A program made the translations under genes and the position numbers. A DNA stretch of 64,000 nucleotides from IMG/VR virus record IMGVR_UViG_3300035661_000001, positions 186,001-250,000 of that record; one strand, 5' to 3'. How positions within the stretch are numbered: position 1 is the stretch's first letter; the number at the start of each line of letters is the position of its first letter. Of this stretch, positions 1 through 64,000 are shown in pieces. A model generated the notes under the pieces. That model was given only the letters and a program-made list of their open reading frames with translations, was not told the origin of the DNA and did no database searches.

Positions 1-2
1 CC

Positions 3-194
3 CGTGGCAAATGGTATTTGGCAACTTTAACTATTTCCGTCGAAACAGCATTGGCAGATAGACGAGCTATTATTCAACAAGCTGTATTAGAAGATAATAT
101 AAAGGTTGAAGTTAAGATTCAATCTTTTACATCTGGATTTTATATTCCAGAAATGTTATCTGAAGTTAAAGAGTCAACATTACAATATAATTGA
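3..194 (+). CDS. Partial hypothetical protein (5' end outside window)
   Basis: Frame 3 is open from the window start to TGA 192-194 (RGKWYLATLTISVETA...ESTLQYN); not in the ORF track. Confidence 0.55.
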   Translation, partial: RGKWYLATLTISVETALADRRAIIQQAVLEDNIKVEVKIQSFTSGFYIPEMLSEVKESTLQYN

Positions 195-223
195 CACATT
201 GAATTTATGTTATATGACTGTAT

Positions 224-1330
224 ATGACAAATGCGTTGAATCTTCAAGAAATTGATCAAGAGCAAGCTCTTAATTTAAATAAGTTTTTTATTAAATCACA
301 TCAAAATATTTTTTTATTTGGACGTCGAGGAGTTGGTAAAACTCATATTGCATTACAGGCAATAAAAGAATGTGGATTTAAAATAAATTATATCAATCTA
401 AGCGTACTAGAAAGACCAGATTTAGCTGGATATCCAGATATTCATTCCCCTGGGGATGTGGTAAATTTTAAATCCCCTGCTTATTTGCCTTCTTTAAAAG
501 ACGCATCTCCTGATAGCGTTATTTTATTTGATGAAGTAGATAAAGCTCCACCAGAAATTACCGCTCCATTATTAGAGATTTTACAATTCAAGCAAATAAA
601 TGGTAATAAAATTAATGCTCTTTGCTGCATATTAACTGGTAATTTATCTAATGAAGGAACTTATTCCAACGCTATTAATTCTGCCTTATTAGATAGAGGC
701 GCTAAATACATATTATCCTTCAATTTTGAAAAATGGGTTGATTGGGCAAAATCAAATCAAGTCCATGATTTGATTTTAGGTTTTCTTCGAAGTAATCCAG
801 AATTTGCTTGCGGCAAGATAGATGACGCCTGTTATGCATCTCCATCACCTAGAGGTTGGACTATGGCATCAGAAGCGCTGATCAAAGCTAAAGAATTAAA
901 AATTATTGATATTGACACTGTAACTCATATTATTTCCGGTTTTGTGGGAAATGAAGCGGGATTAAGATTTAAATTATGGTATGAACATTATCGTAAATTT
1001 GAACCATTTGTACATACATTAATATATTCTGGCAATTTAACAATAGACTATAACGAATTAACACCTACCGAAAAAATTATATTTGTAATAACAGCTTGTT
1101 ATTATGCTAAACAAAAATTAATGGAGCCTACCAAAAAGAATAGGTTTTTACCATTAGATAATTTGTGTAAATTTTTGACTACTAATAAAGTAGACTATGA
1201 AGTCCAAGTAATGGGCTTGTATAATAGTTTTGATTTCGATTATGTTATTAAAAACAAATTATATGAATGTAAACCATTTTTCGAATTATTCACTAAGATC
1301 AGTGAAAGCGTAACTATTAAAGGAAAATAA
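224..1330 (+). CDS. MoxR-like AAA+ ATPase
   Basis: Walker A GRRGVGKT, Walker B ILFDEVDK, SALLDR sensor/arginine finger, SPRGW motif. Confidence 0.8.
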   Translation: MTNALNLQEIDQEQALNLNKFFIKSHQNIFLFGRRGVGKTHIALQAIKECGFKINYINLSVLERPDLAGYPDIHSPGDVVNFKSPAYLPSLKDASPDSVILFDEVDKAPPEITAPLLEILQFKQINGNKINALCCILTGNLSNEGTYSNAINSALLDRGAKYILSFNFEKWVDWAKSNQVHDLILGFLRSNPEFACGKIDDACYASPSPRGWTMASEALIKAKELKIIDIDTVTHIISGFVGNEAGLRFKLWYEHYRKFEPFVHTLIYSGNLTIDYNELTPTEKIIFVITACYYAKQKLMEPTKKNRFLPLDNLCKFLTTNKVDYEVQVMGLYNSFDFDYVIKNKLYECKPFFELFTKISESVTIKGK

Positions 1331-1331
1331 T

Positions 1332-1646
1332 ATGAGTTTAAAAATTGTAGATGATTCTTCTTTTGATAAAGAAGTTTTGAAATCTGAGACTCCTGTTCTA
1401 GTTGATTTCTCAGCCGCGTGGTGCGGTCCTTGTAAAAGACAGCTCCCTGTATTAGAGGAAGCTCAAAACGAATATAATGAATCAGTTAAGTTCGTTAAAA
1501 TTGATGTAGATGATAGTCCTGAGACTGCTGCAAAATTCAAAGTAAGAAGTATCCCAACAATTATTTTATTCAAACAAGGGGTACCTTCTAAAAATCATAC
1601 AGGTTTAATGTCAAAATCTGTGTTACAAAAATTTATTAGTGAATGA
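1332..1646 (+). CDS. trxA: Thioredoxin
   Basis: WCGPC active site, IPT cis-Pro motif, 104 aa. Confidence 0.95.
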   Translation: MSLKIVDDSSFDKEVLKSETPVLVDFSAAWCGPCKRQLPVLEEAQNEYNESVKFVKIDVDDSPETAAKFKVRSIPTIILFKQGVPSKNHTGLMSKSVLQKFISE

Positions 1647-2098
1647 TTAAAGGTAAAAAAATGGATAAATATTTTTCTGGAGGAGACGTAATGGAAGATG
1701 GATTGCAATATGCTGCAAAAGCATTTAAGAAAAAATCTTACAAAGGTCTTGAGGATTTTGGTCTCACCGAAGCGTCAGATTATGTTGATTTAAACAAAGA
1801 ATATGGTTTGCTATCATATTACGATGTTTATTCAAATAAAAATAAAATACCAAATCTTTTCAATTTCCTAGCAAATTCGATTGAAGCTGGTCAATGGTCA
1901 CTTCTTGACTTGAATCAGGTACAGATAGATGTTACTCGACATTTTAAGTATCTAGCTTTGAAGAAAGCTTATACAGAATTAGCTGTTGAAGCAAAAGGTA
2001 TTTTGTATTATGATAGTTCAGGTTTTCATATAGAAGAACATACATTTGAAAACTTAGATGAAGTTAAAAGAGCTCTAGCTAATAAAATGTTTCTATGA
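1643..2098 (+). CDS. Hypothetical protein
   Basis: ORF track; operon overlaps; ends VKRALANKMFL. Confidence 0.6.
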   Translation: MIKGKKMDKYFSGGDVMEDGLQYAAKAFKKKSYKGLEDFGLTEASDYVDLNKEYGLLSYYDVYSNKNKIPNLFNFLANSIEAGQWSLLDLNQVQIDVTRHFKYLALKKAYTELAVEAKGILYYDSSGFHIEEHTFENLDEVKRALANKMFL

Positions 2099-2334
2099 AA
2101 AAATCGAAATCTATAAAAGTAGAAATTCCTTCTAAATCTTGGGAAATTATAGCAACTAAAGATATTAAATATGAATCTATTCCCTATTTAGAGTTAATGC
2201 AATGGATAATGAATAGTGTTCCACAGGGTACAGATTTAAAAGATATCAAACTAGAATTTGATATCGACTATAAAAAAGATTATTACGACGAATTTACTAT
2301 TGATGCAGAAATGCATTTGAAAATTTATAAATAG
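2095..2334 (+). CDS. Hypothetical protein
   Basis: ORF track; ATGA overlap with upstream gene. Confidence 0.55.
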   Translation: MKKSKSIKVEIPSKSWEIIATKDIKYESIPYLELMQWIMNSVPQGTDLKDIKLEFDIDYKKDYYDEFTIDAEMHLKIYK

Positions 2335-2342
2335 GATTTAAA

Positions 2343-3287
2343 ATGTTAAAAGTTATACTTACGGTCGGCTGCCCAGCAAGTGGTAAATCCACGTGGGCAA
2401 AAGCAGAAATTGCTAAAGACCCTATTAATTGGGTCAGGATCAATAATGATGATCTTAGAAGCATGACCAACGGAACCGTATTTTCTGCTGAATACGAAAA
2501 ATTAATTACGGATACTCGTAATTTTCTTATCAAAGAAGCATTGAAAAGAAATAAGAATGTTATTATTGATAACGTTAATGCTAACAAAAGACATTGGCAA
2601 GATGTTTGTAAATTAGCAGAAGAAGCAAATAGAGATATTCAAGTTTTTGAAAAACCATTCTATGCACCACTTGACGAATTAATTGCTAGAGATTCTCAAA
2701 GAGAAGGTAAAGCGAAAGTCGGCGAAGTAGTCATCAAGAAATTTTTCAAAGATCTTGGAAAAGATCAATTCAAATTCCAAAATACTAGAACGGAAATCTT
2801 TAAGAAAAAAGATAGAATTGCTGATAATAATTTCGTTGCAGCTAAACAAAATGAAAAACTTGAGCGAGCTTATTTAGTAGATCTTGACGGCACAGTAGCC
2901 GATCTATCTCACAGAAGCTCTCCATATGCCGCTAATGAATGTTTATATGATAGCCCAATAAAACCAGTTATAGAGACAATTATCTCTTTATATAAAACCG
3001 GAAGTAAAATTATTTTTATGTCTGGTAGAAGCAATCAGTTTAAAGATTTATCCGAACAATGGATTAATGAATATATTCAAATTGACGGCACTCCAATAAA
3101 ATATGAATTATTCATGCGTTCTGCTGGAGATCAGCGCGGCGACCAAATTATCAAAAAAGAATTATTTGAGAAGCATGTTAAAAATAATTATTATACTATT
3201 GCTGTTTTTGATGACCGCCCAAAAGTAATAAGAATGTGGCGAAGTATTGGTTTAACTGTTTTTCAATTAAATGATGTAGAATTTTAA
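2343..3287 (+). CDS. pseT: Polynucleotide 5'-kinase/3'-phosphatase (T4 PseT-like)
   Basis: Kinase P-loop GCPASGKST with RINND motif; HAD phosphatase DLDGT, MSGR and FDDR motifs. Confidence 0.92.
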   Translation: MLKVILTVGCPASGKSTWAKAEIAKDPINWVRINNDDLRSMTNGTVFSAEYEKLITDTRNFLIKEALKRNKNVIIDNVNANKRHWQDVCKLAEEANRDIQVFEKPFYAPLDELIARDSQREGKAKVGEVVIKKFFKDLGKDQFKFQNTRTEIFKKKDRIADNNFVAAKQNEKLERAYLVDLDGTVADLSHRSSPYAANECLYDSPIKPVIETIISLYKTGSKIIFMSGRSNQFKDLSEQWINEYIQIDGTPIKYELFMRSAGDQRGDQIIKKELFEKHVKNNYYTIAVFDDRPKVIRMWRSIGLTVFQLNDVEF

Positions 3288-3317
3288 AAATTATAGTTAT
3301 AATCACATATAATAGTT

Positions 3318-4241
3318 ATGAGAAATTACTTTATAATATGTTGTATGTGTGGTGTTGAAAAACATTTTAAATATAAATCTAAATTCATTTTATATGAAGG
3401 AAAACAATATTTTTGTTCTTCATGTAAAAAGAAAAATTCTTTAAATACAAGAACCAGATCTTGTCCTAAATGTACAAGATCTATTACTCATCAAAGTCCA
3501 AATGCCGCGCATCGAGCTAAAGAATTAAATTCTATTTGTAAAAACTGTAAATCAAATCAAATACCAGAAATTCTATCTGAAGAACAACAACAAATTTTAA
3601 ATGGTTTGATGTTAGGTGATGGTAGTATTGTATTCCCGCATAAAAAAAGATCTGGGCACCCAAGATTATCTATTACTCGACAAATACAAGATAAAGATTA
3701 TCTATTTTGGCAATATGAAATTTTTAAAAATTTCTATGGTACGCCACCTAAATATAATAAATTTTATCATAATAAAGTTGATAAGTACTACGAAAATTTT
3801 GCATGTAGAACTAAAACTGGTCAAGTTTTTACCGATTACTATAATAAATGGTATCTTAATAAAAAGAAAATTGTTCCACAAGATCTAGAGTTAACACCAT
3901 TAACAATTTTAATATGGTTTCTAGATGATGGTTGTGTGGTAAAATCATCCGAAAATGGATTAACAATTAAGTTTTCAACTGATGGATTTACTAAATCAGA
4001 TACTAATCATCTAGCAGTATTACTTGAATCATTTATTCATGAAAAAATAAATGTATATAAAAATGGCAGCGGTTTTATATTAAAAGCCGCAACTTTAGCC
4101 GCCATTAAAATAATCAAAATTATTGATCCAATTTTCCCTAATTGTATGGAAAGAAAAAGAACATGGAAAAATTTCAATTGGGATTATTTTAATAAAAATC
4201 AGAACCAATTTGGTGGTCAAAAACTACAATCTGTAGCTTAA
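3318..4241 (+). CDS. Free-standing LAGLIDADG homing endonuclease with N-terminal Cys-rich zinc-binding region
   Basis: Two motifs LNGLMLGDGS and LIWFLDDG; several CxxC pairs in the N-terminus. Confidence 0.85.
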   Translation: MRNYFIICCMCGVEKHFKYKSKFILYEGKQYFCSSCKKKNSLNTRTRSCPKCTRSITHQSPNAAHRAKELNSICKNCKSNQIPEILSEEQQQILNGLMLGDGSIVFPHKKRSGHPRLSITRQIQDKDYLFWQYEIFKNFYGTPPKYNKFYHNKVDKYYENFACRTKTGQVFTDYYNKWYLNKKKIVPQDLELTPLTILIWFLDDGCVVKSSENGLTIKFSTDGFTKSDTNHLAVLLESFIHEKINVYKNGSGFILKAATLAAIKIIKIIDPIFPNCMERKRTWKNFNWDYFNKNQNQFGGQKLQSVA

Positions 4242-4272
4242 CCCATCAGCACAAGCTAGTTGAGGAGAGCAT

Positions 4273-4503
4273 ATGGAAGCTGGTATATTAGCAATAATCA
4301 TTATTTATGGTTTGTACGTACTCTTAGTAAAAGGAGTTCTATGGAAATTAATTGTTGCCATTTTCGGATGGTTTGGCATGTTCATATTTTTAGAAACTTA
4401 CATACCAGCTTCTAAAACTCCTTGTCTGAGTTTATTTTCATGGTCAGAAGTAATTCCTGCCGTGATTGTTTTGTTGGCAATGTCGTATTCAAAATCTGAA
4501 TGA
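4273..4503 (+). CDS. Small membrane protein
   Basis: GAGGAG SD; three hydrophobic segments. Confidence 0.65.
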   Translation: MEAGILAIIIIYGLYVLLVKGVLWKLIVAIFGWFGMFIFLETYIPASKTPCLSLFSWSEVIPAVIVLLAMSYSKSE

Positions 4504-4524
4504 TTCTATCATTATAACAACATG

Positions 4525-4551
4525 AATATATGTTTAACACAAACATATATT
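4525..4551 (+). promoter_or_regulatory. 11-bp perfect hairpin abutting the SD (GGAG 4552-4555) of an HNH gene
   Basis: AATATATGTTT-aacac-AAACATATATT. Confidence 0.5.
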
Positions 4552-4561
4552 GGAGTAGTTA

Positions 4562-5134
4562 ATGAGAAATAGAAAAGATTTGAGTGGTTTAAAATTTAAA
4601 ATGCTAACGGTGTTAGCATTTGATCATAGCTCAACCACAGGGCAATCATATTATAAATGTTTATGTGAGTGTGGTAAAGAAAAAATTATTCGTTCGTCAA
4701 ATTTTACACATGGCAATACAATTAGTTGTGGTTGTTATTCAAAATTTGAAAAGAACAAATGGTTACGAACTACTTCCCCTCATCTCCTTACGCCTAAAAG
4801 AGTTTGGAGAGCAAATTACATGGATGGTTGTAGTTTTGAAAAATTTCTCAAATTATCACAACAAAATTGTTATTATTGCGAATCACCACCATCAAACAGA
4901 TCAAATGTTTATTCTGACAGAATGAAAAAAGGTACTATTTCAAAAGAATGGTTTGAGAAATGTTGGTGGACATATAATGGTTTAGATCGTATCGATAGCT
5001 CACAAAATCACAACGAAAATAATATAGTGCCATGTTGTATTTTATGCAATCAAGCTAAAAATAACATGTCCGTCGATGATTTCAAATCATGGATAAATTT
5101 GATTTATAAAAACTTTATATTGAAAGAAAATTAA
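4562..5134 (+). CDS. HNH homing endonuclease
   Basis: N-terminal KDLSG..F..LTV...C.CECG; CYYC; GLDRIDS..H...NIVPCC..CN.AK. Confidence 0.85.
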   Translation: MRNRKDLSGLKFKMLTVLAFDHSSTTGQSYYKCLCECGKEKIIRSSNFTHGNTISCGCYSKFEKNKWLRTTSPHLLTPKRVWRANYMDGCSFEKFLKLSQQNCYYCESPPSNRSNVYSDRMKKGTISKEWFEKCWWTYNGLDRIDSSQNHNENNIVPCCILCNQAKNNMSVDDFKSWINLIYKNFILKEN

Positions 5135-5347
5135 ATGAAAGAAAAGAAATTATTTAATGAAGATGGAAATCCTAGTGTTCATGGATTAAAATCTTTACAA
5201 TTTATTAAAGATGAAGTTGAGTTAACATTTGATTCTCTATCCTTGACATCTTTGTCAGATGCGCAAGTTAGATTATTGGGCAGCTGGCTGCATAAATTAA
5301 TTGGTAATAAAGTTACTGACATTTTAGCTAGTCGGACAAACAAATGA
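5135..5347 (+). CDS. Hypothetical protein
   Basis: ORF track; adjacent to upstream stop. Confidence 0.55.
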   Translation: MKEKKLFNEDGNPSVHGLKSLQFIKDEVELTFDSLSLTSLSDAQVRLLGSWLHKLIGNKVTDILASRTNK

Positions 5348-5802
5348 GTTGGGCTGGATGCAATTTTCATTGCATTAAATGTGGATCTTCTTTAGAAGAA
5401 GAAACTCCTCCTGAACCAGTAATGGATATTTGGGATTTTGATTCTGAAGAAGAATTTACAGAATATTGCAAAACTTTAGCATACAAATATAGTAATTTGT
5501 ATTATAATACTTTTGGCAACTCAAATACTTATCATTGTAAAAATGAAAACTGTTCGTGTAAGGAAATTCATTCTGTGACACTTTTTCATCCATTAGGTGA
5601 TATTGGTGGTTCTGCTGGTGAATCTTTAGCTTTTGGAATACAGTGTAATACTGGAAATGACATTTTTTGTTTTATGTGTGGCAGCATTGTTGATAAAAAC
5701 AAAATGTGTTGCACGGGTAAAAAATGTTGTTTTAATTTTGATCATTGTTTAGATATTATAGACACTCCGAAAACAGTTTTCGGATTAGGTTTTATTAAGT
5801 AG
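5344..5802 (+). CDS. Cys-rich hypothetical protein (putative zinc-binding)
   Basis: Multiple CxxC and CC motifs; ends in TAG. Confidence 0.55.
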   Translation: MSWAGCNFHCIKCGSSLEEETPPEPVMDIWDFDSEEEFTEYCKTLAYKYSNLYYNTFGNSNTYHCKNENCSCKEIHSVTLFHPLGDIGGSAGESLAFGIQCNTGNDIFCFMCGSIVDKNKMCCTGKKCCFNFDHCLDIIDTPKTVFGLGFIK

Positions 5803-5815
5803 TCTGGTAATATGA

Positions 5816-5855
5816 TCATATGTTTATGTTTAATGTTCATACTATAAACATATGA
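5816..5855 (+). promoter_or_regulatory. 12-bp perfect hairpin overlapping the SD (GAGG 5854-5857) of the second HNH gene
   Basis: TCATATGTTTAT-16 nt-ATAAACATATGA. Confidence 0.5.
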
Positions 5856-5861
5856 GGCTTT

Positions 5862-6426
5862 ATGACAATAAGAAAAGATCTATCTGGTAAAAAAATTCAA
5901 TAAGTGGTTTGTATTATCTTTTGACAGTACAAGAACGAAACGCGTTTATTATAATTGCCAATGTGAATGCGGTACAATTAAATCTGTAATGGCTCAAAAT
6001 CTCGTAAAGAATATCTCTAAAAGTTGTGGCTGTTTAAAAATAGCTAATATCACTAGCAGAAAAAGAACTGATCCTAAAAGAGTTACTGCCCATAAAGTTT
6101 GGAAGGCTAGATATTTTGACGGCTGTTCATTTGAAACATTTATGAGAATGTCTCAGCAGAATTGTTATTATTGCGATTCTGTCCCATCTAATTATTGCAA
6201 TGCCTACACTGGTAACAACCCAATAATCAAACGCTCCCCTGATTGGGTAAAATTACATAATTTTACTTATAATGGTTTGGATCGTATAGATTCTTCTAAA
6301 AATCATGCAGAAGATAATATCGTCCCCTGTTGCGCTATTTGTAACAAGGCGAAAAACGATCTTTCATTAGAAAAATTCAAATCTTGGATACAAAGGTTGT
6401 ATAACCATTTTATAGATAGAAAATAA
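5862..6426 (+). pseudogene. HNH endonuclease paralog of 4562-5134, frameshifted in an A7 run (5889-5895)
   Basis: ATG 5862 gives MTIRKDLSGKK; removing one A continues FNKWFVLSFD...CQCECG into ORF 5989-6426, colinear with the paralog. Confidence 0.8.
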
Positions 6427-6427
6427 T

Positions 6428-7642
6428 ATGCCACTACTAGTTCAAGAATATTTAAAAACTCATAGCTTCAAACAGTTAGCTGAAGAACATGGAGTGTATG
6501 CTTCTTTCTCTACACTTGGTCATAAATGGTCTCTTAATTACGACCAACTTGAGGCTAAAGAAAACGATCCCTTGGCTCAAGAATGCCGTGGATTAATCTT
6601 GTCAACTGTCGCTGGAACAAACTTAACTCTTCACGCTACGGTTGAAAATAACAAAATATGCTATGATAGTATCATTCCTGGCGAAACTGTAATCTTAGCT
6701 TGCCCGTTTTTTAGATTTTTTAATTTGGGAATGGCAGCGGCATATGAGATTGATTTCTCTGATCCTGAAATTGTTATTCAGACAAAATATGATGGTTCTT
6801 TAATTATTGTATATTTCGATCCGTTTATGGATGTTTGGTGCGCTTCGACTCGAAGCTCACCCGATGCTGATATTGTAATGGACAATGCCATTCATACTTT
6901 TAGAAGTTTGTTTGGAACGGCTTGTGAATGTGCTTTAGGCACATCGTTTGCAGATTTAACTGACGAACTTGATAAGAATGTAACATATTGTTTTGAGTTA
7001 ATGACGCCATACAATAGGATCGTTGTTTTTTATGAAAAATATTCTATTGTATTATTGGGTGCCAGAAACAATACATCATTGAAAGAATTTATTGTTTCTA
7101 ATTTTCCTGTACCAGTGGCTCAAGAATTCAAATTCAATGAAGTTAAAGACATTATTGAATATATTAATACAAAAGACCCTTCAGAGATGGAAGGAGTTAT
7201 TGTCAGAGATAAACATTTTAATAGAGTCAAAATCAAAAGTTCAGCTTATGTTCTAGCTCATAAAATGAAAGATCGCATTTCTTCTTCGCCCAGAAACTGT
7301 TTAGAAGTTATTTTATCAGAAAAAGACGATGATATTATCCCTCTTTTGCCTAAAGAAATAGTTTCTAATTTGTTAAAAATGAAAGAAGATGTTAAAAACA
7401 TTATTAAAATGTATGACGATTATTATCATATTATTTTAAATTGTGCAAATACAATTAAAAAAGATGATAAAAAGACATTTGCTTTAATGGTAACTTCTAA
7501 TAAACAAATTTGGTCTGCACCATTATTCCAAATTTATAATGGCAAAGCAACTTCGACAAAAGATTTCATTAAGAAAAATCAAAATGATGGTACTTGGTCG
7601 AATAGTTTTTTGGATAAAATTTTAGAATTATCAAATAATTGA
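6428..7642 (+). CDS. rnlA: RNA ligase 1 (T4 RnlA-like)
   Basis: Motif I KYDGS, FELMTP, EGVIVRD, RVKIKS. Confidence 0.85.
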   Translation: MPLLVQEYLKTHSFKQLAEEHGVYASFSTLGHKWSLNYDQLEAKENDPLAQECRGLILSTVAGTNLTLHATVENNKICYDSIIPGETVILACPFFRFFNLGMAAAYEIDFSDPEIVIQTKYDGSLIIVYFDPFMDVWCASTRSSPDADIVMDNAIHTFRSLFGTACECALGTSFADLTDELDKNVTYCFELMTPYNRIVVFYEKYSIVLLGARNNTSLKEFIVSNFPVPVAQEFKFNEVKDIIEYINTKDPSEMEGVIVRDKHFNRVKIKSSAYVLAHKMKDRISSSPRNCLEVILSEKDDDIIPLLPKEIVSNLLKMKEDVKNIIKMYDDYYHIILNCANTIKKDDKKTFALMVTSNKQIWSAPLFQIYNGKATSTKDFIKKNQNDGTWSNSFLDKILELSNN

Positions 7643-7649
7643 TTGAATC

Positions 7650-7684
7650 AATCCTGAGGTGGTAGTCATCTCAGGATTTTTTTT
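7650..7684 (+). terminator. Rho-independent terminator
   Basis: AATCCTGAGGT/ATCTCAGGATT stem followed by a T run. Confidence 0.8.
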
Positions 7685-7697
7685 GGGGTAAAATAAT

Positions 7698-8246
7698 ATG
7701 AAAACTTTTGTATTTTTATCTGGATTTGCCGTCCCTCCATTTATTTCAAAATCTTCATGGTTTTTTGAGAAGCCATTTTGGGATGATTTTAATTGTGTAT
7801 TTTACAAGAGTAAAACCCCTACTTCTGATAAAATGGTAAATCAAGAGATACATAATCTTAATGAATTGATTAATTCATATCAAGATGTTTCGGTTATTGG
7901 ACATTCTTTAGGTTGTTGGTGGGCTTCTAATTTAGCCTGTCACCCCGGATCTAAAATTAACAAATTAGCACTTTGGACTCCACTAGGAGTAGCTAATGAT
8001 TTTTTCATTTTCCCTGTATCTAATAAAAGTGAACCATTATTCAAACCTACCAAATTATCTCTTATGGGACCAGATAAATCATTTGTTTTTTATGGAAGTG
8101 AAGATTTAATCGTCCCGCCACAGAGACATGCCTTACCCTTAATTAACAAATTTCAAGCTGCTTCTATAGCATTAGATGGTGGTCATATTTGGCAATCTAA
8201 TCATAAACAAGGGCTGACAATATTAAAAGATTGGTTAAAATTGTAA
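7698..8246 (+). CDS. Alpha/beta hydrolase
   Basis: GHSLG nucleophile elbow, GSEDLIVP Asp, GGH His. Confidence 0.8.
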   Translation: MKTFVFLSGFAVPPFISKSSWFFEKPFWDDFNCVFYKSKTPTSDKMVNQEIHNLNELINSYQDVSVIGHSLGCWWASNLACHPGSKINKLALWTPLGVANDFFIFPVSNKSEPLFKPTKLSLMGPDKSFVFYGSEDLIVPPQRHALPLINKFQAASIALDGGHIWQSNHKQGLTILKDWLKL

Positions 8247-8272
8247 TTTCAATCTTGGATATATAAATAGAT

Positions 8273-9016
8273 ATGAGTTCGTATCTATTTGAAAGCGACT
8301 ATAGCGCTGATTCATTACGTTGGATTAGAAAAAAAGAAGAAAGGAAGATTAATTTCAATAGTGTAAAACATTTAAATGCTAACATTAATTTTAATCTTCC
8401 TCTTTTAGAGGACATTCAAAATGAAATCGTAAAAGAAAATGACTCTGCCTTGTCGTATTTTTTTGCAGTAGAGTTTCCATATAAAATGTATCGGATGCAA
8501 AAAATTATTCTGGATAATAAAGATGCTAAATATGCTTTTTTGTTTGCGCAAAACATTAAAGGATGCGATGTAAAAGCTTTACAGCAAGTAGTAATAGAGT
8601 CGAACAAAATTAAATATATTTGCAAATTCGCATGTTTCGTTAAACAAGCAGATTTAAAACCATTAGAATCATTAGTATTAAAATCAAAAAATGTAAAATA
8701 CGCTCACATGTGGTTGAAACACGTAGATAGCGTTAATGTTAATAAGTTCAAAAAAATTATCATAGCTTCCAAAAAACCAAGATATTTATTTGAACTAGTT
8801 AAACATTTAAAAAATCCTAAAGACATATCATTGATTGAAAATTTAATTATTGAAAGCAAATCATTTACTTATATTAAGTTATTTGCTGAAAAAATCAAAT
8901 CAGCTAATGTGGAAAAACTGGAACAAGCAATTTTGGATTCTGGTAATTCTAAAGAGATTAAAAAATTCGCAAAATATGTTAAGAAATCTAAAATGAGAAA
9001 GTTTCTGATAGTATGA
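8273..9016 (+). CDS. Helical-repeat hypothetical protein
   Basis: About 26-aa internal repeats (L..II.SK..KY...FA..VK.A); ends KMRKFLIV. Confidence 0.6.
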   Translation: MSSYLFESDYSADSLRWIRKKEERKINFNSVKHLNANINFNLPLLEDIQNEIVKENDSALSYFFAVEFPYKMYRMQKIILDNKDAKYAFLFAQNIKGCDVKALQQVVIESNKIKYICKFACFVKQADLKPLESLVLKSKNVKYAHMWLKHVDSVNVNKFKKIIIASKKPRYLFELVKHLKNPKDISLIENLIIESKSFTYIKLFAEKIKSANVEKLEQAILDSGNSKEIKKFAKYVKKSKMRKFLIV

Positions 9017-9546
9017 GAAGTTCAGATCATGATTATTATTCTCTCGATGAAATATTAGATTCATATAATTTAGAAATGAAAATTATTTCCACCGTTAGAG
9101 ATAAGTTCCCTGATGCTGGGAAAATGTCATTTATAGGCGACCTTTTTGATGGCTTATCAAAAGGTTTTTTCTATTCCCCCTCTATTGTTACCGATAAGGA
9201 TTTAAAATTAGATTTCAAAGGAAAAAATTGGTATAGTCTTACTGTGACTCCTTATGTCGAAATTTCTTGTTATGATAAGAAAATAAAAGTTTATAATAAT
9301 ATTTTAAAATTCGATTTTTGGAGAGACATATTTGGCATAGAAGTTAAAGAAAATCCCGAAGTACGCTGGAACCATAATGATGAAGTAATGTTGGAATTAG
9401 GTTATAAGCAAGAAGTCATAAAATCAATTTATGACAAAATTCTAGAAAAAATGTCAGAGCACCCTGTTACTAGTAAAGGATATACTGTAAAGTTAATACA
9501 GGATGGTCTTCCAGAATACATTAAGAAATATTTGATACTTTTATGA
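9013..9546 (+). CDS. Hypothetical protein, paralog family with 11624 and 12164
   Basis: Shared K..FPD/N, F.S..V and KK.LI C-terminal patterns. Confidence 0.6.
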   Translation: MRSSDHDYYSLDEILDSYNLEMKIISTVRDKFPDAGKMSFIGDLFDGLSKGFFYSPSIVTDKDLKLDFKGKNWYSLTVTPYVEISCYDKKIKVYNNILKFDFWRDIFGIEVKENPEVRWNHNDEVMLELGYKQEVIKSIYDKILEKMSEHPVTSKGYTVKLIQDGLPEYIKKYLILL

Positions 9547-9638
9547 AAAAAATATATTAAAATTAGAAAGTTGTTATTAAAATTAATGATAAAATAATTA
9601 ATATTCGTCATCAGTCTATTACTAATTATTTAGTAGTA

Positions 9639-9863
9639 ATGCAGGATAAAATAATTGAGTTCGGGGCAGCATCACTAATGAGTTATTCAAATTCAAAATC
9701 ATTGGTTTTAGGATTTCGATGTAACAATGAAATACATTTGGTTGGAATAAATAATATTCGATCTCATTACAAAATTGATCGATTTAATTTTAATCAAAAA
9801 ATTGGTATTGAAATGTTCATGAATGATTGTAAAAATATTTTAAATAAAACTTATACAGATTAA
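9639..9863 (+). CDS. Hypothetical protein
   Basis: ORF track only; follows a very AT-rich gap. Confidence 0.35.
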   Translation: MQDKIIEFGAASLMSYSNSKSLVLGFRCNNEIHLVGINNIRSHYKIDRFNFNQKIGIEMFMNDCKNILNKTYTD

Positions 9864-10174
9864 TCATAAATGAATTTATTCTTTTTTCTTTCTAAATATC
9901 TAAAAGAATTATCATAAAAGTATTTTTCCAATTTTTGTATGTTGCTTTTCTTAGACGAAGCCACCATTCTTTGATTTCTATATATTTTTAATTGTATATT
10001 AAGTGAATCTTCTAATATTGTTTTTATACTTTTGATAAAATCAGTTGATTCTGAATAAATACACCAATATTTTCCACCATCTTTTCTAGTTGAACAACAT
10101 CCGTCTCCATCAAATATGCCTCTAATAAAATGTCTATGAAACTGTTTGTCTATGGTTGGAAATTTTACTATTAA
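9860..10174 (-). pseudogene. C-terminal half of a LAGLIDADG endonuclease (5'-truncated, inverted)
   Basis: LIVKFP...RHFIRGIFDGDG; the upstream in-frame sequence is just the antisense of the RNA ligase fragment. Confidence 0.7.
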
Positions 10175-10562
10175 ATATGATGCTCTACCTGGGTATTTTT
10201 TATTATTTAATGTACGCGACCTTTCTAACATGCAATGGGCAAGTTGGGAGGAAGTTGAATTATGGGCAGAAGGATTGAATTTGCCTGTAGTGCCTGCTCT
10301 TTTCAAAGGACAAGTATCGTCAGAAAAAGAATTAAAAGAACTTACAGAATCATTAATGAATACACCATCTCAGTATGGAGATATAAAAGAAGGTGTAGTT
10401 GTAAGAGTACAAGAATCTTTTGATGATGAAAATTTTTCTTTTTGTGTGGCTAAAATGGTACGGAAAAATTATGTACAAACAAGTACACATTGGAAAGAGC
10501 AAGAAATTGTCAGGAACAAATTGTCTAATAAAATAAGTCTTGACGCCTCAAAATTATATTAA
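10167..10562 (+). pseudogene. C-terminal half of an ATP-dependent RNA ligase (Rnl2-like family), motif I missing
   Basis: IKYDALPGYFLLF, VPALFKG, EGVVVR, VAKMVR, HW; no KxDG motif upstream. Confidence 0.7.
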
Positions 10563-10568
10563 TATGAT
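10540..10568 (+). promoter_or_regulatory. Sigma70-type promoter
   Basis: TTGACG-17 nt-TATGAT upstream of ORF 10608. Confidence 0.6.
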
Positions 10569-10607
10569 ACTATATTAAATAACTAGGGAATAACAAGGGT
10601 ATCATAT

Positions 10608-10847
10608 ATGGGCATGCGCCGTTTTCATTTCGAAAGATCAGAAGATGCGTCAGGTGTCAGTGGTTGTGGAAAAGTAGCAGAAGGTTGTATATTTTTGGAC
10701 ACAGGAGAAATTGTAGTTCATTGGCTAGGAAAGCACAGTTGCATTAATATTTATCATTCTTTGGAAGACGTGGAATATATTCATGGTCACCAAGGAAGAA
10801 CTAGAATAGTTTTTGATGATCCTGAAGATCAGAAGGGTGGAAATTGA
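10608..10847 (+). CDS. Conserved phage hypothetical protein
   Basis: R.EDxSGVSG.G.VAEG...IHGH.G.T pattern. Confidence 0.65.
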   Translation: MGMRRFHFERSEDASGVSGCGKVAEGCIFLDTGEIVVHWLGKHSCINIYHSLEDVEYIHGHQGRTRIVFDDPEDQKGGN

Positions 10848-11194
10848 ATTATAACACTGCTCAATTAATAGCTCTTGCGCAAACATGTCCGCAAGAGTTA
10901 ATGAAGATTTTAATCGACCCCAATGTTGACACCAAAATGTTAACATCTGGGGTTGAAGTTTTTTGTGAAGAAGTTCAAGATGAAAATTTAATCCTTTCAG
11001 CTTTAAGACTACTTCTCAAGAGTAAGAATGCCTTAGTGCGTGAAAGCGCAATTATTGGCGTAACAGGATTTTATATTGACAATATCCCTCCACAAGATAT
11101 ATTAGATAAGTTAAAAATTATGTCTAATGTTGATCCCTCTCCATTTCTAAAAGAATATGCGGGAGATGCATTCGATAAATATAGCGCGGAGTAA
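10844..11194 (+). CDS. HEAT-repeat protein
   Basis: LKSKNALVRESAIIG and DPSPFLKEYA HEAT-like repeats. Confidence 0.6.
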   Translation: MNYNTAQLIALAQTCPQELMKILIDPNVDTKMLTSGVEVFCEEVQDENLILSALRLLLKSKNALVRESAIIGVTGFYIDNIPPQDILDKLKIMSNVDPSPFLKEYAGDAFDKYSAE

Positions 11195-11197
11195 AAT

Positions 11198-11467
11198 ATG
11201 AAAATTTCGGGAACCAACAAGGAAATTGTTGAAATAGTTAATCTATTAGATCCATCATTTAAATGTAAATGTGATCCAAAAATTGGTAGATTTCGTTGTA
11301 CGTCATCTCATGATCGTGATTGTTTATTCGAAGAGCCCTGGGGACCAGAATATGGTATCTATGTTAGGACTTATGACATCGAATATAATGGTAATAAAAT
11401 AAACAACGCCACTTGTATAGATATACAAAATCCCAATTCTAATATTTTAAGTGGTACTGTAAAATGA
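11198..11467 (+). CDS. Hypothetical protein
   Basis: ORF track. Confidence 0.5.
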   Translation: MKISGTNKEIVEIVNLLDPSFKCKCDPKIGRFRCTSSHDRDCLFEEPWGPEYGIYVRTYDIEYNGNKINNATCIDIQNPNSNILSGTVK

Positions 11468-11631
11468 AATTATTAAAATGTAAATTATGTTCCGGTGAAG
11501 TGGATATTATCGGAAACGAACGATCGATTAATAAAAAAATAAAATGTAGAAAATGTGGATTTAGTAATGAAATAGAATCTAAATTCCCAGAAGTATTCGT
11601 TATCAGAAAGAGGCGCCCTGTCGATGTCTAA
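11464..11631 (+). CDS. Small zinc-ribbon protein (55 aa, not in ORF track)
   Basis: MKLLKCKLCSGE...KCRKCGF; overlaps both neighbours in operon fashion. Confidence 0.65.
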   Translation: MKLLKCKLCSGEVDIIGNERSINKKIKCRKCGFSNEIESKFPEVFVIRKRRPVDV

Positions 11632-12157
11632 AACCGCGTATCATTCAGCTGATGAATCTATTATCGATATCAATAACAGAATAGAGAATATGAATTATGT
11701 AATCAGTAAATTACAATTCATAAAATCTGTATTTCCTGATGTTAAAATACAGACATATAAATCTTCTGATGGAAAAGATTGGTTTCAATTCTCATCTAAA
11801 ATGGTAAGTACAAACTATACTAATTATGATATAGAAAATGCTTATCGAGCTATAAATGTTAATTTGTATTCTGAATTAGAATTTGTTTATAATGGAAAAT
11901 CAGAAATTGTTAAGATTTTTTCAGATCCTAAAAAAATAAAATTAGCCAAAGCTTCAACATATCGTAGAAATGGTGAATATGGACGTTACATTATATTTTA
12001 TAAATTCTCATTTAGCAAACATGTTAGTCCTTTAAAAGATGAAGCATTAAGTAAATGTAGAAACGCAATCATGATGTTCATAAAACAACATACAGATTAT
12101 AAGCTTGATACAAAAAATTTAGATGCTCGTTTGAAGAAACTTTTAATTTTTACCTGA
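11624..12157 (+). CDS. Hypothetical protein (paralog family)
   Basis: Ends RLKKLLIFT. Confidence 0.6.
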   Translation: MSKTAYHSADESIIDINNRIENMNYVISKLQFIKSVFPDVKIQTYKSSDGKDWFQFSSKMVSTNYTNYDIENAYRAINVNLYSELEFVYNGKSEIVKIFSDPKKIKLAKASTYRRNGEYGRYIIFYKFSFSKHVSPLKDEALSKCRNAIMMFIKQHTDYKLDTKNLDARLKKLLIFT

Positions 12158-12163
12158 GAGTAT

Positions 12164-12658
12164 ATGGCTAAAATTTTAGATAGAGATAATCACATCTTAA
12201 CATTAGAAGAAGACTTAGCTACATTAAAAATAGTTCGAGAAATTTTTCCTAATGTTCAATTAAAATTAGATACTTCAAATAACTCTTATGTTTTTGCAGA
12301 TAAATCTGTTAACAGATTGTTTAACTCTTTTGAATTATTTAATTATAGTTCAGAAGTAAGATTAAGTGTAGAATATTTGATTAAATTTGAACACGCCGGT
12401 AAAGAAAAAGTTGTATCTGTAGGTTGCGTTCCTAAAAGCTGCTTATTATTGCGTGTAACAGGTCAAACTTATGATAATAATGTACAAGACATTTATTATC
12501 ATAAATCAATTTTTAAATCTCGTGATAAAAATATACAACACAAGTTATCTTCTGCATGCAACTTGCATGTGATAGAAACTATTAAAAAACACCCGCAAGC
12601 TAAACTACATCGAGATACATTTCCAGAAAAGCTAAAAAAATTATTAATTTTTGCTTAA
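12164..12658 (+). CDS. Hypothetical protein (paralog family)
   Basis: Ends KLKKLLIFA. Confidence 0.6.
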   Translation: MAKILDRDNHILTLEEDLATLKIVREIFPNVQLKLDTSNNSYVFADKSVNRLFNSFELFNYSSEVRLSVEYLIKFEHAGKEKVVSVGCVPKSCLLLRVTGQTYDNNVQDIYYHKSIFKSRDKNIQHKLSSACNLHVIETIKKHPQAKLHRDTFPEKLKKLLIFA

Positions 12659-12694
12659 TGATTTAAGATGAGTATTGCAAATTTGTGAGGAACT

Positions 12695-14089
12695 ATGACA
12701 TTCGATGGCAAATATCAAGATTGGAATCAAAAAAGAATAAAAGGTATCCTAGAATTTTATGGTCACAAATTTCTCTATTATAAAAAGATTCTAGATTTAG
12801 GTTGTGGTCATGCGGATATTAGTGGAGTTTTTTATAGATTAGGAGCTGATGTAACTGCTGTTGATGCTCGTCAAGAGCATTTAAAAATAGTAAATAAAAA
12901 ATATAATGGCATTAAAACTATTAAGGCAGATTTAGATTCCGAATGGCCATTTGCTAGAAATTATTTTGATATTGTTTTAGATTTAGATTTACTTTGCCAT
13001 TTGAATAATTATGAAGATCATCTTCGTAAAGTTTGTAGCATTACTAATCATTTAATATTAGAAACCGCAGTCTGTGACTCAGACGATCCCAACAAAGTAA
13101 TATTACTTCCTGAAAATAAATCCATTTATGACGCATCTATAAATGGAGTAGGTAGTAGACCAACTGCTGCTGCTATTGAACGGATATTAACTGAATGTGG
13201 AATGAATTTTCGCAGGCAAGATAAAAATAGATATAATTCTAATTCATATGTATATGATTGGGAAAATAAAAATGATGATGAATGCGATATTAATAAAAGA
13301 CGCCTTTGGTTCGCAGTAAAAAATACCAGTAATATTCAATTTGCTTTATCTACAAATCCCACTATTAAAATAAATGAATCGCAATTCGGCGCCCCATTAC
13401 AAAATTCAAATCTACCATTACAAAATTCAAATCTACCATTACAGAGAACCCCAAGAATTAGTAGTAGTAGTAGTAGTAGTATTCAATCACCTATAAATAA
13501 TTTTATCACTAATCCTAGCAACCATAGTCCTAAAATTAGATTGTTTTATAATTATTATGTTGATGAAAATCCGCAAAGAAGAAAAGAAATAGATTTTTGT
13601 TTAAAGCAAAATATTAATAATCCATTAATTGATATAATTGTTCTTGAATCAGAAATAAATCCTACATTTGATTTTTTTATAGAAAAAATCAATCTTCTAT
13701 CAGGTGAAAATGATATTAATATAATTTGTAATTCTGATATATTTTTAGATAATACAATACAATTAGTTAAAAATATTAATAAAAAAGAATTTTACGCATT
13801 AAGTCGATATGATTGGAATAATAATTCATCATCATTTTTTGATATGGCTAACAGTCAGGACACTTGGATTTTTAGAGGAAAAGTTGATAATGTCAACGCT
13901 AATTTTCAATTGGGTAAATTAGGATGTGATAATAGAATAGCTCATGAATTTAAAATGGCTGGATATACGGTCACAAATCCAAGTAAATCAATTAAAACGT
14001 ATCATGTACATAACTCTAATATACGCAGATATACCGAAAATGAAAGAATTAATGGAACATATTTGTTTATAAAACCTACGAGCTTATAA
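12695..14089 (+). CDS. Class I SAM methyltransferase fused to a putative glycosyltransferase-like domain
   Basis: ILDLGCGHA motif I; Ser/Pro/Asn-rich linker; C-terminal NSDIF, SQDTWIF, GCDNRIA. Confidence 0.7.
   Translation: MTFDGKYQDWNQKRIKGILEFYGHKFLYYKKILDLGCGHADISGVFYRLGADVTAVDARQEHLKIVNKKYNGIKTIKADLDSEWPFARNYFDIVLDLDLLCHLNNYEDHLRKVCSITNHLILETAVCDSDDPNKVILLPENKSIYDASINGVGSRPTAAAIERILTECGMNFRRQDKNRYNSNSYVYDWENKNDDECDINKRRLWFAVKNTSNIQFALSTNPTIKINESQFGAPLQNSNLPLQNSNLPLQRTPRISSSSSSSIQSPINNFITNPSNHSPKIRLFYNYYVDENPQRRKEIDFCLKQNINNPLIDIIVLESEINPTFDFFIEKINLLSGENDINIICNSDIFLDNTIQLVKNINKKEFYALSRYDWNNNSSSFFDMANSQDTWIFRGKVDNVNANFQLGKLGCDNRIAHEFKMAGYTVTNPSKSIKTYHVHNSNIRRYTENERINGTYLFIKPTSL
13394..13480 (+). 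repeat. In-frame tandem repeats in the linker: 21-bp unit x2.4 and (AGT)7
   Basis: CCATTACAAAATTCAAATCTA repeats encode PLQNSNL; AGT x7 encodes poly-Ser. Confidence 0.9.
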
Positions 14090-14994
14090 TGAAAATAACA
14101 TTTTTTAATCATTATCATAATGGAGATATTCACCTTTCTCGTGGTATTATTAGAAAAATAATAAACAAAGTGCATGAATATGATTCATCAGTAAAATTTT
14201 CATATAGCCATCCAAATAAATCAAATTTATTATTTGATATCTCAGAATTAGATTATGATTTTTTAAGTTTATCTAAGCTAGACTCACAAAATAGTATTAT
14301 TAAACTTGATGATACTATTTATATTAATACTTGGTATGATCAGCAAAATCAAAAATATTCTAAAAAATACGGAATATTAACAATTGATGCATTATACGGG
14401 GCGCTTAGCGATTCTTGCGAACAAATTTGGGATTTCAAATTAGATGACACATCATCAGATTTGAAAGATTTTTTTCCAATTATTGATTATTCAAAATTTG
14501 ATATTGAAATAGTGCAGTTTTGGCTGCATAATCATAAAAATAAAAAAATATTAATTGAAAACGGACATTCTTTTTCCGGGCAATCTCATAATTTCGATAT
14601 GACTTCAGTCGCAATAAAATTAGCAAATCAACATCCAGATATTATTTTTATTCTATCTAAAAAAGAAGATTTAATCCTACCAAATAATATATTTTACTCT
14701 TCAGATATTATTAAAAAAACAGAGGGATCTGATTTAAATGAAATATCATTTTTAAGTACTCATTGCGATATGATCATTGGCAGATCTTCCGGGGTTTTTT
14801 CATTTACCATGGTAAATGAAAACCTTTTTAAAAGAAAAATAAAATTGATAAGTTTTGCGCATTTGATTGCTGGACAAACTAAATTTTGGTTGGGACCAAA
14901 ATTTAGTGATCAAATCTACTATTCATCTAATATAATTGTATCAAATGCAATTAATACTAATCGGGTATTAGATATAATTAATGAAAATTTATAA
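14089..14994 (+). CDS. Putative glycosyltransferase-like protein (GT-B-like)
   Basis: HNGDIHLSR, LSTHCDMIIGRSSG patterns; glyco-cluster context. Confidence 0.4.
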   Translation: MKITFFNHYHNGDIHLSRGIIRKIINKVHEYDSSVKFSYSHPNKSNLLFDISELDYDFLSLSKLDSQNSIIKLDDTIYINTWYDQQNQKYSKKYGILTIDALYGALSDSCEQIWDFKLDDTSSDLKDFFPIIDYSKFDIEIVQFWLHNHKNKKILIENGHSFSGQSHNFDMTSVAIKLANQHPDIIFILSKKEDLILPNNIFYSSDIIKKTEGSDLNEISFLSTHCDMIIGRSSGVFSFTMVNENLFKRKIKLISFAHLIAGQTKFWLGPKFSDQIYYSSNIIVSNAINTNRVLDIINENL

Positions 14995-15610
14995 TATGAA
15001 ACAATTATGTATTTTTGGAACTGGCGGATTTGCTAAAGAAGTTTATTGGCTAGCGCTTCAATGTAATAGGTACATAAATTGTTTTATAGATATAGGTGAT
15101 AAAAACAGTTTATGCGGAATTCCTGTTAAAGACGAAGATTATTTCAATCCAGATTTACATATAGCTATAGTTGCAACTGGAAATCCACATTTGCGTAAAA
15201 AAATAGTAAATAAGATATTATCTAAATATGATGAATCAGTATTTGATACATTAATTTCACCAAATGCTAATTTAATGTCTAGAGACACTATCTCAATTGG
15301 CGCCGGATCAGTAATTTGTTCTAATTGCATTTTGACTGGAGATATTAAATTAGGAGCACATGCCCAGTTGAATTTATCTAGCACTATCGGTCATGATACG
15401 GCAGTTGGAGATTTTTTTACTACCGCTCCAGGAGCTCATATAAGCGGAAATGTAACAACAGGTGACTGCGTATATTTTGGAACGAATTCTTCGTCTATTG
15501 AAAATATCAATATATGTAATAATGTTACAGTTGGGGCGGGTGCTTGTGTAACGAAAAATATATTTGAACCCGGAATTTACGTAGGTATTCCTGCAAAAAT
15601 AAAACTATGA
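14981..15610 (+). CDS. Sugar N/O-acetyltransferase, PglD/NeuD family
   Basis: IFGTGGFAKE, hexapeptide repeats, IGHD catalytic His, YVGIPAK. Confidence 0.88.
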   Translation: MKIYNMKQLCIFGTGGFAKEVYWLALQCNRYINCFIDIGDKNSLCGIPVKDEDYFNPDLHIAIVATGNPHLRKKIVNKILSKYDESVFDTLISPNANLMSRDTISIGAGSVICSNCILTGDIKLGAHAQLNLSSTIGHDTAVGDFFTTAPGAHISGNVTTGDCVYFGTNSSSIENINICNNVTVGAGACVTKNIFEPGIYVGIPAKIKL

Positions 15611-15640
15611 TTTGATCATATCACAAATATTGAGAAAAAT

Positions 15641-15943
15641 ATGGATACTCTTGGCAGCTTAATAGATAAATTAGCAACAATCAACAATAAAATGTTTGTG
15701 GTGCAAGAAGAATTATATGTTATACGGAAAATGACATTTGAAGAATTTAAAAAAACATATGGTAACGATGATGAAAGTTTGTTAAAACTTTTTCTTGTTT
15801 TTAAAAAATCATGTGATTTAAATGTTCAGAGACAACAAACCATATTAGAGGTAGATAAAAAGGTAGTCGATATGATAGAAAGTTCCAAAAATCAAAATTT
15901 GGAGGGAGGCTTTTATATCCAAGATCAACATAAAACATATTAA
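15641..15943 (+). CDS. Small helical protein (DUF4254-like)
   Basis: DTLGSLIDKL...N.QR pattern; glyco-cluster context. Confidence 0.45.
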   Translation: MDTLGSLIDKLATINNKMFVVQEELYVIRKMTFEEFKKTYGNDDESLLKLFLVFKKSCDLNVQRQQTILEVDKKVVDMIESSKNQNLEGGFYIQDQHKTY

Positions 15944-15952
15944 AAATATTAT

Positions 15953-16807
15953 ATGAGAATATTAAATTTTGGTGGATTACCAACCTCTCTTGGAGAAATC
16001 ATAAATATGAAATTTTATTTTGATCAAGTAAAACATAATTATGATCAAATTAAAATAAGCTTTCATACACAGTTATGGAATGAGGGTCTACATACAAATG
16101 CTCCTGATTGGGAATATAAAAAACAATTATGGAATAAGTATCTATTTGATATTGGAAAATTATTTTTTTCAGAGCCACCTTATGTTATCGAATCAAAATC
16201 AGCTAGATTTGGAGGAGATACTACCAGTTTAGTTAATTTATTAAATCTAAAACCACAGAAGATAGAGATGGCTCATCTTTTATGTAAAGGCTCACCTTTA
16301 AATCTTGGTGAAGAGTATATTGTTATTACTACTAAATTAAGACAGGTAGAAAAAAATATTTTCTACCCTCACTCAATTGAACTGTGGAAAACAATTCGTA
16401 AATTATCTTCAAAATATAAAATAGTTATTTTGGGAGAGAGAACAGTTGAAATGAGAAAAGAATATTCATCTATTCAATCTTCCGTATTTGGAATATATGA
16501 ACAACTCATTGCTAATTTACCCAAAGAGCGTATAGTTGACTTAACTGTCCCTGCTTTAGGAGAAACAGTTTCTGATTTAAAACAAATACAGCAAGACTGC
16601 CTAATCATGAATGAAGCTAAATTCGTTATTACTTTAGGTATTGGTGGTAACTCTTGTATGGCTCATGCTGTTGCAAATATGTCAATAGGATTTAGAGCTG
16701 ATAATTCAACGTTTGCTGATGCGGTTTTTCATAATAAAGAATATCCTAACGCTATAGTCACCAAAGATTGGTCGAAATTTATACGTATTTTGGAGAAGTA
16801 TTTATGA
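15953..16807 (+). CDS. Hypothetical protein, possible glycosyltransferase-like
   Basis: Glyco-cluster context; GIGG motif. Confidence 0.4.
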   Translation: MRILNFGGLPTSLGEIINMKFYFDQVKHNYDQIKISFHTQLWNEGLHTNAPDWEYKKQLWNKYLFDIGKLFFSEPPYVIESKSARFGGDTTSLVNLLNLKPQKIEMAHLLCKGSPLNLGEEYIVITTKLRQVEKNIFYPHSIELWKTIRKLSSKYKIVILGERTVEMRKEYSSIQSSVFGIYEQLIANLPKERIVDLTVPALGETVSDLKQIQQDCLIMNEAKFVITLGIGGNSCMAHAVANMSIGFRADNSTFADAVFHNKEYPNAIVTKDWSKFIRILEKYL

Positions 16808-17907
16808 TCCCTATATATCAACCTTATTTTACTAAAAAATCTTTATCTTATGCACATGAGACATTAGATTTAACATGGGTATCTTCTCACGGAAAATATA
16901 TTCAAATAATTGAAGAAAAGTTAAAAGAACTTTTAAATGTTAAATATGTATTACCAGTAAATAATGGTACTAGCGCATGTCATTTACTATCTAAATCATT
17001 AACAAATAAATTCGACAAAAATGAAATTATTGTTCCTGATAATGTTTATGTTGCTGCTTGGAATGCTTTTCTTTTTGATAAAAATTATAAATTGTTAAGT
17101 ATCGGATCTGATATCGACACCTGGAATATTGATTTAGCAGAATTAGATGAAAAGATTAATTTGCACCCAAATGCCGCAGTCTTGATTGTACATAACATAG
17201 GAAACATTATTAATGTACCAGAGTTACAAAAAAAATATCCTAATACAGTTTTTGTAGAAGATAATTGTGAGGGATTTTTAGGAAAATATAATAATACACA
17301 ATCTGGTACTGCAAGTTATGCCTCGGCTATTTCTTTTTTTGGAAATAAAAATATAACTAGCGGTGAAGGCGGCGCATTAATAACTAATGATGAAGAAACA
17401 TTTCTTTATGCGAAAAATATTCATTCGCAAGGACAATCAGATAAAAGGTTTATACATAATAATTTGGGTTATAATTATCGCATGACAAATGTCCAAGCAG
17501 CTATCTTATTTGGACAAATCGAAATATTACCAGAAATTTTAGAAAAAAAACAAAAAATATTTGAAAAATATCGTAATTTCATTTCAAATAGAGATGATAT
17601 TTCAATGCAAACTATTCGTCCAGATACAGAGCATTCTAACTGGATGTTTGGTGTAAGAGTAAAAAATTCTAATTACTCAGCAACTGAATCTTTTTTCAAA
17701 AATCGTAATATTGAAACAAGACCAATGTTTTATCCTATATACTGCCACGACCATTTAATAAAAAATAAAAATGTGTCATGGAATAAAAATGAAAATTCAG
17801 AATTACTTAATAACGAATGTTTCATTTTACCTAGTTACCCAGATTTAACTCATGATGATCAAAAACATATTTTATCTTCTTTAGAGAATTATCTTGGTCA
17901 ATATTAA
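16804..17907 (+). CDS. DegT/DnrJ/EryC1/StrS PLP aminotransferase (perosamine-synthase-like)
   Basis: MIPIYQP start, NGTSA, EDNCE, SFFGNKNITSGEGG, GYNYRMTN.QAA. Confidence 0.92.
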   Translation: MIPIYQPYFTKKSLSYAHETLDLTWVSSHGKYIQIIEEKLKELLNVKYVLPVNNGTSACHLLSKSLTNKFDKNEIIVPDNVYVAAWNAFLFDKNYKLLSIGSDIDTWNIDLAELDEKINLHPNAAVLIVHNIGNIINVPELQKKYPNTVFVEDNCEGFLGKYNNTQSGTASYASAISFFGNKNITSGEGGALITNDEETFLYAKNIHSQGQSDKRFIHNNLGYNYRMTNVQAAILFGQIEILPEILEKKQKIFEKYRNFISNRDDISMQTIRPDTEHSNWMFGVRVKNSNYSATESFFKNRNIETRPMFYPIYCHDHLIKNKNVSWNKNENSELLNNECFILPSYPDLTHDDQKHILSSLENYLGQY

Positions 17908-17935
17908 AAATATGGTATTTTTTTCGTAAATTACT

Positions 17936-18451
17936 GTGAATAGAACTCTAAGAATGAAATTTTTTAAAAAGATAGCTCAAACAGCTGTCTCTACTGAAAA
18001 TGAAACCGCAACAGTTAGCGGTTCTCCTAAAGCATTTATGGCTACAGATTACTACCCTATAATTTTAGCGTTCTCAAGTAGAAATATCCCATTAATTGAT
18101 GGCTTATCAAATGTATTAAATAATGCTTTGTACTATTCAAGTAATGGTAAAAATGATTTGCAATGGCTTAAATCAATTAATTTTAATTTTGACGTATCAA
18201 ATGTCCTATCAACAGATTTGCGAAATATTATAGGTTTTGCAAAACAAGTATATTTACAAATTTATACTAACAACGGACAAATCGATAAAAAAGCATTATC
18301 TTCACAAGAAATAGCTGATAGAATTAATCCATTGAAATATAGCCAATATTTAAGCAATATGTCTGCAACAGGTACAAATAGCCAACTGAATACTAAGATT
18401 GGTGGAAATCTTCGAACGTTGATTAATAATTATCTATTGCAGATAAAATGA
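17936..18451 (+). CDS. Hypothetical protein (possible virion protein)
   Basis: ORF track; N-terminal KKIAQ motif. Confidence 0.5.
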   Translation: MNRTLRMKFFKKIAQTAVSTENETATVSGSPKAFMATDYYPIILAFSSRNIPLIDGLSNVLNNALYYSSNGKNDLQWLKSINFNFDVSNVLSTDLRNIIGFAKQVYLQIYTNNGQIDKKALSSQEIADRINPLKYSQYLSNMSATGTNSQLNTKIGGNLRTLINNYLLQIK

Positions 18452-18472
18452 TCATGGTATATTTAATATGAT

Positions 18473-19252
18473 ATGTCATATTCTAAACTCAGCGATAGAA
18501 TCGGAAGTTACTCTACTTCAACCGATTATAAAATATTAAATAGATTACCACTCATTATTACAGTTAATGGCAGGGGGTTCTCTAAATCTACATCTTTATT
18601 AGACAAACCTTTTTGTTCTAAATTTTCAGAATGCATGACATCGACTATGTTAAAAATGTGCTCTGAGATAGAAGGTACTTTATTTTCTTATTCATTTAAT
18701 GATGAAATTGTTATTGTTGCTCGTAATGATCAGCATCAAGATACAGCGGCTTGGTATGATAATAAATTACAAAAGATTTGTTCGGTCAGCGCAAGCATAG
18801 CTACTGAAAATTTTAATCGTATGGGTTCAGAATTGAATTTGTTAGGACATGGTATATTTTACTCTCATATATTTCCAGTGCCAACTTTAGCTGAAGCTAT
18901 AAATACATTAGTATTTAAACAACAACAAAATTTCTATTTATCAATTCAATCAGCCTGTCTTTACGAATTGTTAAAACATTACAATAAAAATACTATTAAA
19001 GAAATGTTAAATGATCTTAGTGTTGATGAAAAAATAGATTTATTACGACAGGAGTGTGATGTTAATTTCAATGACTATCCCATCGCTTTCCGACGTGGGG
19101 TAGCTACATACAAAGTACCTAAAGTCGTAAATGATGTTATGAAGAATAAATGGATTATAAATAGTGATCTTCCAATTTTCACTAAAGATCAATCATTTCT
19201 TGGAAACATTTTTAGAAACGGCGCGGATATTTTTAGAACCGATAGTTTTTAA
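18473..19252 (+). CDS. tRNA-His guanylyltransferase-like (Thg1/TLP) protein
   Basis: ITVNGRGFSK, FNDEI, WYDNKLQKICSVSAS, FRRG; first catalytic Asp appears as Asn. Confidence 0.8.
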   Translation: MSYSKLSDRIGSYSTSTDYKILNRLPLIITVNGRGFSKSTSLLDKPFCSKFSECMTSTMLKMCSEIEGTLFSYSFNDEIVIVARNDQHQDTAAWYDNKLQKICSVSASIATENFNRMGSELNLLGHGIFYSHIFPVPTLAEAINTLVFKQQQNFYLSIQSACLYELLKHYNKNTIKEMLNDLSVDEKIDLLRQECDVNFNDYPIAFRRGVATYKVPKVVNDVMKNKWIINSDLPIFTKDQSFLGNIFRNGADIFRTDSF

Positions 19253-19254
19253 TC

Positions 19255-19410
19255 ATGAAAAATGTTATCTGCCAATCTTCAAAGAAAAAAAGATATTCAA
19301 CGGAAAAAGAAGCTCACAAGATTATTTTACTACTGGGAATAAATATGCATATTTATCAATGTGAAGATTGTAATGGATACCATCTTACAAAAATAAAAAA
19401 TAAATTTTGA
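19255..19410 (+). CDS. Small Cys/His zinc-binding phage protein (51 aa, not in ORF track)
   Basis: MKNVIC...KKRYSTEKEA...YQCEDCNGYHLT. Confidence 0.65.
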   Translation: MKNVICQSSKKKRYSTEKEAHKIILLLGINMHIYQCEDCNGYHLTKIKNKF

Positions 19411-19454
19411 CCCATCCACTAGGCATACTGTGATATAGTGGATGTGCGAGATAC

Positions 19455-19528
19455 GCTAGTTTAGTATAATGGTATTATTCCTGTTTTGTACTCAGGTGAC
19501 AAGAGTTCGATTCTCTTAACTAGCTCCA
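19455..19528 (+). tRNA. tRNA-Thr(UGU)
   Basis: GCTAGTT/AACTAGC acceptor stem, anticodon loop TT-TGT-AC, T arm AAGAG-TTCGATT-CTCTT, encoded CCA. Confidence 0.85.
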
Positions 19529-19629
19529 AAATATTCTTTCAGTACATATAAGTACTTGTAGCGGAACCTAAGAATATTTTATGCTGCTTTAAGGGGACTG
19601 ATATGATTCAGTCCCAAATTTATTATAAT

Positions 19630-19983
19630 GGGCTTGAAATAGATTCGACTCTGTATGATACGTTAGTGTGCAAGTGCCAAATGATTATCACTGGCTTAAA
19701 AATATAGTCAACGTATAGCTGCAAACGACAATGCAACTGCTCCTTACGCTCTAGCAGCTTGAGGATGTTCTTTAGATAAGGTATCTTTAGTAATCAAAAG
19801 AGCATTAACCCACCAAAGATAGCACCACATTGCTCAACGGATAATGGTTGCGAAATAAACAGAGATAGCTTATTGGGCGAATCCAATAAAATGTCGTTAA
19901 CTACATTAAAATTAACTAAACTTGTAAACGAATAGTAACCTTGATTATGGAACACCCCGGGGCGGTACCGGGCAGGTCCACAA
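19630..19983 (+). ncRNA. ssrA: tmRNA, one-piece; tag (A)ANDNATAPYALAA* at 19721-19762
   Basis: 5' GGGCTTG..GATTCGAC pairs with 3' CAGGTCC; T arm CCCGG-GGCGGTA-CCGGG; resume codon GCA; tag ends ALAA; full CCA not encoded. Confidence 0.92.
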
Positions 19984-19985
19984 AT

Positions 19986-20023
19986 AAAAAATCCCCGATG
20001 AAATTCGTCGGGGATTTTTTTTT
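19986..20023. terminator. Bidirectional intrinsic terminator between tmRNA and lysin
   Basis: A6-TCCCCGATGA-AAT-TCGTCGGGGA-T9. Confidence 0.9.
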
Positions 20024-20035
20024 ATATATTGTGTA

Positions 20036-20764
20036 TTATTTTTTACCAAACAACCCGGCAAAAAATTGAATAACGCTTGCCCAGGGAGATAGCGCTACAG
20101 GCATAACAACCACTGTAGAAGGCGGCTGGCTCGCTGCTGACGGGGCTTCCACAATAGGTACAACGACAGGTTCCTCAACAGGCGTGGACGCCTCTACCGG
20201 CTCAGTAGTTGTCAAGCCTATGACAATCTTTTCAAAAGAATCATCTTTCATAAACTTATTGAAATATATTCCTACAGCTTTAGCATAATCAGCTTCAGGT
20301 GCAGTATAATATCCAGCCAATTTCAATAAATGCGCGAAGCCCGTTGGACTCCCATCTTCAACAGCTTGCCAAGCCTTCTTGTATCTTTTGTTTTTTAAAA
20401 AGTCTACTTGAAAAGCAAATCCATCAGCGAGTGTAGGAAATGATCTAAACCAAGTAGCTTGATGTGGTGGTTGAAAAATTACTTTTTTTCCTCCAAGGAT
20501 TTCCCAAACATTATTTAACATCATGTATTGAACACCTTCATCAGCAGTCGTATCTTTGCTAGGAATATATTTAACATTTCCAATGTTATTATTCCACATA
20601 GATCCTGTGGAACCAGTTTCAATAGCTGTTTGAGCATAAAGAACAGCAATGGATGCTTTTTGAGGGAACACCCCAAATTGTTTTTTCCAGCCTTCCACAA
20701 AACCTTTGATTAAATCATAATTGCTATAAGTTGTTCTTACTGTTGGTACTAATTGAGCCGACAT
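20036..20764 (-). CDS. Putative peptidoglycan hydrolase (GH73/FlgJ-like glucosaminidase), candidate endolysin
   Basis: AQTAIETG, NNIGNVK, FRSFPT, AGYYTA; GGAGG SD; Pro/Val/Glu linker and amphipathic C-terminus. Confidence 0.65.
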   Translation of the reverse strand: MSAQLVPTVRTTYSNYDLIKGFVEGWKKQFGVFPQKASIAVLYAQTAIETGSTGSMWNNNIGNVKYIPSKDTTADEGVQYMMLNNVWEILGGKKVIFQPPHQATWFRSFPTLADGFAFQVDFLKNKRYKKAWQAVEDGSPTGFAHLLKLAGYYTAPEADYAKAVGIYFNKFMKDDSFEKIVIGLTTTEPVEASTPVEEPVVVPIVEAPSAASQPPSTVVVMPVALSPWASVIQFFAGLFGKK

Positions 20765-20831
20765 AATTGCCTCCTGAGCCTATGCATTTAAAATGATAAG
20801 GTTATATATAATTGTTCATAAAGGAGATAAT

Positions 20832-21170
20832 ATGACGTAGGTTAAATCTGGTGATAAATTGTATGTTGTAACTCGTAATGATTTAAATCATGGGCAACAA
20901 GCTTCACAAATATGTCACGCTATGAGACAGTTCATTTCAGAAAATTCTGAAGTTGAGAATAACTGGTTTTGTAATTCTAATTATATTTGTTTATTATCTG
21001 TGCCTTCGGAAGAAGAATTAAAAACTTTAATATTCAAAGCTATTAACAAAAATATAAAATATTCATTATTTAAAGAACCTGATTTAAATGATTCTATCAC
21101 TGCCGTTTGTTTTGAACCCAGTAAAATAACTAAAAGACTATTGTCAAAATTACAATTAGCATTTCAGTAA
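20832..21170 (+). CDS. PTH2-family peptidyl-tRNA hydrolase-like protein with an in-frame TAG at codon 3
   Basis: AAGGAG SD, then ATG ACG TAG GTT AAA TCT GGT GAT AAA TTG in frame with YVVTRNDL..GQQASQICHA...FKEPDL...TA. Confidence 0.75.
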
Positions 21171-21195
21171 TATACTAATACATCTGTATGTTATT

Positions 21196-21924
21196 ATGCC
21201 TTATAAAAGAACTTATACAATTGATCAATTTTACCAAGCAATAAAAGAATCTTTTTTCATGACTGATGCTTTAAGAAAACTAGAGTTAACCGGTGGAAGT
21301 GCACAATCATTCAAACGATTGTTAAATGAATTAAACCCAGATACTTCTCACTGGATTAACCCTCATACGTTAAAAATAAATAATTTAAAAAACATAAAAG
21401 AAATTCCTCTAGAAGATATTTTAGTAAAAGACAGTTCATATGTTTATTCTTCTTTAAAAGAAAAATTAATAAAAAACAAATTGCTTGAATATAAATGCAA
21501 TATTTGTTCTATAAAATCATGGAATAATAAAAATATAGTTTTACAGCTTGATCACATAAACGGTATTCATAATGATAATAGGATAGAAAACCTTAGATTA
21601 TTGTGTCCAAATTGCCATTCACAAACAGATAGTTTTTGTGGTAAATTAAAAAAAGAAAATTTGCCCAAATGTAAATATTGTGTAAATTCTGTTAGAGATA
21701 AACGTGCAAAAACTTGTCAAGCATGTTATTTATCTGGTGATTTTACAAAAATCAGTTGGCCATCAGATAATGAATTAAATGAATTAATATTAAATAATAA
21801 AATTAAAGATGTTGCAAAAATGTTAAATGTTAATGAATCTTCATTAAGATGGCGCCTGAAAAAGAGAAATATAATGATAAGCAAAACGAAAGAAATGATT
21901 AAATCATTTTTGTCCATGTTCTGA
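21196..21924 (+). CDS. HNH endonuclease
   Basis: CNIC, LQLDHINGIHNDNRIENLRLLCPNCHSQT; C-terminal helix-turn-helix. Confidence 0.9.
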   Translation: MPYKRTYTIDQFYQAIKESFFMTDALRKLELTGGSAQSFKRLLNELNPDTSHWINPHTLKINNLKNIKEIPLEDILVKDSSYVYSSLKEKLIKNKLLEYKCNICSIKSWNNKNIVLQLDHINGIHNDNRIENLRLLCPNCHSQTDSFCGKLKKENLPKCKYCVNSVRDKRAKTCQACYLSGDFTKISWPSDNELNELILNNKIKDVAKMLNVNESSLRWRLKKRNIMISKTKEMIKSFLSMF

Positions 21925-22048
21925 ATTAGGATGCTGCGAAAATCCAGATACCTATACACCAGAACATGATCCATGTATAGATATTTGTGAAGAGTGTTTT
22001 GTAACTGAGTGTAAAAATTGTAAACAATCTTGTTGTTGTGATTTATGA
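21899..22048 (+). other. Start-less Cys-rich open frame (12 Cys in 49 codons)
   Basis: LNHFCPCSELGCC...CIDICEEC...CKNCKQSCCCDL*, +1 frame relative to the HNH tail. Confidence 0.4.
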
Positions 22049-22332
22049 ATTTCAGTTCATCTCCGTTAAAAATTAGATTGGCGACTTGGAAAGATTGGGA
22101 TAGCGCTGCTTATGAGTTAGGCGTATGTTTAGGTTTGTGGGGTGATGCCGGTGCGCCTCTTTGGGAAGATCCATGGCATGGATTAAAACATATTTTTTGG
22201 ACAGCTAATCCTTTAGGAGAAGCATTGCACAATATGTTACTAGAGCTAGTAACAGCTGGTGTTTTAGAAGCTCAAGAAGACAAACTATCATTTAGGTGGA
22301 ATCCTAATTATGATGCAAATGATGTAGAATAA
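22045..22332 (+). CDS. Hypothetical protein
   Basis: ORF track. Confidence 0.6.
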   Translation: MNFSSSPLKIRLATWKDWDSAAYELGVCLGLWGDAGAPLWEDPWHGLKHIFWTANPLGEALHNMLLELVTAGVLEAQEDKLSFRWNPNYDANDVE

Positions 22333-22361
22333 AAAATTAGTATTGGGGCTGAGTAAATAGT

Positions 22362-22580
22362 ATGTATATTTTCATAATTTATATAATTGTATTAGTAATA
22401 ATATTAGCTATTATATCTTATAATTTAGGTGTAAATGATAGGCTTAAAAGAGTACAACCAGAATATGATTTTTATTTTTTGATATCATTAGGCTGGCCAC
22501 TTGTACTAATTTTATTGATATTGGGCGTCCCATTTTATTTGATTTTTAAAATCGGGCAAAATTCATCTAAAAAGGATTAA
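22362..22580 (+). CDS. Small membrane protein
   Basis: Two hydrophobic helices. Confidence 0.55.
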   Translation: MYIFIIYIIVLVIILAIISYNLGVNDRLKRVQPEYDFYFLISLGWPLVLILLILGVPFYLIFKIGQNSSKKD

Positions 22581-22586
22581 TGTTTA

Positions 22587-22781
22587 ATGATTTTTAATAT
22601 TATTTTTGCTATCTATTTTTTGTTTTGTGTAACGGTAATACTAGGTGGGTATTTTATTTTAAGTATATATAAAGGATACTTACATAGTAAAAATAGGAAA
22701 TTAGACATATTGACTCAATCCGAAATTGAACAATTATTATTTATGGCTTTCCTTTTGTCATTATCTGTTTTTTTATTTTGA
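22587..22781 (+). CDS. Small membrane protein
   Basis: Two hydrophobic helices. Confidence 0.5.
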   Translation: MIFNIIFAIYFLFCVTVILGGYFILSIYKGYLHSKNRKLDILTQSEIEQLLFMAFLLSLSVFLF

Positions 22782-22850
22782 TGCTTGCGAAAATTCCTTT
22801 TTGGGTTGGTCAAATTGTCGGTAAAATCATAAAATGATATATGATATCTT

Positions 22851-23021
22851 ATGACAAGAGCAGAAATTCAAAACAAAATTAGAGTTATTAGAGATGAATT
22901 GGAAAATCGCCATAAATATGGCACGGTTAAAATAGCCGATTCAAAAGGTACCCCGATACCTGCAGAAAAATTACAAGCAGAGCTTTATTCACTTATTTAT
23001 AAAATGAGTAGGTATGAGTAA
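22851..23021 (+). CDS. Small hypothetical protein (56 aa, not in ORF track)
   Basis: MTRAEIQNKIRVIRDELENRH...KMSRYE; fills the gap and overlaps the next start. Confidence 0.6.
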   Translation: MTRAEIQNKIRVIRDELENRHKYGTVKIADSKGTPIPAEKLQAELYSLIYKMSRYE

Positions 23022-23478
23022 ATTAATCTTATCTATAGAACTTGTACCAAAATCTAGTTGGCTTAATAATGTAAGAGCCATTGTATCTCAGCAACAATGG
23101 GACATCATTCGAAGTAGAGTTTATTCAAAATTTTATAATATGTGCGAAATATGTGGTGGTGTTGGTCCTAAACATCCCGTAGAATGCCATGAAGTTTGGT
23201 CATATGATGATGAAACTAATATTCAAAAATTAGAAAGTATGACAGCGTTATGCCCTAATTGTCATATGGTTAAACATATAGGATTAGCACAAATTAACGG
23301 TAATTATCAAAAGGCTTTAAGCCATTTTATGTCAATAAATGGCTTGGGTAAAGACAAAGCGGTTAAATTAATCAATGATTCTTTCGTTTTATGGCAGAAG
23401 AGATCTAAGAAAAAATGGACGATAGACGTATCTTCTCTAAAAGAATTTGGTATTGATATAGAAAGTTTTAAAAAATGA
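23014..23478 (+). CDS. HNH-like nuclease domain protein
   Basis: CEICG, ECHE.W.Y, LCPNCHMVKH. Confidence 0.75.
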   Translation: MSKLILSIELVPKSSWLNNVRAIVSQQQWDIIRSRVYSKFYNMCEICGGVGPKHPVECHEVWSYDDETNIQKLESMTALCPNCHMVKHIGLAQINGNYQKALSHFMSINGLGKDKAVKLINDSFVLWQKRSKKKWTIDVSSLKEFGIDIESFKK

Positions 23479-23900
23479 AATGTCCGACTTGCTTATCTAT
23501 TATGAAATGTATTTCTGCTATAAATCCTGTTCCAGGTCAACCTGGAAAAGATCGCATGGACCTACATTGTTATAACAGAGAGGATCCAAAATCACCTAAT
23601 ATGTGTAGAGCAAGAGCACATATGGGTGTAATAACGGAAGATCCTAAAGAATGGGTATGTCATGAATATAATCTTTCATTTAAACATAATGAAAATTTAT
23701 TTTATTTAATTGGTTATGATAAATTAGTGGATCCTTATTTTCAGAGAAGACCTGTCGAGGAAAGCTATACTATTTTATCTGATGTTTTTGGAAGAGAAAT
23801 GGTAAAAGTAAATTTTGTTCCAATTTCGACTGGTGATGATATGCATGAACGGGCATATGATTTGTTTCATAGCCTACCGGATCAGGCACCAATTTCCTAA
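23475..23900 (+). CDS. Hypothetical protein; last 10 codons derive from a tRNA remnant
   Basis: CPTC N-terminus; stop TAA lies in the anticodon loop of the tRNA-Arg relic. Confidence 0.6.
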   Translation: MKCPTCLSIMKCISAINPVPGQPGKDRMDLHCYNREDPKSPNMCRARAHMGVITEDPKEWVCHEYNLSFKHNENLFYLIGYDKLVDPYFQRRPVEESYTILSDVFGREMVKVNFVPISTGDDMHERAYDLFHSLPDQAPIS

Positions 23901-23935
23901 ATTGTTTTAAATAGGTTCGATTCCTATTAGGGATA
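23870..23935 (+). pseudogene. tRNA-Arg(CCU) remnant lacking the 5' acceptor strand
   Basis: D arm GCCT/AGGC, anticodon arm CAAT-TTCCTAA-ATTG, T arm ATAGG-TTCGATT-CCTAT, 3' strand TAGGGAT with no matching 5' strand. Confidence 0.75.
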
Positions 23936-23957
23936 CTATAATGTTATATATGAACAT

Positions 23958-24677
23958 ATGAAGACGGCTCTATGTTTATCAGGTCATATAAGAAGCTATA
24001 AATCAGCTTATAAAATAATGTTTGACAAGATTATTCAACCATTAAATTGCGATATTTTTATTCATACTTGGGACACAGAGGGATTCGATGTCGTTCGTGG
24101 AGATCAACATTTAATGGATACCAATGTTGACGAGAATGAATTAAAAGATTTTTATCAAGCAAAAGATGTTGCGGTAGAAAAGATGAAAATATTTGATACT
24201 GATAAATATCAAGGTCGATTAGGTCCCGGCACGAGAAATAAAAATACTGTTATTTCAATGTTTGATGGAATCAAACAATCAAATGATTTAAAATCTTCGT
24301 ATGAAATTTCGAATAACATAAAATATGACATAACTATTAGGGCTAGACCAGATTTATTAATTAATCATTTTGATTGTCAATTTTTAAATGATAATAAAAA
24401 TGGAATTTACTTTCCAAAAGCTGGTAACTATCATGGATTAAATGATCAGTTCGCTTTCGGTAAATCAGAGTATATTGATTTTTATTCTGATTTTTATTCA
24501 AATTTAGATCATTTTTTTAATTTAGGATGTCCTTGGCATCCTGAGTCAATTGTAAAATTTGGAATGGTCCAAAATAAAATACCTATTTTAAGAAGCAATA
24601 TAAAATATGGTATTTTAAGAGCAAATGGCGATATATTTTATAATGCTCAAGAGAGACGTTTTGGCGATGAATTTTGA
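23958..24677 (+). CDS. Putative glycosyltransferase-like protein
   Basis: ALCLSGHIRS, DIFIHTW, YDITIRARPD, NDQFAFG, HPE. Confidence 0.6.
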   Translation: MKTALCLSGHIRSYKSAYKIMFDKIIQPLNCDIFIHTWDTEGFDVVRGDQHLMDTNVDENELKDFYQAKDVAVEKMKIFDTDKYQGRLGPGTRNKNTVISMFDGIKQSNDLKSSYEISNNIKYDITIRARPDLLINHFDCQFLNDNKNGIYFPKAGNYHGLNDQFAFGKSEYIDFYSDFYSNLDHFFNLGCPWHPESIVKFGMVQNKIPILRSNIKYGILRANGDIFYNAQERRFGDEF

Positions 24678-25848
24678 TAAATCAGTAGACTTAACTATCA
24701 TTAGCAACATACTAATGGCTGATGGTATTGGCAGACAAGGATTAGGATTAATCGAAGCTGTAAATGATAAATTATCATTGAATGTTTTACAGTTACCTCC
24801 TAAATCTTATAAAGACATTTCGCCGGAAGTATTGAAAGTTCTTATAAAACCTTTCAATAATTTTGGCAAAATTGCTTTTTGGACTTCGATTCTAGGAACA
24901 AATGCTGCTTCAATAAAACAGCACTCAGCAATTACATCTCCATTAAAAATTGCATACTCTATGTTTGAATCAGATGCAATACCAAAAATATGGGTAGATA
25001 CATTAAATTCAATTTATGACATGGTCATTGTGCCTGATAATTACTTGGTATCAATTTATGTTAATTCTGGAGTAAAAATACCAATTTTTGTCATACCTCT
25101 AGGTATTTATGTACAAGACTTATTAAATTTACCTTTTAAATCTGCCGCAGGAAATCCATTTACATTTGGTATGTCCGCTGGATTTTGGAAACGTAAAAAT
25201 CATATTAAATTATTAGAGGCATTTTCAAAAAGATTTGGAAATGATGAAAAATTCAAATTAAAATTACATGGCAGATTTGGTCCTTTTAAATCAGAAGTAG
25301 AAAAAGCAGTAAAAGAATTAGGGTTAAAAAATGTAGAATTATTCTCTACTCCTTTTTCTGTAAAAGATTACAATCAATTTATGAATGAAATTGATTGTTA
25401 CGTTTTCCCTTCCATGGGTGAAGGGTTCTCTGTAACTCCTAGAGAGTCTTTAGCTTTAGGTAAACCTTGTATAGTAACAAATAACACGGCGCATAAAACT
25501 ATTTGTGATAGTGGATATGTTGTTCCTTTACTTGCAAATAAAAAAATACCAGCGGTATATGAAGTATTTGGAAACCAAATTATTGGTAATTTTTATGACT
25601 GCGACGTAAATGATTTATCAAAATCAATGATGAATGTTTATGATAATTTTGATGAATTTTCAAAAAAAGCCCAACTCGGAAGAGAATGGGTTAAACAATA
25701 TTTATGGTCTGAGTTAGCACCGACATATTTGAATATTTTCAAACCAAAATTAATTGAATTAAAAAAATCAAATGTAGTTAATAAGAATGGATTTCAAACT
25801 AACAACGAGAATCTCTTTCGTAAAATGCAGGAGTTATTAAATGATTAA
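24667..25848 (+). CDS. Glycosyltransferase family 4 (GT-B)
   Basis: YSMFES, RKNH, FPSMGEGFS..PRE (EX7E). Confidence 0.85.
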   Translation: MNFDKSVDLTIISNILMADGIGRQGLGLIEAVNDKLSLNVLQLPPKSYKDISPEVLKVLIKPFNNFGKIAFWTSILGTNAASIKQHSAITSPLKIAYSMFESDAIPKIWVDTLNSIYDMVIVPDNYLVSIYVNSGVKIPIFVIPLGIYVQDLLNLPFKSAAGNPFTFGMSAGFWKRKNHIKLLEAFSKRFGNDEKFKLKLHGRFGPFKSEVEKAVKELGLKNVELFSTPFSVKDYNQFMNEIDCYVFPSMGEGFSVTPRESLALGKPCIVTNNTAHKTICDSGYVVPLLANKKIPAVYEVFGNQIIGNFYDCDVNDLSKSMMNVYDNFDEFSKKAQLGREWVKQYLWSELAPTYLNIFKPKLIELKKSNVVNKNGFQTNNENLFRKMQELLND

Positions 25849-26626
25849 TAACAATATAGTTACCTGGTCAGTTATAAATGATGAAATATCATTTATTGAT
25901 GATTTAATTAAATTTCATTTAACTTGGGTTGATGCTATGTATTTTTTGGATACAGGCAGCCAAGATGGCACATTAGAAATATTGAAAAAGTATAGTGCCC
26001 AAGACTCTAGAATTATCGTTGAAGAATATACTACGAAGTATGTCTCTCAGTACGAGGTCGGCTGGTTCGATATGCAGGATCCTTTCCCTGAAATTACAGT
26101 AAGGAATTTTGCGATTAATCGTACGGAGAGCTTGTTGAAACCCAATTGGATGATTCAATTAGATGGTGATGAAGTTTACACATCTAACGTTAAAAACATA
26201 CTAATGGATAATGAAAAATATTCATGTATAGGGCATAGCACTATAGACCCTATAGTAAGTTTAGATAAATTGCCCAAAGAACGAAGAGGCAATTATATTT
26301 TACATGACCCTCATGTAAGAATTTGGAAAGCTAATCAAAATTTTCATTATATAGAAAATCCAGCATTTCCTGGACATCACTATCATTGTATTCCAACTTG
26401 GGATGGTAGAAAAGCTCATTTGTTTCATCATCCAAAAACATTGTTTGTAAATGAAATTTTCGATTTCCATTTACATTGGATGTATGGAAAAAAAATAGAA
26501 TCATTTTTTAATAAAATCAATATTTTTGATAAAAAAATTATGATTCAAGATCAAGAATTAAATGAATATAGTAATATGTTGCCCGACATTTTTTGGGAAA
26601 ACCGTAAAAAATGGTTAGAGGATTGA
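25841..26626 (+). CDS. Glycosyltransferase family 2-like (GT-A)
   Basis: DTGSQDGT, RN.A, LDGDE. Confidence 0.75.
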   Translation: MINNNIVTWSVINDEISFIDDLIKFHLTWVDAMYFLDTGSQDGTLEILKKYSAQDSRIIVEEYTTKYVSQYEVGWFDMQDPFPEITVRNFAINRTESLLKPNWMIQLDGDEVYTSNVKNILMDNEKYSCIGHSTIDPIVSLDKLPKERRGNYILHDPHVRIWKANQNFHYIENPAFPGHHYHCIPTWDGRKAHLFHHPKTLFVNEIFDFHLHWMYGKKIESFFNKINIFDKKIMIQDQELNEYSNMLPDIFWENRKKWLED

Positions 26627-26638
26627 GAAAATAAAATT

Positions 26639-26833
26639 ATGTCTAATAAAAATGTTACAATTGATTTGAAAGCCCGCAAAGACGTTGATGGTCAAACTTT
26701 TTATGTTGGAAAAATCAAAGCCCCTGTCTTGATTGATTGTGCTGCAGGAGCAGTATTCCTAGTTTTCGTTTCTGATAAGGGCGAAGAACAACTTCAAATA
26801 GCATTAATGGATAATAAAGACTTGGATGATTAA
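26639..26833 (+). CDS. Hypothetical protein
   Basis: ORF track. Confidence 0.6.
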   Translation: MSNKNVTIDLKARKDVDGQTFYVGKIKAPVLIDCAAGAVFLVFVSDKGEEQLQIALMDNKDLDD

Positions 26834-26835
26834 CA

Positions 26836-27132
26836 ATGCATTTTGAAGAACTATGGGAGTTATGTGAAAAATTCTATCAGGATAATGATACACATAACTC
26901 TTCACAAGAAATTATTAACGAGATGTCTATGAAAATAGATTTATATCGTATGCTCGATAAAAAAGAAATTGATCCTGAAGAGATTAAAAAAATAAAATCT
27001 CGCTTGTTCGGCGAGATTCTATTGACACTCACTAATTTGTCATTAACAGACAATATTAATGTATTTGAAGCGCTTTCAGTTGCGCTTCAAATGCGCAGTA
27101 TGGATATGTATACGAAAAAATATCAAGAATGA
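26836..27132 (+). CDS. Hypothetical protein, possible degenerate MazG-like fold
   Basis: GEILLTL.NL...NINVFEAL resembles the MazG C-terminal helices. Confidence 0.4.
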   Translation: MHFEELWELCEKFYQDNDTHNSSQEIINEMSMKIDLYRMLDKKEIDPEEIKKIKSRLFGEILLTLTNLSLTDNINVFEALSVALQMRSMDMYTKKYQE

Positions 27133-27133
27133 T

Positions 27134-27487
27134 TTACAGTTTAAAACTTACAGCCGTAACGCCGTATTTGTTTTTTAGAGCGCCTTCAATCATTCCTTGA
27201 GAAGCTTGCCATTTAGAAGAAAATTCTTCTGGGATAGTCAAGCCAACCACCAATACTTTTCCAGCAGCAGCAGGAGCTATTTTAGCATAGTGTACTTGGG
27301 GCTTGGCTCCGAATTGAGGTTTAGCTCCTTTTCCAAAAAGAATATCATAGATATCTGCCTCAACTGAAGCTCTCATATCCATTTGAGGAACTGCTCCAAC
27401 ATTTTGTTGAGCAAGTTTAGTAATTATTTGTTGTTGTTGAGCGACGACTCTGAATAATTTATTCATTATCTCTTTATCATTTGACAT
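27134..27487 (-). CDS. Hypothetical protein (possible virion protein)
   Basis: ORF track; KLAQ motif after an N-terminal helix. Confidence 0.55.
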   Translation of the reverse strand: MSNDKEIMNKLFRVVAQQQQIITKLAQQNVGAVPQMDMRASVEADIYDILFGKGAKPQFGAKPQVHYAKIAPAAAGKVLVVGLTIPEEFSSKWQASQGMIEGALKNKYGVTAVSFKL

Positions 27488-27520
27488 TTGTGATTCCTTT
27501 AAATTGTGGTGAGTGCCTGA

Positions 27521-27964
27521 TCATCCCTGTAATGTTTGTTGTAATAAATAAGCTGATTCTTCGGTACTGCTAGCAATTGACATAATCATATCATCTAGCC
27601 CAAGAGTCATCTTTCCTTCTTCCTGAAAGCAATCATATGCTTCTTTCGAGAATTTTAAAAAATCTTTAACAGCAGCTAATGACATTTCTATCGGAGATCC
27701 TTCCAAATTTTTATATCTCAATAAAACTTTATTCAAAAGCTCTGTCTGTAAGTCATAATTCATACATTCGTCACTAAATAAACCAATGAATTTTTCTGCC
27801 GAAGTATCCAAATTTTCCTGAGTATCATTATAAAGACGCTCAAATAATAAATGTTCACCATAAAACATCTCACCATTGGTAGTCCAATGATTATGTTGAT
27901 GTATCAAAGCCAGAGCTTTTAATGTGGCTACATAAAGAGCAGCTACTTTTAAACACTTATCCAT
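27521..27964 (-). CDS. Dps/ferritin-like protein
   Basis: HW...G..FYGEHLLFERLY...D..AE. Confidence 0.8.
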   Translation of the reverse strand: MDKCLKVAALYVATLKALALIHQHNHWTTNGEMFYGEHLLFERLYNDTQENLDTSAEKFIGLFSDECMNYDLQTELLNKVLLRYKNLEGSPIEMSLAAVKDFLKFSKEAYDCFQEEGKMTLGLDDMIMSIASSTEESAYLLQQTLQG

Positions 27965-28021
27965 AATATAGTCTCGATATTAAACAAACGTATCCAAATA
28001 CATTTTTATTGGCATGTTTTT

Positions 28022-28618
28022 CTATAACAAAAAAGTCTTTTTTAATCCCCAGGGAGTGACTTCCTGGGCATATATTTCATAATTTATTTCGTACTTGTTA
28101 CCCATCTGCACAGAAAATGGATAGAACTTTGGTTTTTCCATAGTTAAAGGGTTATTAGAAATAATATACCCATACCCGCCATAATACTTATTATGCCATG
28201 GCTGACCATCAATTTTTGATACAAAAGATACTTCTATATTATCAATTAGATAATCTTTTTTCATTTGTGGAGTTACCCCTCCATTTACAATAATAGTAGA
28301 TGTTTGATTTTTAAATTGTAATAAAATTACATTAGGTTGTAATTTTAACCACTGAAAAGCTTCGCCAGAAGTATTTTTACATGATTTTAAATCATCACTT
28401 CCCAAATTATAAATAACATTCTTTGAAATAGAAGATTTAAAATTTAAAATATTATTTGGAATATCACTAATCCCTGGGTGACATAATCCAGAATTAATAA
28501 TTACAACTTTATATTGTTTGGCAAGATCATTTATCTTCAAGATTTTATCTGAATTATTATAAATAGGTCCAACAACTAAAATATTATAATCGATATTGTT
28601 GATAATGATTCCTGCCAC
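28022..28618 (-). CDS. Degenerate calcineurin-like metallophosphoesterase (pseudo-enzyme)
   Basis: Motif spacing is kept (VVGPIY, YNLGSDD, IIVNGG) but the metal ligands are substituted. Confidence 0.5.
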   Translation of the reverse strand: MAGIIINNIDYNILVVGPIYNNSDKILKINDLAKQYKVVIINSGLCHPGISDIPNNILNFKSSISKNVIYNLGSDDLKSCKNTSGEAFQWLKLQPNVILLQFKNQTSTIIVNGGVTPQMKKDYLIDNIEVSFVSKIDGQPWHNKYYGGYGYIISNNPLTMEKPKFYPFSVQMGNKYEINYEIYAQEVTPWGLKKTFLL

Positions 28619-28663
28619 GAAATCAAATATACCACCGCTAAATTAAATATAATATACCGATTA

Positions 28664-29098
28664 ATGAAAATAAAAAGCAAACTTCTCTCGACAAAAACTT
28701 GGGGACCTATTATAGGGGAAGTAGATCTTACAGCATGTGATATAAAATTGGATATGAGAAAACCTAAAACAGTCAAGTACTATAGTTTTAAAGATATGAG
28801 TAAACAGGATATGGTAGATATGATCAACCATGATTTACCTATAAGCCTTCGTAAAAATGAAGATTTAATCTCTAGAATTCACGACAGATATCCATTAATA
28901 GACAAATCACAAGTTAGTTTGATTGTAAAAACTGTTTTTCAAAGTATGCGTGAGCTTATGCTTCTCGGAAAAGTTTTAAGTTTTCATTCCGTATTTTTCG
29001 ATACTAAATTACATTTTTATTTAAGAAATGTAATGGGTGTTATAAAACCATCCTTGAAAGTTAAAATAGCCACACCACCCCCTTTAAAGAAAATATGA
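28664..29098 (+). CDS. HU/IHF-like DNA-binding protein
   Basis: LISRIH...SQVSLIVKTVF..MRE.M..GK. Confidence 0.5.
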   Translation: MKIKSKLLSTKTWGPIIGEVDLTACDIKLDMRKPKTVKYYSFKDMSKQDMVDMINHDLPISLRKNEDLISRIHDRYPLIDKSQVSLIVKTVFQSMRELMLLGKVLSFHSVFFDTKLHFYLRNVMGVIKPSLKVKIATPPPLKKI

Positions 29099-29436
29099 AA
29101 AAAATAAATTTTGATTTAGATTTAGATTTGGATTCAGATTCAGATCAAGAAATTAAATCTGTATCTCTAGATTTAGAAACAGTTAAAACCAATGTGCCTA
29201 AATTCTCAAGTCAAAAACTATGTGAAATGATTATTTGTGATAGGTATTTTGGTTTAGGTAAAAATATTTCTTCTATTTGCATGGAAGAGCTTTCTAAACG
29301 CAGAATTGCTGGAGATAAATTTGATTTCGAATCTCATATTGATTCTGCAGGTAAAGAATTACCACCATTAGTTTTTGATATGCCTGATTTGAGAACTGTT
29401 CTCAATCAAGCCGTTTCTTTAAAGAATAAAAAATGA
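29095..29436 (+). CDS. Hypothetical protein
   Basis: ORF track; DLDLDLDSDSD hexamer microrepeat. Confidence 0.6.
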   Translation: MKKINFDLDLDLDSDSDQEIKSVSLDLETVKTNVPKFSSQKLCEMIICDRYFGLGKNISSICMEELSKRRIAGDKFDFESHIDSAGKELPPLVFDMPDLRTVLNQAVSLKNKK

Positions 29437-29948
29437 ATCATAAATTAACACAACAAATTGTCAAACATGTATTTTCAAATTTGAAAATAATAGATTCTGA
29501 TTTTATAAAACAGGATTCTTTATCTATTATTGATCGAGAATTTAGTTTACCTGAAACTATTGGATTCGAAGATGATGACAATATCATACAAAATCATTTA
29601 TGGGCTTGCCAGTTCTCTGTAGAAAATAAAAATCTCAAAATACTAGTCTGTGATGCGTCACTTGAAAAGGATGTTAAAGAATTTTGTGTTATTATTCATT
29701 TAGATGACACCCCAATGTATGGTTTGTATTTGAATGTCAATGATGATCAAGGTACAGAAGCGCTAATAGCTTGTTCTGTTAATGCAAAAGAGTGGGTAAA
29801 ATGTTCAACCTATTTAGAAGCCACTTTCTTAGCAGCAATGGAACAATTAAAAAATCATATTATTTTCCCAGCACAATGTCATGAATATAAAAAAGAATAT
29901 AATGCAATTATAAATTTTCTAGAATATTATGTTCAGTTAGGATCTTGA
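29433..29948 (+). CDS. Hypothetical protein
   Basis: ORF track. Confidence 0.6.
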   Translation: MNHKLTQQIVKHVFSNLKIIDSDFIKQDSLSIIDREFSLPETIGFEDDDNIIQNHLWACQFSVENKNLKILVCDASLEKDVKEFCVIIHLDDTPMYGLYLNVNDDQGTEALIACSVNAKEWVKCSTYLEATFLAAMEQLKNHIIFPAQCHEYKKEYNAIINFLEYYVQLGS

Positions 29949-29949
29949 T

Positions 29950-30420
29950 ATGAAAGGTAAAAGAATAGATCGTGATTTTTTAAATTCATTCATGAATGAG
30001 TGTTTAAATAATGGAATATCTTCATCTCAAGACATGGCTAGAATAGCTAAAGAAAAAATAGATCTCATAGATGTAAGAATAAAAGAAATAGAAAATTTAA
30101 AAAATATTCGGTGTAAATTATTAGATGTTGTTTCTTCTTTTGATAATAAAGAAAAGCATGTGTCTGGTAAAGATCAAAAAACTCTTCTTTTTTACAAAAT
30201 AACCAACATTGGTATTAGTAAAAATATATGTAAAATGCTCATAGATAACAATGATGAATTGCCTTTGAAAATATTGGAAAATAATATAAAAAAACCAAAA
30301 CATGATGTGTATTTTTGTGTTAAACAAATGATTGATATTGGTATTTTAAATAGACATGATGATTTTTTAAAAAAAGGTAATTTGTTTAATGAATATTTTG
30401 CATTTGTAGGAAAACGTTAA
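29950..30420 (+). CDS. Hypothetical protein (possible C-terminal winged helix)
   Basis: ORF track. Confidence 0.55.
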   Translation: MKGKRIDRDFLNSFMNECLNNGISSSQDMARIAKEKIDLIDVRIKEIENLKNIRCKLLDVVSSFDNKEKHVSGKDQKTLLFYKITNIGISKNICKMLIDNNDELPLKILENNIKKPKHDVYFCVKQMIDIGILNRHDDFLKKGNLFNEYFAFVGKR

Positions 30421-30421
30421 T

Positions 30422-30775
30422 ATGAAAAGCATACCTACTAGCATTAGTAAAAAAATATTGTGGAGGTATGTTAATAAGAAATTAAATTATAGCATACATC
30501 ATTATCACGTATTTAGTGTAATATCAATTTTGTTTGAAGAATTGGTAAAAGATTGGAGTGCGGGGAAAGAGATCATGATAAATAATTTTGGTACATTTGT
30601 TTTGCAACAAATGCCAAATAGACATTATCATGATTTTAGAGACGGCACTATTAAACTTGGCACAGGTCACAAACTTCTTCACATGTTTTTGTCTGATAAA
30701 TTAAAAAAGAAATTGACAAAACATTTGGATATTGAAGATACCTGGAAAGGTCAAAATGAGAGTAAAGAAGCCTAA
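30422..30775 (+). CDS. HU/IHF-like DNA-binding protein
   Basis: GKEIMINNFGTF...R..HDFRDG...F..S..LK. Confidence 0.7.
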   Translation: MKSIPTSISKKILWRYVNKKLNYSIHHYHVFSVISILFEELVKDWSAGKEIMINNFGTFVLQQMPNRHYHDFRDGTIKLGTGHKLLHMFLSDKLKKKLTKHLDIEDTWKGQNESKEA

Positions 30776-31136
30776 AGTTTTTATTTGTGTAGGTTTAGTT
30801 GATAGTAAAATTGTTGCAGATGCCATATTAATTTCATCGGCGGATGAGGCTAAAGAACAATTTGCAAGAAAATATGGTAACATTCCTAATAAAATTTTGG
30901 GACCATATTTGAATCCTAAAAAGATAGAGCATGAAAAAGTTTTGAGATTTATATCCCATAAATCTCAAAAAGCAATTTATAATGATTGGTTAGTAAATGC
31001 GTTTTTGTTGCATGATCCGGAAGATCATGCATATTTGATTTTTGTTAAAAAGACTGATGATGTTTCCGCCATACCGCCAAAAGGCACTATAATTGTTCCC
31101 ATTCAAGATTTGAGGTTTATTGAAAATGAAAAATGA
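30756..31136 (+). CDS. Hypothetical protein
   Basis: ORF track; ATG 30756 preferred. Confidence 0.55.
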   Translation: MRVKKPKVFICVGLVDSKIVADAILISSADEAKEQFARKYGNIPNKILGPYLNPKKIEHEKVLRFISHKSQKAIYNDWLVNAFLLHDPEDHAYLIFVKKTDDVSAIPPKGTIIVPIQDLRFIENEK

Positions 31137-31476
31137 GCTGCTTGCCCAAATAAAAGAAAAACTGCTTACGATGAAATCAGAGCTTTTAATAAAAGCAAAT
31201 AAATTACCAGATATAGACACTGACGGAGACGAAACCGACGAGGTGCAAGGTAATTTATTAATAGAAATTGCCAATCAATTAAGCTCTCGCGATATATCGA
31301 AAATATCATTAGTTAACAATGCTTTACGTAAAATAGAAGATTCATCTTATGGTTTATGTGAAGATTGTGAAGAAGAGATTCTAGAAAAAAGATTATTAGC
31401 AAATCCGTGTTTTAAGACTTGCGTTCTATGTGCCGAAGCTAGAGAAGCTGAAGAAAAACAAAGAAAGAGGTTCTGA
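31120..31476 (+). CDS. dksA: DksA/TraR C4 zinc-finger protein
   Basis: Coiled-coil tip DETDEV; YGLCEDC..I...RL.A.P...CVLC. Confidence 0.88.
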   Translation: MKMKNELLAQIKEKLLTMKSELLIKANKLPDIDTDGDETDEVQGNLLIEIANQLSSRDISKISLVNNALRKIEDSSYGLCEDCEEEILEKRLLANPCFKTCVLCAEAREAEEKQRKRF

Positions 31477-31478
31477 TT

Positions 31479-32063
31479 TTGAATACAATTGTAACAGAGA
31501 CAACCGATCATGGAGAGTTTCCAGTAGATATCTACCAAAAATTATCAAATGATAGAATTCTATTCATCTGTGATGTTATTGATGATAAATTAGCTACTGA
31601 TATCGTGGCTACCTTATTACTTAAAGATTCTGAAAATCCTGAAGAAAAAATTACTTTATTTATAAATTCAGAAGGTGGAGACATTCGTAATGTCTTAATG
31701 ATTTATGACATGATGTGTTTGGTACAAGCACCAATTGAAACAGTATGTATTGGATCTGCTATGGATGAAGCTGCAATTATTCTAGCTGCCGGCACACCTG
31801 GTATGAGATTTGCTACTAAAAATTCAGTAATATCAATTAATCAATTAACCCATGATTGGGTAAATGTTTCAGACTTAACGGATGCTAAAAAAGTTCTGGA
31901 TCAATTCTTAAGTGATAATAAGAAAATGATGGAGATTTTGGCAAAATCTTGTAGTAAAACATATAAACAGGTAATAGAAGATTTTAATCGTAGAGTTTTC
32001 ATGAATTGTAATCAAGCTGTTAAATATGGCTTAATTGATAAGGCGGTATCGGTTAAAAAATGA
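31479..32063 (+). CDS. ClpP-family protein, catalytically inactive (ClpR-like)
   Basis: ClpP fold motifs (LSNDRILF, INSEGG); catalytic Ser position reads GSAMDEA and His position reads ISINQL. Confidence 0.85.
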   Translation: MNTIVTETTDHGEFPVDIYQKLSNDRILFICDVIDDKLATDIVATLLLKDSENPEEKITLFINSEGGDIRNVLMIYDMMCLVQAPIETVCIGSAMDEAAIILAAGTPGMRFATKNSVISINQLTHDWVNVSDLTDAKKVLDQFLSDNKKMMEILAKSCSKTYKQVIEDFNRRVFMNCNQAVKYGLIDKAVSVKK

Positions 32064-32653
32064 ATCATCTAATAGGAAAACTTCATCAGCATGACACGCC
32101 ACAATCTAGTATGTTTCCGGGATATATGGAAACTTATATTAGGTTATCAAAAAATAGAATAATTTTTCTAAACGAAAATATAACTAAACAGTCAGCATCT
32201 GAATTGTCAGCTTTATTATTGTATTACGATAATTTATCTCAAGAAGATATCTCTATTTATTTACACTGTGACGGCGGAGATGCTGACGGATTAGCTAATA
32301 TTTATGATATAATGCAAATGGTAAGATCTCCAATAAAAACTATTTGTATTGGTAAATGTTACTCTGCCGCAGCAGTCATATTGGCAGCAGGAACTCCAGG
32401 AGAAAGATACGCATTTAAGCATTCAAAAGTTATGATACATGGTATTCAGGCTGGATTCCCCATCCCCGGACATGATATGACGAATAGCAAAAGTTATTAT
32501 GAGTTTCTCAAAGAGAACAATGATAGTGTTATGAGAATATTAGCACATCATACGGGTCATCCTTTAGATGAAATAAAACAAGCGTGTACCCGTGATGTTT
32601 GGTTGTCAGCACAGGAAGCAAAAAATTACAATATTGTAGACCACGTTTTATGA
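32060..32653 (+). CDS. clpP: ATP-dependent Clp protease proteolytic subunit (triad intact)
   Basis: GKCYSAA (Ser), VMIHG (His), TRDVWLSAQEA (Asp). Confidence 0.9.
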   Translation: MNHLIGKLHQHDTPQSSMFPGYMETYIRLSKNRIIFLNENITKQSASELSALLLYYDNLSQEDISIYLHCDGGDADGLANIYDIMQMVRSPIKTICIGKCYSAAAVILAAGTPGERYAFKHSKVMIHGIQAGFPIPGHDMTNSKSYYEFLKENNDSVMRILAHHTGHPLDEIKQACTRDVWLSAQEAKNYNIVDHVL

Positions 32654-33386
32654 AAAATTTATCCTTGGTATCTTTTATTGGAATTGATCATCATACTGAT
32701 TTTAATGATTTATTAGAATTCAAAAACCCAAAAAATAATATGGATTATGAATTTGGTGTATTGTATAGTGATTCTAAAAATGATCGCGATATTAGATACC
32801 CAGGCTATGATTTTTGTTTAAAATTTTTATCATGGGCTAAAATTAATGATATTTCTAGGTCTATTCATATTTGTGGATCTTCCATAGATAGTTATTTAAA
32901 AGAAGATCCACAAATATTGAAATTATGTAATGAATTGGGTGATTACAATCATCGAATTCAATTAAATATAGATAAATATCATAATAATGAAGAGTTAGCC
33001 GATAACATTATTAATGTTACTACAAAATACGGTCATAATTTAATTTTACAGAAAAATGAATTGAAAGAAAAATTCAATAAAGTATTTGTAGAACGCACTG
33101 AGATTTTGCATCCCATTTTAGAGAAGTTTTATTTTCATGGCTTTATGATGCGTCATGTGGTCTTGGAAAAGAAATGATAAAAGCTCCCATGCCAGATATG
33201 TTTTTTCCGGGTTATGCCGGTGGTATTAATCCAGAAAATGTAATGAAAATTATCAATTTAATTGAAAAAGAAAATATATGGGGGTATCCATATTATATAG
33301 ATATGGAATCCGGTATAAGAACAGACAATATCTTTTCGGTTAAAAAATGTAGAGATATTAAGAAATTAATAGATAATGCATCTTAA
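32650..33386 (+). pseudogene. PRAI-like TIM-barrel protein split by a 1-nt frameshift near 33102-33142
   Basis: Alternative frame gives WLYDASCGLG in frame with GYAGGINPEN and IDMESGIR. Confidence 0.65.
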
Positions 33387-33418
33387 TTAACATAATAGCA
33401 ATATTCACCTATTATTGT

Positions 33419-34951
33419 ATGATTAAAGTTGTCGCGAAATCACCACCTGAGCCAGCTCAGGTAAAATTGAGAGAGTCAAAAAAGGTTTGGAATAAACAAG
33501 TTTCCGAATTTGCCGATAATCTTTTTCGTTTAAAAGACATGATGAATGGAAAGCCTTCCAAATTTCATGCTGAAAAATCTTCCATTAAAGATCCTATTCC
33601 AGGTGATCCGGTGACAATCATTGGTGTTTTAGCTAATGATTTTCAAGAAATTTCTCAAAAAGGCAATTCAATTGTACAGCAACAATTAGAATATTCTAAA
33701 AATAGAAGAAAAAAACAACCGAAACAAACTCTAGCTCCTTTGCCACCACAGGCTCAGTCACCTACTGATTTGACAAATCAACTAGCAAATCATTTTGATG
33801 ATAAGTTAATAGTTTTAGGTTCAAATCCACTTACTAGATGGTTTACAAGATTTTTAACTCCTACCATGGGAAGTAGTCCAAAAGCAAGAGTTAGGAAATA
33901 TAGAATGTCATTGTTAAAAGCGGCAGTTGATATCTATGATGATATTGTAGAATTACAGTCTACAATTGTAAAATCTAGTCCTGAAAGTATTTTTCTTTCC
34001 ACACGCTTATTAAATAAAATAATTCATAATTGGGATTTTTTTAAAACTGGTATTACTACTTTTGATTCAAATGCTGATGTTCCGGAAAAAGAAACAAAAA
34101 ATAGTAAAGACCCTATTTCCTCAGAAGAAGTAGGAAGAACTGGTCCTTCCGAAAATAAAGATAAAAAATCTCCTGAAGTGGTTAAACCAACAATAAAAAA
34201 AACTATTGCTCCTAGTGAAATAGCAAAAGAATATTTGAGTCATACTAACGATGATAACTCTCCTATTGTAATAATAAATGATTACATGAAATATTCTGCT
34301 AATTTTACTGATGTCAATTTAAAAACATTAACCGGATTAATTACAGAATATCGTTTGGCTCCACAGAACGAAAACACAGTTCTTAATTTACATCCAGAAC
34401 TAGCTGTGAAAATTAATAGAGAATATAAAAGAATATTAGCTGAGCTTAACGGTAAATATGGCACTTCTGGATCATCATTTAAAGAGATACTTGAAGCGAA
34501 ACTTAAAAAAGATGGTAGTGCTAATTATGAATTAGAAGTTCACAGTCAAAAATTAGTGCAAAAATGGTTGGGAAGATTAAAACATGAATTCTTACCTGTT
34601 GATAAAACTTCTGCACATAGATTAGACATATATAAAATTGCTGATTCTTTGCGAAAAACTGTAGATAAAATGATGGATTCATTGGAGAAAACAATGGATA
34701 CAGCCGTACTTACATCACTTCACGACGCAGGTACTGAAGAACTTAAAACTATAAAAGTTTTAGTAGATGGTTTAGAAAAAACGCTTGTAGGCAAAGGATT
34801 TAATCGTCCATTCATGGATATGTTAGATTCGGGATCAATAACCAATTTTGGTCCTCAACTTGATGATCAACAAAAAAAACGTCTACAAACTATGATTGAT
34901 AGAAGACGTGTTAAAGAATTGGCTGACCTTTATCAAGGTAAACAGTTATGA
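33419..34951 (+). CDS. Large hypothetical protein (possible virion/internal protein)
   Basis: 510 aa; charged helical segments with low-complexity linkers. Confidence 0.6.
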   Translation: MIKVVAKSPPEPAQVKLRESKKVWNKQVSEFADNLFRLKDMMNGKPSKFHAEKSSIKDPIPGDPVTIIGVLANDFQEISQKGNSIVQQQLEYSKNRRKKQPKQTLAPLPPQAQSPTDLTNQLANHFDDKLIVLGSNPLTRWFTRFLTPTMGSSPKARVRKYRMSLLKAAVDIYDDIVELQSTIVKSSPESIFLSTRLLNKIIHNWDFFKTGITTFDSNADVPEKETKNSKDPISSEEVGRTGPSENKDKKSPEVVKPTIKKTIAPSEIAKEYLSHTNDDNSPIVIINDYMKYSANFTDVNLKTLTGLITEYRLAPQNENTVLNLHPELAVKINREYKRILAELNGKYGTSGSSFKEILEAKLKKDGSANYELEVHSQKLVQKWLGRLKHEFLPVDKTSAHRLDIYKIADSLRKTVDKMMDSLEKTMDTAVLTSLHDAGTEELKTIKVLVDGLEKTLVGKGFNRPFMDMLDSGSITNFGPQLDDQQKKRLQTMIDRRRVKELADLYQGKQL

Positions 34952-35328
34952 AAGAAGGCTATATTTATATAGGATCTAATGTGTTTCCTACTTATTTTGC
35001 TGTTTCTAGCCAAGAGCAGCAACAAGGTCTTATGGATGTAAAATGGCCACCACCGGTAATGTCTTTTATATATGATACACCACAGCCAAATAAATTTTGG
35101 ATGAAAAATACTCCCAGTCCTTTAGATATTGTTTTTTGTAGAAAAGGCGAGATAATTTCAATTCATAAAGGCGAACCATTTTCTACTTCTGTTATTGGTC
35201 CTAATGAATTTTCAGACTTAGTAATTGAATTCCCGCATGGAACAATAGCCTCGCTTGGCGTTAAACTTAATAATAAGGTTGGGATCATATCTCCTTCTTT
35301 ACAAGATTTATACAAATTTAAAAAATAA
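34948..35328 (+). CDS. DUF192-family protein
   Basis: QQGLM, FWMKNTPSPLDIVF, VIEFP.G. Confidence 0.85.
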   Translation: MKEGYIYIGSNVFPTYFAVSSQEQQQGLMDVKWPPPVMSFIYDTPQPNKFWMKNTPSPLDIVFCRKGEIISIHKGEPFSTSVIGPNEFSDLVIEFPHGTIASLGVKLNNKVGIISPSLQDLYKFKK

Positions 35329-35366
35329 CGGCGCTCCCATCGCTTTGCACAAGTAAGAATATTTAT

Positions 35367-36371
35367 ATGAGCGACCTAGATATCAATAATTTTAACAAAA
35401 TATTGCGCACTTTTGATATAAGCGCAAACTGTGTAAACTATAAAGCTATAGATAATTATTTTTTCTATGATTTGGAATTGCGACCACAAGCCAAAGTTAA
35501 AGATATACAAAGATTTGCCGATGAGATTTCTCTTTCACTGAAATCTTGTAGTAAACCAAATATAAGAATTCTCCATCAAGAAGGAATAGTTAGATTAGAA
35601 TTTGCAACGAGCCGCCAGAAGCGGCTCGATTTGTTTGATTACTTTATCAATGATAATATTCCTAAAGGTGAATTACCTTGTTTGTTGGGTCAGGCATTAA
35701 ATGGCGAACGAGTTTGGATGGATTTATCTCAAAATCCTCATATGATTATCTCTGGTACAACTGGTTCTGGTAAAAGCACGTTGCTACACACTATAATAGC
35801 TAATCTGTTCAATTATAATAAAGTAAAGTTATTTCTGATAGATCCTAAAAATGTGGAATTTTTAGAATATGATAAAAAGATTAATAATGATGTACAGGTA
35901 TCATATTCATATCATGATTCTTTAGTTTTGCTGGATCAGCTAATAGATACTATGGAAACTAGATATTCTTTATTGAGAGAGTCAAATATAAAGAGCCTTC
36001 CTTATATAGTTTTGATAATTGATGAATTTGGAGACTTGATTTTACAGGATTCTAATAAAGAATTTTATACTAAACTATGTAAATTAGCTCAAAAATGTCG
36101 AGCTGCAAAAATGAATATAATCATTTCTACACAAAGACCTTCAGTGAACATTATCAATGGCGCTATTAAAGCAAATTTTCCAGCTAGAATTTCTTGTAAA
36201 GTAGCGAGTCATATTGATTCTAAAATCATCTTGGATGCTACTGGTGCGGAAAACCTTATGGGTCATGGCGATGCTTTGTTAAAAGATAACTCTAGGTCCA
36301 TGGAGAGGTTCCAGATAGCATATACGAATCCAGAACAAGTTTGTTCATATTTTGGTGATGTTAATGAGTAA
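35367..36371 (+). CDS. FtsK/SpoIIIE-like ATPase (motor domains only)
   Basis: PHMIISGTTGSGKS, LIDPK, IIDEF.DL, STQRPS, ILD..GAE.L.G.GD. Confidence 0.9.
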   Translation: MSDLDINNFNKILRTFDISANCVNYKAIDNYFFYDLELRPQAKVKDIQRFADEISLSLKSCSKPNIRILHQEGIVRLEFATSRQKRLDLFDYFINDNIPKGELPCLLGQALNGERVWMDLSQNPHMIISGTTGSGKSTLLHTIIANLFNYNKVKLFLIDPKNVEFLEYDKKINNDVQVSYSYHDSLVLLDQLIDTMETRYSLLRESNIKSLPYIVLIIDEFGDLILQDSNKEFYTKLCKLAQKCRAAKMNIIISTQRPSVNIINGAIKANFPARISCKVASHIDSKIILDATGAENLMGHGDALLKDNSRSMERFQIAYTNPEQVCSYFGDVNE

Positions 36372-37365
36372 GATACAGTATCTGTGTCCTGGTTGTTTGT
36401 TTTTTGGAAAAGAATCATTTTTGGAAAATGATTCTTTTCTGCATTGCACACAATGCTCTTCATCTTGTGAAGATGAAAAAATAAATACTTTACGAAAAGT
36501 ATTTGCGAAACATAGTAAACAAGGTTATCGTTGCTCTGATTGTGATAGATTTATACCTGATAATAACTCAGATAAATTATTTTGTCCTTATTTAGATTGT
36601 TGTTTTGTAGGTAGCAAATCTCTATGTCATAGGATGAGGCACCCTGCCACAAGAAATAATCTAATTATAGATAATGTTGAATTACAAAAAAATGTTTGTG
36701 ATAAGAACATATTTTTTGATAAAAGGGTATCTTTGTTAAAAGATGTTATAAATTCACAATTAAACAATGTGTTTTATAATAGTTCAGATTTTACTATCAA
36801 GCAAAAAACTGCTTGTTATCAAGCATTTATTAATGTAATAGATAGGTTTCCAAATGAAATGATAGATTATATGCTGGAGTCTTCCCGATCGGGAGGGTTT
36901 CAGCATATAATATTTCAAGAATATATTAGAGTATTTGAAAAAAATCTTCCTTATTCATTTAAGAAAAATGGTAAAACTTATAAAGTAGAATCATTACTAG
37001 ATGATCAGCTTTCTTTATTTGACGGAGTTTCTGTTTTTGAAGAAAAAATAGATTCGAATTTGGAAATTAAAAACTCTACTAATGAATTTTATATCGGAGG
37101 TAGAAAGGCTTCTTATGTAAAACCATTTTATATAGGTAAACTTTTAGAGATTTTTGATAAAAATTCAAAAATTAATTTAATGGACAAAGTAGATGAATAT
37201 TCTTTCTCTAAAATTAAAATGAAAAATATAGATCCTGGCAGATGTGTTATCGTTACACATTTACGAATTCCACCTCATTATCAAATGGGAGGAATGGTAT
37301 ATGTTAACAGATTGCGTAAAATGATAGTTGATCAAACTCGCGATCTCCTGGAGAATAATAAATGA
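36352..37365 (+). CDS. Hypothetical protein with N-terminal zinc fingers
   Basis: CPGC, CTQC, CSDC, CPYLDC. Confidence 0.6.
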   Translation: MVMLMSKIQYLCPGCLFFGKESFLENDSFLHCTQCSSSCEDEKINTLRKVFAKHSKQGYRCSDCDRFIPDNNSDKLFCPYLDCCFVGSKSLCHRMRHPATRNNLIIDNVELQKNVCDKNIFFDKRVSLLKDVINSQLNNVFYNSSDFTIKQKTACYQAFINVIDRFPNEMIDYMLESSRSGGFQHIIFQEYIRVFEKNLPYSFKKNGKTYKVESLLDDQLSLFDGVSVFEEKIDSNLEIKNSTNEFYIGGRKASYVKPFYIGKLLEIFDKNSKINLMDKVDEYSFSKIKMKNIDPGRCVIVTHLRIPPHYQMGGMVYVNRLRKMIVDQTRDLLENNK

Positions 37366-37811
37366 AGAGTGGCAAACAAAAATTTCTGAAGATGAATATT
37401 TCAGAATCATTTTTACATAGAACTATTTGCAAAAAATGTAAAGGTAATCCAAATTATTACTTCTATTCCAGAAATCCAATTTTGTGGTATGATCCGCGTA
37501 GAGTGATTAATAATCTTGAATACATTAAGAAAAATAATAAAAGATTTTCTCCCGAAGAATATTCTTCAGCTTTAGACGATTTTAGATTTTCTACAAAATT
37601 AAATTTCTATAATCATCCTGTCAACTATAAGTCATATCGCCCTAAACTACATAGAGTGCGTGGACAACATCCTATTTTGGATATCACAGAATATTTAACT
37701 TGTGAGTGTGGACAGACTGCTTGGGCATTCTCTGATGTAAATGTAGATCTTAGAAATGATATTAAGCATAAAAAGTCTAGAATTTACATTTCTAAAAAAT
37801 TCATGTATTAA
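37362..37811 (+). CDS. Hypothetical protein
   Basis: ORF track; CKKC and CECG motifs. Confidence 0.55.
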   Translation: MKSGKQKFLKMNISESFLHRTICKKCKGNPNYYFYSRNPILWYDPRRVINNLEYIKKNNKRFSPEEYSSALDDFRFSTKLNFYNHPVNYKSYRPKLHRVRGQHPILDITEYLTCECGQTAWAFSDVNVDLRNDIKHKKSRIYISKKFMY

Positions 37812-38208
37812 TTAGTTGTAATTTTTTTTCAACTTGATGTTCTAATTTAATAAAATCATCAGCTAATTCTTCAAACAATTTCCATTTTTTATTTATTAAT
37901 TTATAGCAAGAGTAATATGATAATCTTCCAATTGTATCGTAATATTCTTTGCTTGCAAATTTTAAATGTTTTGGTGCCCAAGTATTAGCAAAAAATATCC
38001 AATCTCCAATATTTTGGTAGATGGAAAAATCTTGTTTTTGACGGGCTTGCGAAAACAGCAAAGTGATGCTATCTTTAGATAGATCAAAATTGGTATGTTG
38101 GTATTTTCCGTAAATACCAACAATATATGCACGAGTGTCAGAGTGACATTCTAAATCATTGAAAATTTCTTGAAAAAAATCTGTGATATTGTGATATGTC
38201 GTATCCAT
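37801..38208 (-). CDS. Hypothetical protein
   Basis: Likely start MDTTYH at 38208 (avoids topA overlap); QNIGDWIFF, YY..IGR.SY. Confidence 0.6.
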   Translation of the reverse strand: MDTTYHNITDFFQEIFNDLECHSDTRAYIVGIYGKYQHTNFDLSKDSITLLFSQARQKQDFSIYQNIGDWIFFANTWAPKHLKFASKEYYDTIGRLSYYSCYKLINKKWKLFEELADDFIKLEHQVEKKLQLINT

Positions 38209-38252
38209 TTTAGATATACCAAAATATTGAAAGACTGTATGGTGATACATTA

Positions 38253-40031
38253 ATGAAAACATTAATAATAGTTGAATCGGGAACAAAAGCAAAAAGTATC
38301 CAAGATATTCTTGGATCAGACTATATAGTAAAAGCTAGCGTGGGTCACATAACAGAATTAGCCAGTGGTGGTTTTCATGGTATGGGAGTAGATGTTGATA
38401 AAGATTTTAAGCCTCATTATGTTTTATCTGATGATAAAGTATCAGTACTAGAAAATTTAATGAATTCTTCTAAAGAATGTGACTCTATTATTATAGCAAG
38501 CGATCCGGATAGAGAAGGCGAAGCTATTGCTTGGCATCTTTCTAAAAGATTAGAAGATATGGGTAAACCGATCAAGAGGATGACCTATGGTAAAATAACT
38601 AAGCCTGCACTTTTAAAATCTTTGAATGAACTTAGAGATGTTGATTTGAATATTTTTCATGCTCAAGAAGCCCGTCGTATTCTGGATCGTTTAGTTGGAT
38701 TTAGTGCTTCCCCATTTTTGATGAATTTTTTCGGACCTAAATTGTCGGCTGGTCGTGTTCAATCAGTTGTAACACGAATGATTATTGATCGTGAGTTAGA
38801 AATAGAAGCGTTTATACCAGAAGAGTTTTATACTATTCAAGTTAATCTCGATAAAAACGGACAAGATCCTTTTACTACAAAATATTCTGGAAGATTAACT
38901 AATGTTAAAACTGCGAAATCTATATATGACAGATTATCAGCAAACGATAAGTATATAGTTACAGATGTGCGGGCTGAGGAAGAAAAAAAAGCAGCGCCTG
39001 CACCATTAATTACTGCTACATTATTACAGGCAATGAGTTCTCTTTATAATCTTGATCCTGAAGAAACCATGAAAGCAGCTCAGTCATTATTTGAAAGTAA
39101 ATACATTTCGTATCATAGAACAGATTCGGTAAGAATCGAAAATGAAACGGCAAAAATGGCTCATGATTGGCTGGATGAAAATAAGATTGATAGACCTAGC
39201 AAACCTAATATTTTTAAAAATGAAAATGAATCACAAGATGCACATGAATGCATTCATCCTTGTGATGTCAATTTTATAGTCGATGATAATAATTACGAAA
39301 TTATAAATAAAAATGAGAGACTAGTTTATAAGACTATATGGCAGTATTTTGTTGCTAGCCAGATGTTGCCAGTAGTATATAATACATTAAAAGTGACCGC
39401 TCATGTGTTGGGTGACAAATCAGCAGAAGTGAAAGCTTCAGGAAAAGCCTTAAAAACTAAAGGTTTTCTTGATATTTTAGGAATCGAAGATAAGAACAAA
39501 ATTGAAATACCTAATTTAGAAGTTGGAGATTTACTTTCTTTATCTGGAAAAATACCAGTTTGTATGGAAAAAAAGCAAACTCAGCCTCCGCCACGCTATT
39601 CAATTAATAAAGTGATGAGTGAGCTTAAGAAAAGAGGTATTGGTAGACCGGCAACATATGCAGATTTATTAAGTAAAATTTCTGCAAGAAATTATGTGGA
39701 AAAGAAAGGTAATGTTTTTCATGCCACAGATTTGGGTAAAAAAATAACTCGTGTTTTATCAGATTATTTTTCATTCATGAATTATGATTATACTGCCAAA
39801 ATGGAGAAATCTTTGGATGAAATTGAGAATGGAAAAGTAAATCATATTGATATGTTAAAAAAGTTTTATCCAGAATTCAAATCTGAATTAGATCGGGCAT
39901 ATCTAAATCATGGAGGCACACTTTGTGATAAGTGTAGTAGTCCAATGACACTAAGAACAACTAAAAATTCAGGAGAAAAATTTTTAGCTTGTAGCGCGTA
40001 TCCGAAATGTAAAAATATTAAATCCATATGA
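38253..40031 (+). CDS. topA: DNA topoisomerase I (type IA)
   Basis: IVES, SVGH, DPDREGE, SAGRVQS, catalytic SYHRTDS, GIGRPATY, C-terminal zinc ribbon. Confidence 0.95.
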   Translation: MKTLIIVESGTKAKSIQDILGSDYIVKASVGHITELASGGFHGMGVDVDKDFKPHYVLSDDKVSVLENLMNSSKECDSIIIASDPDREGEAIAWHLSKRLEDMGKPIKRMTYGKITKPALLKSLNELRDVDLNIFHAQEARRILDRLVGFSASPFLMNFFGPKLSAGRVQSVVTRMIIDRELEIEAFIPEEFYTIQVNLDKNGQDPFTTKYSGRLTNVKTAKSIYDRLSANDKYIVTDVRAEEEKKAAPAPLITATLLQAMSSLYNLDPEETMKAAQSLFESKYISYHRTDSVRIENETAKMAHDWLDENKIDRPSKPNIFKNENESQDAHECIHPCDVNFIVDDNNYEIINKNERLVYKTIWQYFVASQMLPVVYNTLKVTAHVLGDKSAEVKASGKALKTKGFLDILGIEDKNKIEIPNLEVGDLLSLSGKIPVCMEKKQTQPPPRYSINKVMSELKKRGIGRPATYADLLSKISARNYVEKKGNVFHATDLGKKITRVLSDYFSFMNYDYTAKMEKSLDEIENGKVNHIDMLKKFYPEFKSELDRAYLNHGGTLCDKCSSPMTLRTTKNSGEKFLACSAYPKCKNIKSI

Positions 40032-40051
40032 AAGATTCGGTTTTGTAATTA

Positions 40052-41368
40052 ATGAAAATTAAAGAATATAAAGAATTTTTAACGCCAACGTTATTAGAAG
40101 CGCAAGAAACCCTTTCAAAAGAAATTTTGGATTCGTTAACAGAAATATCTGTTCAAGCATTAGGTATTGAGGACCCTAGACCAACTGCCAATTTTATTGA
40201 TTTAATGAAATGGACCGAAGCAAATTTCAAAAAATTCTTAAAAGATCAAGATCATATAAATAGATATGTTCACAATAGAATTATTATTGATGGACAGTTT
40301 TTGAAATTTTGTAATGAAAATTCTGTTACTGTAAAATGTTTGTATAAAGATTCTATTATCTCTTGGAAAACAGACCATGATTTTGAGAAATTTTTTGTAC
40401 AAGGAGTATTTCTTGTCAAAACTAAAAACGTAGAATTTCTTCAGGCAGCCCTTTTTCATAAGGGAAATCAAAATGAAGATGAAGTTAGTTTTTTTACAGT
40501 TGTATCTAATAGTAATTATGAAGAATATCTTAAATTAAGAAATTCATTTGATGAATGGATACAAAAAAGAGATAGAAGTAATTTACATATTAGAGTTGTA
40601 GACGGAGAAGATATTCCGTATACTAAAGATCATACATGGGGCGATCTGTTTTTACCTACAGAAATTAAAACGGAATTACAGGCACTAGTTGAGAATTTCT
40701 TAGCTTCAAAAGAATTCTATAATTCTAATAGAATACCTTGGAAAAGAGGAGTATTATTATACGGTCATCCTGGTAACGGCAAGACATCTATTATTAAAAC
40801 TGTTATGTCGATGTATAATTTTAAACCAGTGACTGTCGTACCCGGAGCACCGGATGAAGCCATTAGAGAAGCTTTTACATACGCTGAAGAACAAAGTCCT
40901 TCCTTACTGTATTTTGAAGATTTAGATTCCATTCTAGAAAAGAATGATGCTTCTTCATTCTTGAATTTAATGGACGGCATTTCTGCGAAGAATGGACTGT
41001 TAGTCATTGCTACGGCTAATGATGTGCGCAAACTAAAATCTAACATTACAGACAGACCATCAAGATTTGATAGAAAATTTGAAATTCCCCAACCAAATCC
41101 AGATATGGCTCATATATACATTAAGAGGTGGTTTGGAAACATGATTACCGCGAGAAAATGTAGAGAGCTTGCAAAAATATCCGTTAAGTCGGGATTTTCG
41201 TATGTTCATTTGAAGGACTTATATATTTCTGCAATGTTTGCTGCTTTATCACAAAACCGTAAAGTTCCAACAGAGAGAGATATAGATAGTGCATTGAATC
41301 GTTTAATCAAGGAAAAAACCCCGTTAACTGGTTCGAAGATTGTAGACACTGACAGATATTTCAAGTAA
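40052..41368 (+). CDS. Classic-clade AAA ATPase
   Basis: RGVLLYGHPGNGKT, FEDLD, second region of homology RPSRFDR. Confidence 0.88.
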   Translation: MKIKEYKEFLTPTLLEAQETLSKEILDSLTEISVQALGIEDPRPTANFIDLMKWTEANFKKFLKDQDHINRYVHNRIIIDGQFLKFCNENSVTVKCLYKDSIISWKTDHDFEKFFVQGVFLVKTKNVEFLQAALFHKGNQNEDEVSFFTVVSNSNYEEYLKLRNSFDEWIQKRDRSNLHIRVVDGEDIPYTKDHTWGDLFLPTEIKTELQALVENFLASKEFYNSNRIPWKRGVLLYGHPGNGKTSIIKTVMSMYNFKPVTVVPGAPDEAIREAFTYAEEQSPSLLYFEDLDSILEKNDASSFLNLMDGISAKNGLLVIATANDVRKLKSNITDRPSRFDRKFEIPQPNPDMAHIYIKRWFGNMITARKCRELAKISVKSGFSYVHLKDLYISAMFAALSQNRKVPTERDIDSALNRLIKEKTPLTGSKIVDTDRYFK

Positions 41369-41387
41369 AAGGTTAAACATAGGTTAG

Positions 41388-41729
41388 TTGATAGTTATGT
41401 CGAAAGATATTTCAAAGAAATTCAAGAAAAATTCATTTAAAAAGGCGTCGAAAGGGGGTGAATCCGTAAGCCAGGACTCTCATTCCAATGAAGCTGTATT
41501 AGCACAACCATTGGAGGTCAAAGTCTATAACAATAACTTTGATAAAGCTCTTAGAGCTTTTAGAGCTTTAGTACAAAAAGAAAGAATCTTATCTGTATAT
41601 AAAGAAAAACAGGCATACGAAAAACCTTCACAAAGAAGACGTCGTAAGAAGAATGAAGCGAAACGAAAAATTTTAGAACTACAGTCCGATAGGTCTAAAG
41701 TTAAGAGGTCAGAATCCTCTGAAAAATAA
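41388..41729 (+). CDS. rpsU: Ribosomal protein bS21 with N-terminal extension
   Basis: EVKVYNNNFDKALRAF...YEKPSQRRRRK. Confidence 0.88.
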   Translation: MIVMSKDISKKFKKNSFKKASKGGESVSQDSHSNEAVLAQPLEVKVYNNNFDKALRAFRALVQKERILSVYKEKQAYEKPSQRRRRKKNEAKRKILELQSDRSKVKRSESSEK

Positions 41730-41740
41730 ATAAGGTTCAC

Positions 41741-42451
41741 ATGTCTAATAGAAATGTTAAGTTGTATAAAAATCCGGATAGAGAAAAACCAGAAACTATG
41801 AAACGATACGTTCCACAGTACCAGTTAATGGGTGTGGAGCCTGAAGAATATCATAGTTCTGCAGTACCTTCTGGTACTCAAATATCAAAGAATGCTTCTC
41901 AACTACCACCGACAAATCCGCGGGCGCCACGCTTGCCAGTTAGACAACCTTATGCGGTCACGGTCTCTTCCCCTGTCGGTAGGGGAAGAGGTCCAGTTCC
42001 TAATATAGGGAACAGTTTAGAACATACTTGGTCGTCTGTTGATGGAGAAATTATTGATGATGTTTCTAATCAATTTGATGAACAAGATATGATCGATAAT
42101 AATGATTTTGTAACTGAATCGGCATTAGGTCTTGATATGGAAGACAATGTTGACTTGTCTCTGGGACAAGGGCAGTCTTTTATGACTGAAAAAGAATTAA
42201 AAAATGCTCTTAATCAAGAGCACGTTTCCAATGTAGAAACAGCATTGTCAGGATATAAATTCTCAGATGATGAAGTTATTTTGATGATTAAAAATGTTGT
42301 TTTTGCAATTGGTGACATGACTATTATAGAAAAAACTGTTAGAGAATTAATTTTTGGCGAGCACCCAATGTGTGCTGGTACTCCAATATTAGTGGAAGAT
42401 CTATTAGTTTTTAAAAACGTACCAATCAAAATTGGCGTCTTTTTAGGATAA
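41741..42451 (+). CDS. Hypothetical protein
   Basis: ORF track. Confidence 0.6.
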   Translation: MSNRNVKLYKNPDREKPETMKRYVPQYQLMGVEPEEYHSSAVPSGTQISKNASQLPPTNPRAPRLPVRQPYAVTVSSPVGRGRGPVPNIGNSLEHTWSSVDGEIIDDVSNQFDEQDMIDNNDFVTESALGLDMEDNVDLSLGQGQSFMTEKELKNALNQEHVSNVETALSGYKFSDDEVILMIKNVVFAIGDMTIIEKTVRELIFGEHPMCAGTPILVEDLLVFKNVPIKIGVFLG

Positions 42452-42461
42452 GGAATTCTGC

Positions 42462-43223
42462 ATGGAAAATGGACCAAGAAAAGCAACAGATGTAATTTTG
42501 GATATGGAGTCTAAAATTGATATTCTAATAAATCTTGTTAGAACACAAGATTTGAATATTAAAATATTAACTAATAAGTTAAACGTTTTAAATGAGAAGT
42601 TAGATAAACCAATTTCCGCTCCTCAATCTATTAGAATAGAAGCTGTTGATACGACGCCCATCGCTGTAGAAAATAAACAAGTCCAGGTTTCTCCGGAAAA
42701 TGCTATTTCTATGGAGAAGGAGCCTAAAGGATTTAGACGTACCTCTCGTCCTGAAACATATGCAGGAGATAATTCGTATTTAAAACCTCCCGCAAAAAAT
42801 CAAGAGAATACAAATTCTGCCAAATACCCGATGCAGATGCCAAAACATTTTGAACCAGAAGTAATTGTTCCGCAACAAGCATTAAAGCCAATAGAAATTA
42901 ACACTAACAATTCTGTGAAAGAAACACAGAAAATGTCGGGAGCTAATAATATTTCGGTAATACAAAGAATTGTTGATAAAAATGGAAAATCCGTATTCCT
43001 TGCAGATGTAGAAATCTTAACTTTAGAAGACAAACAAACAGTAACTAAAACTAGAACTAATGGTGCTGGTAAATGGATGGCTTCTTTGCCAATGGGCGAG
43101 TATAAAGTTTTCATTAGAAAAAAAGAAGCAGTTAATAAAGATAAAATGGAAGTCATTCAAGAAATTAAAGTTGATGGAACTAAATCTCAAGTAGAATTAC
43201 CGACCGCTATTATTAAAACTTAA
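42462..43223 (+). CDS. Hypothetical protein with C-terminal prealbumin/carboxypeptidase-regulatory-like beta domain
   Basis: KTRTNGAGKW...LPMGEY.V; N-terminal coiled coil. Confidence 0.5.
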   Translation: MENGPRKATDVILDMESKIDILINLVRTQDLNIKILTNKLNVLNEKLDKPISAPQSIRIEAVDTTPIAVENKQVQVSPENAISMEKEPKGFRRTSRPETYAGDNSYLKPPAKNQENTNSAKYPMQMPKHFEPEVIVPQQALKPIEINTNNSVKETQKMSGANNISVIQRIVDKNGKSVFLADVEILTLEDKQTVTKTRTNGAGKWMASLPMGEYKVFIRKKEAVNKDKMEVIQEIKVDGTKSQVELPTAIIKT

Positions 43224-43240
43224 TAAAATAAATATTCAAA

Positions 43241-43966
43241 ATGAAAAAATTTCAGGTTATTGTTGCAGACCCGCCTTGGGTTTTTTTTGATAAAATAGAT
43301 ATGATTACTACTCCAAGAGGAGCGGCGGCTAATTATAAGACTATGTCTATTTCAGATATTAAAAATTTATCCATATCTGAAATAACAGATCCAAATGGAA
43401 CTGTGTTAGCTCTTTGGGTCCCATCCTCCCTATTACAAGAAGGTTTAGACACCATGTCATCGTGGGGTTTTAAACATAAACAAACTTATGTTTGGGTAAA
43501 AACAAAAAAAGATCCTTTTGTTAAACTTGTAAGCTCTTTTGGTAAAAACGTATTACAATATTGTAAAGACAATGGTTGGAATGCTTTTTTGAAACATAAA
43601 ACTCCAGGAAATATAAGAAAAATTCTGTCGGACACTGCAAAATCATTTACTCTGAATGATTCATTGGCATTTGGTATGGGAAGATTATTTCGGCAAACAC
43701 ATGAGATTTGTTTGATTGGAACAAGTAATAATAAAATTTATAAAAAAATAAATAATAAATCTCAAAGATCTGTTTCATTTGCCGAAAACTTAAAACACTC
43801 AGCTAAACCTGAATTTTTACAAAATTCTTTAGATTTGATGTTTCCTAATGAAAATAGATTAGAAATTTTTGCTCGTAGACAACGTCCAGGTTGGATTTGT
43901 TTAGGCAACGAAGTATGTGATGGAGAAGATATTCGTGACTCCATTAAAAGAATTCAATTATTATAA
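43241..43966 (+). CDS. MT-A70-family adenine methyltransferase
   Basis: VIVADPPW, LALWV, HSAKP, LEIFAR. Confidence 0.9.
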   Translation: MKKFQVIVADPPWVFFDKIDMITTPRGAAANYKTMSISDIKNLSISEITDPNGTVLALWVPSSLLQEGLDTMSSWGFKHKQTYVWVKTKKDPFVKLVSSFGKNVLQYCKDNGWNAFLKHKTPGNIRKILSDTAKSFTLNDSLAFGMGRLFRQTHEICLIGTSNNKIYKKINNKSQRSVSFAENLKHSAKPEFLQNSLDLMFPNENRLEIFARRQRPGWICLGNEVCDGEDIRDSIKRIQLL

Positions 43967-43995
43967 AGGCTGAAAACATGTCGTAGATAAAATCT

Positions 43996-44028
43996 TCACA
44001 TTTTTTCTTACATTTGGAGGATATGTGA
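43996..44028 (+). promoter_or_regulatory. Hairpin sequestering the GGAGG SD of an HNH gene
   Basis: 43996-44008 pairs with 44016-44028 (12 of 13 positions including G-U). Confidence 0.5.
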
Positions 44029-44031
44029 CTT

Positions 44032-44550
44032 ATGTCAAAGAAAACATTATTATTGAGTGCCAGATATGAAGTAATTTCATTTATTCCAGAAAGAAAAGTT
44101 TACAAATTACTTTTTAGTCCAAAAGACAAAGTAGAGGTAATTTCTTCCTGGGATGATGATATCATTTGGACAAATGGCATGATAAAGCATCCCTCTATTT
44201 TAAGATTAAAGAATCATGTTAAGAGAAATTTTTTCAATTCTAATTTTAGTAGAAAAGCTTTAGTTAAAAGAGATAAAAGTACTTGTCAATATTGTAGTAG
44301 AAAATTGTCCGCATCTCAAATTACTATTGATCATGTTGTTCCAAAAGCACAAAGAGGTGGAACTACTTTTACAAATTGTGTAATTTCATGTCAAATTTGT
44401 AACGGAAAAAAAGCGGATAGGACTCCTGATCAGGCGGGAATGATTTTGTTGAAAAAACCAACACATCCATCTTTTGCGGCACAACATTACTTAGCAGACC
44501 CTCAAGAATACTGGCATAATGATTGGGACGATTATCTAAGAAATTATTGA
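44032..44550 (+). CDS. HNH endonuclease (McrA-like)
   Basis: RDKSTCQYC, TIDHVVPK..GG.T..TNCV.SC..CN..K. Confidence 0.9.
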   Translation: MSKKTLLLSARYEVISFIPERKVYKLLFSPKDKVEVISSWDDDIIWTNGMIKHPSILRLKNHVKRNFFNSNFSRKALVKRDKSTCQYCSRKLSASQITIDHVVPKAQRGGTTFTNCVISCQICNGKKADRTPDQAGMILLKKPTHPSFAAQHYLADPQEYWHNDWDDYLRNY

Positions 44551-44648
44551 AATTGAGAAGATGACAAAATCATATGATTTTGTCATCTTTTTATCATGGT
44601 ATATTTAGGAATAGACTATATAATGTCTTTAGACATATAGGTGGTACC

Positions 44649-44903
44649 ATGATCCAACAAGCAAGTTACAATTGTATAGTTTGTGCTAACGAATTTGATG
44701 AAAGCTCGGATGAATTGCATTCTGTTGCAAATGCCAAGCTTAATGTAAGCAAATTTAGAATTTGCCAGGCTTGTTTGGATAATTCTGACCCAGCCGACGA
44801 TTATCGTGAAGCACGTAGTATTATAAATTCTTATTTAAAAATTTCAGAAGCTAAAATAGCTTTTTCAGAAGTTAAAAACATTTTGTCAGGAATAAAAAAG
44901 TAA
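44649..44903 (+). CDS. Hypothetical protein
   Basis: AGGTGG SD before ATG 44649; CIVC and CQAC. Confidence 0.55.
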   Translation: MIQQASYNCIVCANEFDESSDELHSVANAKLNVSKFRICQACLDNSDPADDYREARSIINSYLKISEAKIAFSEVKNILSGIKK

Positions 44904-44905
44904 GA

Positions 44906-45058
44906 TTATAAAATATCAAGTATTGCTACTCGTTCTTCCTCTTCCTCATCTTTTTTCTTGTAAGTTTTATTTGGCATATCTTCAATATACAAACTGATTT
45001 GTTCAAAAACTTCTGATTTGGGTTGTTGATAAATGAACGGAAAAAATAAATCATCCAT
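44906..45058 (-). CDS. Small acidic protein (50 aa, not in ORF track)
   Basis: MDDLFFPFIYQQPK...EEEEERVAILDIL fills the gap on the minus strand. Confidence 0.55.
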   Translation of the reverse strand: MDDLFFPFIYQQPKSEVFEQISLYIEDMPNKTYKKKDEEEEERVAILDIL

Positions 45059-45088
45059 ATAGATGTGTGATATTATTGGCATATAAAT

Positions 45089-45283
45089 ATGATTTGTAAT
45101 AATTGTTCTAATTTAGTCTTTTTAAATACGAGTAAAGCGTGCGTTAAATGTCGAGGCGAGGTACTTAATAATTTATCAGTGATATGTGATGGCTGTTCAA
45201 ATAGCGCAAAACAATGCGCAGTATGTCTAAAGAAAATTTTACCACTCAAACAATCCAAAGGCTGCAATTGCGGCAATAAATAA
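45089..45283 (+). CDS. Small Cys-rich zinc-binding protein with CRIPT-like Cys spacing
   Basis: MxCxxC...CxxC-x11-CxxC-x6-CxxC-x-KK[IV]L. Confidence 0.6.
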   Translation: MICNNCSNLVFLNTSKACVKCRGEVLNNLSVICDGCSNSAKQCAVCLKKILPLKQSKGCNCGNK

Positions 45284-45285
45284 TC

Positions 45286-45807
45286 ATGATCATAAAAAAT
45301 AATGAAGAGCTTTTAAGGGTCAAATGTGAAGACGTTCTTCCCGAAGAAGTTGGAGAATTAGTATTGGTTTTAGAAAAAGAACTAGAACAATCTGGAAAAT
45401 TAGGCGTCCCTGGAATAGGTCTGGCAGCACCACAAATAGGAATAGCTAAAAATATTGCCATAGTGAGATTAGGTAATATTAATTTTGATTTAGTAAATGC
45501 GAAGATATATAAAGGATATGACCAAACAATTTTTAGACAAGAAGGCTGTTTATCATTTCCCGGAAGAATTGAAGATACATTAAGATATCAAGAAGTACAT
45601 ATAACTAATAATTTAGTTTATCCTCACAGTATGATTGCAGCTGGATTAGTAGCTGTATGTTGCCAACATGAAATTGATCATTTGAATAGTTCATTATTTA
45701 TGGATCATGCTGTACCCAAACCTCCAATCAAGAAAAACAAAATTGGACCGAATGATCCATGTGTATGTGGATCAAATAAAAAATACAAAAAATGTTGCCA
45801 AAAATGA
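45286..45807 (+). CDS. def: Peptide deformylase with C-terminal SEC-C motif
   Basis: GIGLAAPQIG, EGCLS, HEIDH; GPNDPCVCGSNKKYKKCC. Confidence 0.93.
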   Translation: MIIKNNEELLRVKCEDVLPEEVGELVLVLEKELEQSGKLGVPGIGLAAPQIGIAKNIAIVRLGNINFDLVNAKIYKGYDQTIFRQEGCLSFPGRIEDTLRYQEVHITNNLVYPHSMIAAGLVAVCCQHEIDHLNSSLFMDHAVPKPPIKKNKIGPNDPCVCGSNKKYKKCCQK

Positions 45808-46013
45808 ATTGTAATCACGATAATAGATTTATTAGTAATACTGAGAATTATTATCCAGTAGGATTTATTAAAGATATCTGCTGTACACAATGTTTTAAAA
45901 TAGTTGGAACTCAGTACTATGATAATGAAATGAAATTAATTCATGAGGAAGGGTTAGATTGCAATTACATTGTTAAACCTGTTAATAAAATAATATTTCC
46001 AAAATTTCTTTAA
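45804..46013 (+). CDS. Small hypothetical protein
   Basis: ORF track; ATG overlapping the def stop. Confidence 0.45.
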   Translation: MNCNHDNRFISNTENYYPVGFIKDICCTQCFKIVGTQYYDNEMKLIHEEGLDCNYIVKPVNKIIFPKFL

Positions 46014-46028
46014 GATATATAGGGTTCT

Positions 46029-46223
46029 ATGAATAAAGAACAAGCCGAAAAAATAACTAATGATGTATTGATCGCTGACGCTTTAATTAGAATTAAAGCA
46101 TTAGAAACCCTTTTGATTTCTAAAGGTATATTAACAGCTGCTGAATTTGAAGCTCAATGTAAAGATATCACTGAAATATTATCTTTATCTATTTTAGAAA
46201 AAGCCGGAATAACAGGCAGTTAA
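46029..46223 (+). CDS. Hypothetical protein
   Basis: ORF track. Confidence 0.55.
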   Translation: MNKEQAEKITNDVLIADALIRIKALETLLISKGILTAAEFEAQCKDITEILSLSILEKAGITGS

Positions 46224-46224
46224 A

Positions 46225-46545
46225 ATGATTTTTTTGAGTCGAGAAAACGAATTAATTTTATCAGGATCCCAGTCTTTATATTTTTATGCTTCTTGGATGC
46301 CTTATCATAAGAGAATGATCTCTATGATAGGTAAAATGGAGCAAAAATATAAAGATCTGGGATTTTTTGCTATTGATACTGATTATTTTAAGACTTTTTG
46401 TAAAAGATTCGATATTACTTCTATCCCAACAATTATAATTTTTAAGGATGGAAAAGAATTAAAAAGAATTGAAGGGTTGATTTTAACCAGTGCCCTGAAG
46501 GTCGCATTTGCTGATATATGTGATTCTATAGGAGAACCCAAATGA
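46225..46545 (+). CDS. Thioredoxin-fold protein lacking CxxC
   Basis: FYASWMPYH replaces F.A.WCGPC; FDITSIPT...FKDGKE. Confidence 0.75.
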   Translation: MIFLSRENELILSGSQSLYFYASWMPYHKRMISMIGKMEQKYKDLGFFAIDTDYFKTFCKRFDITSIPTIIIFKDGKELKRIEGLILTSALKVAFADICDSIGEPK

Positions 46546-46868
46546 GTAAAAATAAACCTATCGTTCCAGTATCTGCCCGTGAAGAACTTGCCTCTGTGAC
46601 ATCAGAGATTCAAGATGCAAAAGAAAAAACATTGACCCAAAAAATATGGGATGACATACGTAATGTAAAATTAAATATGTTCTCATTAAACAATCAATTT
46701 GTACACGGCTATTACAAGCCTTTATTCGTAGAACCTAATAGATTATACTTAGTTGGTGCAACTACTGCTACAGCTGCCCTGCCAGCTTTGGAAGAAGCGA
46801 TATCTCCAAGGTATCAGGTAGAACAAGCTGAAAGATTTGTAATTGTTTCACTAGCTCCAGTTAAATAA
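46542..46868 (+). CDS. Hypothetical protein
   Basis: ORF track. Confidence 0.6.
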   Translation: MSKNKPIVPVSAREELASVTSEIQDAKEKTLTQKIWDDIRNVKLNMFSLNNQFVHGYYKPLFVEPNRLYLVGATTATAALPALEEAISPRYQVEQAERFVIVSLAPVK

Positions 46869-46877
46869 GGAGATCAT

Positions 46878-47369
46878 ATGCCATTTGAAGATGAATATGA
46901 TGATTTACCAGAAAAGCCAAAAGCTAGTCTTAAAACTATAAGTTCTCAAAAATCTATTTTTGAGAACACACCTAAGAAACCTTCTCAAGAAGAGATTGAT
47001 AAGAAGGCTCATGCGATTCATGATAGAGGTAGTTCGTATAAAATGCGAGCAGCGGAATTAGCTTTACAATTTAATAAGGCGATAGCTGATAAAACTTTGA
47101 AAGCTAATAAAACAATTTTTTCTGCAGAAATTGAGCAAGAGCTTTTAACTAAAATGATTGGATTGGCTATTGAGATAAATGCAGATCCTCTTGAACAAGA
47201 GGATATGGGATCATTAAGCTGGATAACCCTTTTATTGAGAACTTGTTTTTCACAAAGAGATAAAATAAATTATTTAGAATATGCTATTTCGCAAATAGAT
47301 AAAAAAATAGAATCTGCTGTATCTTTGGAAATTAATAGGTCTCTTGACAAATTAAAGCCTCGTGAGTAA
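46878..47369 (+). CDS. Hypothetical protein
   Basis: AAGGAG SD; ORF track. Confidence 0.65.
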   Translation: MPFEDEYDDLPEKPKASLKTISSQKSIFENTPKKPSQEEIDKKAHAIHDRGSSYKMRAAELALQFNKAIADKTLKANKTIFSAEIEQELLTKMIGLAIEINADPLEQEDMGSLSWITLLLRTCFSQRDKINYLEYAISQIDKKIESAVSLEINRSLDKLKPRE

Positions 47370-47372
47370 AGT
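47344..47372 (+). promoter_or_regulatory. Possible sigma70-type promoter
   Basis: TTGACA-17 nt-TAAAGT. Confidence 0.4.
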
Positions 47373-47552
47373 ATGATTACTCGGGAAACATTACTTTCTC
47401 TAATCTCCGAAGAAAAAGAGAAATTTAGCCAGTACTCACAACTATGTACAAATTATCAGATAGCCTTGGATCCGTTGGCGATAGCGAAGTATCAAGGTAT
47501 TATGGAGACTCTACAGAAGTTACTACAGGAAAAAAATATTACCAAGATTTAA
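47373..47552 (+). CDS. Small helical ORF (59 aa) overlapping the primase zinc-finger ORF in another frame
   Basis: MITRETLLSLISEEKEKF...LLQEKNITKI; not in ORF track. Confidence 0.45.
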   Translation: MITRETLLSLISEEKEKFSQYSQLCTNYQIALDPLAIAKYQGIMETLQKLLQEKNITKI

Positions 47553-48064
47553 TCAGGAAAGCTGATTCTATTCCTATTGTTAAATTGTTTCGTCATTATC
47601 GTTTAAGATTAGACGATAATAATAGAAAAATAATTTGTCCATTCTCTAGCCATCAAGGAGGGAGGGAGAGCTCTCCCTCCTTTTACTATTATCCTAACAC
47701 AAATAGTTTTTGGTGTTTTGGATGTAAAACAGGGGTGCGTTGTTGTGATTTTGTTTCAAATGTAGATAAAATTTCAAGAGTGAAAGCTGCTTTTAAGATT
47801 CTTGAACTATTCAAGAGTGATGTTGATGAAGATGCAATATTAATTGATCGTGAAAATTTCTCTGAAAAACTAGAAATAATGTTGATGTTTTCTAGTAAAG
47901 TTAGAGAATTTCGTAGAAATTCTGCAGATGAAAAATCACTTCAATTTATTGAAGAATTGTGCGCAGTATATGATGCTATAAATGTAAAACATTCATTAAA
48001 TAATGAGGCGTTACGCTCAGTTGTTGATCAGTTAATTGAAAAAATAAATTCGTATAAACTATGA
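47444..48064 (+). CDS. CHC2 (DnaG-type) zinc-finger protein without TOPRIM domain
   Basis: CPFSSH...SPSF.YYP.TNSFWCFGC. Confidence 0.8.
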   Translation: MYKLSDSLGSVGDSEVSRYYGDSTEVTTGKKYYQDLIRKADSIPIVKLFRHYRLRLDDNNRKIICPFSSHQGGRESSPSFYYYPNTNSFWCFGCKTGVRCCDFVSNVDKISRVKAAFKILELFKSDVDEDAILIDRENFSEKLEIMLMFSSKVREFRRNSADEKSLQFIEELCAVYDAINVKHSLNNEALRSVVDQLIEKINSYKL

Positions 48065-48307
48065 AAAAAATATATTGTCCAATATGTAATATGAAATTAA
48101 AAGTTGATCCTGCTGACGGCGTGACAATTTGCTCTTCTAATATAAATCATTATTTTTTCAGAAAATATATACGAGGTTGTTAACCTGGAAAATTATTCTG
48201 TGAGAATGGCTAATAACATTGTTTATCTATATAAAGATGAAATATGTGTTATGGAGTTTCCAGGAAAATTAGATTTAACTTCAAAAAATTTGATAGATAA
48301 AATTAAA
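48061..48307 (+). pseudogene. Small hypothetical gene broken by a T6 frameshift (48153-48158) and fused at its 3' end to a NUMOD3 remnant
   Basis: MKKIYCPICN...NHYF joins SENIYEVVNLENYSVRMANN...IDKIK after removal of one T. Confidence 0.5.
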
Positions 48308-48769
48308 ATATCCAAATCACATATTGGAAACAAATTATCAAAAGAGACCAAATTAAAATTATCAGCAGCCCATGTTGGAAAAAACATAGTTTGGAAACTA
48401 AAAATAAAATGTTAAAAATTAATAAGAAGATAAAGAAAAAATATACAGTTATTTATCCTAGTTTGACTGGTAAAAAAAATAAGTGAAGAAACAAGACGTA
48501 ACTTACGTGAAGTTAATCTGGGTAAGAAAGCCAGTCAAGAAACTAAAGAAAAAATGTCCCAATCTATGATTGGTGAAAATAATGGGATGTTTGGTACTTC
48601 AAGCGAAAAAGCTTCATGTGCCAAATTAACTCAAATACAGGCTGATGAGATCCGAAAAAGGTATTCGGAAGAAAAAATATCTTCAATTCAATTAGCTAAA
48701 GAGTATAATGTTAGCAAGAAAACTATACTAAATAACAAAACTTATAAGGATGTTCTATGGGTAAAGTAA
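48308..48769 (+). pseudogene. Decayed NUMOD3-repeat homing endonuclease DNA-binding tail (no catalytic domain)
   Basis: Repeats SKETKLKLS, HSLETKNKM, SEETRRNL, SQETKEKMS joined across A6 (48379-84) and A8 (48472-79) frameshifts; terminal helix-turn-helix. Confidence 0.75.
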
Positions 48770-49950
48770 TTTTGCTTGGGGACCCACATTTGGGGAAGGG
48801 CACCGGAATTGGCAAAACGGGCATCGGTTCAAATCTCAATAGCAGAATTGCCGATCAATTAAATCTTCTAGATTGGACTTTAGAACAGGCTGTTGAACAA
48901 TCAGCTGACAATATTATTATTACTGGAGATGTATTTGAGGATCCTAGACCTCACTCATCATTGATAACGATGTTTATTTCATGGTTAAAAAAATGCCAAG
49001 CCTATTCAGTGCATGTTCATGTGATTCTCGGAAATCATGATATGCTACGAAATGGTTTTGTTTATTCATCACCATTAGATATTATCAGTGAAGTAGAAAT
49101 GGACGGAGTAGATATTTATAAAAATATAGATTCTATCTTTATAGATACTACTGCTTTTACTTTTATTCCATTTCGTGATAGAAAATCTTTGGGAGCCTCA
49201 ACACAGCAAGAGGGTTTAAATATTATGCAAGAGACTCTTGCATATGAGTTAGCAAGTTTACCATTAACTTATAAGAAAGTTATAGTTGGACATTTGGTAA
49301 TAGAAGGATCAATACCAGTCGGTGATGAAATTGATGATATTACAAATGAACTTTTTTGTCCAATAAAAATGTTCGAAGGTTATGATTATGTTTGGATGGG
49401 GCATGTTCATAAGCCGCAGATAATGAATAAAAAGAATCCTTATGTAGCGCATATAGGTAGCATGGATATTTCTAATTTTGGAGAAACAGATCAGAAAAAA
49501 TACATTGTAATTCTAGACACTGATGCAAATAAAGGGTTTGAAATAAAATATCTTCCTACACGTGCTTTAAAGAAAATATCAATTACTGTTCCTAAAGAAA
49601 TTACTGATACGACCAAATACGTTTTATCGCAATTGAAAGATTTAAATTTAGACAAATCTATAGTTAAGGTAGAGATATCTTTGGATGCCCCTGAATTAAA
49701 ATCAGTTAACAAAAATACTATAGAAAAGTTTTTGACAGATAACGGAGTGTTTAATATCTCTGGCATTTCTGAATCAAAAAAAGTAGTTTTAGTAAAAAAA
49801 GATAATACTAATGTATTAAATACTAAAATGGATATGGTCTCAGCAATTAATAAATATAGTGAACTGTATATAGACAAGGCACACCAAATAGAATTTTCCA
49901 AATTAGCAATGGAAATATATAATTCTTTTAAATCTGAGGCTAAAGAATGA
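48757..49950 (+). CDS. sbcD: Mre11/SbcD-like nuclease
   Basis: GDPH, TGDVF, GNHD, GHL, GHVH. Confidence 0.88.
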   Translation: MGKVILLGDPHLGKGTGIGKTGIGSNLNSRIADQLNLLDWTLEQAVEQSADNIIITGDVFEDPRPHSSLITMFISWLKKCQAYSVHVHVILGNHDMLRNGFVYSSPLDIISEVEMDGVDIYKNIDSIFIDTTAFTFIPFRDRKSLGASTQQEGLNIMQETLAYELASLPLTYKKVIVGHLVIEGSIPVGDEIDDITNELFCPIKMFEGYDYVWMGHVHKPQIMNKKNPYVAHIGSMDISNFGETDQKKYIVILDTDANKGFEIKYLPTRALKKISITVPKEITDTTKYVLSQLKDLNLDKSIVKVEISLDAPELKSVNKNTIEKFLTDNGVFNISGISESKKVVLVKKDNTNVLNTKMDMVSAINKYSELYIDKAHQIEFSKLAMEIYNSFKSEAKE

Positions 49951-52154
49951 ATCCTTTAAAATTATATATTGAGAATTTTCAGTGTCACGCTCAAAGCTAC
50001 ATAGATTTTACAGAATTTAATTCGGCATTAGTCATTGGTAAAATAGAAAATAACGACTCCTATTCTAATGGGGTTGGTAAAACTACTATATTTAAAGCTA
50101 TTGAGTATGTTTTATTTAATCAAGCAGATATAAATCTTGAAAAGATCATTCGTGATGATACGAATCATTGTGCGATTGTCATAGATTTCTTAGTTGGAGA
50201 TCAGGAATATCGTGTTTCTAGAAAAAGAACAAAAAAAGGGGCAACTGATTTAACTCTTTTACAGAGAAACTCTGTAGAAGGAAGTGATACAGAAGTGTAC
50301 CATGATATTTCTTTTACCCCAATATTTGATGATAAATTTTGGAAAGATATTTCCGGGCGACGCGCCGCAGATACTGAAAAAGAATTAGAAAAATTGATTA
50401 AGATCAATTTTAAAACATTTAGAAGTATTGTTCATTTTGTGCAAAATGATTTTAGTGGTTTAACAACCTCTACTCCTGAAAAAAGAAAAGCTTTATTTAA
50501 AGATGCTTTAAACCTTATAGTTTATTCTAAATTAGAAAAAATTGCCAAAGACAGAGCAAATGTTTTAACAAAAGAAATTGATAGACATAAGATTTTAATT
50601 GAGTCCCTTTTGTCCGCACAAGATAATCTATGTGAATTAAATTCTCAATTGATAGATTGTGATGAAAAGATATTTTATTTAGATAAAAAGATTTGCCCTC
50701 TTAATGAAGATGTAATGAAACATCATTCAATTTTGAATGATTTGATGGCGTCTTACAAAGATCAAGAAAATAAAAACGTATCTTTACTTGAAAAAGAAAA
50801 GGTACTTCTTTTACAGAAAGCCAAGATTGAATCTTCAATAAAAGAGTATTCAGCTAAAAAATCCGTAATGATTAAATTCGCTAAAGAATTAGTTGAAGAA
50901 ATAAAAACATACAAAGAAGAATTGGAAACTTTATCCAAACACGATTTATCTCAAATAGACGATATTAATAATCAAATAAATGATTTGAAGCAAAAAATAA
51001 CGTATTCAAATATTGTAATAACAAATAATGTTACAGATTACGAAGAGTTGAAAATTCCAGTTCCTGATGATGATTTTTGCAAACACTGTCGTCAAAAAAT
51101 GACTGCAGAACATAAGCAAGAGTGTAAAAATAAAATAGCTAGAGATATGGAAAAATGTCAAGCCGTAATAGCTTCTTCAAAAAAAGAAATATCTCAATTA
51201 AATTCTGAAAATAATATTTTGCAGTTAAAATTAAATGTTTTAACTCGTGCAAAATCTCAATTGGATATTATTAATAGTAAAATAATATCAAAAAATAGTG
51301 AGCTACAAGATAAGAAAAACATTCATGTAGAGTATTCTTCTATCATAGATAATTTCAATCATGATTTGTCATTAAAAAATGATGAATTACTATTAGTCAA
51401 ACAGGCTATGGATGCAGCTACGCCAGTTGAAGTTTCTTTAATAAAAGATAAAGTAGAATTAAAAAAGAAAGAGATTTCAGATGTTAATTCGTCTATCATT
51501 TCTTTGAATAAAGAAATTGCTCATTTTACTAGTACTAAAGCTGTTATCAAACATAATATCGATCAAAAAATCAAAGAGGTATCTAGATCGGAATCTCTTA
51601 AAGATAAATTGAATGAATTAGAAAGTCATTATTTACCATACCCACAAGTTATCCAAGCATTTTCATCAACTGGTATACCTAATTTAATCATTCAAAATGT
51701 TTTAGACGATTTACAAATTAAATCTAACGAATTGCTTAGTCAATTAAAACCTGGATTGCAATTATCTTTTTTGGTTGAAAAAACTAAAGGTGATGGAACA
51801 GAGTCAGATACTCTTGATATTCATTATCACGTAAATGGTAAAGAAAGATATTATGAACAACTGTCTGGAGCGATGAAATTGGCAGTAACTTTTAGTTTAA
51901 AAATAGGTTTAAACTCATTACTTCAAAACATGGTTGGGACAAACATTAAGTTTTTATTGTTAGATGAAATTGATCAATCTTTAGATAAAGCAAGCGTAGA
52001 TGCATTTGCAAATATCGTTAAACATTTTCAAAACGATTTTACAATACTAGTGATAACTCATAATGATAGATTAAAAGATAAATTTAACCATGCAATCTTG
52101 GTAGAACAAGATTTAAACATGGTTTCCAAGGCGAAAGTAGTAAGTGAGTGGTGA
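49947..52154 (+). CDS. sbcC: Rad50/SbcC-like SMC ATPase
   Basis: NGVGKTT, zinc hook CKHC, LSGA signature, LLDEID, ITH. Confidence 0.9.
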   Translation: MNPLKLYIENFQCHAQSYIDFTEFNSALVIGKIENNDSYSNGVGKTTIFKAIEYVLFNQADINLEKIIRDDTNHCAIVIDFLVGDQEYRVSRKRTKKGATDLTLLQRNSVEGSDTEVYHDISFTPIFDDKFWKDISGRRAADTEKELEKLIKINFKTFRSIVHFVQNDFSGLTTSTPEKRKALFKDALNLIVYSKLEKIAKDRANVLTKEIDRHKILIESLLSAQDNLCELNSQLIDCDEKIFYLDKKICPLNEDVMKHHSILNDLMASYKDQENKNVSLLEKEKVLLLQKAKIESSIKEYSAKKSVMIKFAKELVEEIKTYKEELETLSKHDLSQIDDINNQINDLKQKITYSNIVITNNVTDYEELKIPVPDDDFCKHCRQKMTAEHKQECKNKIARDMEKCQAVIASSKKEISQLNSENNILQLKLNVLTRAKSQLDIINSKIISKNSELQDKKNIHVEYSSIIDNFNHDLSLKNDELLLVKQAMDAATPVEVSLIKDKVELKKKEISDVNSSIISLNKEIAHFTSTKAVIKHNIDQKIKEVSRSESLKDKLNELESHYLPYPQVIQAFSSTGIPNLIIQNVLDDLQIKSNELLSQLKPGLQLSFLVEKTKGDGTESDTLDIHYHVNGKERYYEQLSGAMKLAVTFSLKIGLNSLLQNMVGTNIKFLLLDEIDQSLDKASVDAFANIVKHFQNDFTILVITHNDRLKDKFNHAILVEQDLNMVSKAKVVSEW

Positions 52155-52755
52155 TATGTATAAAATAGCTATTTCAGGTAAAGCTAATTCTGGTAAAGAT
52201 ACTGCTAGTCGTTATTTTGAAGATTGTTTTAATCCTGGATGGAAAGGAAGATGTTTTACGCCACGTAAAACAATCAGTATAGCTTTTGCCGATCCCATTA
52301 AAGAAATGATACTTCAAATGTATCCAGGTTTGAAAAGAGAATATTTATTTGGAGATTCAAAATATAGAAAAGAAATAATTCCAGGATCTTATCATAATGG
52401 GGAGCCTTTAACTATTCGTGTTTTATTACAAGAATTTGGAGAGGGTTGTAAGAAATATAATCCCAAAATTTGGATTAATGCTTTTGATGCTAAATCAAAA
52501 ATGGCAGAAGAACGTGGTGATAATTTGGTTATTGCTTCTGATTTAAGATTCATTGATGAATTCAATTATCTAAAAGAAAATGGCTTCTATTTGATTCGTA
52601 TTATACGTGGAGAAGATGAAGGCATGAATCACATATCGGAAACTCAACAAAAACAAATTAAAAATAGTGATTTCGATAAGATCATTGATAATAATGGCAG
52701 TTTAATGGATTTGAAAACTCAATTTGATGAAATCACAAAATCTTTAAAAGAGTAA
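52144..52755 (+). CDS. Deoxynucleoside monophosphate kinase
   Basis: ISGKANSGKDT, FADPIK, SDLRF.DE, HISE. Confidence 0.85.
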   Translation: MSGDMYKIAISGKANSGKDTASRYFEDCFNPGWKGRCFTPRKTISIAFADPIKEMILQMYPGLKREYLFGDSKYRKEIIPGSYHNGEPLTIRVLLQEFGEGCKKYNPKIWINAFDAKSKMAEERGDNLVIASDLRFIDEFNYLKENGFYLIRIIRGEDEGMNHISETQQKQIKNSDFDKIIDNNGSLMDLKTQFDEITKSLKE

Positions 52756-52776
52756 CGGCTAATAGGACATTTATGA

Positions 52777-53091
52777 ATGAACGTCGAGCTATTCAAAAAG
52801 GAATTCCTCCCCAGATTTAAAAATAGTGGAGAAGATAAGTTTTATAAATCGTTATTATTGATAAGTCTGAATAAATTAGTAATGGTAGAAAAGGGAGATT
52901 ATAAAGGAATATTGCCTCATATTGAATTATTAGATTATTACGAACAACTCATAATTTTATATAGAAGAGAGGGCGAGGAAATTTATTTAAAGGTTGCTAA
53001 GACTTTTAGAAAAGCGGCTCATAAAGTTTACCGCATCATGTTAAAAAAGAAAATGAGCCCAGTAAACTCAAAATTTCTAAATGTAGTATAA
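52777..53091 (+). CDS. Hypothetical protein
   Basis: ORF track. Confidence 0.55.
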   Translation: MNVELFKKEFLPRFKNSGEDKFYKSLLLISLNKLVMVEKGDYKGILPHIELLDYYEQLIILYRREGEEIYLKVAKTFRKAAHKVYRIMLKKKMSPVNSKFLNVV

Positions 53092-53092
53092 T

Positions 53093-54082
53093 ATGGCTGT
53101 TATTAATTTAACCATCGTTGAATCTGAAGAACAAATTGTAGCAGGTATTCCTTTAACGATTACCATGTCTACAAACATACCTTCTTCCATTTTTTATACT
53201 TTAGATGGAAGTATTCCTACTTTATTTTCTAACATTTATATTTCTCCAATACTTTTACCTTATGATGTTTTAACTGTTACGTTAAATATATTTGCTACCA
53301 ATGGAGTTGATTCTTCTCCCGTTGTTACTGAAGTGTACGGTACAAATATATTAAATAACGCTAGATTGTCACATTCTGCCACTACTGCACAGCCAAATTC
53401 TTCTAGACCTGATTTATATCCTTTTGGTACTAATGCTCCTCAGCCCGATAGCACCTTTTTGAATCCTGGAGATGCGGGTATAAATGTTGATGATCCATCT
53501 TTACCTATAATTTCATCGGGATATGATGCGGATGGATATCAATCATTATTAAGCAATCAAGAATACACGCAGGATAACTATCAGATAATTTATGGGGCGA
53601 GAGACGCTCAAGGGCTTCCTCAAATTGGAATATTACCTCCTGTAAATTCAATCATTGAGCCCGAGGTCCCTGCCCCTGAGTATACTAGTCAATTCACGCA
53701 AGTTTTCGATCCTCGCGCTTTTGTAATTTTCCAAGATTTTACAAATGCTGATCCTGAAGATTTATCAGCAGTGAATAGACAATTTTTTAGTTTAGAAGAT
53801 CCTGATCGCGCAAGAGATGGAAATGCGTATTATACTAGTGGATTAGATGCGCCATCTGTTAGTGGATCATTTTTAAGATCTCATTATAATCCAAGGGATA
53901 ACACTGTTACATATTATTATTTGGACACTTGGACTAATCGCTGGATTATTTCTAAAACCAAACATGATCCAAAAGGACCATATGATGGTAATCTTTCTGG
54001 AAAAATTGTAGCTGGAAAAGGCGGAGCAGGTGCTCGTAATGTTTACGAGTGGATCCCGTACGCAAGAAGAACACTTTTTTGA
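53093..54082 (+). CDS. Protein with N-terminal FN3-like (chitobiase C-terminal type) domain, possibly structural
   Basis: IFYTLDGSIP...Y..PI.L. Confidence 0.6.
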   Translation: MAVINLTIVESEEQIVAGIPLTITMSTNIPSSIFYTLDGSIPTLFSNIYISPILLPYDVLTVTLNIFATNGVDSSPVVTEVYGTNILNNARLSHSATTAQPNSSRPDLYPFGTNAPQPDSTFLNPGDAGINVDDPSLPIISSGYDADGYQSLLSNQEYTQDNYQIIYGARDAQGLPQIGILPPVNSIIEPEVPAPEYTSQFTQVFDPRAFVIFQDFTNADPEDLSAVNRQFFSLEDPDRARDGNAYYTSGLDAPSVSGSFLRSHYNPRDNTVTYYYLDTWTNRWIISKTKHDPKGPYDGNLSGKIVAGKGGAGARNVYEWIPYARRTLF

Positions 54083-54244
54083 TTGGTCATATAAACTTAT
54101 CAAAAAATATAAGAGATATTATTGAAAATAGCTATAATAATGGTTTTTATCCTCCACTAAATAATTTTATTATTACATAATTTTGGTATTTTGCGAATGA
54201 GTTATATTCATTCATACACAATATCACTAAAAGATCGAATTAAA

Positions 54245-55030
54245 ATGTCACAACAATTAAGATTGAGCGTTTCTAAAACAAAAACGTTCTTGGATTGCCG
54301 CGCCAAATTCAAATTTTCATATATTGAAAAGCTTCCTAAGAAGGATTGGGAACATCACACATTGGGTAAATTTTGTCACAAGGTATTAGAAGATTTTCAT
54401 ATTGCTTATCTTGAAGGTTCTCAGGAACCTTACAATGTAGAAATGCAAAAAGCATTTAAAGCTGCCACGGCAGAGTACAAAGCTGCTATGACTCCCGAAA
54501 TGAAAAAAGAATGCTGGGTCATGATTGACAAATATTTAAAAATTGTCACTGACGATAAAAAAAATAATACGGGAGCCAACGTTATTGCTTGTGAAAAGAA
54601 ATTCGAGCTTTTGGTCGAAGATAAAGTTCTTTTAAACGGCATGATTGACAGGATCCAAATTGATGGTGATGGTGTACTGCACGTGGCAGACTACAAGACC
54701 ACCAAAGAAAAAAAATATTTGAAGGATGATTGGTTTCAACTTTTAACATATTGTTTTATCATGATAAATGAGAATCCAGAATTAACAAAAGTTAGAGCTT
54801 CATATATTTTATTGAGACATAATTTTGAGTATATTACAAAAGAATTTTCTGTACCAGAAATTATGGTTGTGCAAGATCAGTACATAAAGTATGCTGATCA
54901 AATTCTAACAGAAAAAGAATATTTACCTAATCCAAATAATTTGTGTCGCTTCTGTGATTATTTAAACATATGTGTAGAGGGTAAAAAACGGGTTCATCCG
55001 GCAGCCGTCTATGGAGAAGTAAGCTATTAA
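54245..55030 (+). CDS. PD-(D/E)XK exonuclease (RecB/AddB-like)
   Basis: LSVSK, GMIDRI, DYKT, QLLTY, CRFCDY..IC. Confidence 0.88.
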   Translation: MSQQLRLSVSKTKTFLDCRAKFKFSYIEKLPKKDWEHHTLGKFCHKVLEDFHIAYLEGSQEPYNVEMQKAFKAATAEYKAAMTPEMKKECWVMIDKYLKIVTDDKKNNTGANVIACEKKFELLVEDKVLLNGMIDRIQIDGDGVLHVADYKTTKEKKYLKDDWFQLLTYCFIMINENPELTKVRASYILLRHNFEYITKEFSVPEIMVVQDQYIKYADQILTEKEYLPNPNNLCRFCDYLNICVEGKKRVHPAAVYGEVSY

Positions 55031-55033
55031 CAT

Positions 55034-55732
55034 ATGTTAGAATTTAAAATTTGTAATAAGTGTGGTGATGAGAAATCATTAAATGAATTTGTAGCAAAAA
55101 GAAATAATTGTAAATTATGCAGAAATAAGTCTCTCAAAGCTAAAAAAAGTTTGAAACCTAAGAAAGAAAAAGTCACCAAAGAGCATAAATTACAAAAAAT
55201 CAAGGAGTGGCAAAAGAATAATCCTGACAAAAGAGCATCATCTGTAAAAAAATATAATTATAATCATAAATCTGAGGCAAGAAATTATTATTATGATAAT
55301 AGAGAAACGATAATATATCGTGTAAAACAATATAAAATATATAATCGTGAAAAAGTCAATCAAGCATTAAGAAATAAAAGAAAAAATATTACAATTAAAT
55401 TAAGGCATTATACTTCTGTTTTAATTAGAAGAAGTTTACGTGGAGAAAAATATTCTATTATGAAATTTTTACCATATTCAATTGAAGAATTAAAACAAAA
55501 TATAGAATTATTATTTGAGCCATGGATGAATTGGCAAAATTGGGGCATGTATAATCCTAATGTTTGGAATGATAATGATCAATCCACCTGGACATGGAAT
55601 ATTGATCATATCATACCGCAAAGCAAATTGCCATATGCTTCTATGGAAGATGATAATTTTAAGAAGTGTTGGTCTTTAAATAATTTAAGACCTTTAAGTT
55701 CAAAAGAAAATATATTAAAAGGTAATAAATGA
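55034..55732 (+). CDS. HNH-type homing endonuclease
   Basis: CNKC, CKLC; W.IDHIIPQS...CWSLNNLRPL...N..K. Confidence 0.75.
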   Translation: MLEFKICNKCGDEKSLNEFVAKRNNCKLCRNKSLKAKKSLKPKKEKVTKEHKLQKIKEWQKNNPDKRASSVKKYNYNHKSEARNYYYDNRETIIYRVKQYKIYNREKVNQALRNKRKNITIKLRHYTSVLIRRSLRGEKYSIMKFLPYSIEELKQNIELLFEPWMNWQNWGMYNPNVWNDNDQSTWTWNIDHIIPQSKLPYASMEDDNFKKCWSLNNLRPLSSKENILKGNK

Positions 55733-55750
55733 AAGTTACAATAAAAAAAA

Positions 55751-56167
55751 TTGAATGTTGATGCAGATATCGATCCTCTTGACAATATGATTACTACAGA
55801 TTTTTCCATAGTTTGGATCGCACCAAATCCAGGAGTGATTGAAAATCAAAAATTAGATGGAAGATTTATTGACAGCAATAAAATTACTTATGATTTTCAA
55901 TCATCTAAACAATGGCAAGATTCATTCGCAAAACATTTAACTATAAAATTAGATTTTTATAATGTTGTGCTTGGAGCAAATGCCAATAAATTGTACAACG
56001 ATCTTGATTTTCAAATGTCAAAAAATTTAAATGAAGCGTTCCCAATGAATCAACAAAATGCTGATAGATTTTCAATTTCATTGATTGAATTGTGGCAAGC
56101 GTTTCAAGAATTAAAAGCAGACGGTAAAGCTGATATAAATACCAATTATACTGTAAAATGTTTATAA
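55751..56167 (+). CDS. Hypothetical protein
   Basis: ORF track (TTG start; an upstream ATG near 55729 is possible). Confidence 0.5.
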   Translation: MNVDADIDPLDNMITTDFSIVWIAPNPGVIENQKLDGRFIDSNKITYDFQSSKQWQDSFAKHLTIKLDFYNVVLGANANKLYNDLDFQMSKNLNEAFPMNQQNADRFSISLIELWQAFQELKADGKADINTNYTVKCL

Positions 56168-56176
56168 AGAGGAAAA

Positions 56177-57427
56177 ATGGAAATAGAGATTAAAGAATTA
56201 GAGTCCTGTAAACTTAACATTGTTTATGTAGCTGATGCGGGTGAGATTTTAGAAAAGCGTGGCGTTGTTATTCAAGCTTTTAAGAAAGCTCCAGTTCCAG
56301 GTTTCAGACCAGGAAAAGGATCAATTGATGCTATTAAATTTCATTATAAAAATCAAATTGAAGAGTCATTAAAACGTGGTTTGGCAGAAGACGCTTATCA
56401 TAACACTCTTTTTGAAAAGAAATTAAAGCCACACGGAGCACCGACTTTCAAAAGCCTTCTTATGGGAGATGGTAAATTCACTTGTGAATTTGATTTATTC
56501 GTAAAACCAGATTTTGAACTAGCTGATTTTAAGAGTTTAAATATCCCAAAACCACATGAAGATATAAGTATCTTAGAATTTTCAGAAAAGCTTTTACAAG
56601 ATTTAAGACACAAATTCGGAGAGACTGCTCCTTATACGGAAAATGATTTTGTACAACAGGGAGATAATGTAATTATAGATTATGTTGGAACTGTTGATGG
56701 AACAAGAGTTGATTCTTTGTGTACCGAAGGTGAAATGTTAACTGTTGGTCAAAGTCAACTGCCTAATTTTGATTCAAGCTTATTGGGCATGACGTTGTCA
56801 GAAACTAGAGAATTCGATTTAGTTGTTCCTGAAAATGGAATGCCATCTTTAGCTGGTAAAACAGTTCATTTTAATGTGACATTGAATATGGGTTCAAAAA
56901 CTGAATTATGTCCATTAGATGATTCATTAGCTGAAAAAATGGGAAAGAAAACTATTCTAGAATTAAGAGAATTAGTTAATGCTGCGGCAAGCGGTAGAGT
57001 GTCTAATATGCTTAAATTGAAAATAAATGAATCAGTTGCTGCTCATTTAGTTAACGATAATTCTTTCGAAGTTCCTAATTGGTTAAGTTTATCAGAAGCT
57101 CAATATTTAGCACACAGTGCTAAATTAGATTGGGTAACTATGAGTGAGTCGGATAAAGAAAAATATCTAGAAATGGCAATTAGAAATGTTAAATTGTCAT
57201 TGGTATTAGATAAAATTAGAGAAACAGAACCAGAAGCCCAATTATCAGATCAAGAAGTATTCAACATAATTAAAGGTAATTTAGTTAAAACACAAAATAG
57301 TAAAGAATCAGTAGATGATATTATTAAAGAGATGAATAGGACCGGCTATTTACAAATAATGTTTTCTAGAATCAAAGACGAATATACGCTAGATTTTGTA
57401 TCGAAAAAAATCAATATCATTGAGTAA
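56177..57427 (+). CDS. tig: Trigger factor
   Basis: Ribosome-binding PGFRPGK, FKBP domain (GD.VIIDYVG...G), C-terminal domain; GAGG SD. Confidence 0.92.
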   Translation: MEIEIKELESCKLNIVYVADAGEILEKRGVVIQAFKKAPVPGFRPGKGSIDAIKFHYKNQIEESLKRGLAEDAYHNTLFEKKLKPHGAPTFKSLLMGDGKFTCEFDLFVKPDFELADFKSLNIPKPHEDISILEFSEKLLQDLRHKFGETAPYTENDFVQQGDNVIIDYVGTVDGTRVDSLCTEGEMLTVGQSQLPNFDSSLLGMTLSETREFDLVVPENGMPSLAGKTVHFNVTLNMGSKTELCPLDDSLAEKMGKKTILELRELVNAAASGRVSNMLKLKINESVAAHLVNDNSFEVPNWLSLSEAQYLAHSAKLDWVTMSESDKEKYLEMAIRNVKLSLVLDKIRETEPEAQLSDQEVFNIIKGNLVKTQNSKESVDDIIKEMNRTGYLQIMFSRIKDEYTLDFVSKKINIIE

Positions 57428-57464
57428 TTATTTTTAGGTAAGGCAATATTACACCATTACAAGT

Positions 57465-58151
57465 ATGGACTTAAATAACATTTTGTTTCGGTGTAATATT
57501 TGCGGAGAACATAAAAAATATGATTTATTCAAAAAAGTAAGATATCCTAAAAAATGTCTAGAATGCATTATAAAAATAAGAAAAGAATATGATAAAAATA
57601 GATATAATCCTGAAAAAGATAAACTATATAGAGAAAAAAATAAAGAGATAATAAAAAAACGTAAAAATAGATATTATCTCGAAAATAAAGAAGAAATTGA
57701 TACGAAAAATAAGAATTATAATAATTTGCACAAGGCGAAATTAAAAGAATATCAAAATATTTGGATTAAAGATAAAAGAGATAATGATCCTGCTTTTAAA
57801 TTAAGAAATAATTTTTCAAAAATGATTGGATATTATTTAATAAAAAATAATTCTAATAAAAACAGAAATAGTATATTAAAATACTTGCCGTATACACCGG
57901 ATGATTTGAAATTATATATTGAAAATCAATTTGAGTCATGGATGACTTGGGACAATTACGGAAAGTATAATTACAAAACTTGGAATGACGATGATTCCTC
58001 AACATGGGTATGGAATATTGACCATATCATACCACAATCAAGCCTTCCATATACCTCTATGGAAGATGAAAATTTTAAAAAATGCTGGGCATTAGAAAAT
58101 TTAAGACCCTATTCAGCCAAACAAAATTTATTAGATGGAGATAGAAAATGA
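57465..58151 (+). CDS. HNH-type homing endonuclease, paralog of 55034
   Basis: WNIDHIIPQS.LPY.SMED.NFKKCW.L.NLRP. Confidence 0.75.
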   Translation: MDLNNILFRCNICGEHKKYDLFKKVRYPKKCLECIIKIRKEYDKNRYNPEKDKLYREKNKEIIKKRKNRYYLENKEEIDTKNKNYNNLHKAKLKEYQNIWIKDKRDNDPAFKLRNNFSKMIGYYLIKNNSNKNRNSILKYLPYTPDDLKLYIENQFESWMTWDNYGKYNYKTWNDDDSSTWVWNIDHIIPQSSLPYTSMEDENFKKCWALENLRPYSAKQNLLDGDRK

Positions 58152-58462
58152 AAGAATCAAATAAAGAAGATACATTGTTTCCCGAAAAATATGCCAAAGT
58201 ATTAAAGGATCTTCCTGAATTTAAAGAAGCGGCAGATGGATCTAGCAAAGAAGATTTGAATAAAATAATAATTTCATGTGAAGGAAATTTATATATTATT
58301 GAAAAAGAAAAAGCATCGGATGTTAAATTGAATGCCGCAAAAGAAATAATGAAAGATATTTCAGCGCCATACAGGGATGCCGCAAAGGTTCAAACAGCGA
58401 AGATTAAATATGCTTTGTTTTTACTTGAGGGCAAGGGTGTTGAAGTAGGAGATAAAGAATAA
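58148..58462 (+). CDS. Hypothetical protein
   Basis: ORF track. Confidence 0.6.
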   Translation: MKESNKEDTLFPEKYAKVLKDLPEFKEAADGSSKEDLNKIIISCEGNLYIIEKEKASDVKLNAAKEIMKDISAPYRDAAKVQTAKIKYALFLLEGKGVEVGDKE

Positions 58463-58464
58463 TT

Positions 58465-58752
58465 ATGAGTATACCAAAAGCAAAAGAAATGAAAGATTTG
58501 GCGGATAAGATATTATCTGAACGTAGCCCAGAAGGACAATTTGAAGAGCTAATAGCGGAAAGAATTTTAAAGGAAGCTTCAGATGGTAAAAAATTATTAG
58601 AAATCGATTGGCCAAAAGACATAACTAATGTTCCTTATTCTGATACTGCACCAATAGTAGAGATCCCCCAAAAACTAAGAAATTTAGGATATGAGGTTTT
58701 TCCTAACCCGTCATATGAAATTAATAAATTAACAATAAAATGGCGGCAGTGA
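58465..58752 (+). CDS. Hypothetical protein
   Basis: ORF track. Confidence 0.55.
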   Translation: MSIPKAKEMKDLADKILSERSPEGQFEELIAERILKEASDGKKLLEIDWPKDITNVPYSDTAPIVEIPQKLRNLGYEVFPNPSYEINKLTIKWRQ

Positions 58753-58785
58753 AAATATAAAGATTTATTGTTCAGGCATATGCAT

Positions 58786-58812
58786 AAATTTTCATTATGT
58801 TTATGAAAATTT
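58786..58812 (+). promoter_or_regulatory. 10-bp hairpin containing the ATG (58803) of an endonuclease gene
   Basis: AAATTTTCAT-tatgttt-ATGAAAATTT. Confidence 0.45.
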
Positions 58813-59717
58813 CTAATGAAAAATTTATGCAAAAAGCAAATATTATTCATGATAATAAATATCATTATAGTTTTAACGAATTAGGAAAATTACAAATAGT
58901 ATGCAAAATACATGGTGCATTTAAGCAACGAAAAGACTATCATTTAAAAGGTGGTGGTTGTAAAAAATGCGCCTGTATTTTGAATGCTAAGAATAAGATA
59001 AAAATAGCAAAAGAATCATTATCTATTGTAGGTAACAAATTACATAATAATAAATATGATTATTCAAAATCAATTTATATAAATAATAAAACAAAAATTA
59101 TTATTAGTTGTCCAATACATGGTCATTTTGAACAAACTCCATTGAGGCATTTGATATTAAAACAAGGTTGCCCTCAATGTGGTATTCATAAAATGAAATG
59201 TTCAAAAACAAAAAGTAATGAGGAATTTATTTGTTTAGCAAAAATGATTCATAGTAATAAATATGATTATAGCAAGGTTTCTTATAAAAAAAATAATATT
59301 AAAGTAATCATTATATGTTCAATTCATGGGGAATTTTTACAAAACCCAGAACATCATTTGAAAGGTAGTAATTGTCCAAGATGCGCAAGGAAATCATCTT
59401 CAAAATTAGAAGATGAATGGATATCTTCATTTAATATAAATAATGAATATAGACAATATAAAATAAATATAGATGATAAAAAATATAAAGTAGATGGTTA
59501 TGATCCAATTACCAATACTGTGTATGAATTTTATGGCGATTACTGGCATGGTAATCCTAAAAAATATCATCATGATGATATCAATGTCATTGCTCATAAA
59601 ACATATGGAGAGTTACATAGTCAAACAATTGAAAAAGAATTACATTTAAAATCACATGGTTATAAGTTGATAACTATTTGGGAATCTGATTTTTTATCAC
59701 AAAGAAATAAATTATGA
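58803..59717 (+). CDS. Putative homing endonuclease: DUF723-like Cys/His repeats plus a Vsr/PD-(D/E)XK-like domain
   Basis: Three YDYSK...I.C.IHG.F.Q...HL.G.CP.C repeats; KVDGYD..VYEFYGDYWHG; TIWE. Confidence 0.75.
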   Translation: MKISNEKFMQKANIIHDNKYHYSFNELGKLQIVCKIHGAFKQRKDYHLKGGGCKKCACILNAKNKIKIAKESLSIVGNKLHNNKYDYSKSIYINNKTKIIISCPIHGHFEQTPLRHLILKQGCPQCGIHKMKCSKTKSNEEFICLAKMIHSNKYDYSKVSYKKNNIKVIIICSIHGEFLQNPEHHLKGSNCPRCARKSSSKLEDEWISSFNINNEYRQYKINIDDKKYKVDGYDPITNTVYEFYGDYWHGNPKKYHHDDINVIAHKTYGELHSQTIEKELHLKSHGYKLITIWESDFLSQRNKL

Positions 59718-59992
59718 ATATTACTAAGTTTACAGTACAGGCTTGTTGTGGTAGACAATCAATTATTTTTAAAACTGATCAATCTATTTCACAAAAGGTT
59801 TTGGAAGACTTATTAAAGTCCGGATTCAATGAACATACTCACTTTACGAAGGCGGGTATTCTATATGTGGATAATTCGGACTTTATAATAACGGGTCCAA
59901 TAGGATCTGACCGCCTCCAGGTTAAGTGCAAAGCTGCTGAATGCAGTCAAAAACTTAATGATTTAGAGGAACTACTCAAAAAAATAGGATAA
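59714..59992 (+). CDS. Hypothetical protein
   Basis: ORF track. Confidence 0.6.
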   Translation: MNITKFTVQACCGRQSIIFKTDQSISQKVLEDLLKSGFNEHTHFTKAGILYVDNSDFIITGPIGSDRLQVKCKAAECSQKLNDLEELLKKIG

Positions 59993-60000
59993 ATATGCAT

Positions 60001-60060
60001 GGAACTCCTGTAAAAATCTATATAATATCAATTATTGAATCAGATGGCTACAGGAGTTCC
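60001..60060 (+). promoter_or_regulatory. 12-bp perfect inverted repeat sequestering an AGGAG SD, with TATAAT in the loop
   Basis: GGAACTCCTGTA-36 nt-TACAGGAGTTCC; TATAAT 60021-60026; ATG 60062. Confidence 0.6.
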
Positions 60061-60061
60061 G

Positions 60062-60700
60062 ATGGATCAATATAAATTTTTTAAAAACCACGATTTAGTT
60101 ATGTGCTGTTTTCATGAAGCTGGACATACAGTTTACGCTTTATTACATTTCATGAAAGTCAAAATGACACGTGTATTTGAAGATAAGAAAAATAAATATA
60201 TATGTGGCATAACTCATTTTGACCATCCAGCAGTTCCAGAAGAAGTAACTGATTTGGAATTATCTAAGGAATTAATGAAATCAGAGATTTGCGTAAGTTA
60301 CGCAGGTCTCGCAGCCGAAAAGTATCATTTTAAATCAATTTCTGGATCGGATAAATTTCCTGGTTCTTGGAAAAATGGTTCTAGTAGTGATACTTTGGCT
60401 GCCGCGGCATTGATTAAAAATTACAATTTAGCAGTGCCAGGCAGAAAAAGATATGTATACAAAAATAAACTAATAAAGAACACTCAAAAAGAATTGCAAA
60501 TACATTGGGATGCTGTTATTCAAATATCCCACGCTTTGTTTCAAAAGAAAAGATTGTATTACACAGACTTTAAAGACATATTAACCAAAAAAACTGAAGA
60601 TAAAGAATTTTGGAAAGAAAAGTTTAAAAATATTGACGATATTTTTGACGCGGATTATGATCTTGATGAGCAGACTTTAAAGTCTATTTTATGTGCATGA
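60062..60700 (+). CDS. Stand-alone M41-like (FtsH-type) zinc metallopeptidase domain
   Basis: FHEAGH, YAGLAAE, G.SSD, HW.AV..I..AL. Confidence 0.75.
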   Translation: MDQYKFFKNHDLVMCCFHEAGHTVYALLHFMKVKMTRVFEDKKNKYICGITHFDHPAVPEEVTDLELSKELMKSEICVSYAGLAAEKYHFKSISGSDKFPGSWKNGSSSDTLAAAALIKNYNLAVPGRKRYVYKNKLIKNTQKELQIHWDAVIQISHALFQKKRLYYTDFKDILTKKTEDKEFWKEKFKNIDDIFDADYDLDEQTLKSILCA

Positions 60701-60820
60701 TATAGTGGTTTAGAACTTGTATTCCCTGACAGACATACGACTTCTACTTTATTAGAAGGAAGTGCTTTTTTATAAGCCTGATATGTTGTGTTAAAATACT
60801 TTAACAATATAAGGTTACCT

Positions 60821-63800
60821 ATGACTGATTTTGTGTCTTTACATAATCAAACGTATTTCTCTATTTTGGATTCATTAGTTTCACCTAAAGAATTATTTCT
60901 TCGAGCCAAAGAATTAGGACAAACGGCAATTGCAATTACAGACCATGGAACATTAGCCTCTGCATGGGATGCTTTAAAAGCTTCCAGAGAAACAGGGGTT
61001 AAGTTAATTATGGGCTGCGAATGTTATTTCAAAAATTCAGCAGCATCAGTTGATGAAGAAAAATTTCGACATTTAATACTTTTAGCTAAAAATGCCGTTG
61101 GGTATCGTAATCTTTTAACTATTAATAAAAAAGGATTTGATCAAGGATTAAATACTGGTAAAAGAGTTTACCCAACTGTTGATTGGGCTTTATTAGAGAA
61201 ACATTCTGAAGGTTTAATTTGTCTTACTGCATGCGGTAATGGTATTATATCTCAATTACTTACTCATGGTAAGTTTGACGAAGCTGAAAAAACCCTTTTA
61301 AAACTAAAAAGTATTTTTCAAGATAATTTAGGCATTGAAATTCAACCTAATAATATGGATCGTGGATCGACTTTCTTTAGTGATAAGATTGATCAAAGAT
61401 TTTTGAATAGAAGATTAATTGAGTTGGGTAGCAAACATGATGTTAAAGTTATCGCTGCATGCAATACTCATTATTTGAAAAAAGAACATCATGATATTCA
61501 TGATGTTTTCTTAGCGATTGGATCGCATCAACCAAAATATTCTAATTTTAGATTGAAATATAATGTTCCTGATTTTTACCTTAAATCAGGAGAAGAAGTA
61601 AAAAATTTCTTTGCAAGGAATTTTGGAGAAGAGTTTTCTGAACAAATATGCGCGAATACTTTATATTTCTCTTCACTATGTGAAATTCCAGATTGGATTG
61701 ATCCGAAATTTTCAAATCCATCAGGAAAAGAATTGCCAATATTTCCAGTTAAATCCGAAGGAGATTATCAGACTTTTTTAAAATGGACAGAGACATTATC
61801 TGATGATTTGAAAAAATTGGAAGAAGATAAATTGTATCTTCGATACAAGTGTGTTATGAAATTTGATTCTAGAGTTAAAAACTTAACTGACGAACAATTA
61901 GTAACTTATCAGTTACGTATTGAAGAAGAGTTGGACGTATTAGAATATCACGGTTTTTCCAGTTACATGTTAATTGTTGCTGATTATATTGATTGGGCAA
62001 GAAGTAATGATATTGCTGTTGGTGAAGGTAGAGGTTCAGTAGGCGGTTCTTTGATAGCTTTCTTATTAGGCATTCATCAGGCAGATCCTATTAAATATAG
62101 TTTGATTTTCGCTAGATTTCATAATAAAGAAAAGTCAAGTTTCCCAGATATTGATACTGATTTCGCACCATCGGGTCGGGCATTAGTTCAAAATTATTTA
62201 AGAAATAAATATGGAGAAGATAATGTTGCTCACGTATCTAACGTAAATACAATTACACCAAAAGTTTATGTAAGAGATATTGCTCGTTCTTGTGAACTAG
62301 GTGGATCCAAAGAAGAAGCGATTAAGATAGGAAATGATGTAGCCGATTGTATTCCAGCAGATGTCCATTCTATTGATGATGCTTTTAATAGGGTTCCTCT
62401 TTTTGCGGAGTATTGCAAAAAATATCCAGAGTTCATTAAATACAAAGATATTTGCGGTAAGTTTCGTGCATGGAGCACTCATGCAGGAGGTATTATCATT
62501 TCAGCCAGACCATTAACTGGTTTAGTTCCATTACGTCGAGATAAAGATGGTGCCTTAGCTATTGAATACGATAAAGATAAAGCTGAAGAAAATGGTCTAG
62601 TTAAAATGGATACATTAGGCTTATCTACTTTGGATATCATTGGTCAAATAATGCAGTTAATTAAAGAGTCAGGCAAGGAAATGCCTCCTGATATTTTTGA
62701 TTATGAATCATACGATCAAGAAACTTACAAAGTAATTACATCTGGTGATACTTTTGGTGTATTTCAGTTGGGCACAAGCGGTGGTACTATTGATTTATGT
62801 CGTCGGATTAAACCAAAATCAATCAATGATATTAGTTACATAAATTCATTAGCTAGACCATCAGCCAGAGATATGCGTGATGATTTTATTTCCACCAAAG
62901 ATGGTAAAAAACCATTTGCTTTATTACATCCTACATTAGGAAGAGCTTTTAATAATACATATGGTTTCGGGTTGTATGAAGAATCATTAATGTATCTTGC
63001 TCAAGATGTAGCGGGTTGGAGTTTGCATTCTGCAGATCGTCTTAGAAAATTAACGAAAGAAAAAGGTAAAAATCCTAAAAAGGCTCAACAGTGGAGAAGT
63101 GAATTTATTGCTGATGGAATTAAAAATGATGTTCCTGAAGAAACTGTTAAGAGAATTTGGGATGAAGTTATCGATTTATTTCAGGGCTATGGTTTTAATC
63201 AGTCTCATAGTATTTTATACTCTATGACTAGTTATAAAACTGCTTATCTCAAAGCTCATTATCCTGTCGAATTTCTCATGGCTAATTTGATGGCAGAAGT
63301 AAAATCAAATACTCCTGATGCCAAACCAAACATTGAGAAAATCAAGAAAGAATTAAGAGATCGTAAGGTCAAGTTATTACCACCTGATATTAACAAGTCA
63401 CAATTATCTTATACTTTATTAGATGACAATCAATTATTAACAGGATTAGATTCTCTTAGAGATGTAGGTGATGATGCGATCAAAGATATTATTTCCAAAC
63501 GACCATTCAATAACTTTTTTGATTTCATGGTTAGAGTAGATTCCAGAAAAACTAGAGCTAATGCTATCGCGGCATTAGCTGCGGCGGGAAGTATGGATCA
63601 TTTTGGGATACCCAGAAAATTGATTTTTCTATATTGCTCAGATTATAGAAAAAAATTACAGGTTTGGTTGAAGAAACACGATCCAAAAGTAGAAGAATTT
63701 CAATATCCTTGGCCAAAAGAATCGGAATGGAAAATTCACGAGTTATATGCTCTAGAACAACATTATCTTGGAGAATCATTTGTATGTAAGTCAGCCGATG

Positions 63801-64000
63801 CTTATGGCAAATTCTTCAAAGAAGAACACGTGAATATTGCTACACTCAAAAAAGTAAAAGATAGATCTAGATTATTTCCAATTAGATGTATTGTTAGAAG
63901 CGTATTTGAATTAAGAGTAAAGAAAGAGACTAGCAAATTTTATGGTCAAACTATGGCAAAAGTTACATTAGAAGATGCTAACGGTGAACAATGTTCTTGT
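60821..64000 (+). CDS. dnaE: DNA polymerase III alpha subunit (partial, runs off the window end; not in ORF track)
   Basis: PHP domain (TDHG), GRGS, PDIDTD, HAGG, KMDTLGL, GYGFN.SHS, OB fold at the end; frame consistent wherever I spot-checked. Confidence 0.95.
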   Translation, partial: MTDFVSLHNQTYFSILDSLVSPKELFLRAKELGQTAIAITDHGTLASAWDALKASRETGVKLIMGCECYFKNSAASVDEEKFRHLILLAKNAVGYRNLLTINKKGFDQGLNTGKRVYPTVDWALLEKHSEGLICLTACGNGIISQLLTHGKFDEAEKTLLKLKSIFQDNLGIEIQPNNMDRGSTFFSDKIDQRFLNRRLIELGSKHDVKVIAACNTHYLKKEHHDIHDVFLAIGSHQPKYSNFRLKYNVPDFYLKSGEEVKNFFARNFGEEFSEQICANTLYFSSLCEIPDWIDPKFSNPSGKELPIFPVKSEGDYQTFLKWTETLSDDLKKLEEDKLYLRYKCVMKFDSRVKNLTDEQLVTYQLRIEEELDVLEYHGFSSYMLIVADYIDWARSNDIAVGEGRGSVGGSLIAFLLGIHQADPIKYSLIFARFHNKEKSSFPDIDTDFAPSGRALVQNYLRNKYGEDNVAHVSNVNTITPKVYVRDIARSCELGGSKEEAIKIGNDVADCIPADVHSIDDAFNRVPLFAEYCKKYPEFIKYKDICGKFRAWSTHAGGIIISARPLTGLVPLRRDKDGALAIEYDKDKAEENGLVKMDTLGLSTLDIIGQIMQLIKESGKEMPPDIFDYESYDQETYKVITSGDTFGVFQLGTSGGTIDLCRRIKPKSINDISYINSLARPSARDMRDDFISTKDGKKPFALLHPTLGRAFNNTYGFGLYEESLMYLAQDVAGWSLHSADRLRKLTKEKGKNPKKAQQWRSEFIADGIKNDVPEETVKRIWDEVIDLFQGYGFNQSHSILYSMTSYKTAYLKAHYPVEFLMANLMAEVKSNTPDAKPNIEKIKKELRDRKVKLLPPDINKSQLSYTLLDDNQLLTGLDSLRDVGDDAIKDIISKRPFNNFFDFMVRVDSRKTRANAIAALAAAGSMDHFGIPRKLIFLYCSDYRKKLQVWLKKHDPKVEEFQYPWPKESEWKIHELYALEQHYLGESFVCKSADAYGKFFKEEHVNIATLKKVKDRSRLFPIRCIVRSVFELRVKKETSKFYGQTMAKVTLEDANGEQCSC

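What the first reader, a model, noticed from the sequence alone, without database searches (positions are those of the whole stretch)
8273..12658. Shared basic-then-hydrophobic C-terminal motif across unrelated and paralogous small proteins
Seen C-termini: KMRKFLIV (9016), YIKKYLILL (9546), RLKKLLIFT (12157), KLKKLLIFA (12658), GLKKTFLL (28022, minus strand) and ALANKMFL (2098). The pattern [KR]x[KR][KT][FYL]L[IL]x-COOH sits on proteins of different apparent folds. Two genes truncated by foreign DNA stop where such a tail might be expected (IDKIK| at 48307, DLFH| at 23869). Inference: a common docking, degron or packaging signal, for example for the phage Clp machinery, a portal or ejection pathway, or a hub protein.
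Basis: partly seen in the sequence, partly recalled or inferred. Interest (0 to 1): 0.6.

Follow-up and report, generated by a model that had tools for sequence, protein, structure and literature searches.

The report
Shared C-terminal tail in huge-phage proteins
About one in twenty proteins of this 452-kb phage and its relatives, most of them small, fast-evolving and of unknown function, end in the same strictly placed tail (basic residue, hydrophobic residues, phenylalanine, one last residue), which looks like a common handle read by one still unknown partner.

Summary
The window lies in a complete 451,956-bp phage genome.

- **Consensus:** [RK] at -9, hydrophobic at -8 and -5, Phe at -2 (64 of 67 tails), then exactly one more residue.
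- **Frequency:** 27 of 654 ORFs here carry it, 40 of 636 in a relative with 66% median protein identity, and 42 of 650 in a 43%-GC relative scored out of sample. About 0.5 hits per genome are expected by chance.
- **Carriers:** mostly small N-terminal CxxC zinc-ribbon proteins in tandem arrays of 10 to 24 genes. The tail also sits on bodies that share no detectable sequence or predicted fold with them.
- **Conservation:** tails are better conserved than bodies, the reverse of ordinary genes, and synonymous codons are scrambled.
three are true members (9546, 12157, 12658), one is borderline (2098), and two are look-alikes (9016, 28022). Both "truncated" genes are real family members that lost the tail.
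- **Databases:** no Pfam, PHROG, PDB or cultured-phage relative was found.

Function is inferred only. I favour a C-terminus-dependent docking handle or degron. The phage ClpP/ClpR pair is a candidate partner but was not tested. The one complex prediction gave no answer.

The parts
11624..12157 (+). 177-aa carrier without cysteines. The tail is the last 12 codons, 12119-12154 (flavour 1, ends LLIFT).
   Evidence: Matrix score 18.2. Orthologs at 35-38% identity in G001 and G003 keep the last 8 residues almost unchanged. Metagenome homologs down to 37% identity keep it too.
12164..12658 (+). 164-aa paralog of the gene before it. The tail is 12620-12655 (ends LLIFA).
   Evidence: Score 21.7. In family alignment A2, 5 of the 13 invariant columns lie in the last 7 residues. 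AlphaFold model pLDDT 84.6, with the tail as a short helix (residues 155-163) of lower confidence, 59-77.
9013..9546 (+). 177-aa carrier with a variant tail (Leu in place of Phe at -2). The tail is 9508-9543.
   Evidence: Score 12.1, above the 4.7 threshold. No ortholog in G001 or G003. Absent from the syntenic place in G001.
8273..9016 (+). 247-aa protein that looks like helical repeats by eye, with a look-alike tail. Not a supported member.
   Evidence: Scores -22.8 in register and matches only at offset 2. The G003 ortholog has one extra last residue, so the tail is not anchored.
1643..2098 (+). 151-aa protein with a borderline flavour-2 tail (R at -9, K at -4, F at -2, L at -1).
   Evidence: Score 3.7, just under threshold. 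The G001 ortholog (56% identity) keeps the last four residues.
28022..28618 (-). Not a member.
   Evidence: Score -23.3. No ortholog in G001 or G003.
23475..23900 (+). 141-aa zinc-ribbon family member (CxxC at the N-terminus) that has lost its tail.
   Evidence: Reciprocal best hit G1_317498 (166 aa, 32% identity) ends in a scoring tail, whereas this gene ends in unrelated residues after ...DLFH.
48061..48307 (+). Broken small zinc-ribbon family gene. The CPIC N-terminal piece (48061-48183) and a shifted frame carry the start of the tail module, which is cut after ...IDKIK at 48307.
   Evidence: ORF listing. The residues after the cut resemble NUMOD-type homing-endonuclease repeats, judged by eye and not tested.
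31479..32063 (+). ClpR-like (catalytically dead) Clp protease subunit. Candidate partner, untested.
   Evidence: Pfam CLP_protease E 7e-46. By my reading of the sequence, Asp and Asn stand where the catalytic Ser and His should be.
32060..32653 (+). ClpP with the catalytic Ser and His in place. Candidate partner, untested.
   Evidence: Pfam E 4e-45; sequence. The same gene pair is present in G001, G003 and G006.
40052..41368 (+). 438-aa classic-clade AAA+ ATPase whose own C-terminus is D-[RK]-Y-F-[KQ]. Possible unfoldase or hub, untested.
   Evidence: Pfam AAA E 2e-18. The C-terminus is kept in G001, G003 and G006, with one extra residue in G006.

Best explanation
The tail is a short recognition peptide at the very end of the protein: [RK]-hydrophobic-x-x-hydrophobic-x-hydrophobic-Phe-x-COOH. 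It comes in two flavours, K-[TK]-L-L-[LI]-F-[STA] and [LM]-K-[AV]-F-[WL]. I propose that one common partner reads it together with the free carboxyl end, and that it serves as a constant handle on about 30 to 40 small, fast-diverging phage proteins per genome whose variable bodies do the specific work.

Most carriers descend from one expanded family of N-terminal C4 zinc-ribbon proteins arranged in translationally coupled tandem arrays. The same tail also sits on bodies with no detectable relation to that family.

Shown:
- the motif exists;
- it is strictly anchored to the last residue;
- it is conserved at the protein level more strongly than the bodies;
- it spreads across dissimilar bodies and across a clade of huge phages.

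Inferred:
- it binds a partner;
- the partner is a single shared one.

The most concrete candidate is AAA+/Clp proteolysis. The tail could act as a C-terminal degron that times removal of these proteins, or as a tether that brings bound host proteins to the protease. The phage encodes a ClpP/ClpR pair and an AAA+ ATPase. I put the Clp-specific reading at roughly 0.15 to 0.2. The confidence given below is for the general 'handle read by a common partner' reading.
For: - **Enrichment and strict register:**
- **Profile search:** a profile of only the C-terminal module, searched against 1.84 billion proteins, returned 13 hits. Twelve end at the protein's last residue and one ends a single residue short.
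- **Tail over body:** G000-G001 carrier orthologs are 41% identical overall but 58% in the last 10 residues. Other genes are 64% overall and 41% in the last 10.
- **Codons:** at identical tail residues the same codon is used barely more often than codon usage predicts (591 vs 510, 1114 vs 990, 867 vs 815). Each gene therefore keeps the tail by selection on the peptide, not by recent copying.
- **Dissimilar bodies:**
- **Structure:** in the cysteine-free family the tail helix has lower model confidence than the body, as expected for an exposed element.
- **Not amphipathic:** the hydrophobic moment is no higher than for other C-termini, while net charge is +2.2 and the last five residues are hydrophobic.
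- **Clp co-occurrence:** ClpP/ClpR and the AAA+ ATPase are present in every complete relative that has the arrays.
- **Precedent:** the ssrA degron of ClpX must be C-terminal (PMC12373786), and ClpXP C-terminal three-residue degrons vary between bacteria (PMC10782952).
Against: - No partner was identified and no binding was shown. The one complex prediction (the two adjacent paralogs) gave no answer.
- All genomes examined belong to one phage clade, so co-occurrence with Clp genes carries little weight.
- In the zinc-ribbon family the tail is the end of a longer conserved module of about 25 residues, and it is modelled as a confident helix. This fits a structural role as well.
- Many 'unrelated' bodies may simply be diverged relatives; alignment depth was only 8 sequences.
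- No expression or virion data exist. No RNA runs hold the region.
- The host is unknown.
Confidence: 0.45

Rival explanations
1. Family hallmark only. The tail is a structural or self-association helix inherited from one ancestor by all carriers, whose bodies diverged beyond recognition. It packs on the protein's own sheet or pairs carriers with each other, and no outside partner reads it.
For: About a third of carriers in G000 and G001, and most in G003, keep the N-terminal CxxC. Alignment A3 shows four invariant cysteines plus the tail in one family. The tail is the end of a conserved module of about 25 residues. It is modelled as a helix with pLDDT about 80. A gene inside the zinc-ribbon array carries the second tail flavour, which links the two flavours.
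Against: A helix packing on its own core should co-vary with that core, yet bodies change fast while the tail stays. Two carrier families have different predicted folds and align only over 12 columns. The end falls exactly one residue after Phe in nearly all copies, which a purely internal helix does not require. The tail is not amphipathic. The hetero-pair prediction gave no answer, which counts neither way.
Confidence: 0.25
2. Virion cargo tag. The tail directs these proteins into the capsid, for ejection into the host, by docking on the capsid interior, scaffold or portal. This would work like encapsulin cargo-loading peptides or the T4 capsid-targeting sequence.
For: Only the general features fit: a constant terminal peptide on many different small proteins, strictly terminal.
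Against: Carriers lie outside the block of large, presumably structural genes at genome 260-360 kb, apart from two weak hits. No cleavage motif was noticed. No sequence likeness to known cargo peptides (from memory). No proteomics exist.
Confidence: 0.1
3. Membrane-targeting sequence. The basic and hydrophobic tail anchors the proteins on the inner face of the host membrane, as the C-terminal helices of MinD and FtsA do.
For: Net charge +2.2 with hydrophobic last residues, often Trp or Phe near the end.
Against: The helical hydrophobic moment is 0.28-0.30, no higher than the 0.27-0.31 of other C-termini. The strict one-residue register is not a feature of known membrane-targeting helices (from memory).
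Confidence: 0.07
4. Sliding-clamp binding motif. The x-L-x-hydrophobic-F core near the C-terminus plugs into the host beta clamp, which the phage's DnaE-type polymerase must borrow.
For: The phage has a Pol III alpha (window 60788-64339) but no detectable dnaN. Positions -6 to -2 share the L, hydrophobic and F positions of the QL[SD]LF consensus (consensus from memory).
Against: Gln is not among the five commonest residues at position -6, where K, T and N lead. The phage polymerase itself ends in an acidic DnaE-like tail and has no match to this motif. Thirty to forty clamp binders per genome would have no precedent.
Confidence: 0.05
5. No feature at all: a chance product of a Lys/Leu/Ile/Phe-rich, AT-biased proteome, or a DNA or RNA signal that happens to lie at gene ends.
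For: The window is only about 30% GC.
Against: Internal positions of the same proteins, shuffles and reversed N-termini give about 0 to 0.5 hits against 27 to 42 observed. The motif is present at 43-45% GC. Codons differ between copies.
Confidence: 0.01

Closest known systems
HbYX motif of proteasome activators (hydrophobic-Tyr-X at the C-terminus of PAN/Rpt ATPases, PA200, PI31 and assembly chaperones)
   Same: A hydrophobic residue, then an aromatic residue at -2, then one free last residue. It is strictly C-terminal and shared by unrelated proteins that dock on one ring (from memory).
   Different: Phe instead of Tyr (64 of 67; Tyr once). There is a conserved basic residue at -9. No proteasome or HslV gene in the phage. 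Docking of such tails on ClpP is not known.
ssrA-type C-terminal degrons and the SspB XB tether of ClpX
   Same: Short terminal peptides that bring proteins to a Clp unfoldase. The ssrA tag must be C-terminal (PMC12373786). C-terminal degrons differ between bacteria (PMC10782952). The phage carries ClpP/ClpR.
   Different: The tail does not end in Ala-Ala or a similar pair. The XB peptide works at any position in a chain (PMC12373786), whereas this tail is strictly terminal. No ClpX-like gene was identified in the phage, though none was searched for specifically.
T4 capsid-targeting sequence of internal proteins, and encapsulin cargo-loading peptides
   Same: One constant terminal peptide on otherwise dissimilar, polymorphic small proteins (from memory).
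   Different: The T4 signal is N-terminal and is cleaved off. Encapsulin peptides have another consensus. There is no evidence that the carriers are in virions.
Poxvirus ankyrin/PRANC (F-box-like) and BTB-Kelch multigene families
   Same: Expanded, arrayed, fast-evolving viral gene families with a variable target-binding part and a constant C-terminal docking element near a genome end (from memory).
   Different: A eukaryotic ubiquitin system. The docking element there is a folded domain, not a tail of about 10 residues. The likeness is analogy only.
Uncharacterised proteins of 'uncultured Caudovirales phage' in UniProt/BFVD (A0A6J5R... series)
   Same: Same predicted fold as the 194-aa zinc-ribbon carrier (Foldseek E 5e-7 to 5e-5, TM 0.44-0.57). 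These are probably true family members.
   Different: They carry no annotation or function, and I did not inspect their tails.

Membership tests
Beta-clamp binding motif (QL[SD]LF / QLxLxL) | Gln at the first motif position | tested here: not met
   Position -6 is mostly K, T or N. Gln is not among the five commonest residues in 67 tails.
Beta-clamp binding motif (QL[SD]LF / QLxLxL) | The same motif on the replicative polymerase of the same system | tested here: not met
   The phage DnaE has no Q-x-x-hydrophobic-F match and ends in an acidic tail.
HbYX proteasome-docking tails | Penultimate Tyr | tested here: not met
   Phe in 64 of 67 tails, Tyr in 1.
HbYX proteasome-docking tails | A 20S or HslV-type ring as partner | tested here: not met
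   No PF00227 match in the complete phage genome. A host ring could not be examined because the host is unknown.
ssrA-like ClpX C-degron | Terminal small non-polar pair (such as L-A-A) with a free carboxylate | tested here: not met
   The last two residues are F then L, W or S. Other bacteria use other terminal triplets (PMC10782952), so a host-specific degron is not excluded.
MinD/FtsA-type membrane-targeting helix | Amphipathic helix with a raised hydrophobic moment | tested here: not met
   Moment 0.28-0.30 against 0.27-0.31 for the other 1223 C-termini.
PDZ-ligand C-termini | A PDZ domain partner in the system | tested here: not met
   No PF13180 match in the phage genome. Other PDZ models and the host were not examined.
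T4-type capsid-targeting sequence | N-terminal position with a protease cleavage site | tested here: not met
   The motif is at the C-terminus only. Reversed N-termini give 0 hits.
Any curated protein family (Pfam, PHROGs) or solved structure | A significant profile or fold match for the carriers | tested here: not met
   About 35 carriers were scanned and none reached a curated cut-off. PDB profile searches were empty. Foldseek on PDB found nothing at E<=0.001. The best VIA Z was 5.8, within the range the tool calls common arrangements.
Huge-phage zinc-ribbon/tail family defined here | N-terminal CxxC, a second Cys pair, and the terminal tail, in tandem arrays | tested here: met
   A3 has C14, C17, C98 and C101 invariant. 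Arrays occur at genome 405.7-410.3 kb, in L032 and L034-L040, and in G003 at 403.7-417.2 kb. The window carriers at 11624-12658 lack the cysteines and share only the tail.

The most novel reading that the evidence does not exclude
The carriers are a phage-encoded library of adaptors. Each variable body grips a different host protein, for instance a defence or housekeeping factor. The common tail plugs the complex into a Clp-type AAA+ protease built around the phage's own ClpP/ClpR, so that many host targets are destroyed through one handle. This would be a bacterial-virus counterpart of the poxvirus ankyrin/F-box and BTB-Kelch families.
Probability: 0.08. Interest if true: 0.9.

Novelty: new variant of a known kind. 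Interest (0 to 1): 0.6.

Why it matters
Huge phages carry hundreds of small genes that no database explains. Here 4 to 6% of the proteome of three genomes of 450 to 480 kb turns out to be linked by a single ten-residue terminal signature that selection guards more tightly than the rest of each protein. This gives one experimental entry point, a synthetic peptide or a tail-tagged reporter, to dozens of orphan genes at once. It could also identify the hub these phages use, whether a protease, a chaperone or a virion part. [quoted passage not shown] The motif is also a simple annotation marker for this phage clade.

Tried and rejected
- **Complex prediction:** the two adjacent paralogs (window 11624-12154 with 12164-12655) gave no answer, score 0.00 against a mark of 0.34, folded without alignments. 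It counts neither for nor against binding.
- **Candidate hubs in the phage genome:** beta clamp (PF00712, PF02768), PDZ (PF13180) and proteasome/HslV (PF00227) are all absent.
- **Host identification:** close bacterial relatives of phage bS21 found nothing. ClpP gave one weak partial hit in a groundwater candidate-phylum genome, which is uninformative. Sequencing runs place the phage in microbial-mat and sediment metagenomes, with no RNA runs.
- **DNA-level signal or ribosome-site constraint:** rejected, because codons differ between copies and I saw no Shine-Dalgarno-like content in the tail codons.
- **Recent gene conversion as the source of similarity:** rejected overall. One adjacent pair (genome 408269 and 408835) shares 8 of 9 codons and may be a local exception.
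- **Amphipathic membrane helix:** not supported.
- **Family and fold searches:** Pfam, PHROGs, PDB by sequence and fold, ESM Atlas and GenBank phages gave no named relative. The word-based homolog search for a 117-aa carrier found only itself.
- **Papers:** two searches for a described motif of this kind found nothing relevant.
- **Stop-codon read-through in the GC-rich part:** inconclusive, because removing any stop lengthens frames there.

Full report
**Setting.** The window is bases 186,001-250,000 of a complete 451,956-bp virus record with direct terminal repeats. ARAGORN finds 41 tRNAs, including a CTA-anticodon suppressor. PHROG and Pfam hits mark it as a phage: SbcC-like nuclease, topoisomerase I, bS21, peptide deformylase, and a DnaE-type polymerase. 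The core is 30-34% GC, but bases 1-80 kb and 400-452 kb reach 42-56%.

**The observation.** All six quoted C-termini are present. I called ORFs genome-wide (654 non-overlapping ORFs of at least 60 aa).
A looser core occurs 11 times, ten of them terminal, against 0.01 expected.
- New carriers appeared far outside the window, at genome 122, 170, 183 and 408-409 kb.
- Codons differ between copies, so the conservation is in the peptide.

**True shape of the motif.**
- An unbiased scan of the last 12 positions singles out Phe at -2 and Arg at -9.
- There are two flavours. One ends K-[TK]-L-L-[LI]-F-[STA]. The other ends [LM]-K-[AV]-F-[WL].
- A 12-residue matrix, thresholded so that internal positions predict 0.5 terminal hits, finds 27 carriers here and 40 in relative G001. 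Cross-training gives 34 and 29.
- Hits pile up at offset 0 (67). Offsets 1 to 8 hold one to three hits each, and several of those are second matches inside the same tails.
- Over the 67 tails, -9 is R or K in 61, -8 is L, I, F or M, -5 is L, M or Y, -2 is F in 64, and -1 is L, W or S.
The tail at 2098 is borderline. Those at 9016 and 28022 are not members.

**Relatives.**
- G001 (446,541 bp; median ortholog identity 66%) and G003 (480 kb; 43% GC; median best-hit identity 51%) were fetched whole.
- G003, scored with the matrix trained on the other two genomes, has 42 carriers among 650 ORFs. Its Phe count at -2 is 66 against 28 expected.
- A profile of the last 36 residues, searched against 1.84 billion proteins, returned 13 hits. 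Twelve end at the protein's last residue and one ends a single residue short. The new hits are CxxC proteins of 66-201 aa.
- A tighter module alignment (A4) found ten more viral contigs. Four contigs of 200-480 kb carry 10-13 tail-bearing genes within 8 kb.
- A 45%-GC metagenome contig shows the same array.
- GenBank phages hold no relative. BFVD holds uncharacterised look-alikes from uncultured phages.

**Who carries it.**
- Most carriers are one superfamily. It has an N-terminal helix, a CxxC pair, a second Cys pair (C14, C17, C98 and C101 invariant in A3), a variable beta-rich middle, and a conserved end module of the form LP..(P)DFSD..KL.NK[IL]KT...FS.
- These genes stand in overlapping, same-strand arrays next to the GC-rich part of the genome in all three complete genomes.
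- The window pair 11624-12658 has no cysteines and a different predicted fold: a long N-terminal helix, a sheet, and a second helix. It aligns to A3 only over the last 12 columns.
- With the last 14 residues removed, the 67 carriers form 50 BLAST clusters.

**Selection.**
- Carrier orthologs between G000 and G001 are 41% identical overall but 58% identical in the last ten residues. Other genes show 64% and 41%.
- Only 12 of 27 and 14 of 40 carriers have reciprocal orthologs, so turnover is high.
- Same-codon use at identical tail residues barely exceeds expectation from codon usage.
- In A2, five of the 13 invariant columns lie in the last seven residues.

**The truncated genes.**
- Window 23475-23900 is a CxxC member whose G001 ortholog ends in a full tail.
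- Window 48061-48307 is a broken CPIC member. It is cut within the tail module and followed by residues that look, by eye, like a homing-endonuclease remnant.

**Mechanism.** Nothing here was tested at the bench. Strict anchoring one residue after Phe, tail-over-body conservation, dissimilar bodies, a positive charge, a hydrophobic end and the lack of amphipathicity fit a peptide that a common partner reads together with the carboxyl terminus.
- The phage encodes an active ClpP next to a ClpR-like dead paralog.
- It also encodes a classic AAA+ ATPase whose own end, D-[RK]-Y-F-[KQ], is conserved.
- All three genes are present in the complete relatives.
- These facts make Clp-type proteolysis the most concrete candidate, but co-occurrence within one clade is weak evidence.
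- Clamp, PDZ and proteasome genes are absent.
- The single complex job gave no answer.
- The structural-hallmark rival stays serious, because the tail is part of a longer conserved module in the main family.

**Novelty.** No curated family, solved structure or paper found here describes the motif or the family. Shared terminal peptides on diverse proteins are a known kind of thing (HbYX, ssrA, capsid and encapsulin tags). This one differs in sequence and setting, and its scale of 30-40 genes per genome is larger than for any shared terminal peptide I know of.

Noticed in passing
genome 1-80,000 and 400,000-451,956 (outside the window); G001 20-120 kb; G003 420-480 kb: Each of the three complete genomes has a block of about 60-130 kb at 42-59% GC inside an otherwise 30-43% GC genome. 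The zinc-ribbon array sits at its edge. In G000 the ORFs there are shorter (median 112-126 aa against 178). TAG ends 13% of ORFs there against 4% elsewhere.
   Followed up: partly
genome 80,119-80,195 (outside the window): A tRNA with anticodon CTA, an amber suppressor, among the 41 tRNAs. Whether TAG is recoded in part of the genome could not be settled by frame-length counts.
   Followed up: partly
window 9860-10562: An RNA-ligase-like gene is 5'-truncated. Only the last 138 aa remain (10146-10562, +). The missing N-terminal part would, by eye, carry the ligase KxDG motif, and it is replaced by a minus-strand ORF (9860-10306) with what looks like a LAGLIDADG motif. G001 has the intact 233-aa gene (L002:3030-3731).
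   Followed up: partly
window 31479-32653: Adjacent ClpR-like and ClpP genes. By my reading, the first has Asp and Asn at the catalytic Ser and His positions. The pair is conserved in G001, G003 and G006.
   Followed up: partly
window 40052-41368: An AAA+ ATPase (PF00004) with a 230-aa N-terminal domain of unknown kind and a conserved C-terminal D-[RK]-Y-F-[KQ] that resembles proteasomal-ATPase tails.
   Followed up: partly
window 41388-41729 and 45286-45807: A phage-encoded ribosomal protein bS21 (PHROG E 1e-8) and a peptide deformylase (E 1e-22), which suggest that the phage intervenes in host translation.
   Followed up: no
window 60788-64000 (gene runs on to 64,342): A 1184-aa DnaE-type Pol III alpha with PHP domain. 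No dnaN was detected in the genome, so the phage presumably borrows the host clamp.
   Followed up: partly
window 12695-14089: A 464-aa protein with an N-terminal SAM-methyltransferase domain, an internal short tandem peptide repeat (NSNLPLQ twice) and a serine run, directly after the carrier pair. The gene is syntenic in G001, where I did not see the repeat.
   Followed up: no
window 48311-48769: Short ORFs with what look like NUMOD-type repeats and a helix-turn-helix-like piece. They appear to be remnants of a homing endonuclease that broke a zinc-ribbon family gene.
   Followed up: no
genome 408,269-409,176 (outside the window): Two adjacent carriers with BLAST-unrelated bodies share 8 of 9 codons in the tail against 4 expected. 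This may be a local gene conversion of the tail segment.
   Followed up: partly

Follow-up and report, generated by a model that had tools for sequence, protein, structure and literature searches.

The locus considered here raises the question of whether the translation-related genes that a huge phage carries close together form one coherent takeover of translation quality control, or several separate supplements to the host machinery. The window, i.e., the whole stretch of 64,000 nucleotides analysed, covers bases 186,001–250,000 of a 451,956-bp (~452 kb) IMG/VR phage record, which bears terminal repeats and contains 41 tRNA genes. An initial annotation of this DNA had named a tmRNA, PTH2-like and Thg1-like proteins, a ClpP with a ClpR-like companion, peptide deformylase (PDF), trigger factor, bS21, DksA, tRNA-Thr, a polynucleotide kinase and Rnl1, and all of these were recovered by profile, structure-sequence and direct-sequence evidence; the span of 18473–57427 assigned to them was correct for most parts, but not for the kinase and Rnl1, both of which lie upstream of it. 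The TerL of the record, identified by a match to phrog_675 (E 3e-60), had relatives with 63–82% identity on contigs of up to 481 kb, and the clade was represented in samples from microbial mats, sediments and freshwater. Gene presence was counted in 14 related huge-phage records, six of them near-complete, block collinearity in seven relatives, residue and motif conservation in eight clade sequences, and the tmRNA was aligned from 11 sequences. Most protein-coding genes for translation and proteostasis of this ~450-kb huge phage probably lie in the window, and these genes are part of the core that a large environmental clade conserves.

Two T4-type tRNA repair enzymes were found at the beginning of the window: a polynucleotide kinase-phosphatase of the tRNA-healing type, Pnkp (2343–3287, + strand; Pfam HAD_PNKP, E 4e-40, plus an AAA_33 kinase domain), with both the Walker A sequence GCPASGKST and the phosphatase motif DLDGT, and the tRNA-sealing RNA ligase 1, Rnl1 (6428–7642, +), which matched the T4 RNA ligase 1 structures 2c5u/5tt6 in phmmer (E 2e-12) and has motif I, KYDG, at residue 120. 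The two genes covaried perfectly, being present in the same 10 of the 14 clade records and never one alone. The third putative repair protein, Thg1-like (18473–19252, +; Pfam Thg1, E 8e-17), belongs to the TLP family with the 3'-5' polymerase fold, and its alignment with the Thg1-like protein of Bacillus thuringiensis (4kgk, E 7e-24) revealed VNG in place of IDG, i.e., an Asn for the first metal-binding Asp; this Asn was present in all eight clade sequences, with the DE pair retained.

Downstream of the latter gene, a tRNA-Thr(UGU) with an encoded CCA (19455–19528, +; ARAGORN; Rfam tRNA, 60.4 bits) was followed by the tmRNA gene ssrA (19630–19983, +), which was missed by ARAGORN and scored 51.6 bits with Rfam RF00023 against a gathering score of 47. 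Direct reading of the sequence gave a tag frame at 19721–19762, encoding ANDNATAPYALAA followed by a stop, in agreement with the ALAA ending noticed initially, and an acceptor stem GGGCUUG/CAGGUCC with the G3:U70 pair. In the clade alignment, 43 of the 70 predicted pairs had compensatory changes, G3:U70 was present in 11/11 sequences, and all 11 tags were open, starting with ANDN and ending with two small residues (AA in 10, VA in one). An intrinsic terminator with a 16-bp stem and a T-run (19986–20020, +) directly follows the gene. The tmRNA was present in 11 of the 14 clade records; two runs guessed to be RNA, which had been selected with the tmRNA gene, yielded only tmRNA-matching pieces. 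Further downstream, a decayed ortholog of the tRNA-Arg(CCU) genes of the relatives (23864–23935, +), with a mutated 5' acceptor strand and without CCA, aligned with those genes and scored 29.8 bits with the Rfam tRNA model, at its cut-off, with no call by ARAGORN.

The PTH2-like gene (20832–21170, +, including an in-frame leader; Pfam PTH2, 38.9 bits, cut-off 23) is read under code 11 as an ORF from a TTG at 20859 to 21170. Its AF2 model (pLDDT 88.7) retrieved Pth2/Bit1 structures as the top 14 Foldseek PDB matches, with TM values of 0.59–0.80 (13 of the 14 at least 0.72), while the catalytic Lys of the GK motif was replaced by Q, Y or S across the clade; the protein, as modelled, is of PTH2 fold, and by its sequence it lacks the catalytic Lys. 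The activities of both the PTH2-like and the Thg1-like protein in rescue and repair may thus be altered or lost. A conserved amber leader ahead of the PTH2-like gene was unexpected: an AAGGAG Shine-Dalgarno sequence is followed by ATG ACG TAG at 20832–20840, and the same in-frame arrangement of Shine-Dalgarno, ATG, one or two variable sense codons and TAG was kept in eight genomes, the first canonical start past the TAG being at codon 7, 10 or 15.

The trio of a dksA-like gene, clpR and clpP is tightly packed, with clpR starting 3 nt after the dksA-like gene and clpP overlapping clpR by 4 nt. The first product (31120–31476, +), a zinc-finger protein of the DksA/TraR family (Pfam zf-dskA_traR, E 2e-7; NCBIfam DksA_like, E 4.5e-13, under the cut-off), had the DETDEV tip motif and four Cys and was found in 7/7 relatives. 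The second (31479–32063, +; Pfam CLP_protease, E 7e-46) was rightly called ClpR-like, being a catalytically dead ClpP paralog in which, compared with the Thermus thermophilus ClpP 6hwm, Asp, Asn and Arg replace the Ser, His and Asp of the triad; the triad was lost in all eight clade orthologs. The adjoining ClpP (32060–32653, +; Pfam, E 4e-45), 31% identical to it, has the triad intact, with Ser and His in 8/8 clade sequences and either Asp or Glu as the third residue, and matched ClpP models far better than prohead-protease models. A classical-clade AAA+ ATPase of the YjoB/Cdc48/PAN-like kind (40052–41368, +; Pfam AAA, E 2e-18; Bacillus subtilis YjoB 7w42, E 1e-31), always directly upstream of the bS21 gene and present in 7/7 relatives (53–75% identity), is a possible but unproven proteostasis partner.

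Three of the products are expected at the ribosome. Ribosomal protein bS21 (41388–41729, +; Pfam, E 2e-15; TIGR00030, 59.4 bits, cut-off 29) has a basic N-terminal extension of ~40 aa that was conserved in the clade. The PDF (45286–45807, +; Pfam Pep_deformylase, E 5e-27) carries a C-terminal SEC-C zinc motif (E 3e-7), a fusion shared by over 100 metagenomic protein clusters of the clade, and its motifs GIGLAAPQ, EGCLS and HEIDH were intact, with metal and substrate motifs conserved in the clade; a thioredoxin gene (46225–46545, +; Pfam Thioredoxin, E 2e-12), present in 7/7 relatives, lies near it. The trigger factor (56177–57427, +) is full-length, with the Pfam domains Trigger_N, FKBP_C and Trigger_C, reached 187.6 bits with the NCBIfam tig equivalog against a cut-off of 180.2, and has the ribosome-docking motif GFRPGKG at residue 42, of which GFRPGK was conserved; it was also detected in 40 IMG/VR contigs. 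Judging by the alignments, the features that define function (the tmRNA, tag frames, PDF and trigger factor motifs and the ClpP triad) appear to be under purifying selection.

The window had been described as free of smpB, clpX/A and release factor genes, which was correct within its limits. Genome-wide, neither a ClpX zinc finger nor a ClpX/ClpA-type AAA_2 unfoldase was found, SmpB was absent from the present genome and from all 14 clade records (0/14), and no gene of the EF-Tu family was detected in the present genome; a release factor, RF2, is however encoded at genome position 407194–408282, and a CCA-adding-type gene at ~268.4 kb. In the absence of SmpB from the clade and of ClpX/ClpA and EF-Tu from the present genome, the tmRNA and Clp parts of the phage require host partners, one of the two possibilities that the initial annotation had named, the other being genes elsewhere.

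That the bacterial-looking genes are host DNA, either mis-assembled or flanking a provirus, is very improbable. Several relatives are labelled 'provirus' in IMG/VR, the ends of the record are GC-rich (43–62%), and what is called its 'terminal repeat' consists of a tandem tRNA-Arg unit; however, the window has a uniform GC content of 28–33%, like the 75–410 kb genome body, the genes in question, ~23 kb upstream of TerL, have phage genes and homing endonucleases between them, 40 independent viral contigs, obtained from different samples, shared the gene order, and the proteins scored far below bacterial equivalogs (e.g., ClpP, 122 against 309 bits). We also consider it unlikely that the genes constitute one integrated pipeline that would link initiation, exit-tunnel processing, rescue, tag degradation and tRNA repair and would have been selected against toxins or abortive infection systems that cut mRNA or tRNA, as had been proposed. 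The parts are co-directional (+ strand) within one 55-kb stretch, and the genome is rich in tRNA genes. T4 Pnkp and Rnl1 counteract the PrrC anticodon nuclease, and tRNA repair, Thg1 and PTH2 have been proposed as counter-measures to tRNA-cleaving immunity in jumbo phages (Iyer et al., PMC7824862). The named genes were also co-conserved, with trigger factor, the adjacent ClpR-like/ClpP pair, PDF and bS21 in 14/14 clade records and the tmRNA in 6/6 near-complete genomes, and gene order and spacing of the translation genes were kept across the clade. This co-conservation is not specific, however: the stretch at 26.6–57.4 kb forms one collinear core block, in which 26 of 42 unrelated ORFs were likewise present in 7/7 relatives. 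Moreover, the phyletic distribution differs among the parts: in G011, the tmRNA occurs without the PTH2-like gene, Pnkp, Rnl1 and RF2; G008/G009 have PTH2-like, Thg1-like, ClpRP, PDF, bS21 and trigger factor but no tmRNA, Pnkp or Rnl1; the distant lineage G014 kept ClpRP, bS21 and trigger factor but not PDF; and the tmRNA and the PTH2-like gene were each found without the other. A search upstream of the named genes revealed no shared promoter motif, the genes are interspersed with those for glycosyltransferases, topoisomerase, FtsK-like ATPase, SbcCD, MT-A70, HNH and PD-(D/E)XK proteins, and the altered active sites of the PTH2-like and Thg1-like proteins also speak against a single pipeline.

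A further reading, tentative and compatible with separate modules, is that the tRNA/tmRNA island serves chiefly in stop-codon suppression and in containing its collateral damage: tRNA(CUA) would read through the ATG-X-TAG leader, so that the PTH2-like protein is made only under active suppression, the phage RF2 would maintain termination at UAA/UGA, and the tmRNA and ClpP would clear ribosomes and proteins resulting from UAG read-through into 3' ends. The leader stop is always TAG, although of the 427 long-ORF stops only 36 are TAG; in G006/G007 and G010 the first canonical start past it falls inside or after the first beta-strand, in which D5, K6, L7, Y8, R12 and D14 are invariant; and the present genome (G000) and G002 keep the leader although no upstream gene overlaps it. 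In five relatives, amber-suppressor tRNA(CUA) genes follow the PTH2-like gene at a distance of 30–900 bp, while none was at the locus in G009, whose PTH2-like gene has a plain ATG start, or in G011; G000 has a tRNA(CUA) at genome position 80119. RF2 was encoded in five of the six near-complete genomes, the exception being G011, in which the PTH2-like gene is missing too, and code-change modules made up of a release factor and a suppressor tRNA have been published (Borges et al., preprint). On the other hand, there was no genome-wide recoding signal (coding coverage under code 11, 82–99%), clustered TAG-joined frames are confounded by the GC-rich segment, a TTG at codon 7 could act as the start in G000, G001 and G002, and in four relatives the leader, as we read the sequences, overlaps the 3' end of the upstream gene, which adds constraint and makes coupling or frameshifting possible there. 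Besides, G000 has no suppressor tRNA adjoining the gene. This absence also fits a decaying rescue island, whose tmRNA, perhaps together with the PTH2-like and Thg1-like genes, would persist as a non-functional relic or as a decoy that titrates host SmpB without performing rescue, a reading that we regard as improbable. In its favor, the tmRNA of G000 alone in the clade ends with ACAA instead of ACCA and has the second lowest Rfam score, the T-loop is non-canonical in its subclade, where the D-loop analogue has AG for GG, the tRNA-Arg(CCU) has decayed, an HNH gene (21196–21924) sits between the PTH2-like gene and this remnant, and a single tRNA-Thr gene remains at the island against two to four in the relatives. 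Yet the tag frame, resume and stop codons, G3:U70 and all helices of the G000 tmRNA are intact, covarying across the clade, and the terminator is in place. Hosts that add CCA post-transcriptionally tolerate a tmRNA end without encoded CCA, and a CCA-adding-type enzyme is encoded by the phage itself. Finally, changes in the D-loop correlate with those in the T-loop in seven genomes, a pattern that points to co-adaptation and not to decay.

We therefore favor, as the probable explanation, at least four separate modules that would add to the host apparatus, on which they rely, through a long infection. Gene identities, the state of the motifs, conservation in the clade, RNA covariation and the missing partner genes are what the sequences show; all interactions of the products, when they act and what protection they may give from host toxins are inferred. 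The Pnkp and Rnl1 pair would heal and seal tRNAs. The tRNA/tmRNA island would comprise the Thg1-like gene, tRNA-Thr, tmRNA and the PTH2-like gene, to which the relatives add amber-suppressor tRNAs and tRNA-Arg(CCU). The dksA-like/clpR/clpP operon is predicted to yield a core in which active ClpP subunits are mixed with inactive ones, and the ribosome-surface factors would act in initiation (bS21 with its basic extension) and in exit-tunnel processing and folding (PDF-SEC-C and trigger factor). As for the tmRNA, its 3' end would be repaired by a CCA-adding enzyme, host AlaRS would charge it via G3:U70, and host SmpB and EF-Tu would deliver it, whereupon stalled chains would be tagged with ANDNATAPYALAA and passed by a host ClpX/ClpA-type unfoldase either to host ClpP or to the ClpP/ClpR core of the phage.

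For huge and jumbo phages the theme in general has been published before, with precedents for phage genes of the translation and proteostasis category (PMC7162821, PMC7824862), and the N-terminal extension of bS21 agrees with the description in the former. A further precedent is phage G, which carries a tmRNA together with ClpXP (PMC12484599).

Profile, Rfam and sequence checks recovered every element named in the initial annotation, which had read them as one translation quality-control pipeline at 18473–57427 possibly countering host toxins. The span held for all of the elements except Pnkp and Rnl1, which are located outside it. The listed genes are not contiguous: the intervening genes code for a lysozyme-like protein (opposite strand), HNH endonucleases, glycosyltransferases, an HU-like protein, an FtsK-like ATPase, a type IA topoisomerase, MT-A70, a DnaG-type zinc finger, SbcCD, a dNMP kinase and a PD-(D/E)XK nuclease. 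The conserved, host-dependent repertoire of translation and proteostasis functions is real and consists of several modules with separate histories, so that the initial interpretation is partly supported; the results gave no support to operation as a single pipeline or to an anti-toxin role. Homing-type endonuclease genes (LAGLIDADG or HNH) were present inside or beside the modules at 3318–4241, 21196–21924 and 44032–44550, the last of these being a second HNH gene upstream of the peptide deformylase (PDF) gene. Sugar-modification genes at 12695–17907 and 24625–26626 (methyltransferase, PglD-like acetyltransferase, DegT/EryC1 aminotransferase, GT4 and GT2 glycosyltransferases) may serve glycosylation of DNA or of the virion.

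The 451,956-bp record is rated complete by CheckV. The GC content of the window is 28–33%, its ORFs are almost all on the plus strand, and the gene of the large terminase TerL (phrog_675, E 3e-60) is located approximately 23 kb downstream of it. TerL relatives with 63–82% identity, on contigs of up to 481 kb, define a huge-phage clade, in which gene presence was counted over 14 records, 6 of them at least 97% complete. No close or near-identical cultured relative was present in the GenBank phage collection (INPHARED), where most of the trigger factor (TF) matches were in short faecal-sample records titled 'Bacteriophage sp.' and lacking annotation. The metagenomes whose DNA runs held the locus were those of microbial mat, sediment, rock and freshwater. 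The clade is abundant, as seen from the presence of the TF ortholog in 40 IMG/VR viral contigs and of the PDF ortholog in more than 100 metagenomic protein clusters. The genome contains 41 tRNA genes, and a genome-wide search revealed no EF-Tu-family GTPase, S1 or IF3. A segment of approximately 117 kb across the contig ends (genome positions 1–75000 and 410000–451956) has 42–62% GC against 28–37% in the rest, and the 'direct terminal repeat' of the record is made up of a tandem unit, about 127 bp long, that contains a tRNA-Arg(UCU); among the relatives, G010 had only a slight GC rise at its ends, and in G007 the first 207 kb, which were fetched, had a GC content of about 43%.

TF, the adjacent ClpR/ClpP pair, PDF and bS21 were each found in all 14 clade records, the tmRNA in 11 (6/6 of the near-complete ones), the short PTH2-like gene in 10, Pnkp and Rnl1 in the identical ten records, and release factor 2 (RF2) in 5 (5/6 near-complete), and the order and spacing of these genes were kept across the clade. 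In the seven syntenic regions fetched, 33 of the 61 window ORFs were present in all seven, including 7 of the 8 translation genes. This co-conservation, which had been proposed as a check on the pipeline, is real, but it is a feature of a core block rather than specific evidence for functional coupling, since 26 of the 42 unrelated ORFs of the collinear 26.6–57.4 kb block were also present in all seven regions. The parts vary independently of one another. The 97% complete, 361-kb genome G011 has the tmRNA, ClpR/ClpP, bS21, PDF and TF and lacks the PTH2-like gene, Pnkp, Rnl1 and RF2. G008 and G009 (TerL identity 63%) carry the Thg1-like and PTH2-like genes, ClpR/ClpP, bS21, PDF and TF, and neither tmRNA nor tRNA was found at the syntenic site, which is occupied by small ORFs, or elsewhere in their 239 kb. 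In the more distant lineage G014 (TF 36% identical), the order of ClpR/ClpP, bS21 and TF is unchanged and the PDF gene is missing from between them. Two tight units were recognized: dksA-like/clpR/clpP, with a 3-nt gap followed by a 4-nt overlap, and AAA+/bS21.

Analysis of k-mer enrichment in 276 upstream regions detected no motif shared upstream of the translation genes; the sole enriched k-mer was TGATATAT, an extended -10-like motif, to which the tRNA-Thr has a near match upstream. The results of a sigma-70 scan were not above those of shuffled sequences, and the locus was not present in any run recorded as RNA. Two small runs of unverified type and guessed to be RNA, X9 and X10, contained contigs 95–97% identical to the tmRNA (19624–19963) but no sequence of the 5.5 kb around it, although both were chosen using the tmRNA itself; with the library type unverified, these pieces are compatible with an abundant stable RNA of a close relative.

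Among the ribosome-surface factors, the TF (56177–57427; Pfam and NCBIfam) scored 187.6 bits against TIGR00115, above the equivalog cut-off of 180.2, and has the three domains Trigger_N, FKBP_C and Trigger_C. Its docking signature (GFRxGxxP) reads GFRPGKG at residue 42; G(F/Y)R(P/K)GK was kept in 8/8 TF sequences, while the final Pro of the signature was not conserved. In the PDF (45286–45807; Pfam E 5e-27) the motifs GIGLAAPQ, EGCLS and HEIDH are intact and conserved in 8/8 sequences, and its NCBIfam equivalog score of 90.7 bits was below the cut-off of 103.95. The protein ends with a C-terminal SEC-C zinc motif (CxC...CC) that is present in the whole clade and in the more than 100 metagenomic clusters, and that possibly takes the place of the C-terminal helix by which bacterial PDF binds the ribosome. 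The bS21 (41388–41729; Pfam E 2e-15) reached 59.4 bits with TIGR00030 against 28.95, and has a basic N-terminal extension of about 40 residues conserved in the clade.

The ClpP protein (32060–32653) matched Pfam with E 4e-45 and PDB ClpPs with E 3e-35, and in the alignment to Thermus thermophilus ClpP (6hwm) it has Ser, His and Asp at the positions of the catalytic triad. The Ser and His are present in 8/8 clade orthologs, with either Asp (6) or Glu (2) as the third member. The preceding ClpR-like gene (31479–32063; Pfam E 7e-46), adjacent to clpP in every record, codes for a protein in which the triad positions are Asp, Asn and Arg relative to the Ser, His and Asp of 6hwm, with the triad absent in 8/8 orthologs, so that the initial 'ClpR-like' call was correct. 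The name is used in a functional sense only: the best PDB matches of the protein are ordinary bacterial ClpPs, which do not indicate descent from the cyanobacterial/plastid ClpR lineage. The predicted ClpP–ClpR complex scored 0.26 with the mark at 0.34, which counts neither for nor against co-assembly. A role of the pair as a prohead protease was rejected on the basis of gene context and by the NCBIfam scores of ClpP (122–151 bits with the ClpP models and 54 with the head-maturation model, all below the equivalog cut-offs). The DksA/TraR-type zinc-finger protein encoded upstream (31120–31476) scored 31.2 bits in Pfam against 24.9 and well below the cut-offs of the NCBIfam DksA models, and its coiled-coil tip DETDEV conforms to DxxDxV in the clade instead of the expected DxxDxA.

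A genome-wide search detected no ClpX zinc finger and, beyond a weak generic ATPase at 224–1330, no AAA_2 unfoldase. The protein at 224–1330 is weakly similar to the ClpB/ClpA D2 domain (E 8.5e-8) and matches the generic phage ATPase phrog_1297, while the AAA+ protein at 40052–41368 is classical, YjoB/Cdc48-like, and always adjoins bS21; neither candidate unfoldase could be linked to ClpP. A stand-alone protein of 221 aa (60035–60700) contains an FtsH-like HEAGH zinc-protease motif and matched Pfam Peptidase_M41 weakly (E 7e-5, below the cut-off); it might act with the AAA+ protein in the manner of a split FtsH.

The Thg1-like protein (18473–19252) scored 61.8 bits with Pfam Thg1 against 29.2 and matched BtTLP (4kgk) with E 7e-24 over 240 residues. 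The metal-binding carboxylates of the Thg1/TLP palm domain we take to be a first Asp followed by an Asp-Glu pair. The IDG of BtTLP is replaced by VNG, with Asn for the first Asp, in this genome and in all 7 relatives, and the Asp-Glu pair (NDEI) is kept. Pnkp (2343–3287) has the P-loop GCPASGKST and the phosphatase motif DLDGT (DxDxT), and matched Pfam AAA_33 (E 4e-17) and HAD_PNKP (E 4e-40). Rnl1 (6428–7642) was recognized by its match to T4 RNA ligase 1 structures (E 2e-12), with a putative motif I KYDG (KxDG) at residue 120; the motif I Lys of T4 Rnl1 is Lys99.

The tRNA/tmRNA island includes a tRNA-Thr(UGU) at 19455–19528 (ARAGORN and Rfam) and the tmRNA at 19630–19983, which was missed by ARAGORN and scored 51.6 bits with Rfam RF00023 against the gathering threshold of 47, with the model matched over its full length (1–374); the relatives scored 51–142 bits. 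Its tag can be read as ANDNATAPYALAA, preceded by a GCA resume codon and followed by TGA, in agreement with the initial reading. The acceptor stem read from the sequence is GGGCUUG/CAGGUCC with a G3:U70 pair, as in tRNA-Ala, and a strong terminator is located directly 3' of the gene. The 11 clade tmRNAs could be aligned over their full length, with compensatory changes in 43 of the 70 predicted pairs; the seven acceptor pairs were all preserved in 11/11 sequences, compensatory changes occurring at four of these pairs, and G3:U70 was invariant. The tags were open in 11/11, began with ANDN and ended with MAA, LAA, QAA or QVA. Open tags and covariation argue that the tag is translated and the RNA functional. 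The studied genome alone has ACAA at the 3' end, where the 10 relatives have ACCA; this end may be restorable, since a CCA-adding-type nucleotidyltransferase gene is located at about 268.4 kb of the genome, and the RNA may still function. The T-loop is GGCGGUA instead of UUCGAnU, and a non-canonical T-loop (GGCGGUA, GGCAGUA or UGCAAUG) is present in 7/11 of the clade tmRNAs, including the present one, correlated in the seven genomes with a GG-to-AG change in the D-loop analogue.

The partners of the tmRNA and of ClpP had been noted as missing from the window, and the genome-wide search found no SmpB either. Since SmpB was absent from this genome and from the clade records (0/14), the phage tmRNA would require host SmpB. 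An ORF at 23014–23478 (154 aa) has the phyletic pattern of the tmRNA in 7 fetched relatives (present in six, absent in G009), and contains CxxC...H...CxxCH, HNH/His-Me-like by eye, with no Pfam match; it was rejected as a cryptic SmpB, the motif not being SmpB-like.

The PTH2-like gene (20859–21170) scored 38.9 bits with Pfam PF01981 against a cut-off of 23 and only 25 bits with the NCBIfam Pth2 equivalogs against cut-offs of 82 and 126; a word-index search for homologs returned the query alone. An AF2 model (pLDDT 88.7, pTM 0.84) had archaeal Pth2 or human Bit1 as all of its top 14 PDB matches in Foldseek (E down to 1e-7; TM 0.59–0.80, at least 0.72 in 13/14), and the predicted structure has the PTH2 alpha/beta fold. 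The catalytic residues of PTH2 are, as we assume from Sulfolobus solfataricus Pth2, the Lys of a G-K motif and the Asp and Thr of a D-A-G..T segment. The GK of AF2095 aligned to GQ in the phage protein and to G-[Q/Y/S]-Q in the clade, with the G-K Lys absent in 7/7, and the DAG..T segment corresponds to EPD(x)(N/D), in which the invariant Asp is of ambiguous equivalence. Because both the catalytic Lys and the DAG..T segment are changed, hydrolase activity is uncertain, and the absent Lys here and the Asp to Asn change in the Thg1-like protein suggest that the chemistry of both proteins may be altered.

Upstream of the PTH2-like ORF and in frame with it, the stretch 20819–21170 contains AAGGAG-N6-ATG-ACG-TAG (ATG-ACG-TAG at 20832–20840). 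The same leader, in which a Shine-Dalgarno (SD) sequence and ATG are followed by TAG after one or two variable sense codons, was present in G001, G002, G003, G004, G006, G007 and G010, while the basal lineage G008/G009 starts with ATG-ATT-AAA and has neither the TAG leader nor an adjacent suppressor. The first canonical start after the TAG is at codon 7 in G000–G002, 10 in G010 and 15 in G006/G007, and the residues D5, K6, L7, Y8, R12 and D14 are invariant and belong to the first beta-strand of the AF2 model. Five relatives have tRNA(CUA) genes 30–900 bp downstream of the PTH2-like gene; none was found at this locus in G009 and G011. The adjacent suppressor is also absent in the studied genome, where the neighbouring tRNA-Arg(CCU) is decayed, and its amber-suppressor tRNA(CUA) is at genome positions 80119–80195. 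The tRNA-Arg(CCU) remnant (23864–23935; Rfam tRNA 29.8 bits, borderline), whose ortholog is carried by relatives, has a mutated 5' acceptor strand and no CCA, and an HNH gene is located between it and the PTH2-like gene, where the relatives have suppressor tRNAs. In addition, G007 carries a tRNA(UUA).

The absence of a release factor from the window was confirmed, but a full RF2 gene is present elsewhere, at genome positions 407194–408282, with SPF and GGQ motifs and 402 bits with TIGR00020 (above the cut-off); it is full-length and needs no frameshift site. Its best matches in a pattern-seeded, not nearest-neighbour, search were Polyangiaceae (48%) and Leptonema (41%), and a host inference from them was dropped for this reason. 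Of the 427 long ORFs in the genome only 36 are terminated by TAG, and of the 205 located at 100–350 kb only 5.

The most economical reading of these observations is production of the PTH2-like protein by amber read-through. Possible alternatives are a start at TTG, coupling and frameshifting. An upstream gene in a different frame has its end overlapped by the leader in four of the relatives, whereas G000 and G002 keep the leader in the absence of such a gene. Genome-wide recoding of TAG was rejected, code 11 coding coverage in the genome being already 82–99% and no other code being proposed. TAG-joined frames cluster 35:1 towards the ends of the contig, but this was not counted as a sign of another code, as it coincides with a segment of 43–62% GC, where all long spurious frames rise.

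Taking amber read-through further, the tmRNA island might form a self-regulating unit of suppression plus rescue. The tRNA(CUA) would gate translation of the PTH2-fold protein through the SD-ATG-X-TAG leader, while RF2, the SmpB-less tmRNA with its remodelled elbow and the ClpP/ClpR core would handle what results from reading through UAG. We put this forward tentatively and consider it rather unlikely as a whole. If true, such a stop-codon-gated rescue factor would be a new regulatory logic joining phage suppression to ribosome rescue, and if the amber gate itself holds, it would be a natural case of suppressor-tRNA-controlled expression outside fully recoded phages. Several oddities of the clade are relevant to how a virus may re-tune the ribosome exit site, rescue and stop-codon reading with mostly host parts: a viral TF above the bacterial equivalog threshold, a ClpP and dead-ClpP pair without its own unfoldase, a PDF with a SEC-C zinc motif probably in place of the ribosome-binding tail, a tmRNA long kept without SmpB and with correlated elbow changes, and a PTH2-fold protein whose translation apparently needs amber suppression.

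The overall theme of translation genes in huge phages is already published. Huge phages with basic N-terminal extensions of bS21, PDF, release factors, tmRNA, many tRNAs and tRNA-repair genes have been described, and these genes were read as redirecting host translation (PMC7162821; Al-Shayeb et al., 2020). The present genome resembles those phages in size, in its 41 tRNAs and in gene types. In some of them, however, SmpB is encoded alongside tmRNA, in contrast to the present clade, and their tmRNA calls were made by ARAGORN, which misses the tmRNA of this genome. The main text of that paper contains no word beginning with 'Clp' or 'chaperon', while TF and ClpP/ClpR are universal in the clade described here. 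Phage G has a tmRNA together with ClpXP (PMC12484599).

The counter-defence part of the initial interpretation is essentially the proposal of Iyer et al. (2021; PMC7824862) that tRNAs, Pnkp/ligase, CCA-adding enzyme, Thg1 and PTH2 act against tRNA-cleaving host immunity, with PTH2 serving 'to rescue jammed ribosomes' and ClpP being a host-directed peptidase. In contrast to that account, whose main text mentions neither tmRNA nor trigger factor, the PTH2-like protein here is without the catalytic Lys and is encoded behind a TAG leader, in relatives near suppressor tRNAs, and the Thg1-like protein has Asn in place of Asp. The Pnkp/Rnl1 pair shares the Walker A, DxDxT and KxDG motifs with the T4 repair pathway, and its members are either both present or both absent in the clade. 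Unlike in T4, an interval of about 3 kb that includes a LAGLIDADG endonuclease gene separates the pair, and no PrrC-like target is known for the host.

The ClpP/ClpR pair is similar to the heteromeric ClpP–ClpR cores of cyanobacteria and plastids (PMC7966870) in having a dead paralog beside an active ClpP, and the phage ClpR-like protein has been kept under selection, with 50–85% identity across the clade and the triad always absent. It differs in being phage-encoded, in the DksA-like gene before it and in the absence of ClpX, ClpC and ClpA. The location of TF and a Clp protease in one genomic region recalls the bacterial tig-clpP-clpX neighbourhood, and a functional link of TF with ClpXP is known in bacteria (PMC7804408), but in the phage tig is 24 kb from clpRP, with many unrelated genes between and no clpX. 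The literature searched yielded no account of a trigger factor encoded by a phage or of a ClpP/ClpR pair in one.

Suppressor tRNA and release factor modules have been described by Borges et al. (10.1101/2021.08.26.457843), who propose in-frame stops as translational gates and in whose main text tmRNA and peptidyl-tRNA hydrolase do not appear. The present phage resembles those phages in its tRNA(CUA) and RF2, low GC and depletion of TAG as a stop, and differs from them in that the standard code reads well and the one conserved in-frame TAG found is at codon 3–4 of the PTH2-like gene, beside the tmRNA. Compared to the systems known so far, the distinctive features of this clade are the trigger factor, ClpP/ClpR without an unfoldase, the PDF with SEC-C, the SmpB-less tmRNA with a remodelled elbow and the apparently amber-gated PTH2-fold protein.

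Follow-up and report, generated by a model that had tools for sequence, protein, structure and literature searches.

A one-piece tmRNA gene with an alphaproteobacterial-type T loop in an uncultured huge phage

The genome of an uncultured 452-kb phage carries a one-piece tmRNA gene whose T loop, GGCGGUA, has the form typical of alphaproteobacteria. This gene is very probably a functional ssrA of standard topology and a member of an orthologous family that sits at a fixed locus on at least 14 huge-phage contigs. The original prediction had read the loop and the tag as possible signs of a re-joined or pre-permutation alphaproteobacterial lineage kept in a phage, and as a clue to the host. Its description of the gene, one piece with a T loop of alphaproteobacterial form, has stood; the alphaproteobacterial ancestry and the host clue have not. 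At least six other phyla, and other phage contigs too, have one-piece tmRNAs with GGCRGUA loops, and the genes closest to this one are its one-piece orthologues in phages, half of which have canonical UUCGAYU loops.

Results

A standard-order tmRNA gene downstream of a tRNA

The stretch of DNA analysed here (the window) is 64 kb long and comprises bases 186001–250000 of a 451,956-bp IMG/VR virus record. The phage genome has direct terminal repeats, approximately 30% G+C and 41 tRNAs as called by ARAGORN; tRNA-Arg(UCU) is present twice in each terminal repeat (phage genome 42–243 and 451744–451945). The features of interest are as follows, in window coordinates except for the last.

18473–19252, plus strand: gene for a Thg1-like tRNA(His) guanylyltransferase (PF04446, E = 7.9e-17)
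19455–19528, plus strand: tRNA-Thr (UGU), a complete, separate gene (ARAGORN; RF00005, 60.4 bits)
19630–19983, plus strand: one-piece, standard-order tmRNA gene of 354 nt (full-length RF00023 match)
19630–19636, plus strand: 5' acceptor strand GGGCUUG, pairing with 19973–19979 and including G3:U70
19637–19649, plus strand: D-loop analogue AAAUAGAUUCGAC, in which position 19641 is A instead of the G of canonical tmRNAs
19721–19762, plus strand: tag reading frame, with resume codon GCA at 19721, ANDNATAPYALAA at 19721–19759 and TGA at 19760–19762
19956–19972, plus strand: T arm, with CCCGG at 19956–19960, the 7-nt loop GGCGGUA at 19961–19967 and CCGGG at 19968–19972
19973–19979, plus strand: 3' acceptor strand CAGGUCC, pairing with the 5' strand
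19980–19983, plus strand: discriminator A, then CAA in place of CCA, so that the gene ends in ACAA
19986–20030, plus strand: strong intrinsic terminator, a 16-pair stem followed by a T run, starting three bases past the tmRNA
56177–57427, plus strand: trigger-factor homologue with Trigger_N, FKBP_C and Trigger_C domains
268418–268810 of the phage genome, outside the window: gene for a PolyA_pol-family (CCA-adding type) nucleotidyltransferase (PF01743, 51.1 bits)

The match to RF00023 covers exactly 19630–19983 and model positions 1–374 (51.6 bits, gathering score 47; E = 2e-17). The gene runs from the 5' acceptor strand through the tag frame and the pseudoknot region to the T arm, which our script places 329 nt downstream of the 5' strand, and on to the 3' acceptor strand. 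The unpermuted order that had been proposed is therefore confirmed both by the sequence and by the full-length match, and the T arm, the tag with its TGA stop and the incompletely encoded CCA could likewise be read from the sequence as originally described. The acceptor stem has seven base pairs, among them G3:U70, the alanine identity pair, and is followed by a discriminator A. The tag frame begins with an alanine resume codon (GCA, gene position 92; ARAGORN puts that of the relatives at 92–95), has a hydrophobic end in AA and closes with TGA. The canonical T loop UUCRANY, a feature that is not universal in the RF00023 family, is absent, and the D-loop analogue reads AGAUUCGAC, as in one-piece genes outside the alphaproteobacteria. 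Every helix pair forms with the exception of the closing pair of helix 2a, which is C:A in this gene alone. The gene is a real, standard one-piece tmRNA with an unusual T loop.

The Thg1-like gene is the conserved upstream neighbour and defines the syntenic locus of the tmRNA. The tRNA-Thr gene lies 101 nt upstream of the tmRNA gene, and the two are probably co-transcribed. A terminator consensus scan returned two terminator-like sites against 0.5 expected from shuffled sequence. Trigger factor is a ribosome-associated chaperone, and the presence of a Thg1-like tRNA repair enzyme and of tRNAs next to the tmRNA, with the trigger-factor homologue farther along, fits a role in maintaining translation during infection. 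Protein Atlas matches of the phage trigger factor are scattered over Campylobacterota, Actinomycetota, Chlorobiota, Bacteroidota and Planctomycetota and so gave no useful pointer to the host. No SmpB gene was found in the phage genome. The nucleotidyltransferase could supply the CCA that the tmRNA and tRNA genes leave unencoded.

Two further tRNA-like sequences were noted. A borderline match at 23864–23935 of the window (plus strand; RF00005, 29.8 bits, gathering score 29) overlaps two ORF ends and is not called by ARAGORN. Outside the window, at 80119–80195 of the phage genome, lies a tRNA with anticodon CUA, an amber suppressor that ARAGORN labels Pyl. Genome-wide recoding of TAG was considered and rejected: the gain from reading TAG as sense was smaller than that of the TGA-sense and TAA-sense controls, and stop-to-stop ORFs cover 89% of the phage genome under code 11.

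The stretch with the tmRNA was found in three to four metagenomic DNA runs, from microbial mat and sediment, and a second IMG/VR contig, L249, carries an identical copy of the tmRNA; the gene is therefore not an assembly accident. The sequencing-run search for this stretch returned DNA runs only (microbial mat, sediment, rock and freshwater) and no RNA run.

The gene belongs to an orthologous family of huge-phage tmRNAs

Thg1-like homologues were found on 14 contigs, with 61–100% identity, and 12 of the contigs are 138–481 kb long. In all 14 cases the homologue is accompanied by a tRNA cluster and then a full-length one-piece RF00023 tmRNA, scoring 51.6–151.9 bits. The 452-kb phage itself comes from samples of microbial mat, sediment and freshwater. 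Among GenBank phages no cultured relative was found: tblastn with the Thg1-like protein gave at most 32% identity, and blastn of the locus against 50,697 GenBank phages matched the tRNA only.

The 14 contigs hold 12 distinct tmRNAs, the window gene and 11 others, which align over their whole length with a mean column identity of 71% and all encode ANDN...AA tags. In this alignment 94.3% of cells form pairs, against 38–43% when the 3' partners are slid by one to three columns, and compensatory changes occur in 47 of 69 pairs, against 13–18 in the slid controls; since the consensus structure was derived from the very alignment on which the pairs were counted, the contrast with the controls is inflated. 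None of 500 shuffles reached the observed pairing values. All 12 members have G1-C, G2-C and G3:U in the acceptor stem, and pairs 4–7 covary. Pairing and covariation together indicate a family under selection as tmRNA. The nearest relative, L250, is 78% identical to the window gene, has the same elbow and carries an intact ANDNASAPLALAA tag; its T stem, CGUGG/CCACG, differs from that of the window gene by two double-compensatory changes. The unencoded CCA is shared with L258, a member with a canonical T loop that also ends in ACAA.

The T loop differs between members of the family. Six have UUCGAYU, four have GGCRGUR (the window gene, L250, L254 and L255), and four contigs (L256, L257, L259 and L261), contributing two distinct sequences to the alignment, have a 6-nt UGCAAU loop. 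In a maximum-likelihood tree of the clade built without the elbow columns, the non-canonical loops fall at two separate positions, so that at least two loop changes are needed, and the AU test rejects uniting them in a single clade (p = 0.0011). The window gene is thus an orthologue of canonical one-piece phage tmRNAs, and its elbow has changed. Because the loop type changes within the clade, the T loop is at best a weak clue to the host, and the use that the original prediction made of it falls away.

D loop and T loop change together

In tRNA the elbow is held by the contacts G18:psi55 and G19:C56. In every set of tmRNAs that we examined, AG in the D-loop analogue goes with T loops of the G55 type and GG goes with UUC loops. 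Within the phage clade, six members combine GG with UUC and five combine AG with [GU]GC (L255 was left unparsed). The same association holds in Myxococcota (25 GG+UUC and one AG+GGC in a sample of 26), in Saccharimonadia (22 AG+[UG]GC) and in alphaproteobacteria, where a GGC-type loop accompanies YAG in 27 of 27 parsed genes. By analogy with the tRNA contacts, we infer that the first one would be re-specified as A with G55, the G:C56 contact being kept. TrmA and TruB modify U54 and U55; loops of the GGCGGUA type have neither of these residues.

The elbow with G54/G55 and A appears to have arisen, or to have been transferred, repeatedly in one-piece tmRNAs, at least twice within the phage clade. 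The elbow therefore carries no information on permutation history.

The sharpest case is the pair formed by L254 (5331–5682) and L256 (5796–6146). Outside the T arm these genes are identical at 315 of 335 positions (94%), and inside it at 8 of 17, the arms being CAGGG-GGCAGUA-CCCUG in L254 and UCGGC-UGCAAU-GCCGA, with its 6-nt loop, in L256. The contrast suggests that the T arm was replaced as a block. One explanation would be recombination, with the tRNA-like domain or the T arm imported from another tmRNA, for instance that of the host. Such an import agrees with our main explanation on what the gene does and departs from it on where the loop came from and on how far the loop can point to the host; were it correct, the loop type would report the type of the host's tmRNA, SmpB or modification enzymes. 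Block replacement between genes that are 94% identical elsewhere speaks in its favour, as do the two or more switches in the clade and the coordinated change of the D-loop analogue, which implies that both halves must match. Group I introns are moreover known to favour the T loop of tmRNA, and genomic islands often integrate at the tmRNA gene (PMC11915505). Against it, no donor sequence was found; L254 and L256 share their 5' half, so that in this pair only the T arm changed; and in a 17-nt hairpin point mutation followed by compensatory selection is a possible alternative. On balance, we consider an imported elbow possible but rather unlikely.

A broader and equally tentative reading, to which we would give about one chance in a handful, is that the elbow is a swappable module that huge phages change or exchange as a block. 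If so, the exchange could serve to match host factors that read the elbow (SmpB, modification by TrmA and TruB, or a defence nuclease), or to become independent of them. Loop type would in that case follow the biology of the host instead of ancestry, and would point to a new form of phage–host co-adaptation in trans-translation.

The low model score probably does not reflect decay

The window gene scores only 4.6 bits over the RF00023 threshold, at 51.6 bits, whereas its canonical-loop relatives reach 100–152 bits. This difference, together with the C:A closing pair of helix 2a, the failure of ARAGORN to call the gene and the precedent of mycobacteriophage DS6A (PMC4131195), could be taken to mean that the gene is decaying or does not tag. 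We hold this to be very unlikely. The tag frame is intact and ends in ALAA, its resume codon is at the conserved position, and all helices pair save for that one cell. L250 keeps the same elbow and an intact tag at 78% identity, with two double-compensatory changes in its T stem. The same loop is the sole form of tmRNA in five bacterial genomes checked, and a missing CCA is common in bacterial genes.

The loop is not confined to alphaproteobacteria or to permuted genes

The original prediction rested on general features of alphaproteobacterial tmRNAs, and these proved accurate. We assembled an even, unbiased sample of 31 alphaproteobacterial genomes, all with an RF01849 tmRNA (alphaproteobacterial genes score 123–313 bits), of which our script parsed 27 genes. 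Each of the 27 is a permuted gene with a GGC-type T loop, exactly GGCRGUA in 23 and a close variant in four, and all ARAGORN-called tags of permuted genes in alphaproteobacterial records start with ANDN. The D-loop analogue is YAGG(A/C)UCGAC in 26 of the 27; the window gene has UAGAUUCGAC and is of the UUCGAC type seen in one-piece genes, not of the alphaproteobacterial AUCGAC type. Blastn of the window gene against 30 alphaproteobacterial tmRNAs found similarity only in the 28 nt of the T arm and acceptor strand and in 24 nt of the tag region. No complementary 5' strand was found downstream of the window gene, so the circularly permuted order is absent.

We scanned IMG/VR for the T-arm pattern and obtained more than 120 matches, of which the 120 listed were classified. 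Among the matches listed, 119 of 120 have perfect 5-bp T stems and about 105 belong to permuted genes, in which the CCA precedes the 5' acceptor strand by 30–300 nt; the permuted tmRNAs of viral contigs L048 and L049 have a T arm and a 3' acceptor strand identical to those of the window gene. At least six of the matches listed are one-piece genes (L009, L017, L075, L093, L108 and L111), with the 5' strand 334–411 nt upstream, and several of these contigs are 64–278 kb long. On rechecking with Infernal, the one-piece gene of L017 fell below the Rfam gathering score. On three further viral contigs, L027, L046 and L058, a GGCAGUA T arm lies 46–63 nt downstream of a complementary 5' acceptor strand; by analogy with mycobacteriophage DS6A, these could be genes of tRNA size that encode nothing but the tRNA-like domain.

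We also scanned 185,579 species genomes with a pattern demanding one-piece spacing and obtained at least 120 matches, of which 120 were listed. Of the matches listed, at least 66 come from permuted alphaproteobacterial genes that happen to have a TTCGAC upstream, and at least 44, defined by script rules on acceptor and T-stem pairing, are genuine one-piece GGCAGUA tmRNAs from non-alphaproteobacterial records. By the labels that the records carry, the latter comprise, among the matches listed, about 20 from Thermoleophilia or other Actinomycetota, seven from Myxococcales or 'delta', six from Gemmatimonadaceae, five from Saccharibacteria/TM7, one each from Vicinamibacterales, Omnitrophota and Vermiphilus, and three resembling Omnitrophota or Vermiphilus; Dependentiae are also among the groups with a one-piece GGCRGUA tmRNA. 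The Infernal recheck covered five genomes and the viral loci L075 and L249–L262, and in the five bacterial genomes the GGCAGUA gene was the sole full-length RF00023 match, at 95–143 bits. One-piece genes with a GGC loop in Myxococcales and Gemmatimonadaceae also have tags of the ANDN type (ANDNSFALAA and ANDNLALAA, for example), and ANDN tags are found in canonical-loop Myxococcota too.

GGCRGUA is a scattered minority form within each non-alphaproteobacterial group, being found in about two of 301 genomes of the first phylum sampled, three of 51 of the Thermoleophilia-type class, one of 51 Gemmatimonadota and six of 51 Saccharimonadia. In Saccharimonadia, 23 of 25 parsed tmRNAs have [U/G]GC loops and none of the 25 has a canonical T loop. 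An encoded CCA is absent from 12 of 26 sampled Myxococcota tmRNA genes, and an unencoded CCA is ordinary in bacterial tmRNA genes. Within the one-piece set, the best blastn similarity to the window gene was in TM7/Saccharibacteria, over the 3' 70–80 nt only and at about 70% identity; being short, AT-biased and of the same elbow type, this similarity was rejected as a clue to a donor or host. A full-text literature search returned nothing relevant on these loop motifs in tmRNA. A MAG labelled Sinobacteraceae (gammaproteobacterial; L144) has what looks like a permuted tmRNA, with 30 nt from the CCA to the 5' strand and a D-loop analogue of the UUCGAC type.

These surveys bear directly on the ancestry first proposed, in which the phage kept or re-fused an alphaproteobacterial gene and would have an alphaproteobacterium as its host. 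The original prediction had itself said that GGCRGUA loops proving common in one-piece tmRNAs of other phyla or phages would count against it, and by that standard the ancestry is refuted. In its favour are the GGCGGUA loop and the ANDN tag, both near-universal in alphaproteobacteria, the T arm and 3' acceptor strand shared with the permuted genes of L048 and L049, and the precedent set by Jakoba libera, whose mitochondrial tmRNA has been re-permuted (cited in PMC11915505). On the other side, the same combination of loop and tag occurs in one-piece Myxococcales and Gemmatimonadaceae, sister phages carry orthologues with canonical loops, and the window gene lacks the AGG(A/C)UCGAC form of the D-loop analogue. 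With the loop present in at least six non-alphaproteobacterial groups and changing among close relatives, the window gene is not a relic of a two-piece alphaproteobacterial gene, and we regard such a lineage as extremely improbable.

Detection tools miscall genes of this kind

The two checks proposed at the outset, ARAGORN and the comparison of Rfam models, gave results that need to be read with the behaviour of the tools in mind. ARAGORN called no tmRNA in the window or in the whole phage genome, and at the locus reported tRNA-Thr only. Version 1.2.41 detected none of 52 one-piece GGC-loop sequences checked, and did find permuted genes, most canonical genes and UGC-loop genes. The miss is explained by this blindness to one-piece GGC-loop genes and is not evidence of absence.

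As to the Rfam models, RF00023 matched over its threshold, whereas RF01849 (alpha_tmRNA) gave a partial match of 16.5 bits on the phage genome (gathering score 50), a result that weighs against an alphaproteobacterial lineage. RF04321 (tmRNA_permuted) reached 40.8 bits (gathering score 47) at window 19468–19762. We rejected this match as a chimera: it joins the tRNA-Thr T arm to the 5' half of the tmRNA, and the two acceptor strands are not complementary. On L254 (5233–5453) a corresponding chimera of the upstream tRNA and the one-piece tmRNA scores 60.4 bits, above the gathering score of 47. With a tRNA upstream of a one-piece tmRNA, RF04321 can thus report a permuted gene that does not exist, a pitfall for annotation. 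Given the blind spot of ARAGORN and the chimeras of RF04321, surveys of phages and MAGs that rely on them miscount tmRNAs.

Discussion

The explanation that we favour is that of a working phage ssrA with a changed elbow, and by extension from established tmRNA biology its expression, ends, charging and tagging would follow the usual course. The RNA would be transcribed with tRNA-Thr or just after it, its 5' end would be trimmed by RNase P, and its 3' end would be trimmed and then completed with CCA by a CCA-adding enzyme, for which the PolyA_pol-family protein of the phage is a candidate. The AlaRS of the host would charge it with alanine by way of G3:U70. As the phage encodes no SmpB, we propose that the tmRNA binds the SmpB of the host; it would then enter stalled ribosomes and add ANDNATAPYALAA, the YALAA end of which would serve as a protease degron.

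Phage-encoded tmRNAs and non-canonical tmRNA T loops are both already in the databases, and the biological significance of the find is modest. Its practical consequence is that a GGCRGUA loop does not mark a tmRNA as permuted or alphaproteobacterial in ancestry and, taken alone, is unfit for inferring phage hosts or the history of tmRNA. The repeated, coordinated switching of D loop and T loop in a clade of huge phages amounts to a natural experiment on how the elbow is read.

Among known systems, the two-piece tmRNA of alphaproteobacteria (RF01849/RF04321) shares with the window gene the GGCRGUA T loop, the A in the D-loop analogue and the ANDN tag. It differs in that the window gene is unpermuted, has AGAUUCGAC where the alphaproteobacterial D-loop analogue has AGGAUCGAC, and has no blastn similarity to it beyond the T arm and the tag. 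The re-permuted mitochondrial tmRNA of Jakoba libera (cited in PMC11915505) is a one-piece gene with features of a permuted lineage. Its ancestry, however, lies within mitochondria, where tmRNA genes are usually permuted, whereas the sister genes of the window gene are canonical one-piece tmRNAs, and for that reason no re-permutation needs to be invoked here.

Closer in form are the one-piece tmRNAs with a G55 loop in Saccharimonadia, some Thermoleophilia, Myxococcales, Gemmatimonadaceae and MAGs of Dependentiae and Omnitrophota. In these the gene order is standard, YAG accompanies a [G/U]GC T loop, and UUCGAC stands in place of AUCGAC; like the window gene they often have no encoded CCA, and in Myxococcales and Gemmatimonadaceae the ANDN tag is shared as well. 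They differ from it in being GC-rich or in having other tags.

Standard tmRNAs encoded by phages are known from the mycobacteriophage Bxz1 group, Bacillus phage G and the huge phages of Al-Shayeb et al. 2020 (PMC4131195, PMC7162821, PMC11915505). ARAGORN, which misses the window gene, was the tool of the huge-phage survey. Like these tmRNAs, ours is a one-piece ssrA on a large phage, set among tRNA and translation genes, and in this phage it has no partner SmpB in the genome. It differs from them in belonging to an uncultured clade without a GenBank phage relative (Thg1-like protein at most 32% identical, DNA match to the tRNA only), and in combining a GGCGGUA T loop with AG in the D-loop analogue.

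Follow-up and report, generated by a model that had tools for sequence, protein, structure and literature searches.

The purpose of the suppressor tRNAs found in many standard-code phages is an acknowledged puzzle. The idea that phage genes can be programmed to depend on phage suppressor tRNAs is not new: phages that use genetic code 15 combine a tRNA(CUA), RF2 and depletion of TAG stops with in-frame TAG codons that are proposed to be suppressor-dependent (10.1101/2021.08.26.457843; PMC9523058). Xanthomonas phage XacN1, a standard-code jumbo phage, contains two tRNA(CUA) genes and a PTH gene, and its authors identified no suppressor target (PMC5852040). In a review of jumbo phages, PTH2 is listed as a ribosome-rescue or tRNA-repair gene, and no link to suppressors is drawn (PMC7824862). 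In bacteria, the autoregulated RF2 gene, prfB, is a termination-related gene with an early in-frame stop that reports how the stop is handled. Lambda bar and other two-codon minigenes have the form SD-ATG-NNN-stop and produce short peptidyl-tRNAs for Pth recycling.

We describe here a PTH2-like gene that shares features with each of these systems. The window, the 64,000-nucleotide stretch of DNA that was analysed, consists of bases 186001-250000 in the record of a 451,956-bp jumbo phage, which has direct terminal repeats and a GC content of 36.5%. Comparison with relatives makes it likely that this gene is suppressor-dependent (amber-gated) and is one half of a two-part module, the other half being a suppressor tRNA.

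The PTH2-like locus and its product

On the plus strand of the window, the Shine-Dalgarno (SD) sequence AAGGAG (20821-20826) is followed, after a 5-nt spacer, by the leader ATG-ACG-TAG (20832-20840). Read directly, the leader is a start codon, one sense codon and an amber codon. The amber codon (codon 3, 20838-20840) is the proposed tRNA(CUA) target and has a purine, G, right after it at 20841. The frame then continues without a shift through GTT AAA TCT GGT GAT AAA TTG TAT GTT GTA ACT CGT and ends at the TAA at 21168-21170. This ORF of 109 codons plus TAA (20841-21170) holds a PTH2-fold domain, as predicted by Pfam, a PDB profile search, AF2 and Foldseek. The proposed full CDS (20832-21170) would encode 112 residues, including the one encoded by TAG. 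The TTG at 20859-20861, formerly taken as the start, is the codon of a conserved Leu in the first beta-strand. The original prediction had placed the SD, ATG-ACG-TAG and the PTH2-like ORF in one frame, and the sequence is as it described, with a Pfam PF01981 match at E 1e-9.

The TAG was checked against reads. Contigs from three public metagenome runs (depth 25-42x) had zero differences from the window over 20600-21400; the runs are from microbial mat and sediment, and the source sample may be among them. A separately assembled 349-kb IMG/VR contig was identical across the leader (161 bases compared, window 20740-20900). Since the three read assemblies and the second contig agree there, the TAG at 20838 is not an assembly or sequencing error. 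When the whole genome was scanned for an SD-ATG mini-ORF with an in-frame stop and no good downstream ATG, only one of 639 gene-like ORFs had this arrangement, and it was the PTH2-like gene. The SD-ATG-TAG arrangement at this gene is beyond chance. The gene is single copy, with no second PTH2-like copy in the phage genome.

The leader motif was also considered as a genome-wide DNA or RNA signal. ATGNNNTAGRTT is not enriched in the phage genome (13 observed, 15.4 expected), its remaining copies fall within genes in other frames, and the chance-level count rules such a signal out. A scan for promoters and terminators found nothing above chance, and the locus, when searched as DNA against the phage collection, returned no match. 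Directly 3' of the gene, window 21196-21924 (+) holds an HNH-type endonuclease gene (weak Pfam HNH matches). Homing-endonuclease-like ORFs of the GIY-YIG or HNH type recur near the PTH2-like module in other phages, which hints at a mobile region.

The post-TAG ORF matches Pfam PTH2 over profile positions 2-101 of 115, with 39.1 bits against a cut-off of 23, and the match begins at the Lys just before TTG 20859. The family profile, when searched against the PDB, identified Pth2 chains (2zv3 at E 2e-10). An AF2 model was built from an alignment in which two mycobacteriophage rows were left out. The model had a pLDDT of 97.7, the predicted structure showed the Pth2 alpha/beta fold, and Foldseek gave a TM of 0.74-0.80 to the Pth2 structures 2zv3, 1xty, 1wn2, 3erj and 1q7s. 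The ORF is under purifying selection, and R12, Q23, H26, W42, E79-P80-D81 and T87 are invariant in the family. In Pth2, the Lys of the G-K motif is catalytically important. This Lys is absent here, the aligned residue being Gln in the window protein and Leu, Tyr or Gln in the family. Scores stayed far below the NCBIfam Pth2 equivalog cut-offs (26.5 bits vs 126 for NF003314; 26.2 vs 82 for TIGR00283), and the best PHROG family is one of unknown function. Due to the missing G-K Lys and the sub-cut-off scores, the substrate may not be ordinary peptidyl-tRNA. By profile and model, the protein is predicted to be a Pth2-fold enzyme of a divergent phage-borne subfamily and is a putative hydrolase.

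Conservation of the leader and its context

Relatives were collected by scanning IMG/VR with a C-terminal peptide pattern (E-P-D...T). Because the pattern is C-terminal, the homolog set has no N-terminal bias. The scan found 279 relatives, and the best 80 were fetched, giving 67 unique proteins. The homolog counts that follow are for viral contigs among these best 80 of 279 relatives, and their rows are not phylogenetically independent. An ATG followed by one to three sense codons and an in-frame TAG was present in 60 of the 67 unique homologs, at 38-59% identity, so the ATG-NNN-TAG that the original prediction proposed to look for in homologs is conserved in this slightly broader form. One sense codon precedes the TAG in 31 of the 60 leaders, two in 16 and three in 13. 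The identity of these codons is variable: codon 2 may be AAA, AAG, ACA, ACG, AGT or others, and 19 different codons were found directly before the TAG. It had been suggested that the phage tRNA-Thr(UGU) could decode the ACG of the leader. Since codon 2 is not conserved and varies freely among homologs, this tRNA is irrelevant.

The huge phages LR756500, LR756501 and LR756504 from a public phage collection, together with a 118-kb viral contig, carry homologs that are 33-48% identical, and all of these start with ATG-NNN-TAG-ATT in frame with the domain. The leader is also present on contigs binned into very different MAGs of up to 64% GC; in the 64%-GC Planctomycetaceae MAG contigs it reads M-K-F-T-TAG-N. 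The arrangement is found in dozens of diverged relatives and would extend over hundreds of phage lineages, from 23% to 64% GC. In relatives that use an SD, AGGAG or GGAG is positioned at matching spacing before the leader ATG and not before the post-TAG codons, while the remaining phages have A-rich leaders without an SD. No conserved RNA structure was predicted around the TAG (0 pairs predicted across 29 sequences; z = -0.63 in the window). By these sequence comparisons, the leader TAG is neither a mutation nor a product of chance.

The same type of leader was seen in cultured phages. In cluster C1 mycobacteriophages (Bixzunavirus), the gene annotated as "peptidyl tRNA hydrolase" is preceded by GAAGGC-ATG-TAG-GTG, with GTG as the annotated start, and a tRNA(cta) is located about 250 nt after it. 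Myrna-like phages have a GTG-TAG-GTG leader and a tRNA(cta) 180 nt downstream. In XacN1, ATG AAG TAG ACT is in frame upstream of a PTH2-like domain, which is the C-terminal part of a longer frame (L160 964-1500). The XacN1 authors read through annotated amber stops, and a two-codon leader is invisible that way. In the mycobacteriophages and in XacN1, a codon that could serve as a start closely follows the TAG. The N-terminal fusion region of the XacN1 protein, about 180 residues, has no Pfam match.

The base that follows the TAG is also conserved. A purine was found at +4 in 60/60 leaders (A 48, G 12; homologs from the best 80 of 279 relatives), compared with 57% of genuine terminal TAGs in the same genomes (binomial p=2e-15 for 60/60 leaders). 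A +4 purine is a favourable context for amber suppression (PMC6266110). In the work of Bossi, as summarised in that article, a C to A change gave a gain of about 10-fold for supE (PMC6266110).

Alternative start codons are scarce downstream of the TAG. From the TAG through the conserved first-beta-strand Leu, no ATG, GTG or TTG occurs in 52 of the 60 homologs. Six homologs, the window gene included, have a TTG after the TAG only at the conserved Leu codon itself, and two have an ATG. At this Leu, the codons are TTA (27), CTT (14), TTG (6), CTA (5), CTC (5) and CTG (2). The codons directly after the TAG include AAC, GGC, GGA, ACT, AGC, ACA and AGA, none of which can initiate. When the ten closest relatives are compared, the stretch from the TAG to the Leu shows synonymous third-position changes under conserved residues, for example Ile ATT/ATC, Gly GGT/GGA/GGC and Lys AAA/AAG, which indicates that it is translated. 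In the window, codons 20841-20858 evolve as coding sequence.

The original prediction stated that TTG 20859 lacks an SD. This detail has to be qualified, since GGTGAT (20850-20855), located 3 nt upstream, can pair with the 3' end of the 16S rRNA. The doubt about the TTG itself was well placed: it is no credible conserved start because GGTGAT makes up the codons of a conserved Gly-Asp. Additional TAGs were found within the domain in several homologs (L014, L004, L080/L082, L106 and L120), where they align with Glu, Asp or Gln or with variable positions. For these internal TAGs, readthrough is the only explanation. Some suppressor-independent initiation may occur, given the TTG at the Leu in six homologs and the ATG past the TAG in two.

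Two further observations concern copies of the leader or the gene. In LR756500, the PTH2-like gene is flanked by a 30-nt repeat that includes the leader; a mobile cassette bounded by such a repeat was rejected since the repeat is limited to LR756500 and is absent at four other loci. The second copy (L015 1818-1847; ..GTT ATG AAA TAG ATT AA), 80% identical to the leader region, closely follows the stop codon of the PTH2-like gene. No gene comes after this copy, and it probably remains from a duplication. In L007 and L008, a distant PTH2-like copy (~2930-3260) is located between tRNA-Met and tRNA(cta). It has an in-frame TAA and an apparent frameshift near its N-terminus, and it may be decaying or decoded unusually.

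Suppressor tRNAs and the genetic code

To look for suppressors, the other phage genomes were fetched whole and their tRNAs were called with ARAGORN. A same-strand tRNA(cta) was present within 4 kb at 51 of the 60 leader-bearing loci, positioned 41-70 nt upstream or 20-3000 nt downstream of the gene. Within the same distance, 52/61 TAG-bearing genes and 0/6 TAG-less genes had a tRNA(cta) (Fisher p=5e-5, on rows that are not phylogenetically independent). Since no protein family was shared as a neighbour by more than 12 of the 67 loci, the tRNA(cta) is the one constant partner of the gene. In LR756500, it lies 0.8 kb downstream of the PTH2-like gene. In the 118-kb contig (G001), it lies 0.6 kb downstream and is the only regular tRNA of the contig. 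LR756501 has two tandem tRNA(cta) genes 2.1 kb downstream, the only tRNAs in 95 kb. In LR756504, a tRNA at c281045-281120, about 100 kb from the gene, has an 8-nt anticodon loop, AUUCUAAC, that contains CUA. The bodies of the tRNA(CUA) genes are very diverse across the linked loci, and most have G1-C72 and lack the three G-C pairs in the anticodon stem.

One 676-kb genome, G003, has a different stop codon in its leader. This leader, ATG AAA GAA ACA TAA ATT, is homologous to the ATG AAA GAC ACT TAG ATT of its relatives. The genome has 39 Rfam tRNA matches, and the loci examined contain no tRNA(cta) and one lone tRNA(tta), about 19 kb from the PTH2-like gene. With this pairing of a TAA leader and a tRNA(tta), the leader stop co-varies with the suppressor anticodon. 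At another locus (L095), a tRNA(tta) is paired with a TAG leader; a UUA anticodon can read UAG by wobble. Prevotella phage Lak-B5 (L018) was considered as a second case of covariation. Its tRNA(tta) (856-928) is about 570 nt upstream of the PTH2-like gene, and the PTH2-like frame is preceded by ATG AAT ATC TAA ATT (~1411-1425). This case is weak, as there is an ATG four codons later and TAA is very common in the genome, and the pairing may be a coincidence.

Other features of these loci relate to tRNA. In LR756504, ARAGORN called tRNAs with non-standard loops at c136122, c402360 and c461088, and several 6-nt anticodon loops are present. Just upstream of the tRNA(cta) in LR756500 (L015 ~2408-2592), there are apparent tRNA halves about 110 nt apart, the 5' acceptor, D-arm and anticodon stem followed by the T-arm and 3' acceptor; they may belong to a tRNA gene with an intron. 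In the same phage, a YqeY/GatB-tail-like protein (Pfam YqeY, E 2e-10) is encoded immediately upstream of the PTH2-like gene (L015 1001-1423). This domain is associated with the formation of Gln-tRNA. A glutamyl-tRNA amidotransferase has been reported for XacN1 as well.

The phage of the window encodes its tRNA(CUA) outside the window, at genome 80119-80195 (ARAGORN; Rfam tRNA model 48 bits vs threshold 29). At a distance of 126 kb, it is not adjacent to the PTH2-like gene. The tRNA has a weak U1-A72 pair, and its D-arm is nearly identical to that of the phage's own tRNA-Gln. The genes that adjoin it had no Pfam match. A full-length RF2 with SPF and GGQ motifs is also encoded outside the window, at genome 407194-408282 (L010 1423-2511), and scores 402 bits with the prfB model (cut-off 370). 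This RF2 gene is one uninterrupted ORF that lacks the +1 frameshift site usual in bacterial prfB, and it is also found on a related contig, G002.

TAG is the terminator of 10 of the 284 long coding-like ORFs in the genome of the window phage. Treating TAG as sense lengthens ORFs in this genome less than treating TGA or TAA as sense, and it barely extends ORFs in four genomes: the window phage (G000), W02, G001 and W03. At about five TAGs, the sequence looks coding both before and after the codon; these sites are ordinary boundaries between genes, with a new Met after the TAG. Among the features of code 15, the tRNA(CUA), RF2 and TAG-stop depletion are present and widespread in-frame TAG is absent. 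The window phage is not TAG-recoded genome-wide.

Other candidates for amber-interrupted genes in this phage were all ordinary gene boundaries, except for a weak one at genome 388295(-). Here (genome 388056-388493 (-), outside the window), two Pro/Ala-rich ORF pieces of 66 and 79 codons are joined by TAG-A, and the second piece has no start codon near its beginning. It may be a weak second candidate for amber readthrough. Elsewhere outside the window (genome ~56278-56330), a 16-nt ribosome-binding and start region is present as a tandem duplicate, gataaggaagaagagc ATG CCG CTT TAG and then ataaggaagaagagc ATG GCG..., which yields a three-codon mini-ORF in frame with the next gene. Release-factor-like genes in LR756504 (L161, ~568.6 kb) and LR756501 (L162, ~359 kb) match the second half of PCRF only. 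They contain 1-2 in-frame TGA codons, which may be prfB-style frameshift sites, TGA readthrough or decay.

Proposed mechanism, alternatives and known systems

Suppressor dependence is proposed on the basis of the conserved leader, the +4 context, the absence of alternative starts, the tRNA linkage and the match between stop and anticodon. Amber readthrough had already been put forward as a route to the Pth protein, and it appears to be the most likely one given the conserved TAG, the tRNA(CUA) linkage and the few restart codons. Ribosomes would initiate at the SD-ATG at 20832, read one sense codon and meet the UAG. If charged phage tRNA(CUA) outcompetes host RF1, the UAG would be decoded and the 112-residue Pth2-fold protein would be made, with an extra M-T-X N-terminus in which X is probably Gln. 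If RF1 wins, the dipeptide would be released, or the short peptidyl-tRNA would drop off. Because decoding of the UAG would be contested by tRNA(CUA) and RF1, enzyme output would be set by the suppressor-to-RF1 balance. We infer from these comparisons that the UAG is actually decoded, which residue is inserted and what job the enzyme does.

A stop at codons 2-5 would keep failure cheap, with a di- to tetrapeptide by-product and no truncated protein, and this may be the reason for its early position. Timing alone is unlikely to be the reason for the TAG, since the gene and the tRNA are usually adjacent and probably co-transcribed. In our preferred reading, the enzyme would hydrolyse tRNA esters (peptidyl- or N-blocked aminoacyl-tRNA) that are by-products of running the suppressor, and its supply would be scaled to suppressor activity. 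The original prediction described the gene as a feedback sensor. It was right in that the gene would report readthrough, but the trigger would be the phage tRNA(CUA) and not RF1 depletion or compromised termination. It is doubtful that the tRNA(CUA) and the amber-gated PTH2-like gene together make up a feedback circuit complete in itself and a first step toward the evolution of code 15 in phages. In such a circuit, the enzyme would act on the aminoacyl or peptidyl ester of the suppressor or on the products of failed suppression. It would hold readthrough at a set level in a standard-code host, as a governor comparable to RF2 autoregulation. Feedback of the enzyme on the suppressor itself is possible but unsupported, and it is unlikely that a 12-kDa Pth2 fold recognises the very diverse tRNA(CUA) bodies.

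The leader could instead be a bar-like minigene. The enzyme would then arise from spontaneous readthrough, or from reinitiation under impaired RF1 function or termination, and no dedicated suppressor would be involved. In favour of this, very short peptidyl-tRNAs readily drop off, the locus has a two-codon SD-ATG-NNN-stop ORF and the gene product is Pth-like. However, the analogy to lambda bar, which the original prediction had drawn, breaks down on the 1-3 sense codons of variable identity: leader codons and length vary, hence no specific tRNA would be sequestered. The model also leaves the tRNA(CUA) linkage and the stop/anticodon match unexplained. Reinitiation, likewise proposed earlier, is contradicted by the 52/60 homologs without a restart codon before the first beta-strand and by post-TAG codons such as AAC and GGC, and it cannot bypass the TAGs inside the domain. 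We therefore regard the bar-like model as quite unlikely. If translation began at TTG 20859, as annotated, ATG-ACG-TAG would be an upstream mini-ORF that is either incidental or no more than inhibitory. In favour of this start, the TTG shares the frame, it has the 16S-complementary GGTGAT 3 nt upstream, and the Pfam domain begins nearby. Yet 53/60 homologs have a Leu codon other than TTG (TTA/CTT/CTA/CTC/CTG) at this position, GGTGAT itself encodes the conserved Gly-Asp, and the six upstream codons are conserved at the amino-acid level. A start at the TTG would drop conserved residues modelled at pLDDT 96, which makes it very unlikely.

Use of code 15 throughout the phage, in which TAG would be an ordinary Gln codon with no regulatory meaning, has in its favour that the phage encodes tRNA(CUA) and RF2 and that TAG is rare as a stop, features of recoded phages (10.1101/2021.08.26.457843). 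It is highly improbable in view of the ORFs that barely lengthen in G000, W02, G001 and W03 and the roughly five TAGs that are all ordinary gene boundaries. Genome-wide recoding would also leave unexplained why TAG is fixed at codons 3-5 of one gene across lineages of 38-59% identity. The tRNA(CUA) could also be of the initiator type, in which case translation would begin on the UAG. Amber initiator tRNAs can be functional in E. coli, and the weak U1-A72 pair in the tRNA of the window phage would fit this role. The conserved ATG and SD spacing point to the ATG instead, most linked tRNA(CUA) genes are of the G1-C72 type without the three anticodon-stem G-C pairs, and several homologs have internal TAGs, leaving initiation at UAG extremely improbable. 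Finally, a single in-frame stop at codon 3 could result from a recent nonsense mutation (pseudogene) or an assembly error. The probability of this is close to negligible, as the sequence is identical in three read assemblies and a second contig, the leader is kept in 60/67 homologs, purifying selection acts on the ORF and the pLDDT of the model is 97.7.

With suppressor dependence as the favoured explanation, the suppressor tRNAs of standard-code phages would gain a first conserved target gene, one that is usually adjacent and has a stop matching the anticodon. It also corrects a systematic annotation error, in which PTH2-like genes are called with truncated or wrong starts. With its three elements, an ATG, a short spacer and a TAG plus purine, the leader suggests a natural sensor of amber codons. 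Peptidyl-tRNA hydrolase biology would thereby be linked to the early evolution of genetic-code change in viruses. Since cultured systems are included (XacN1; cluster C mycobacteriophages on M. smegmatis), the proposal is directly testable. Full-text searches of the non-subscription literature found no earlier description of the tRNA linkage or the leader, and the hydrolase was not mentioned in the recoding literature searched, including the preprint 10.1101/2021.08.26.457843. What appears to be new is a conserved two-part module in otherwise standard-code phages, with a fixed leader on a Pth2-like gene.

The module differs from each of the known systems. In contrast to the code-15 phages, the genome here is otherwise standard-code. 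The TAG belongs to one specific gene family, in which it always falls among codons 2-5, the purine at +4 is fixed and the gene is physically linked to the tRNA gene. In prfB, the ribosome shifts into the +1 frame at UGA, and RF2 itself acts directly at the codon that is sensed, whereas the PTH2-like leader keeps its frame and the sensed quantity would be suppressor tRNA versus RF1. Minigenes such as bar are stand-alone and depend on particular codons and tRNAs. The PTH2-like leader runs in frame into a downstream gene, its one to three sense codons vary, and a suppressor tRNA accompanies it. Archaeal and eukaryotic Pth2 proteins (MJ0051, 2zv3; SsoPth2, 1xty; human Bit1/PTRH2, 1q7s) share the predicted fold at TM 0.74-0.80 and a significant profile match, and the phage family keeps their Gln, His, acidic and Thr positions. 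Unlike Pth2, the phage family lacks the G-K Lys, has its own invariant E-P-D motif, falls far short of the equivalog cut-offs and is tied to suppressor tRNAs. XacN1 has both parts of the module, but the leader ATG AAG TAG ACT upstream of its PTH gene was not considered by the authors of that study (PMC5852040).
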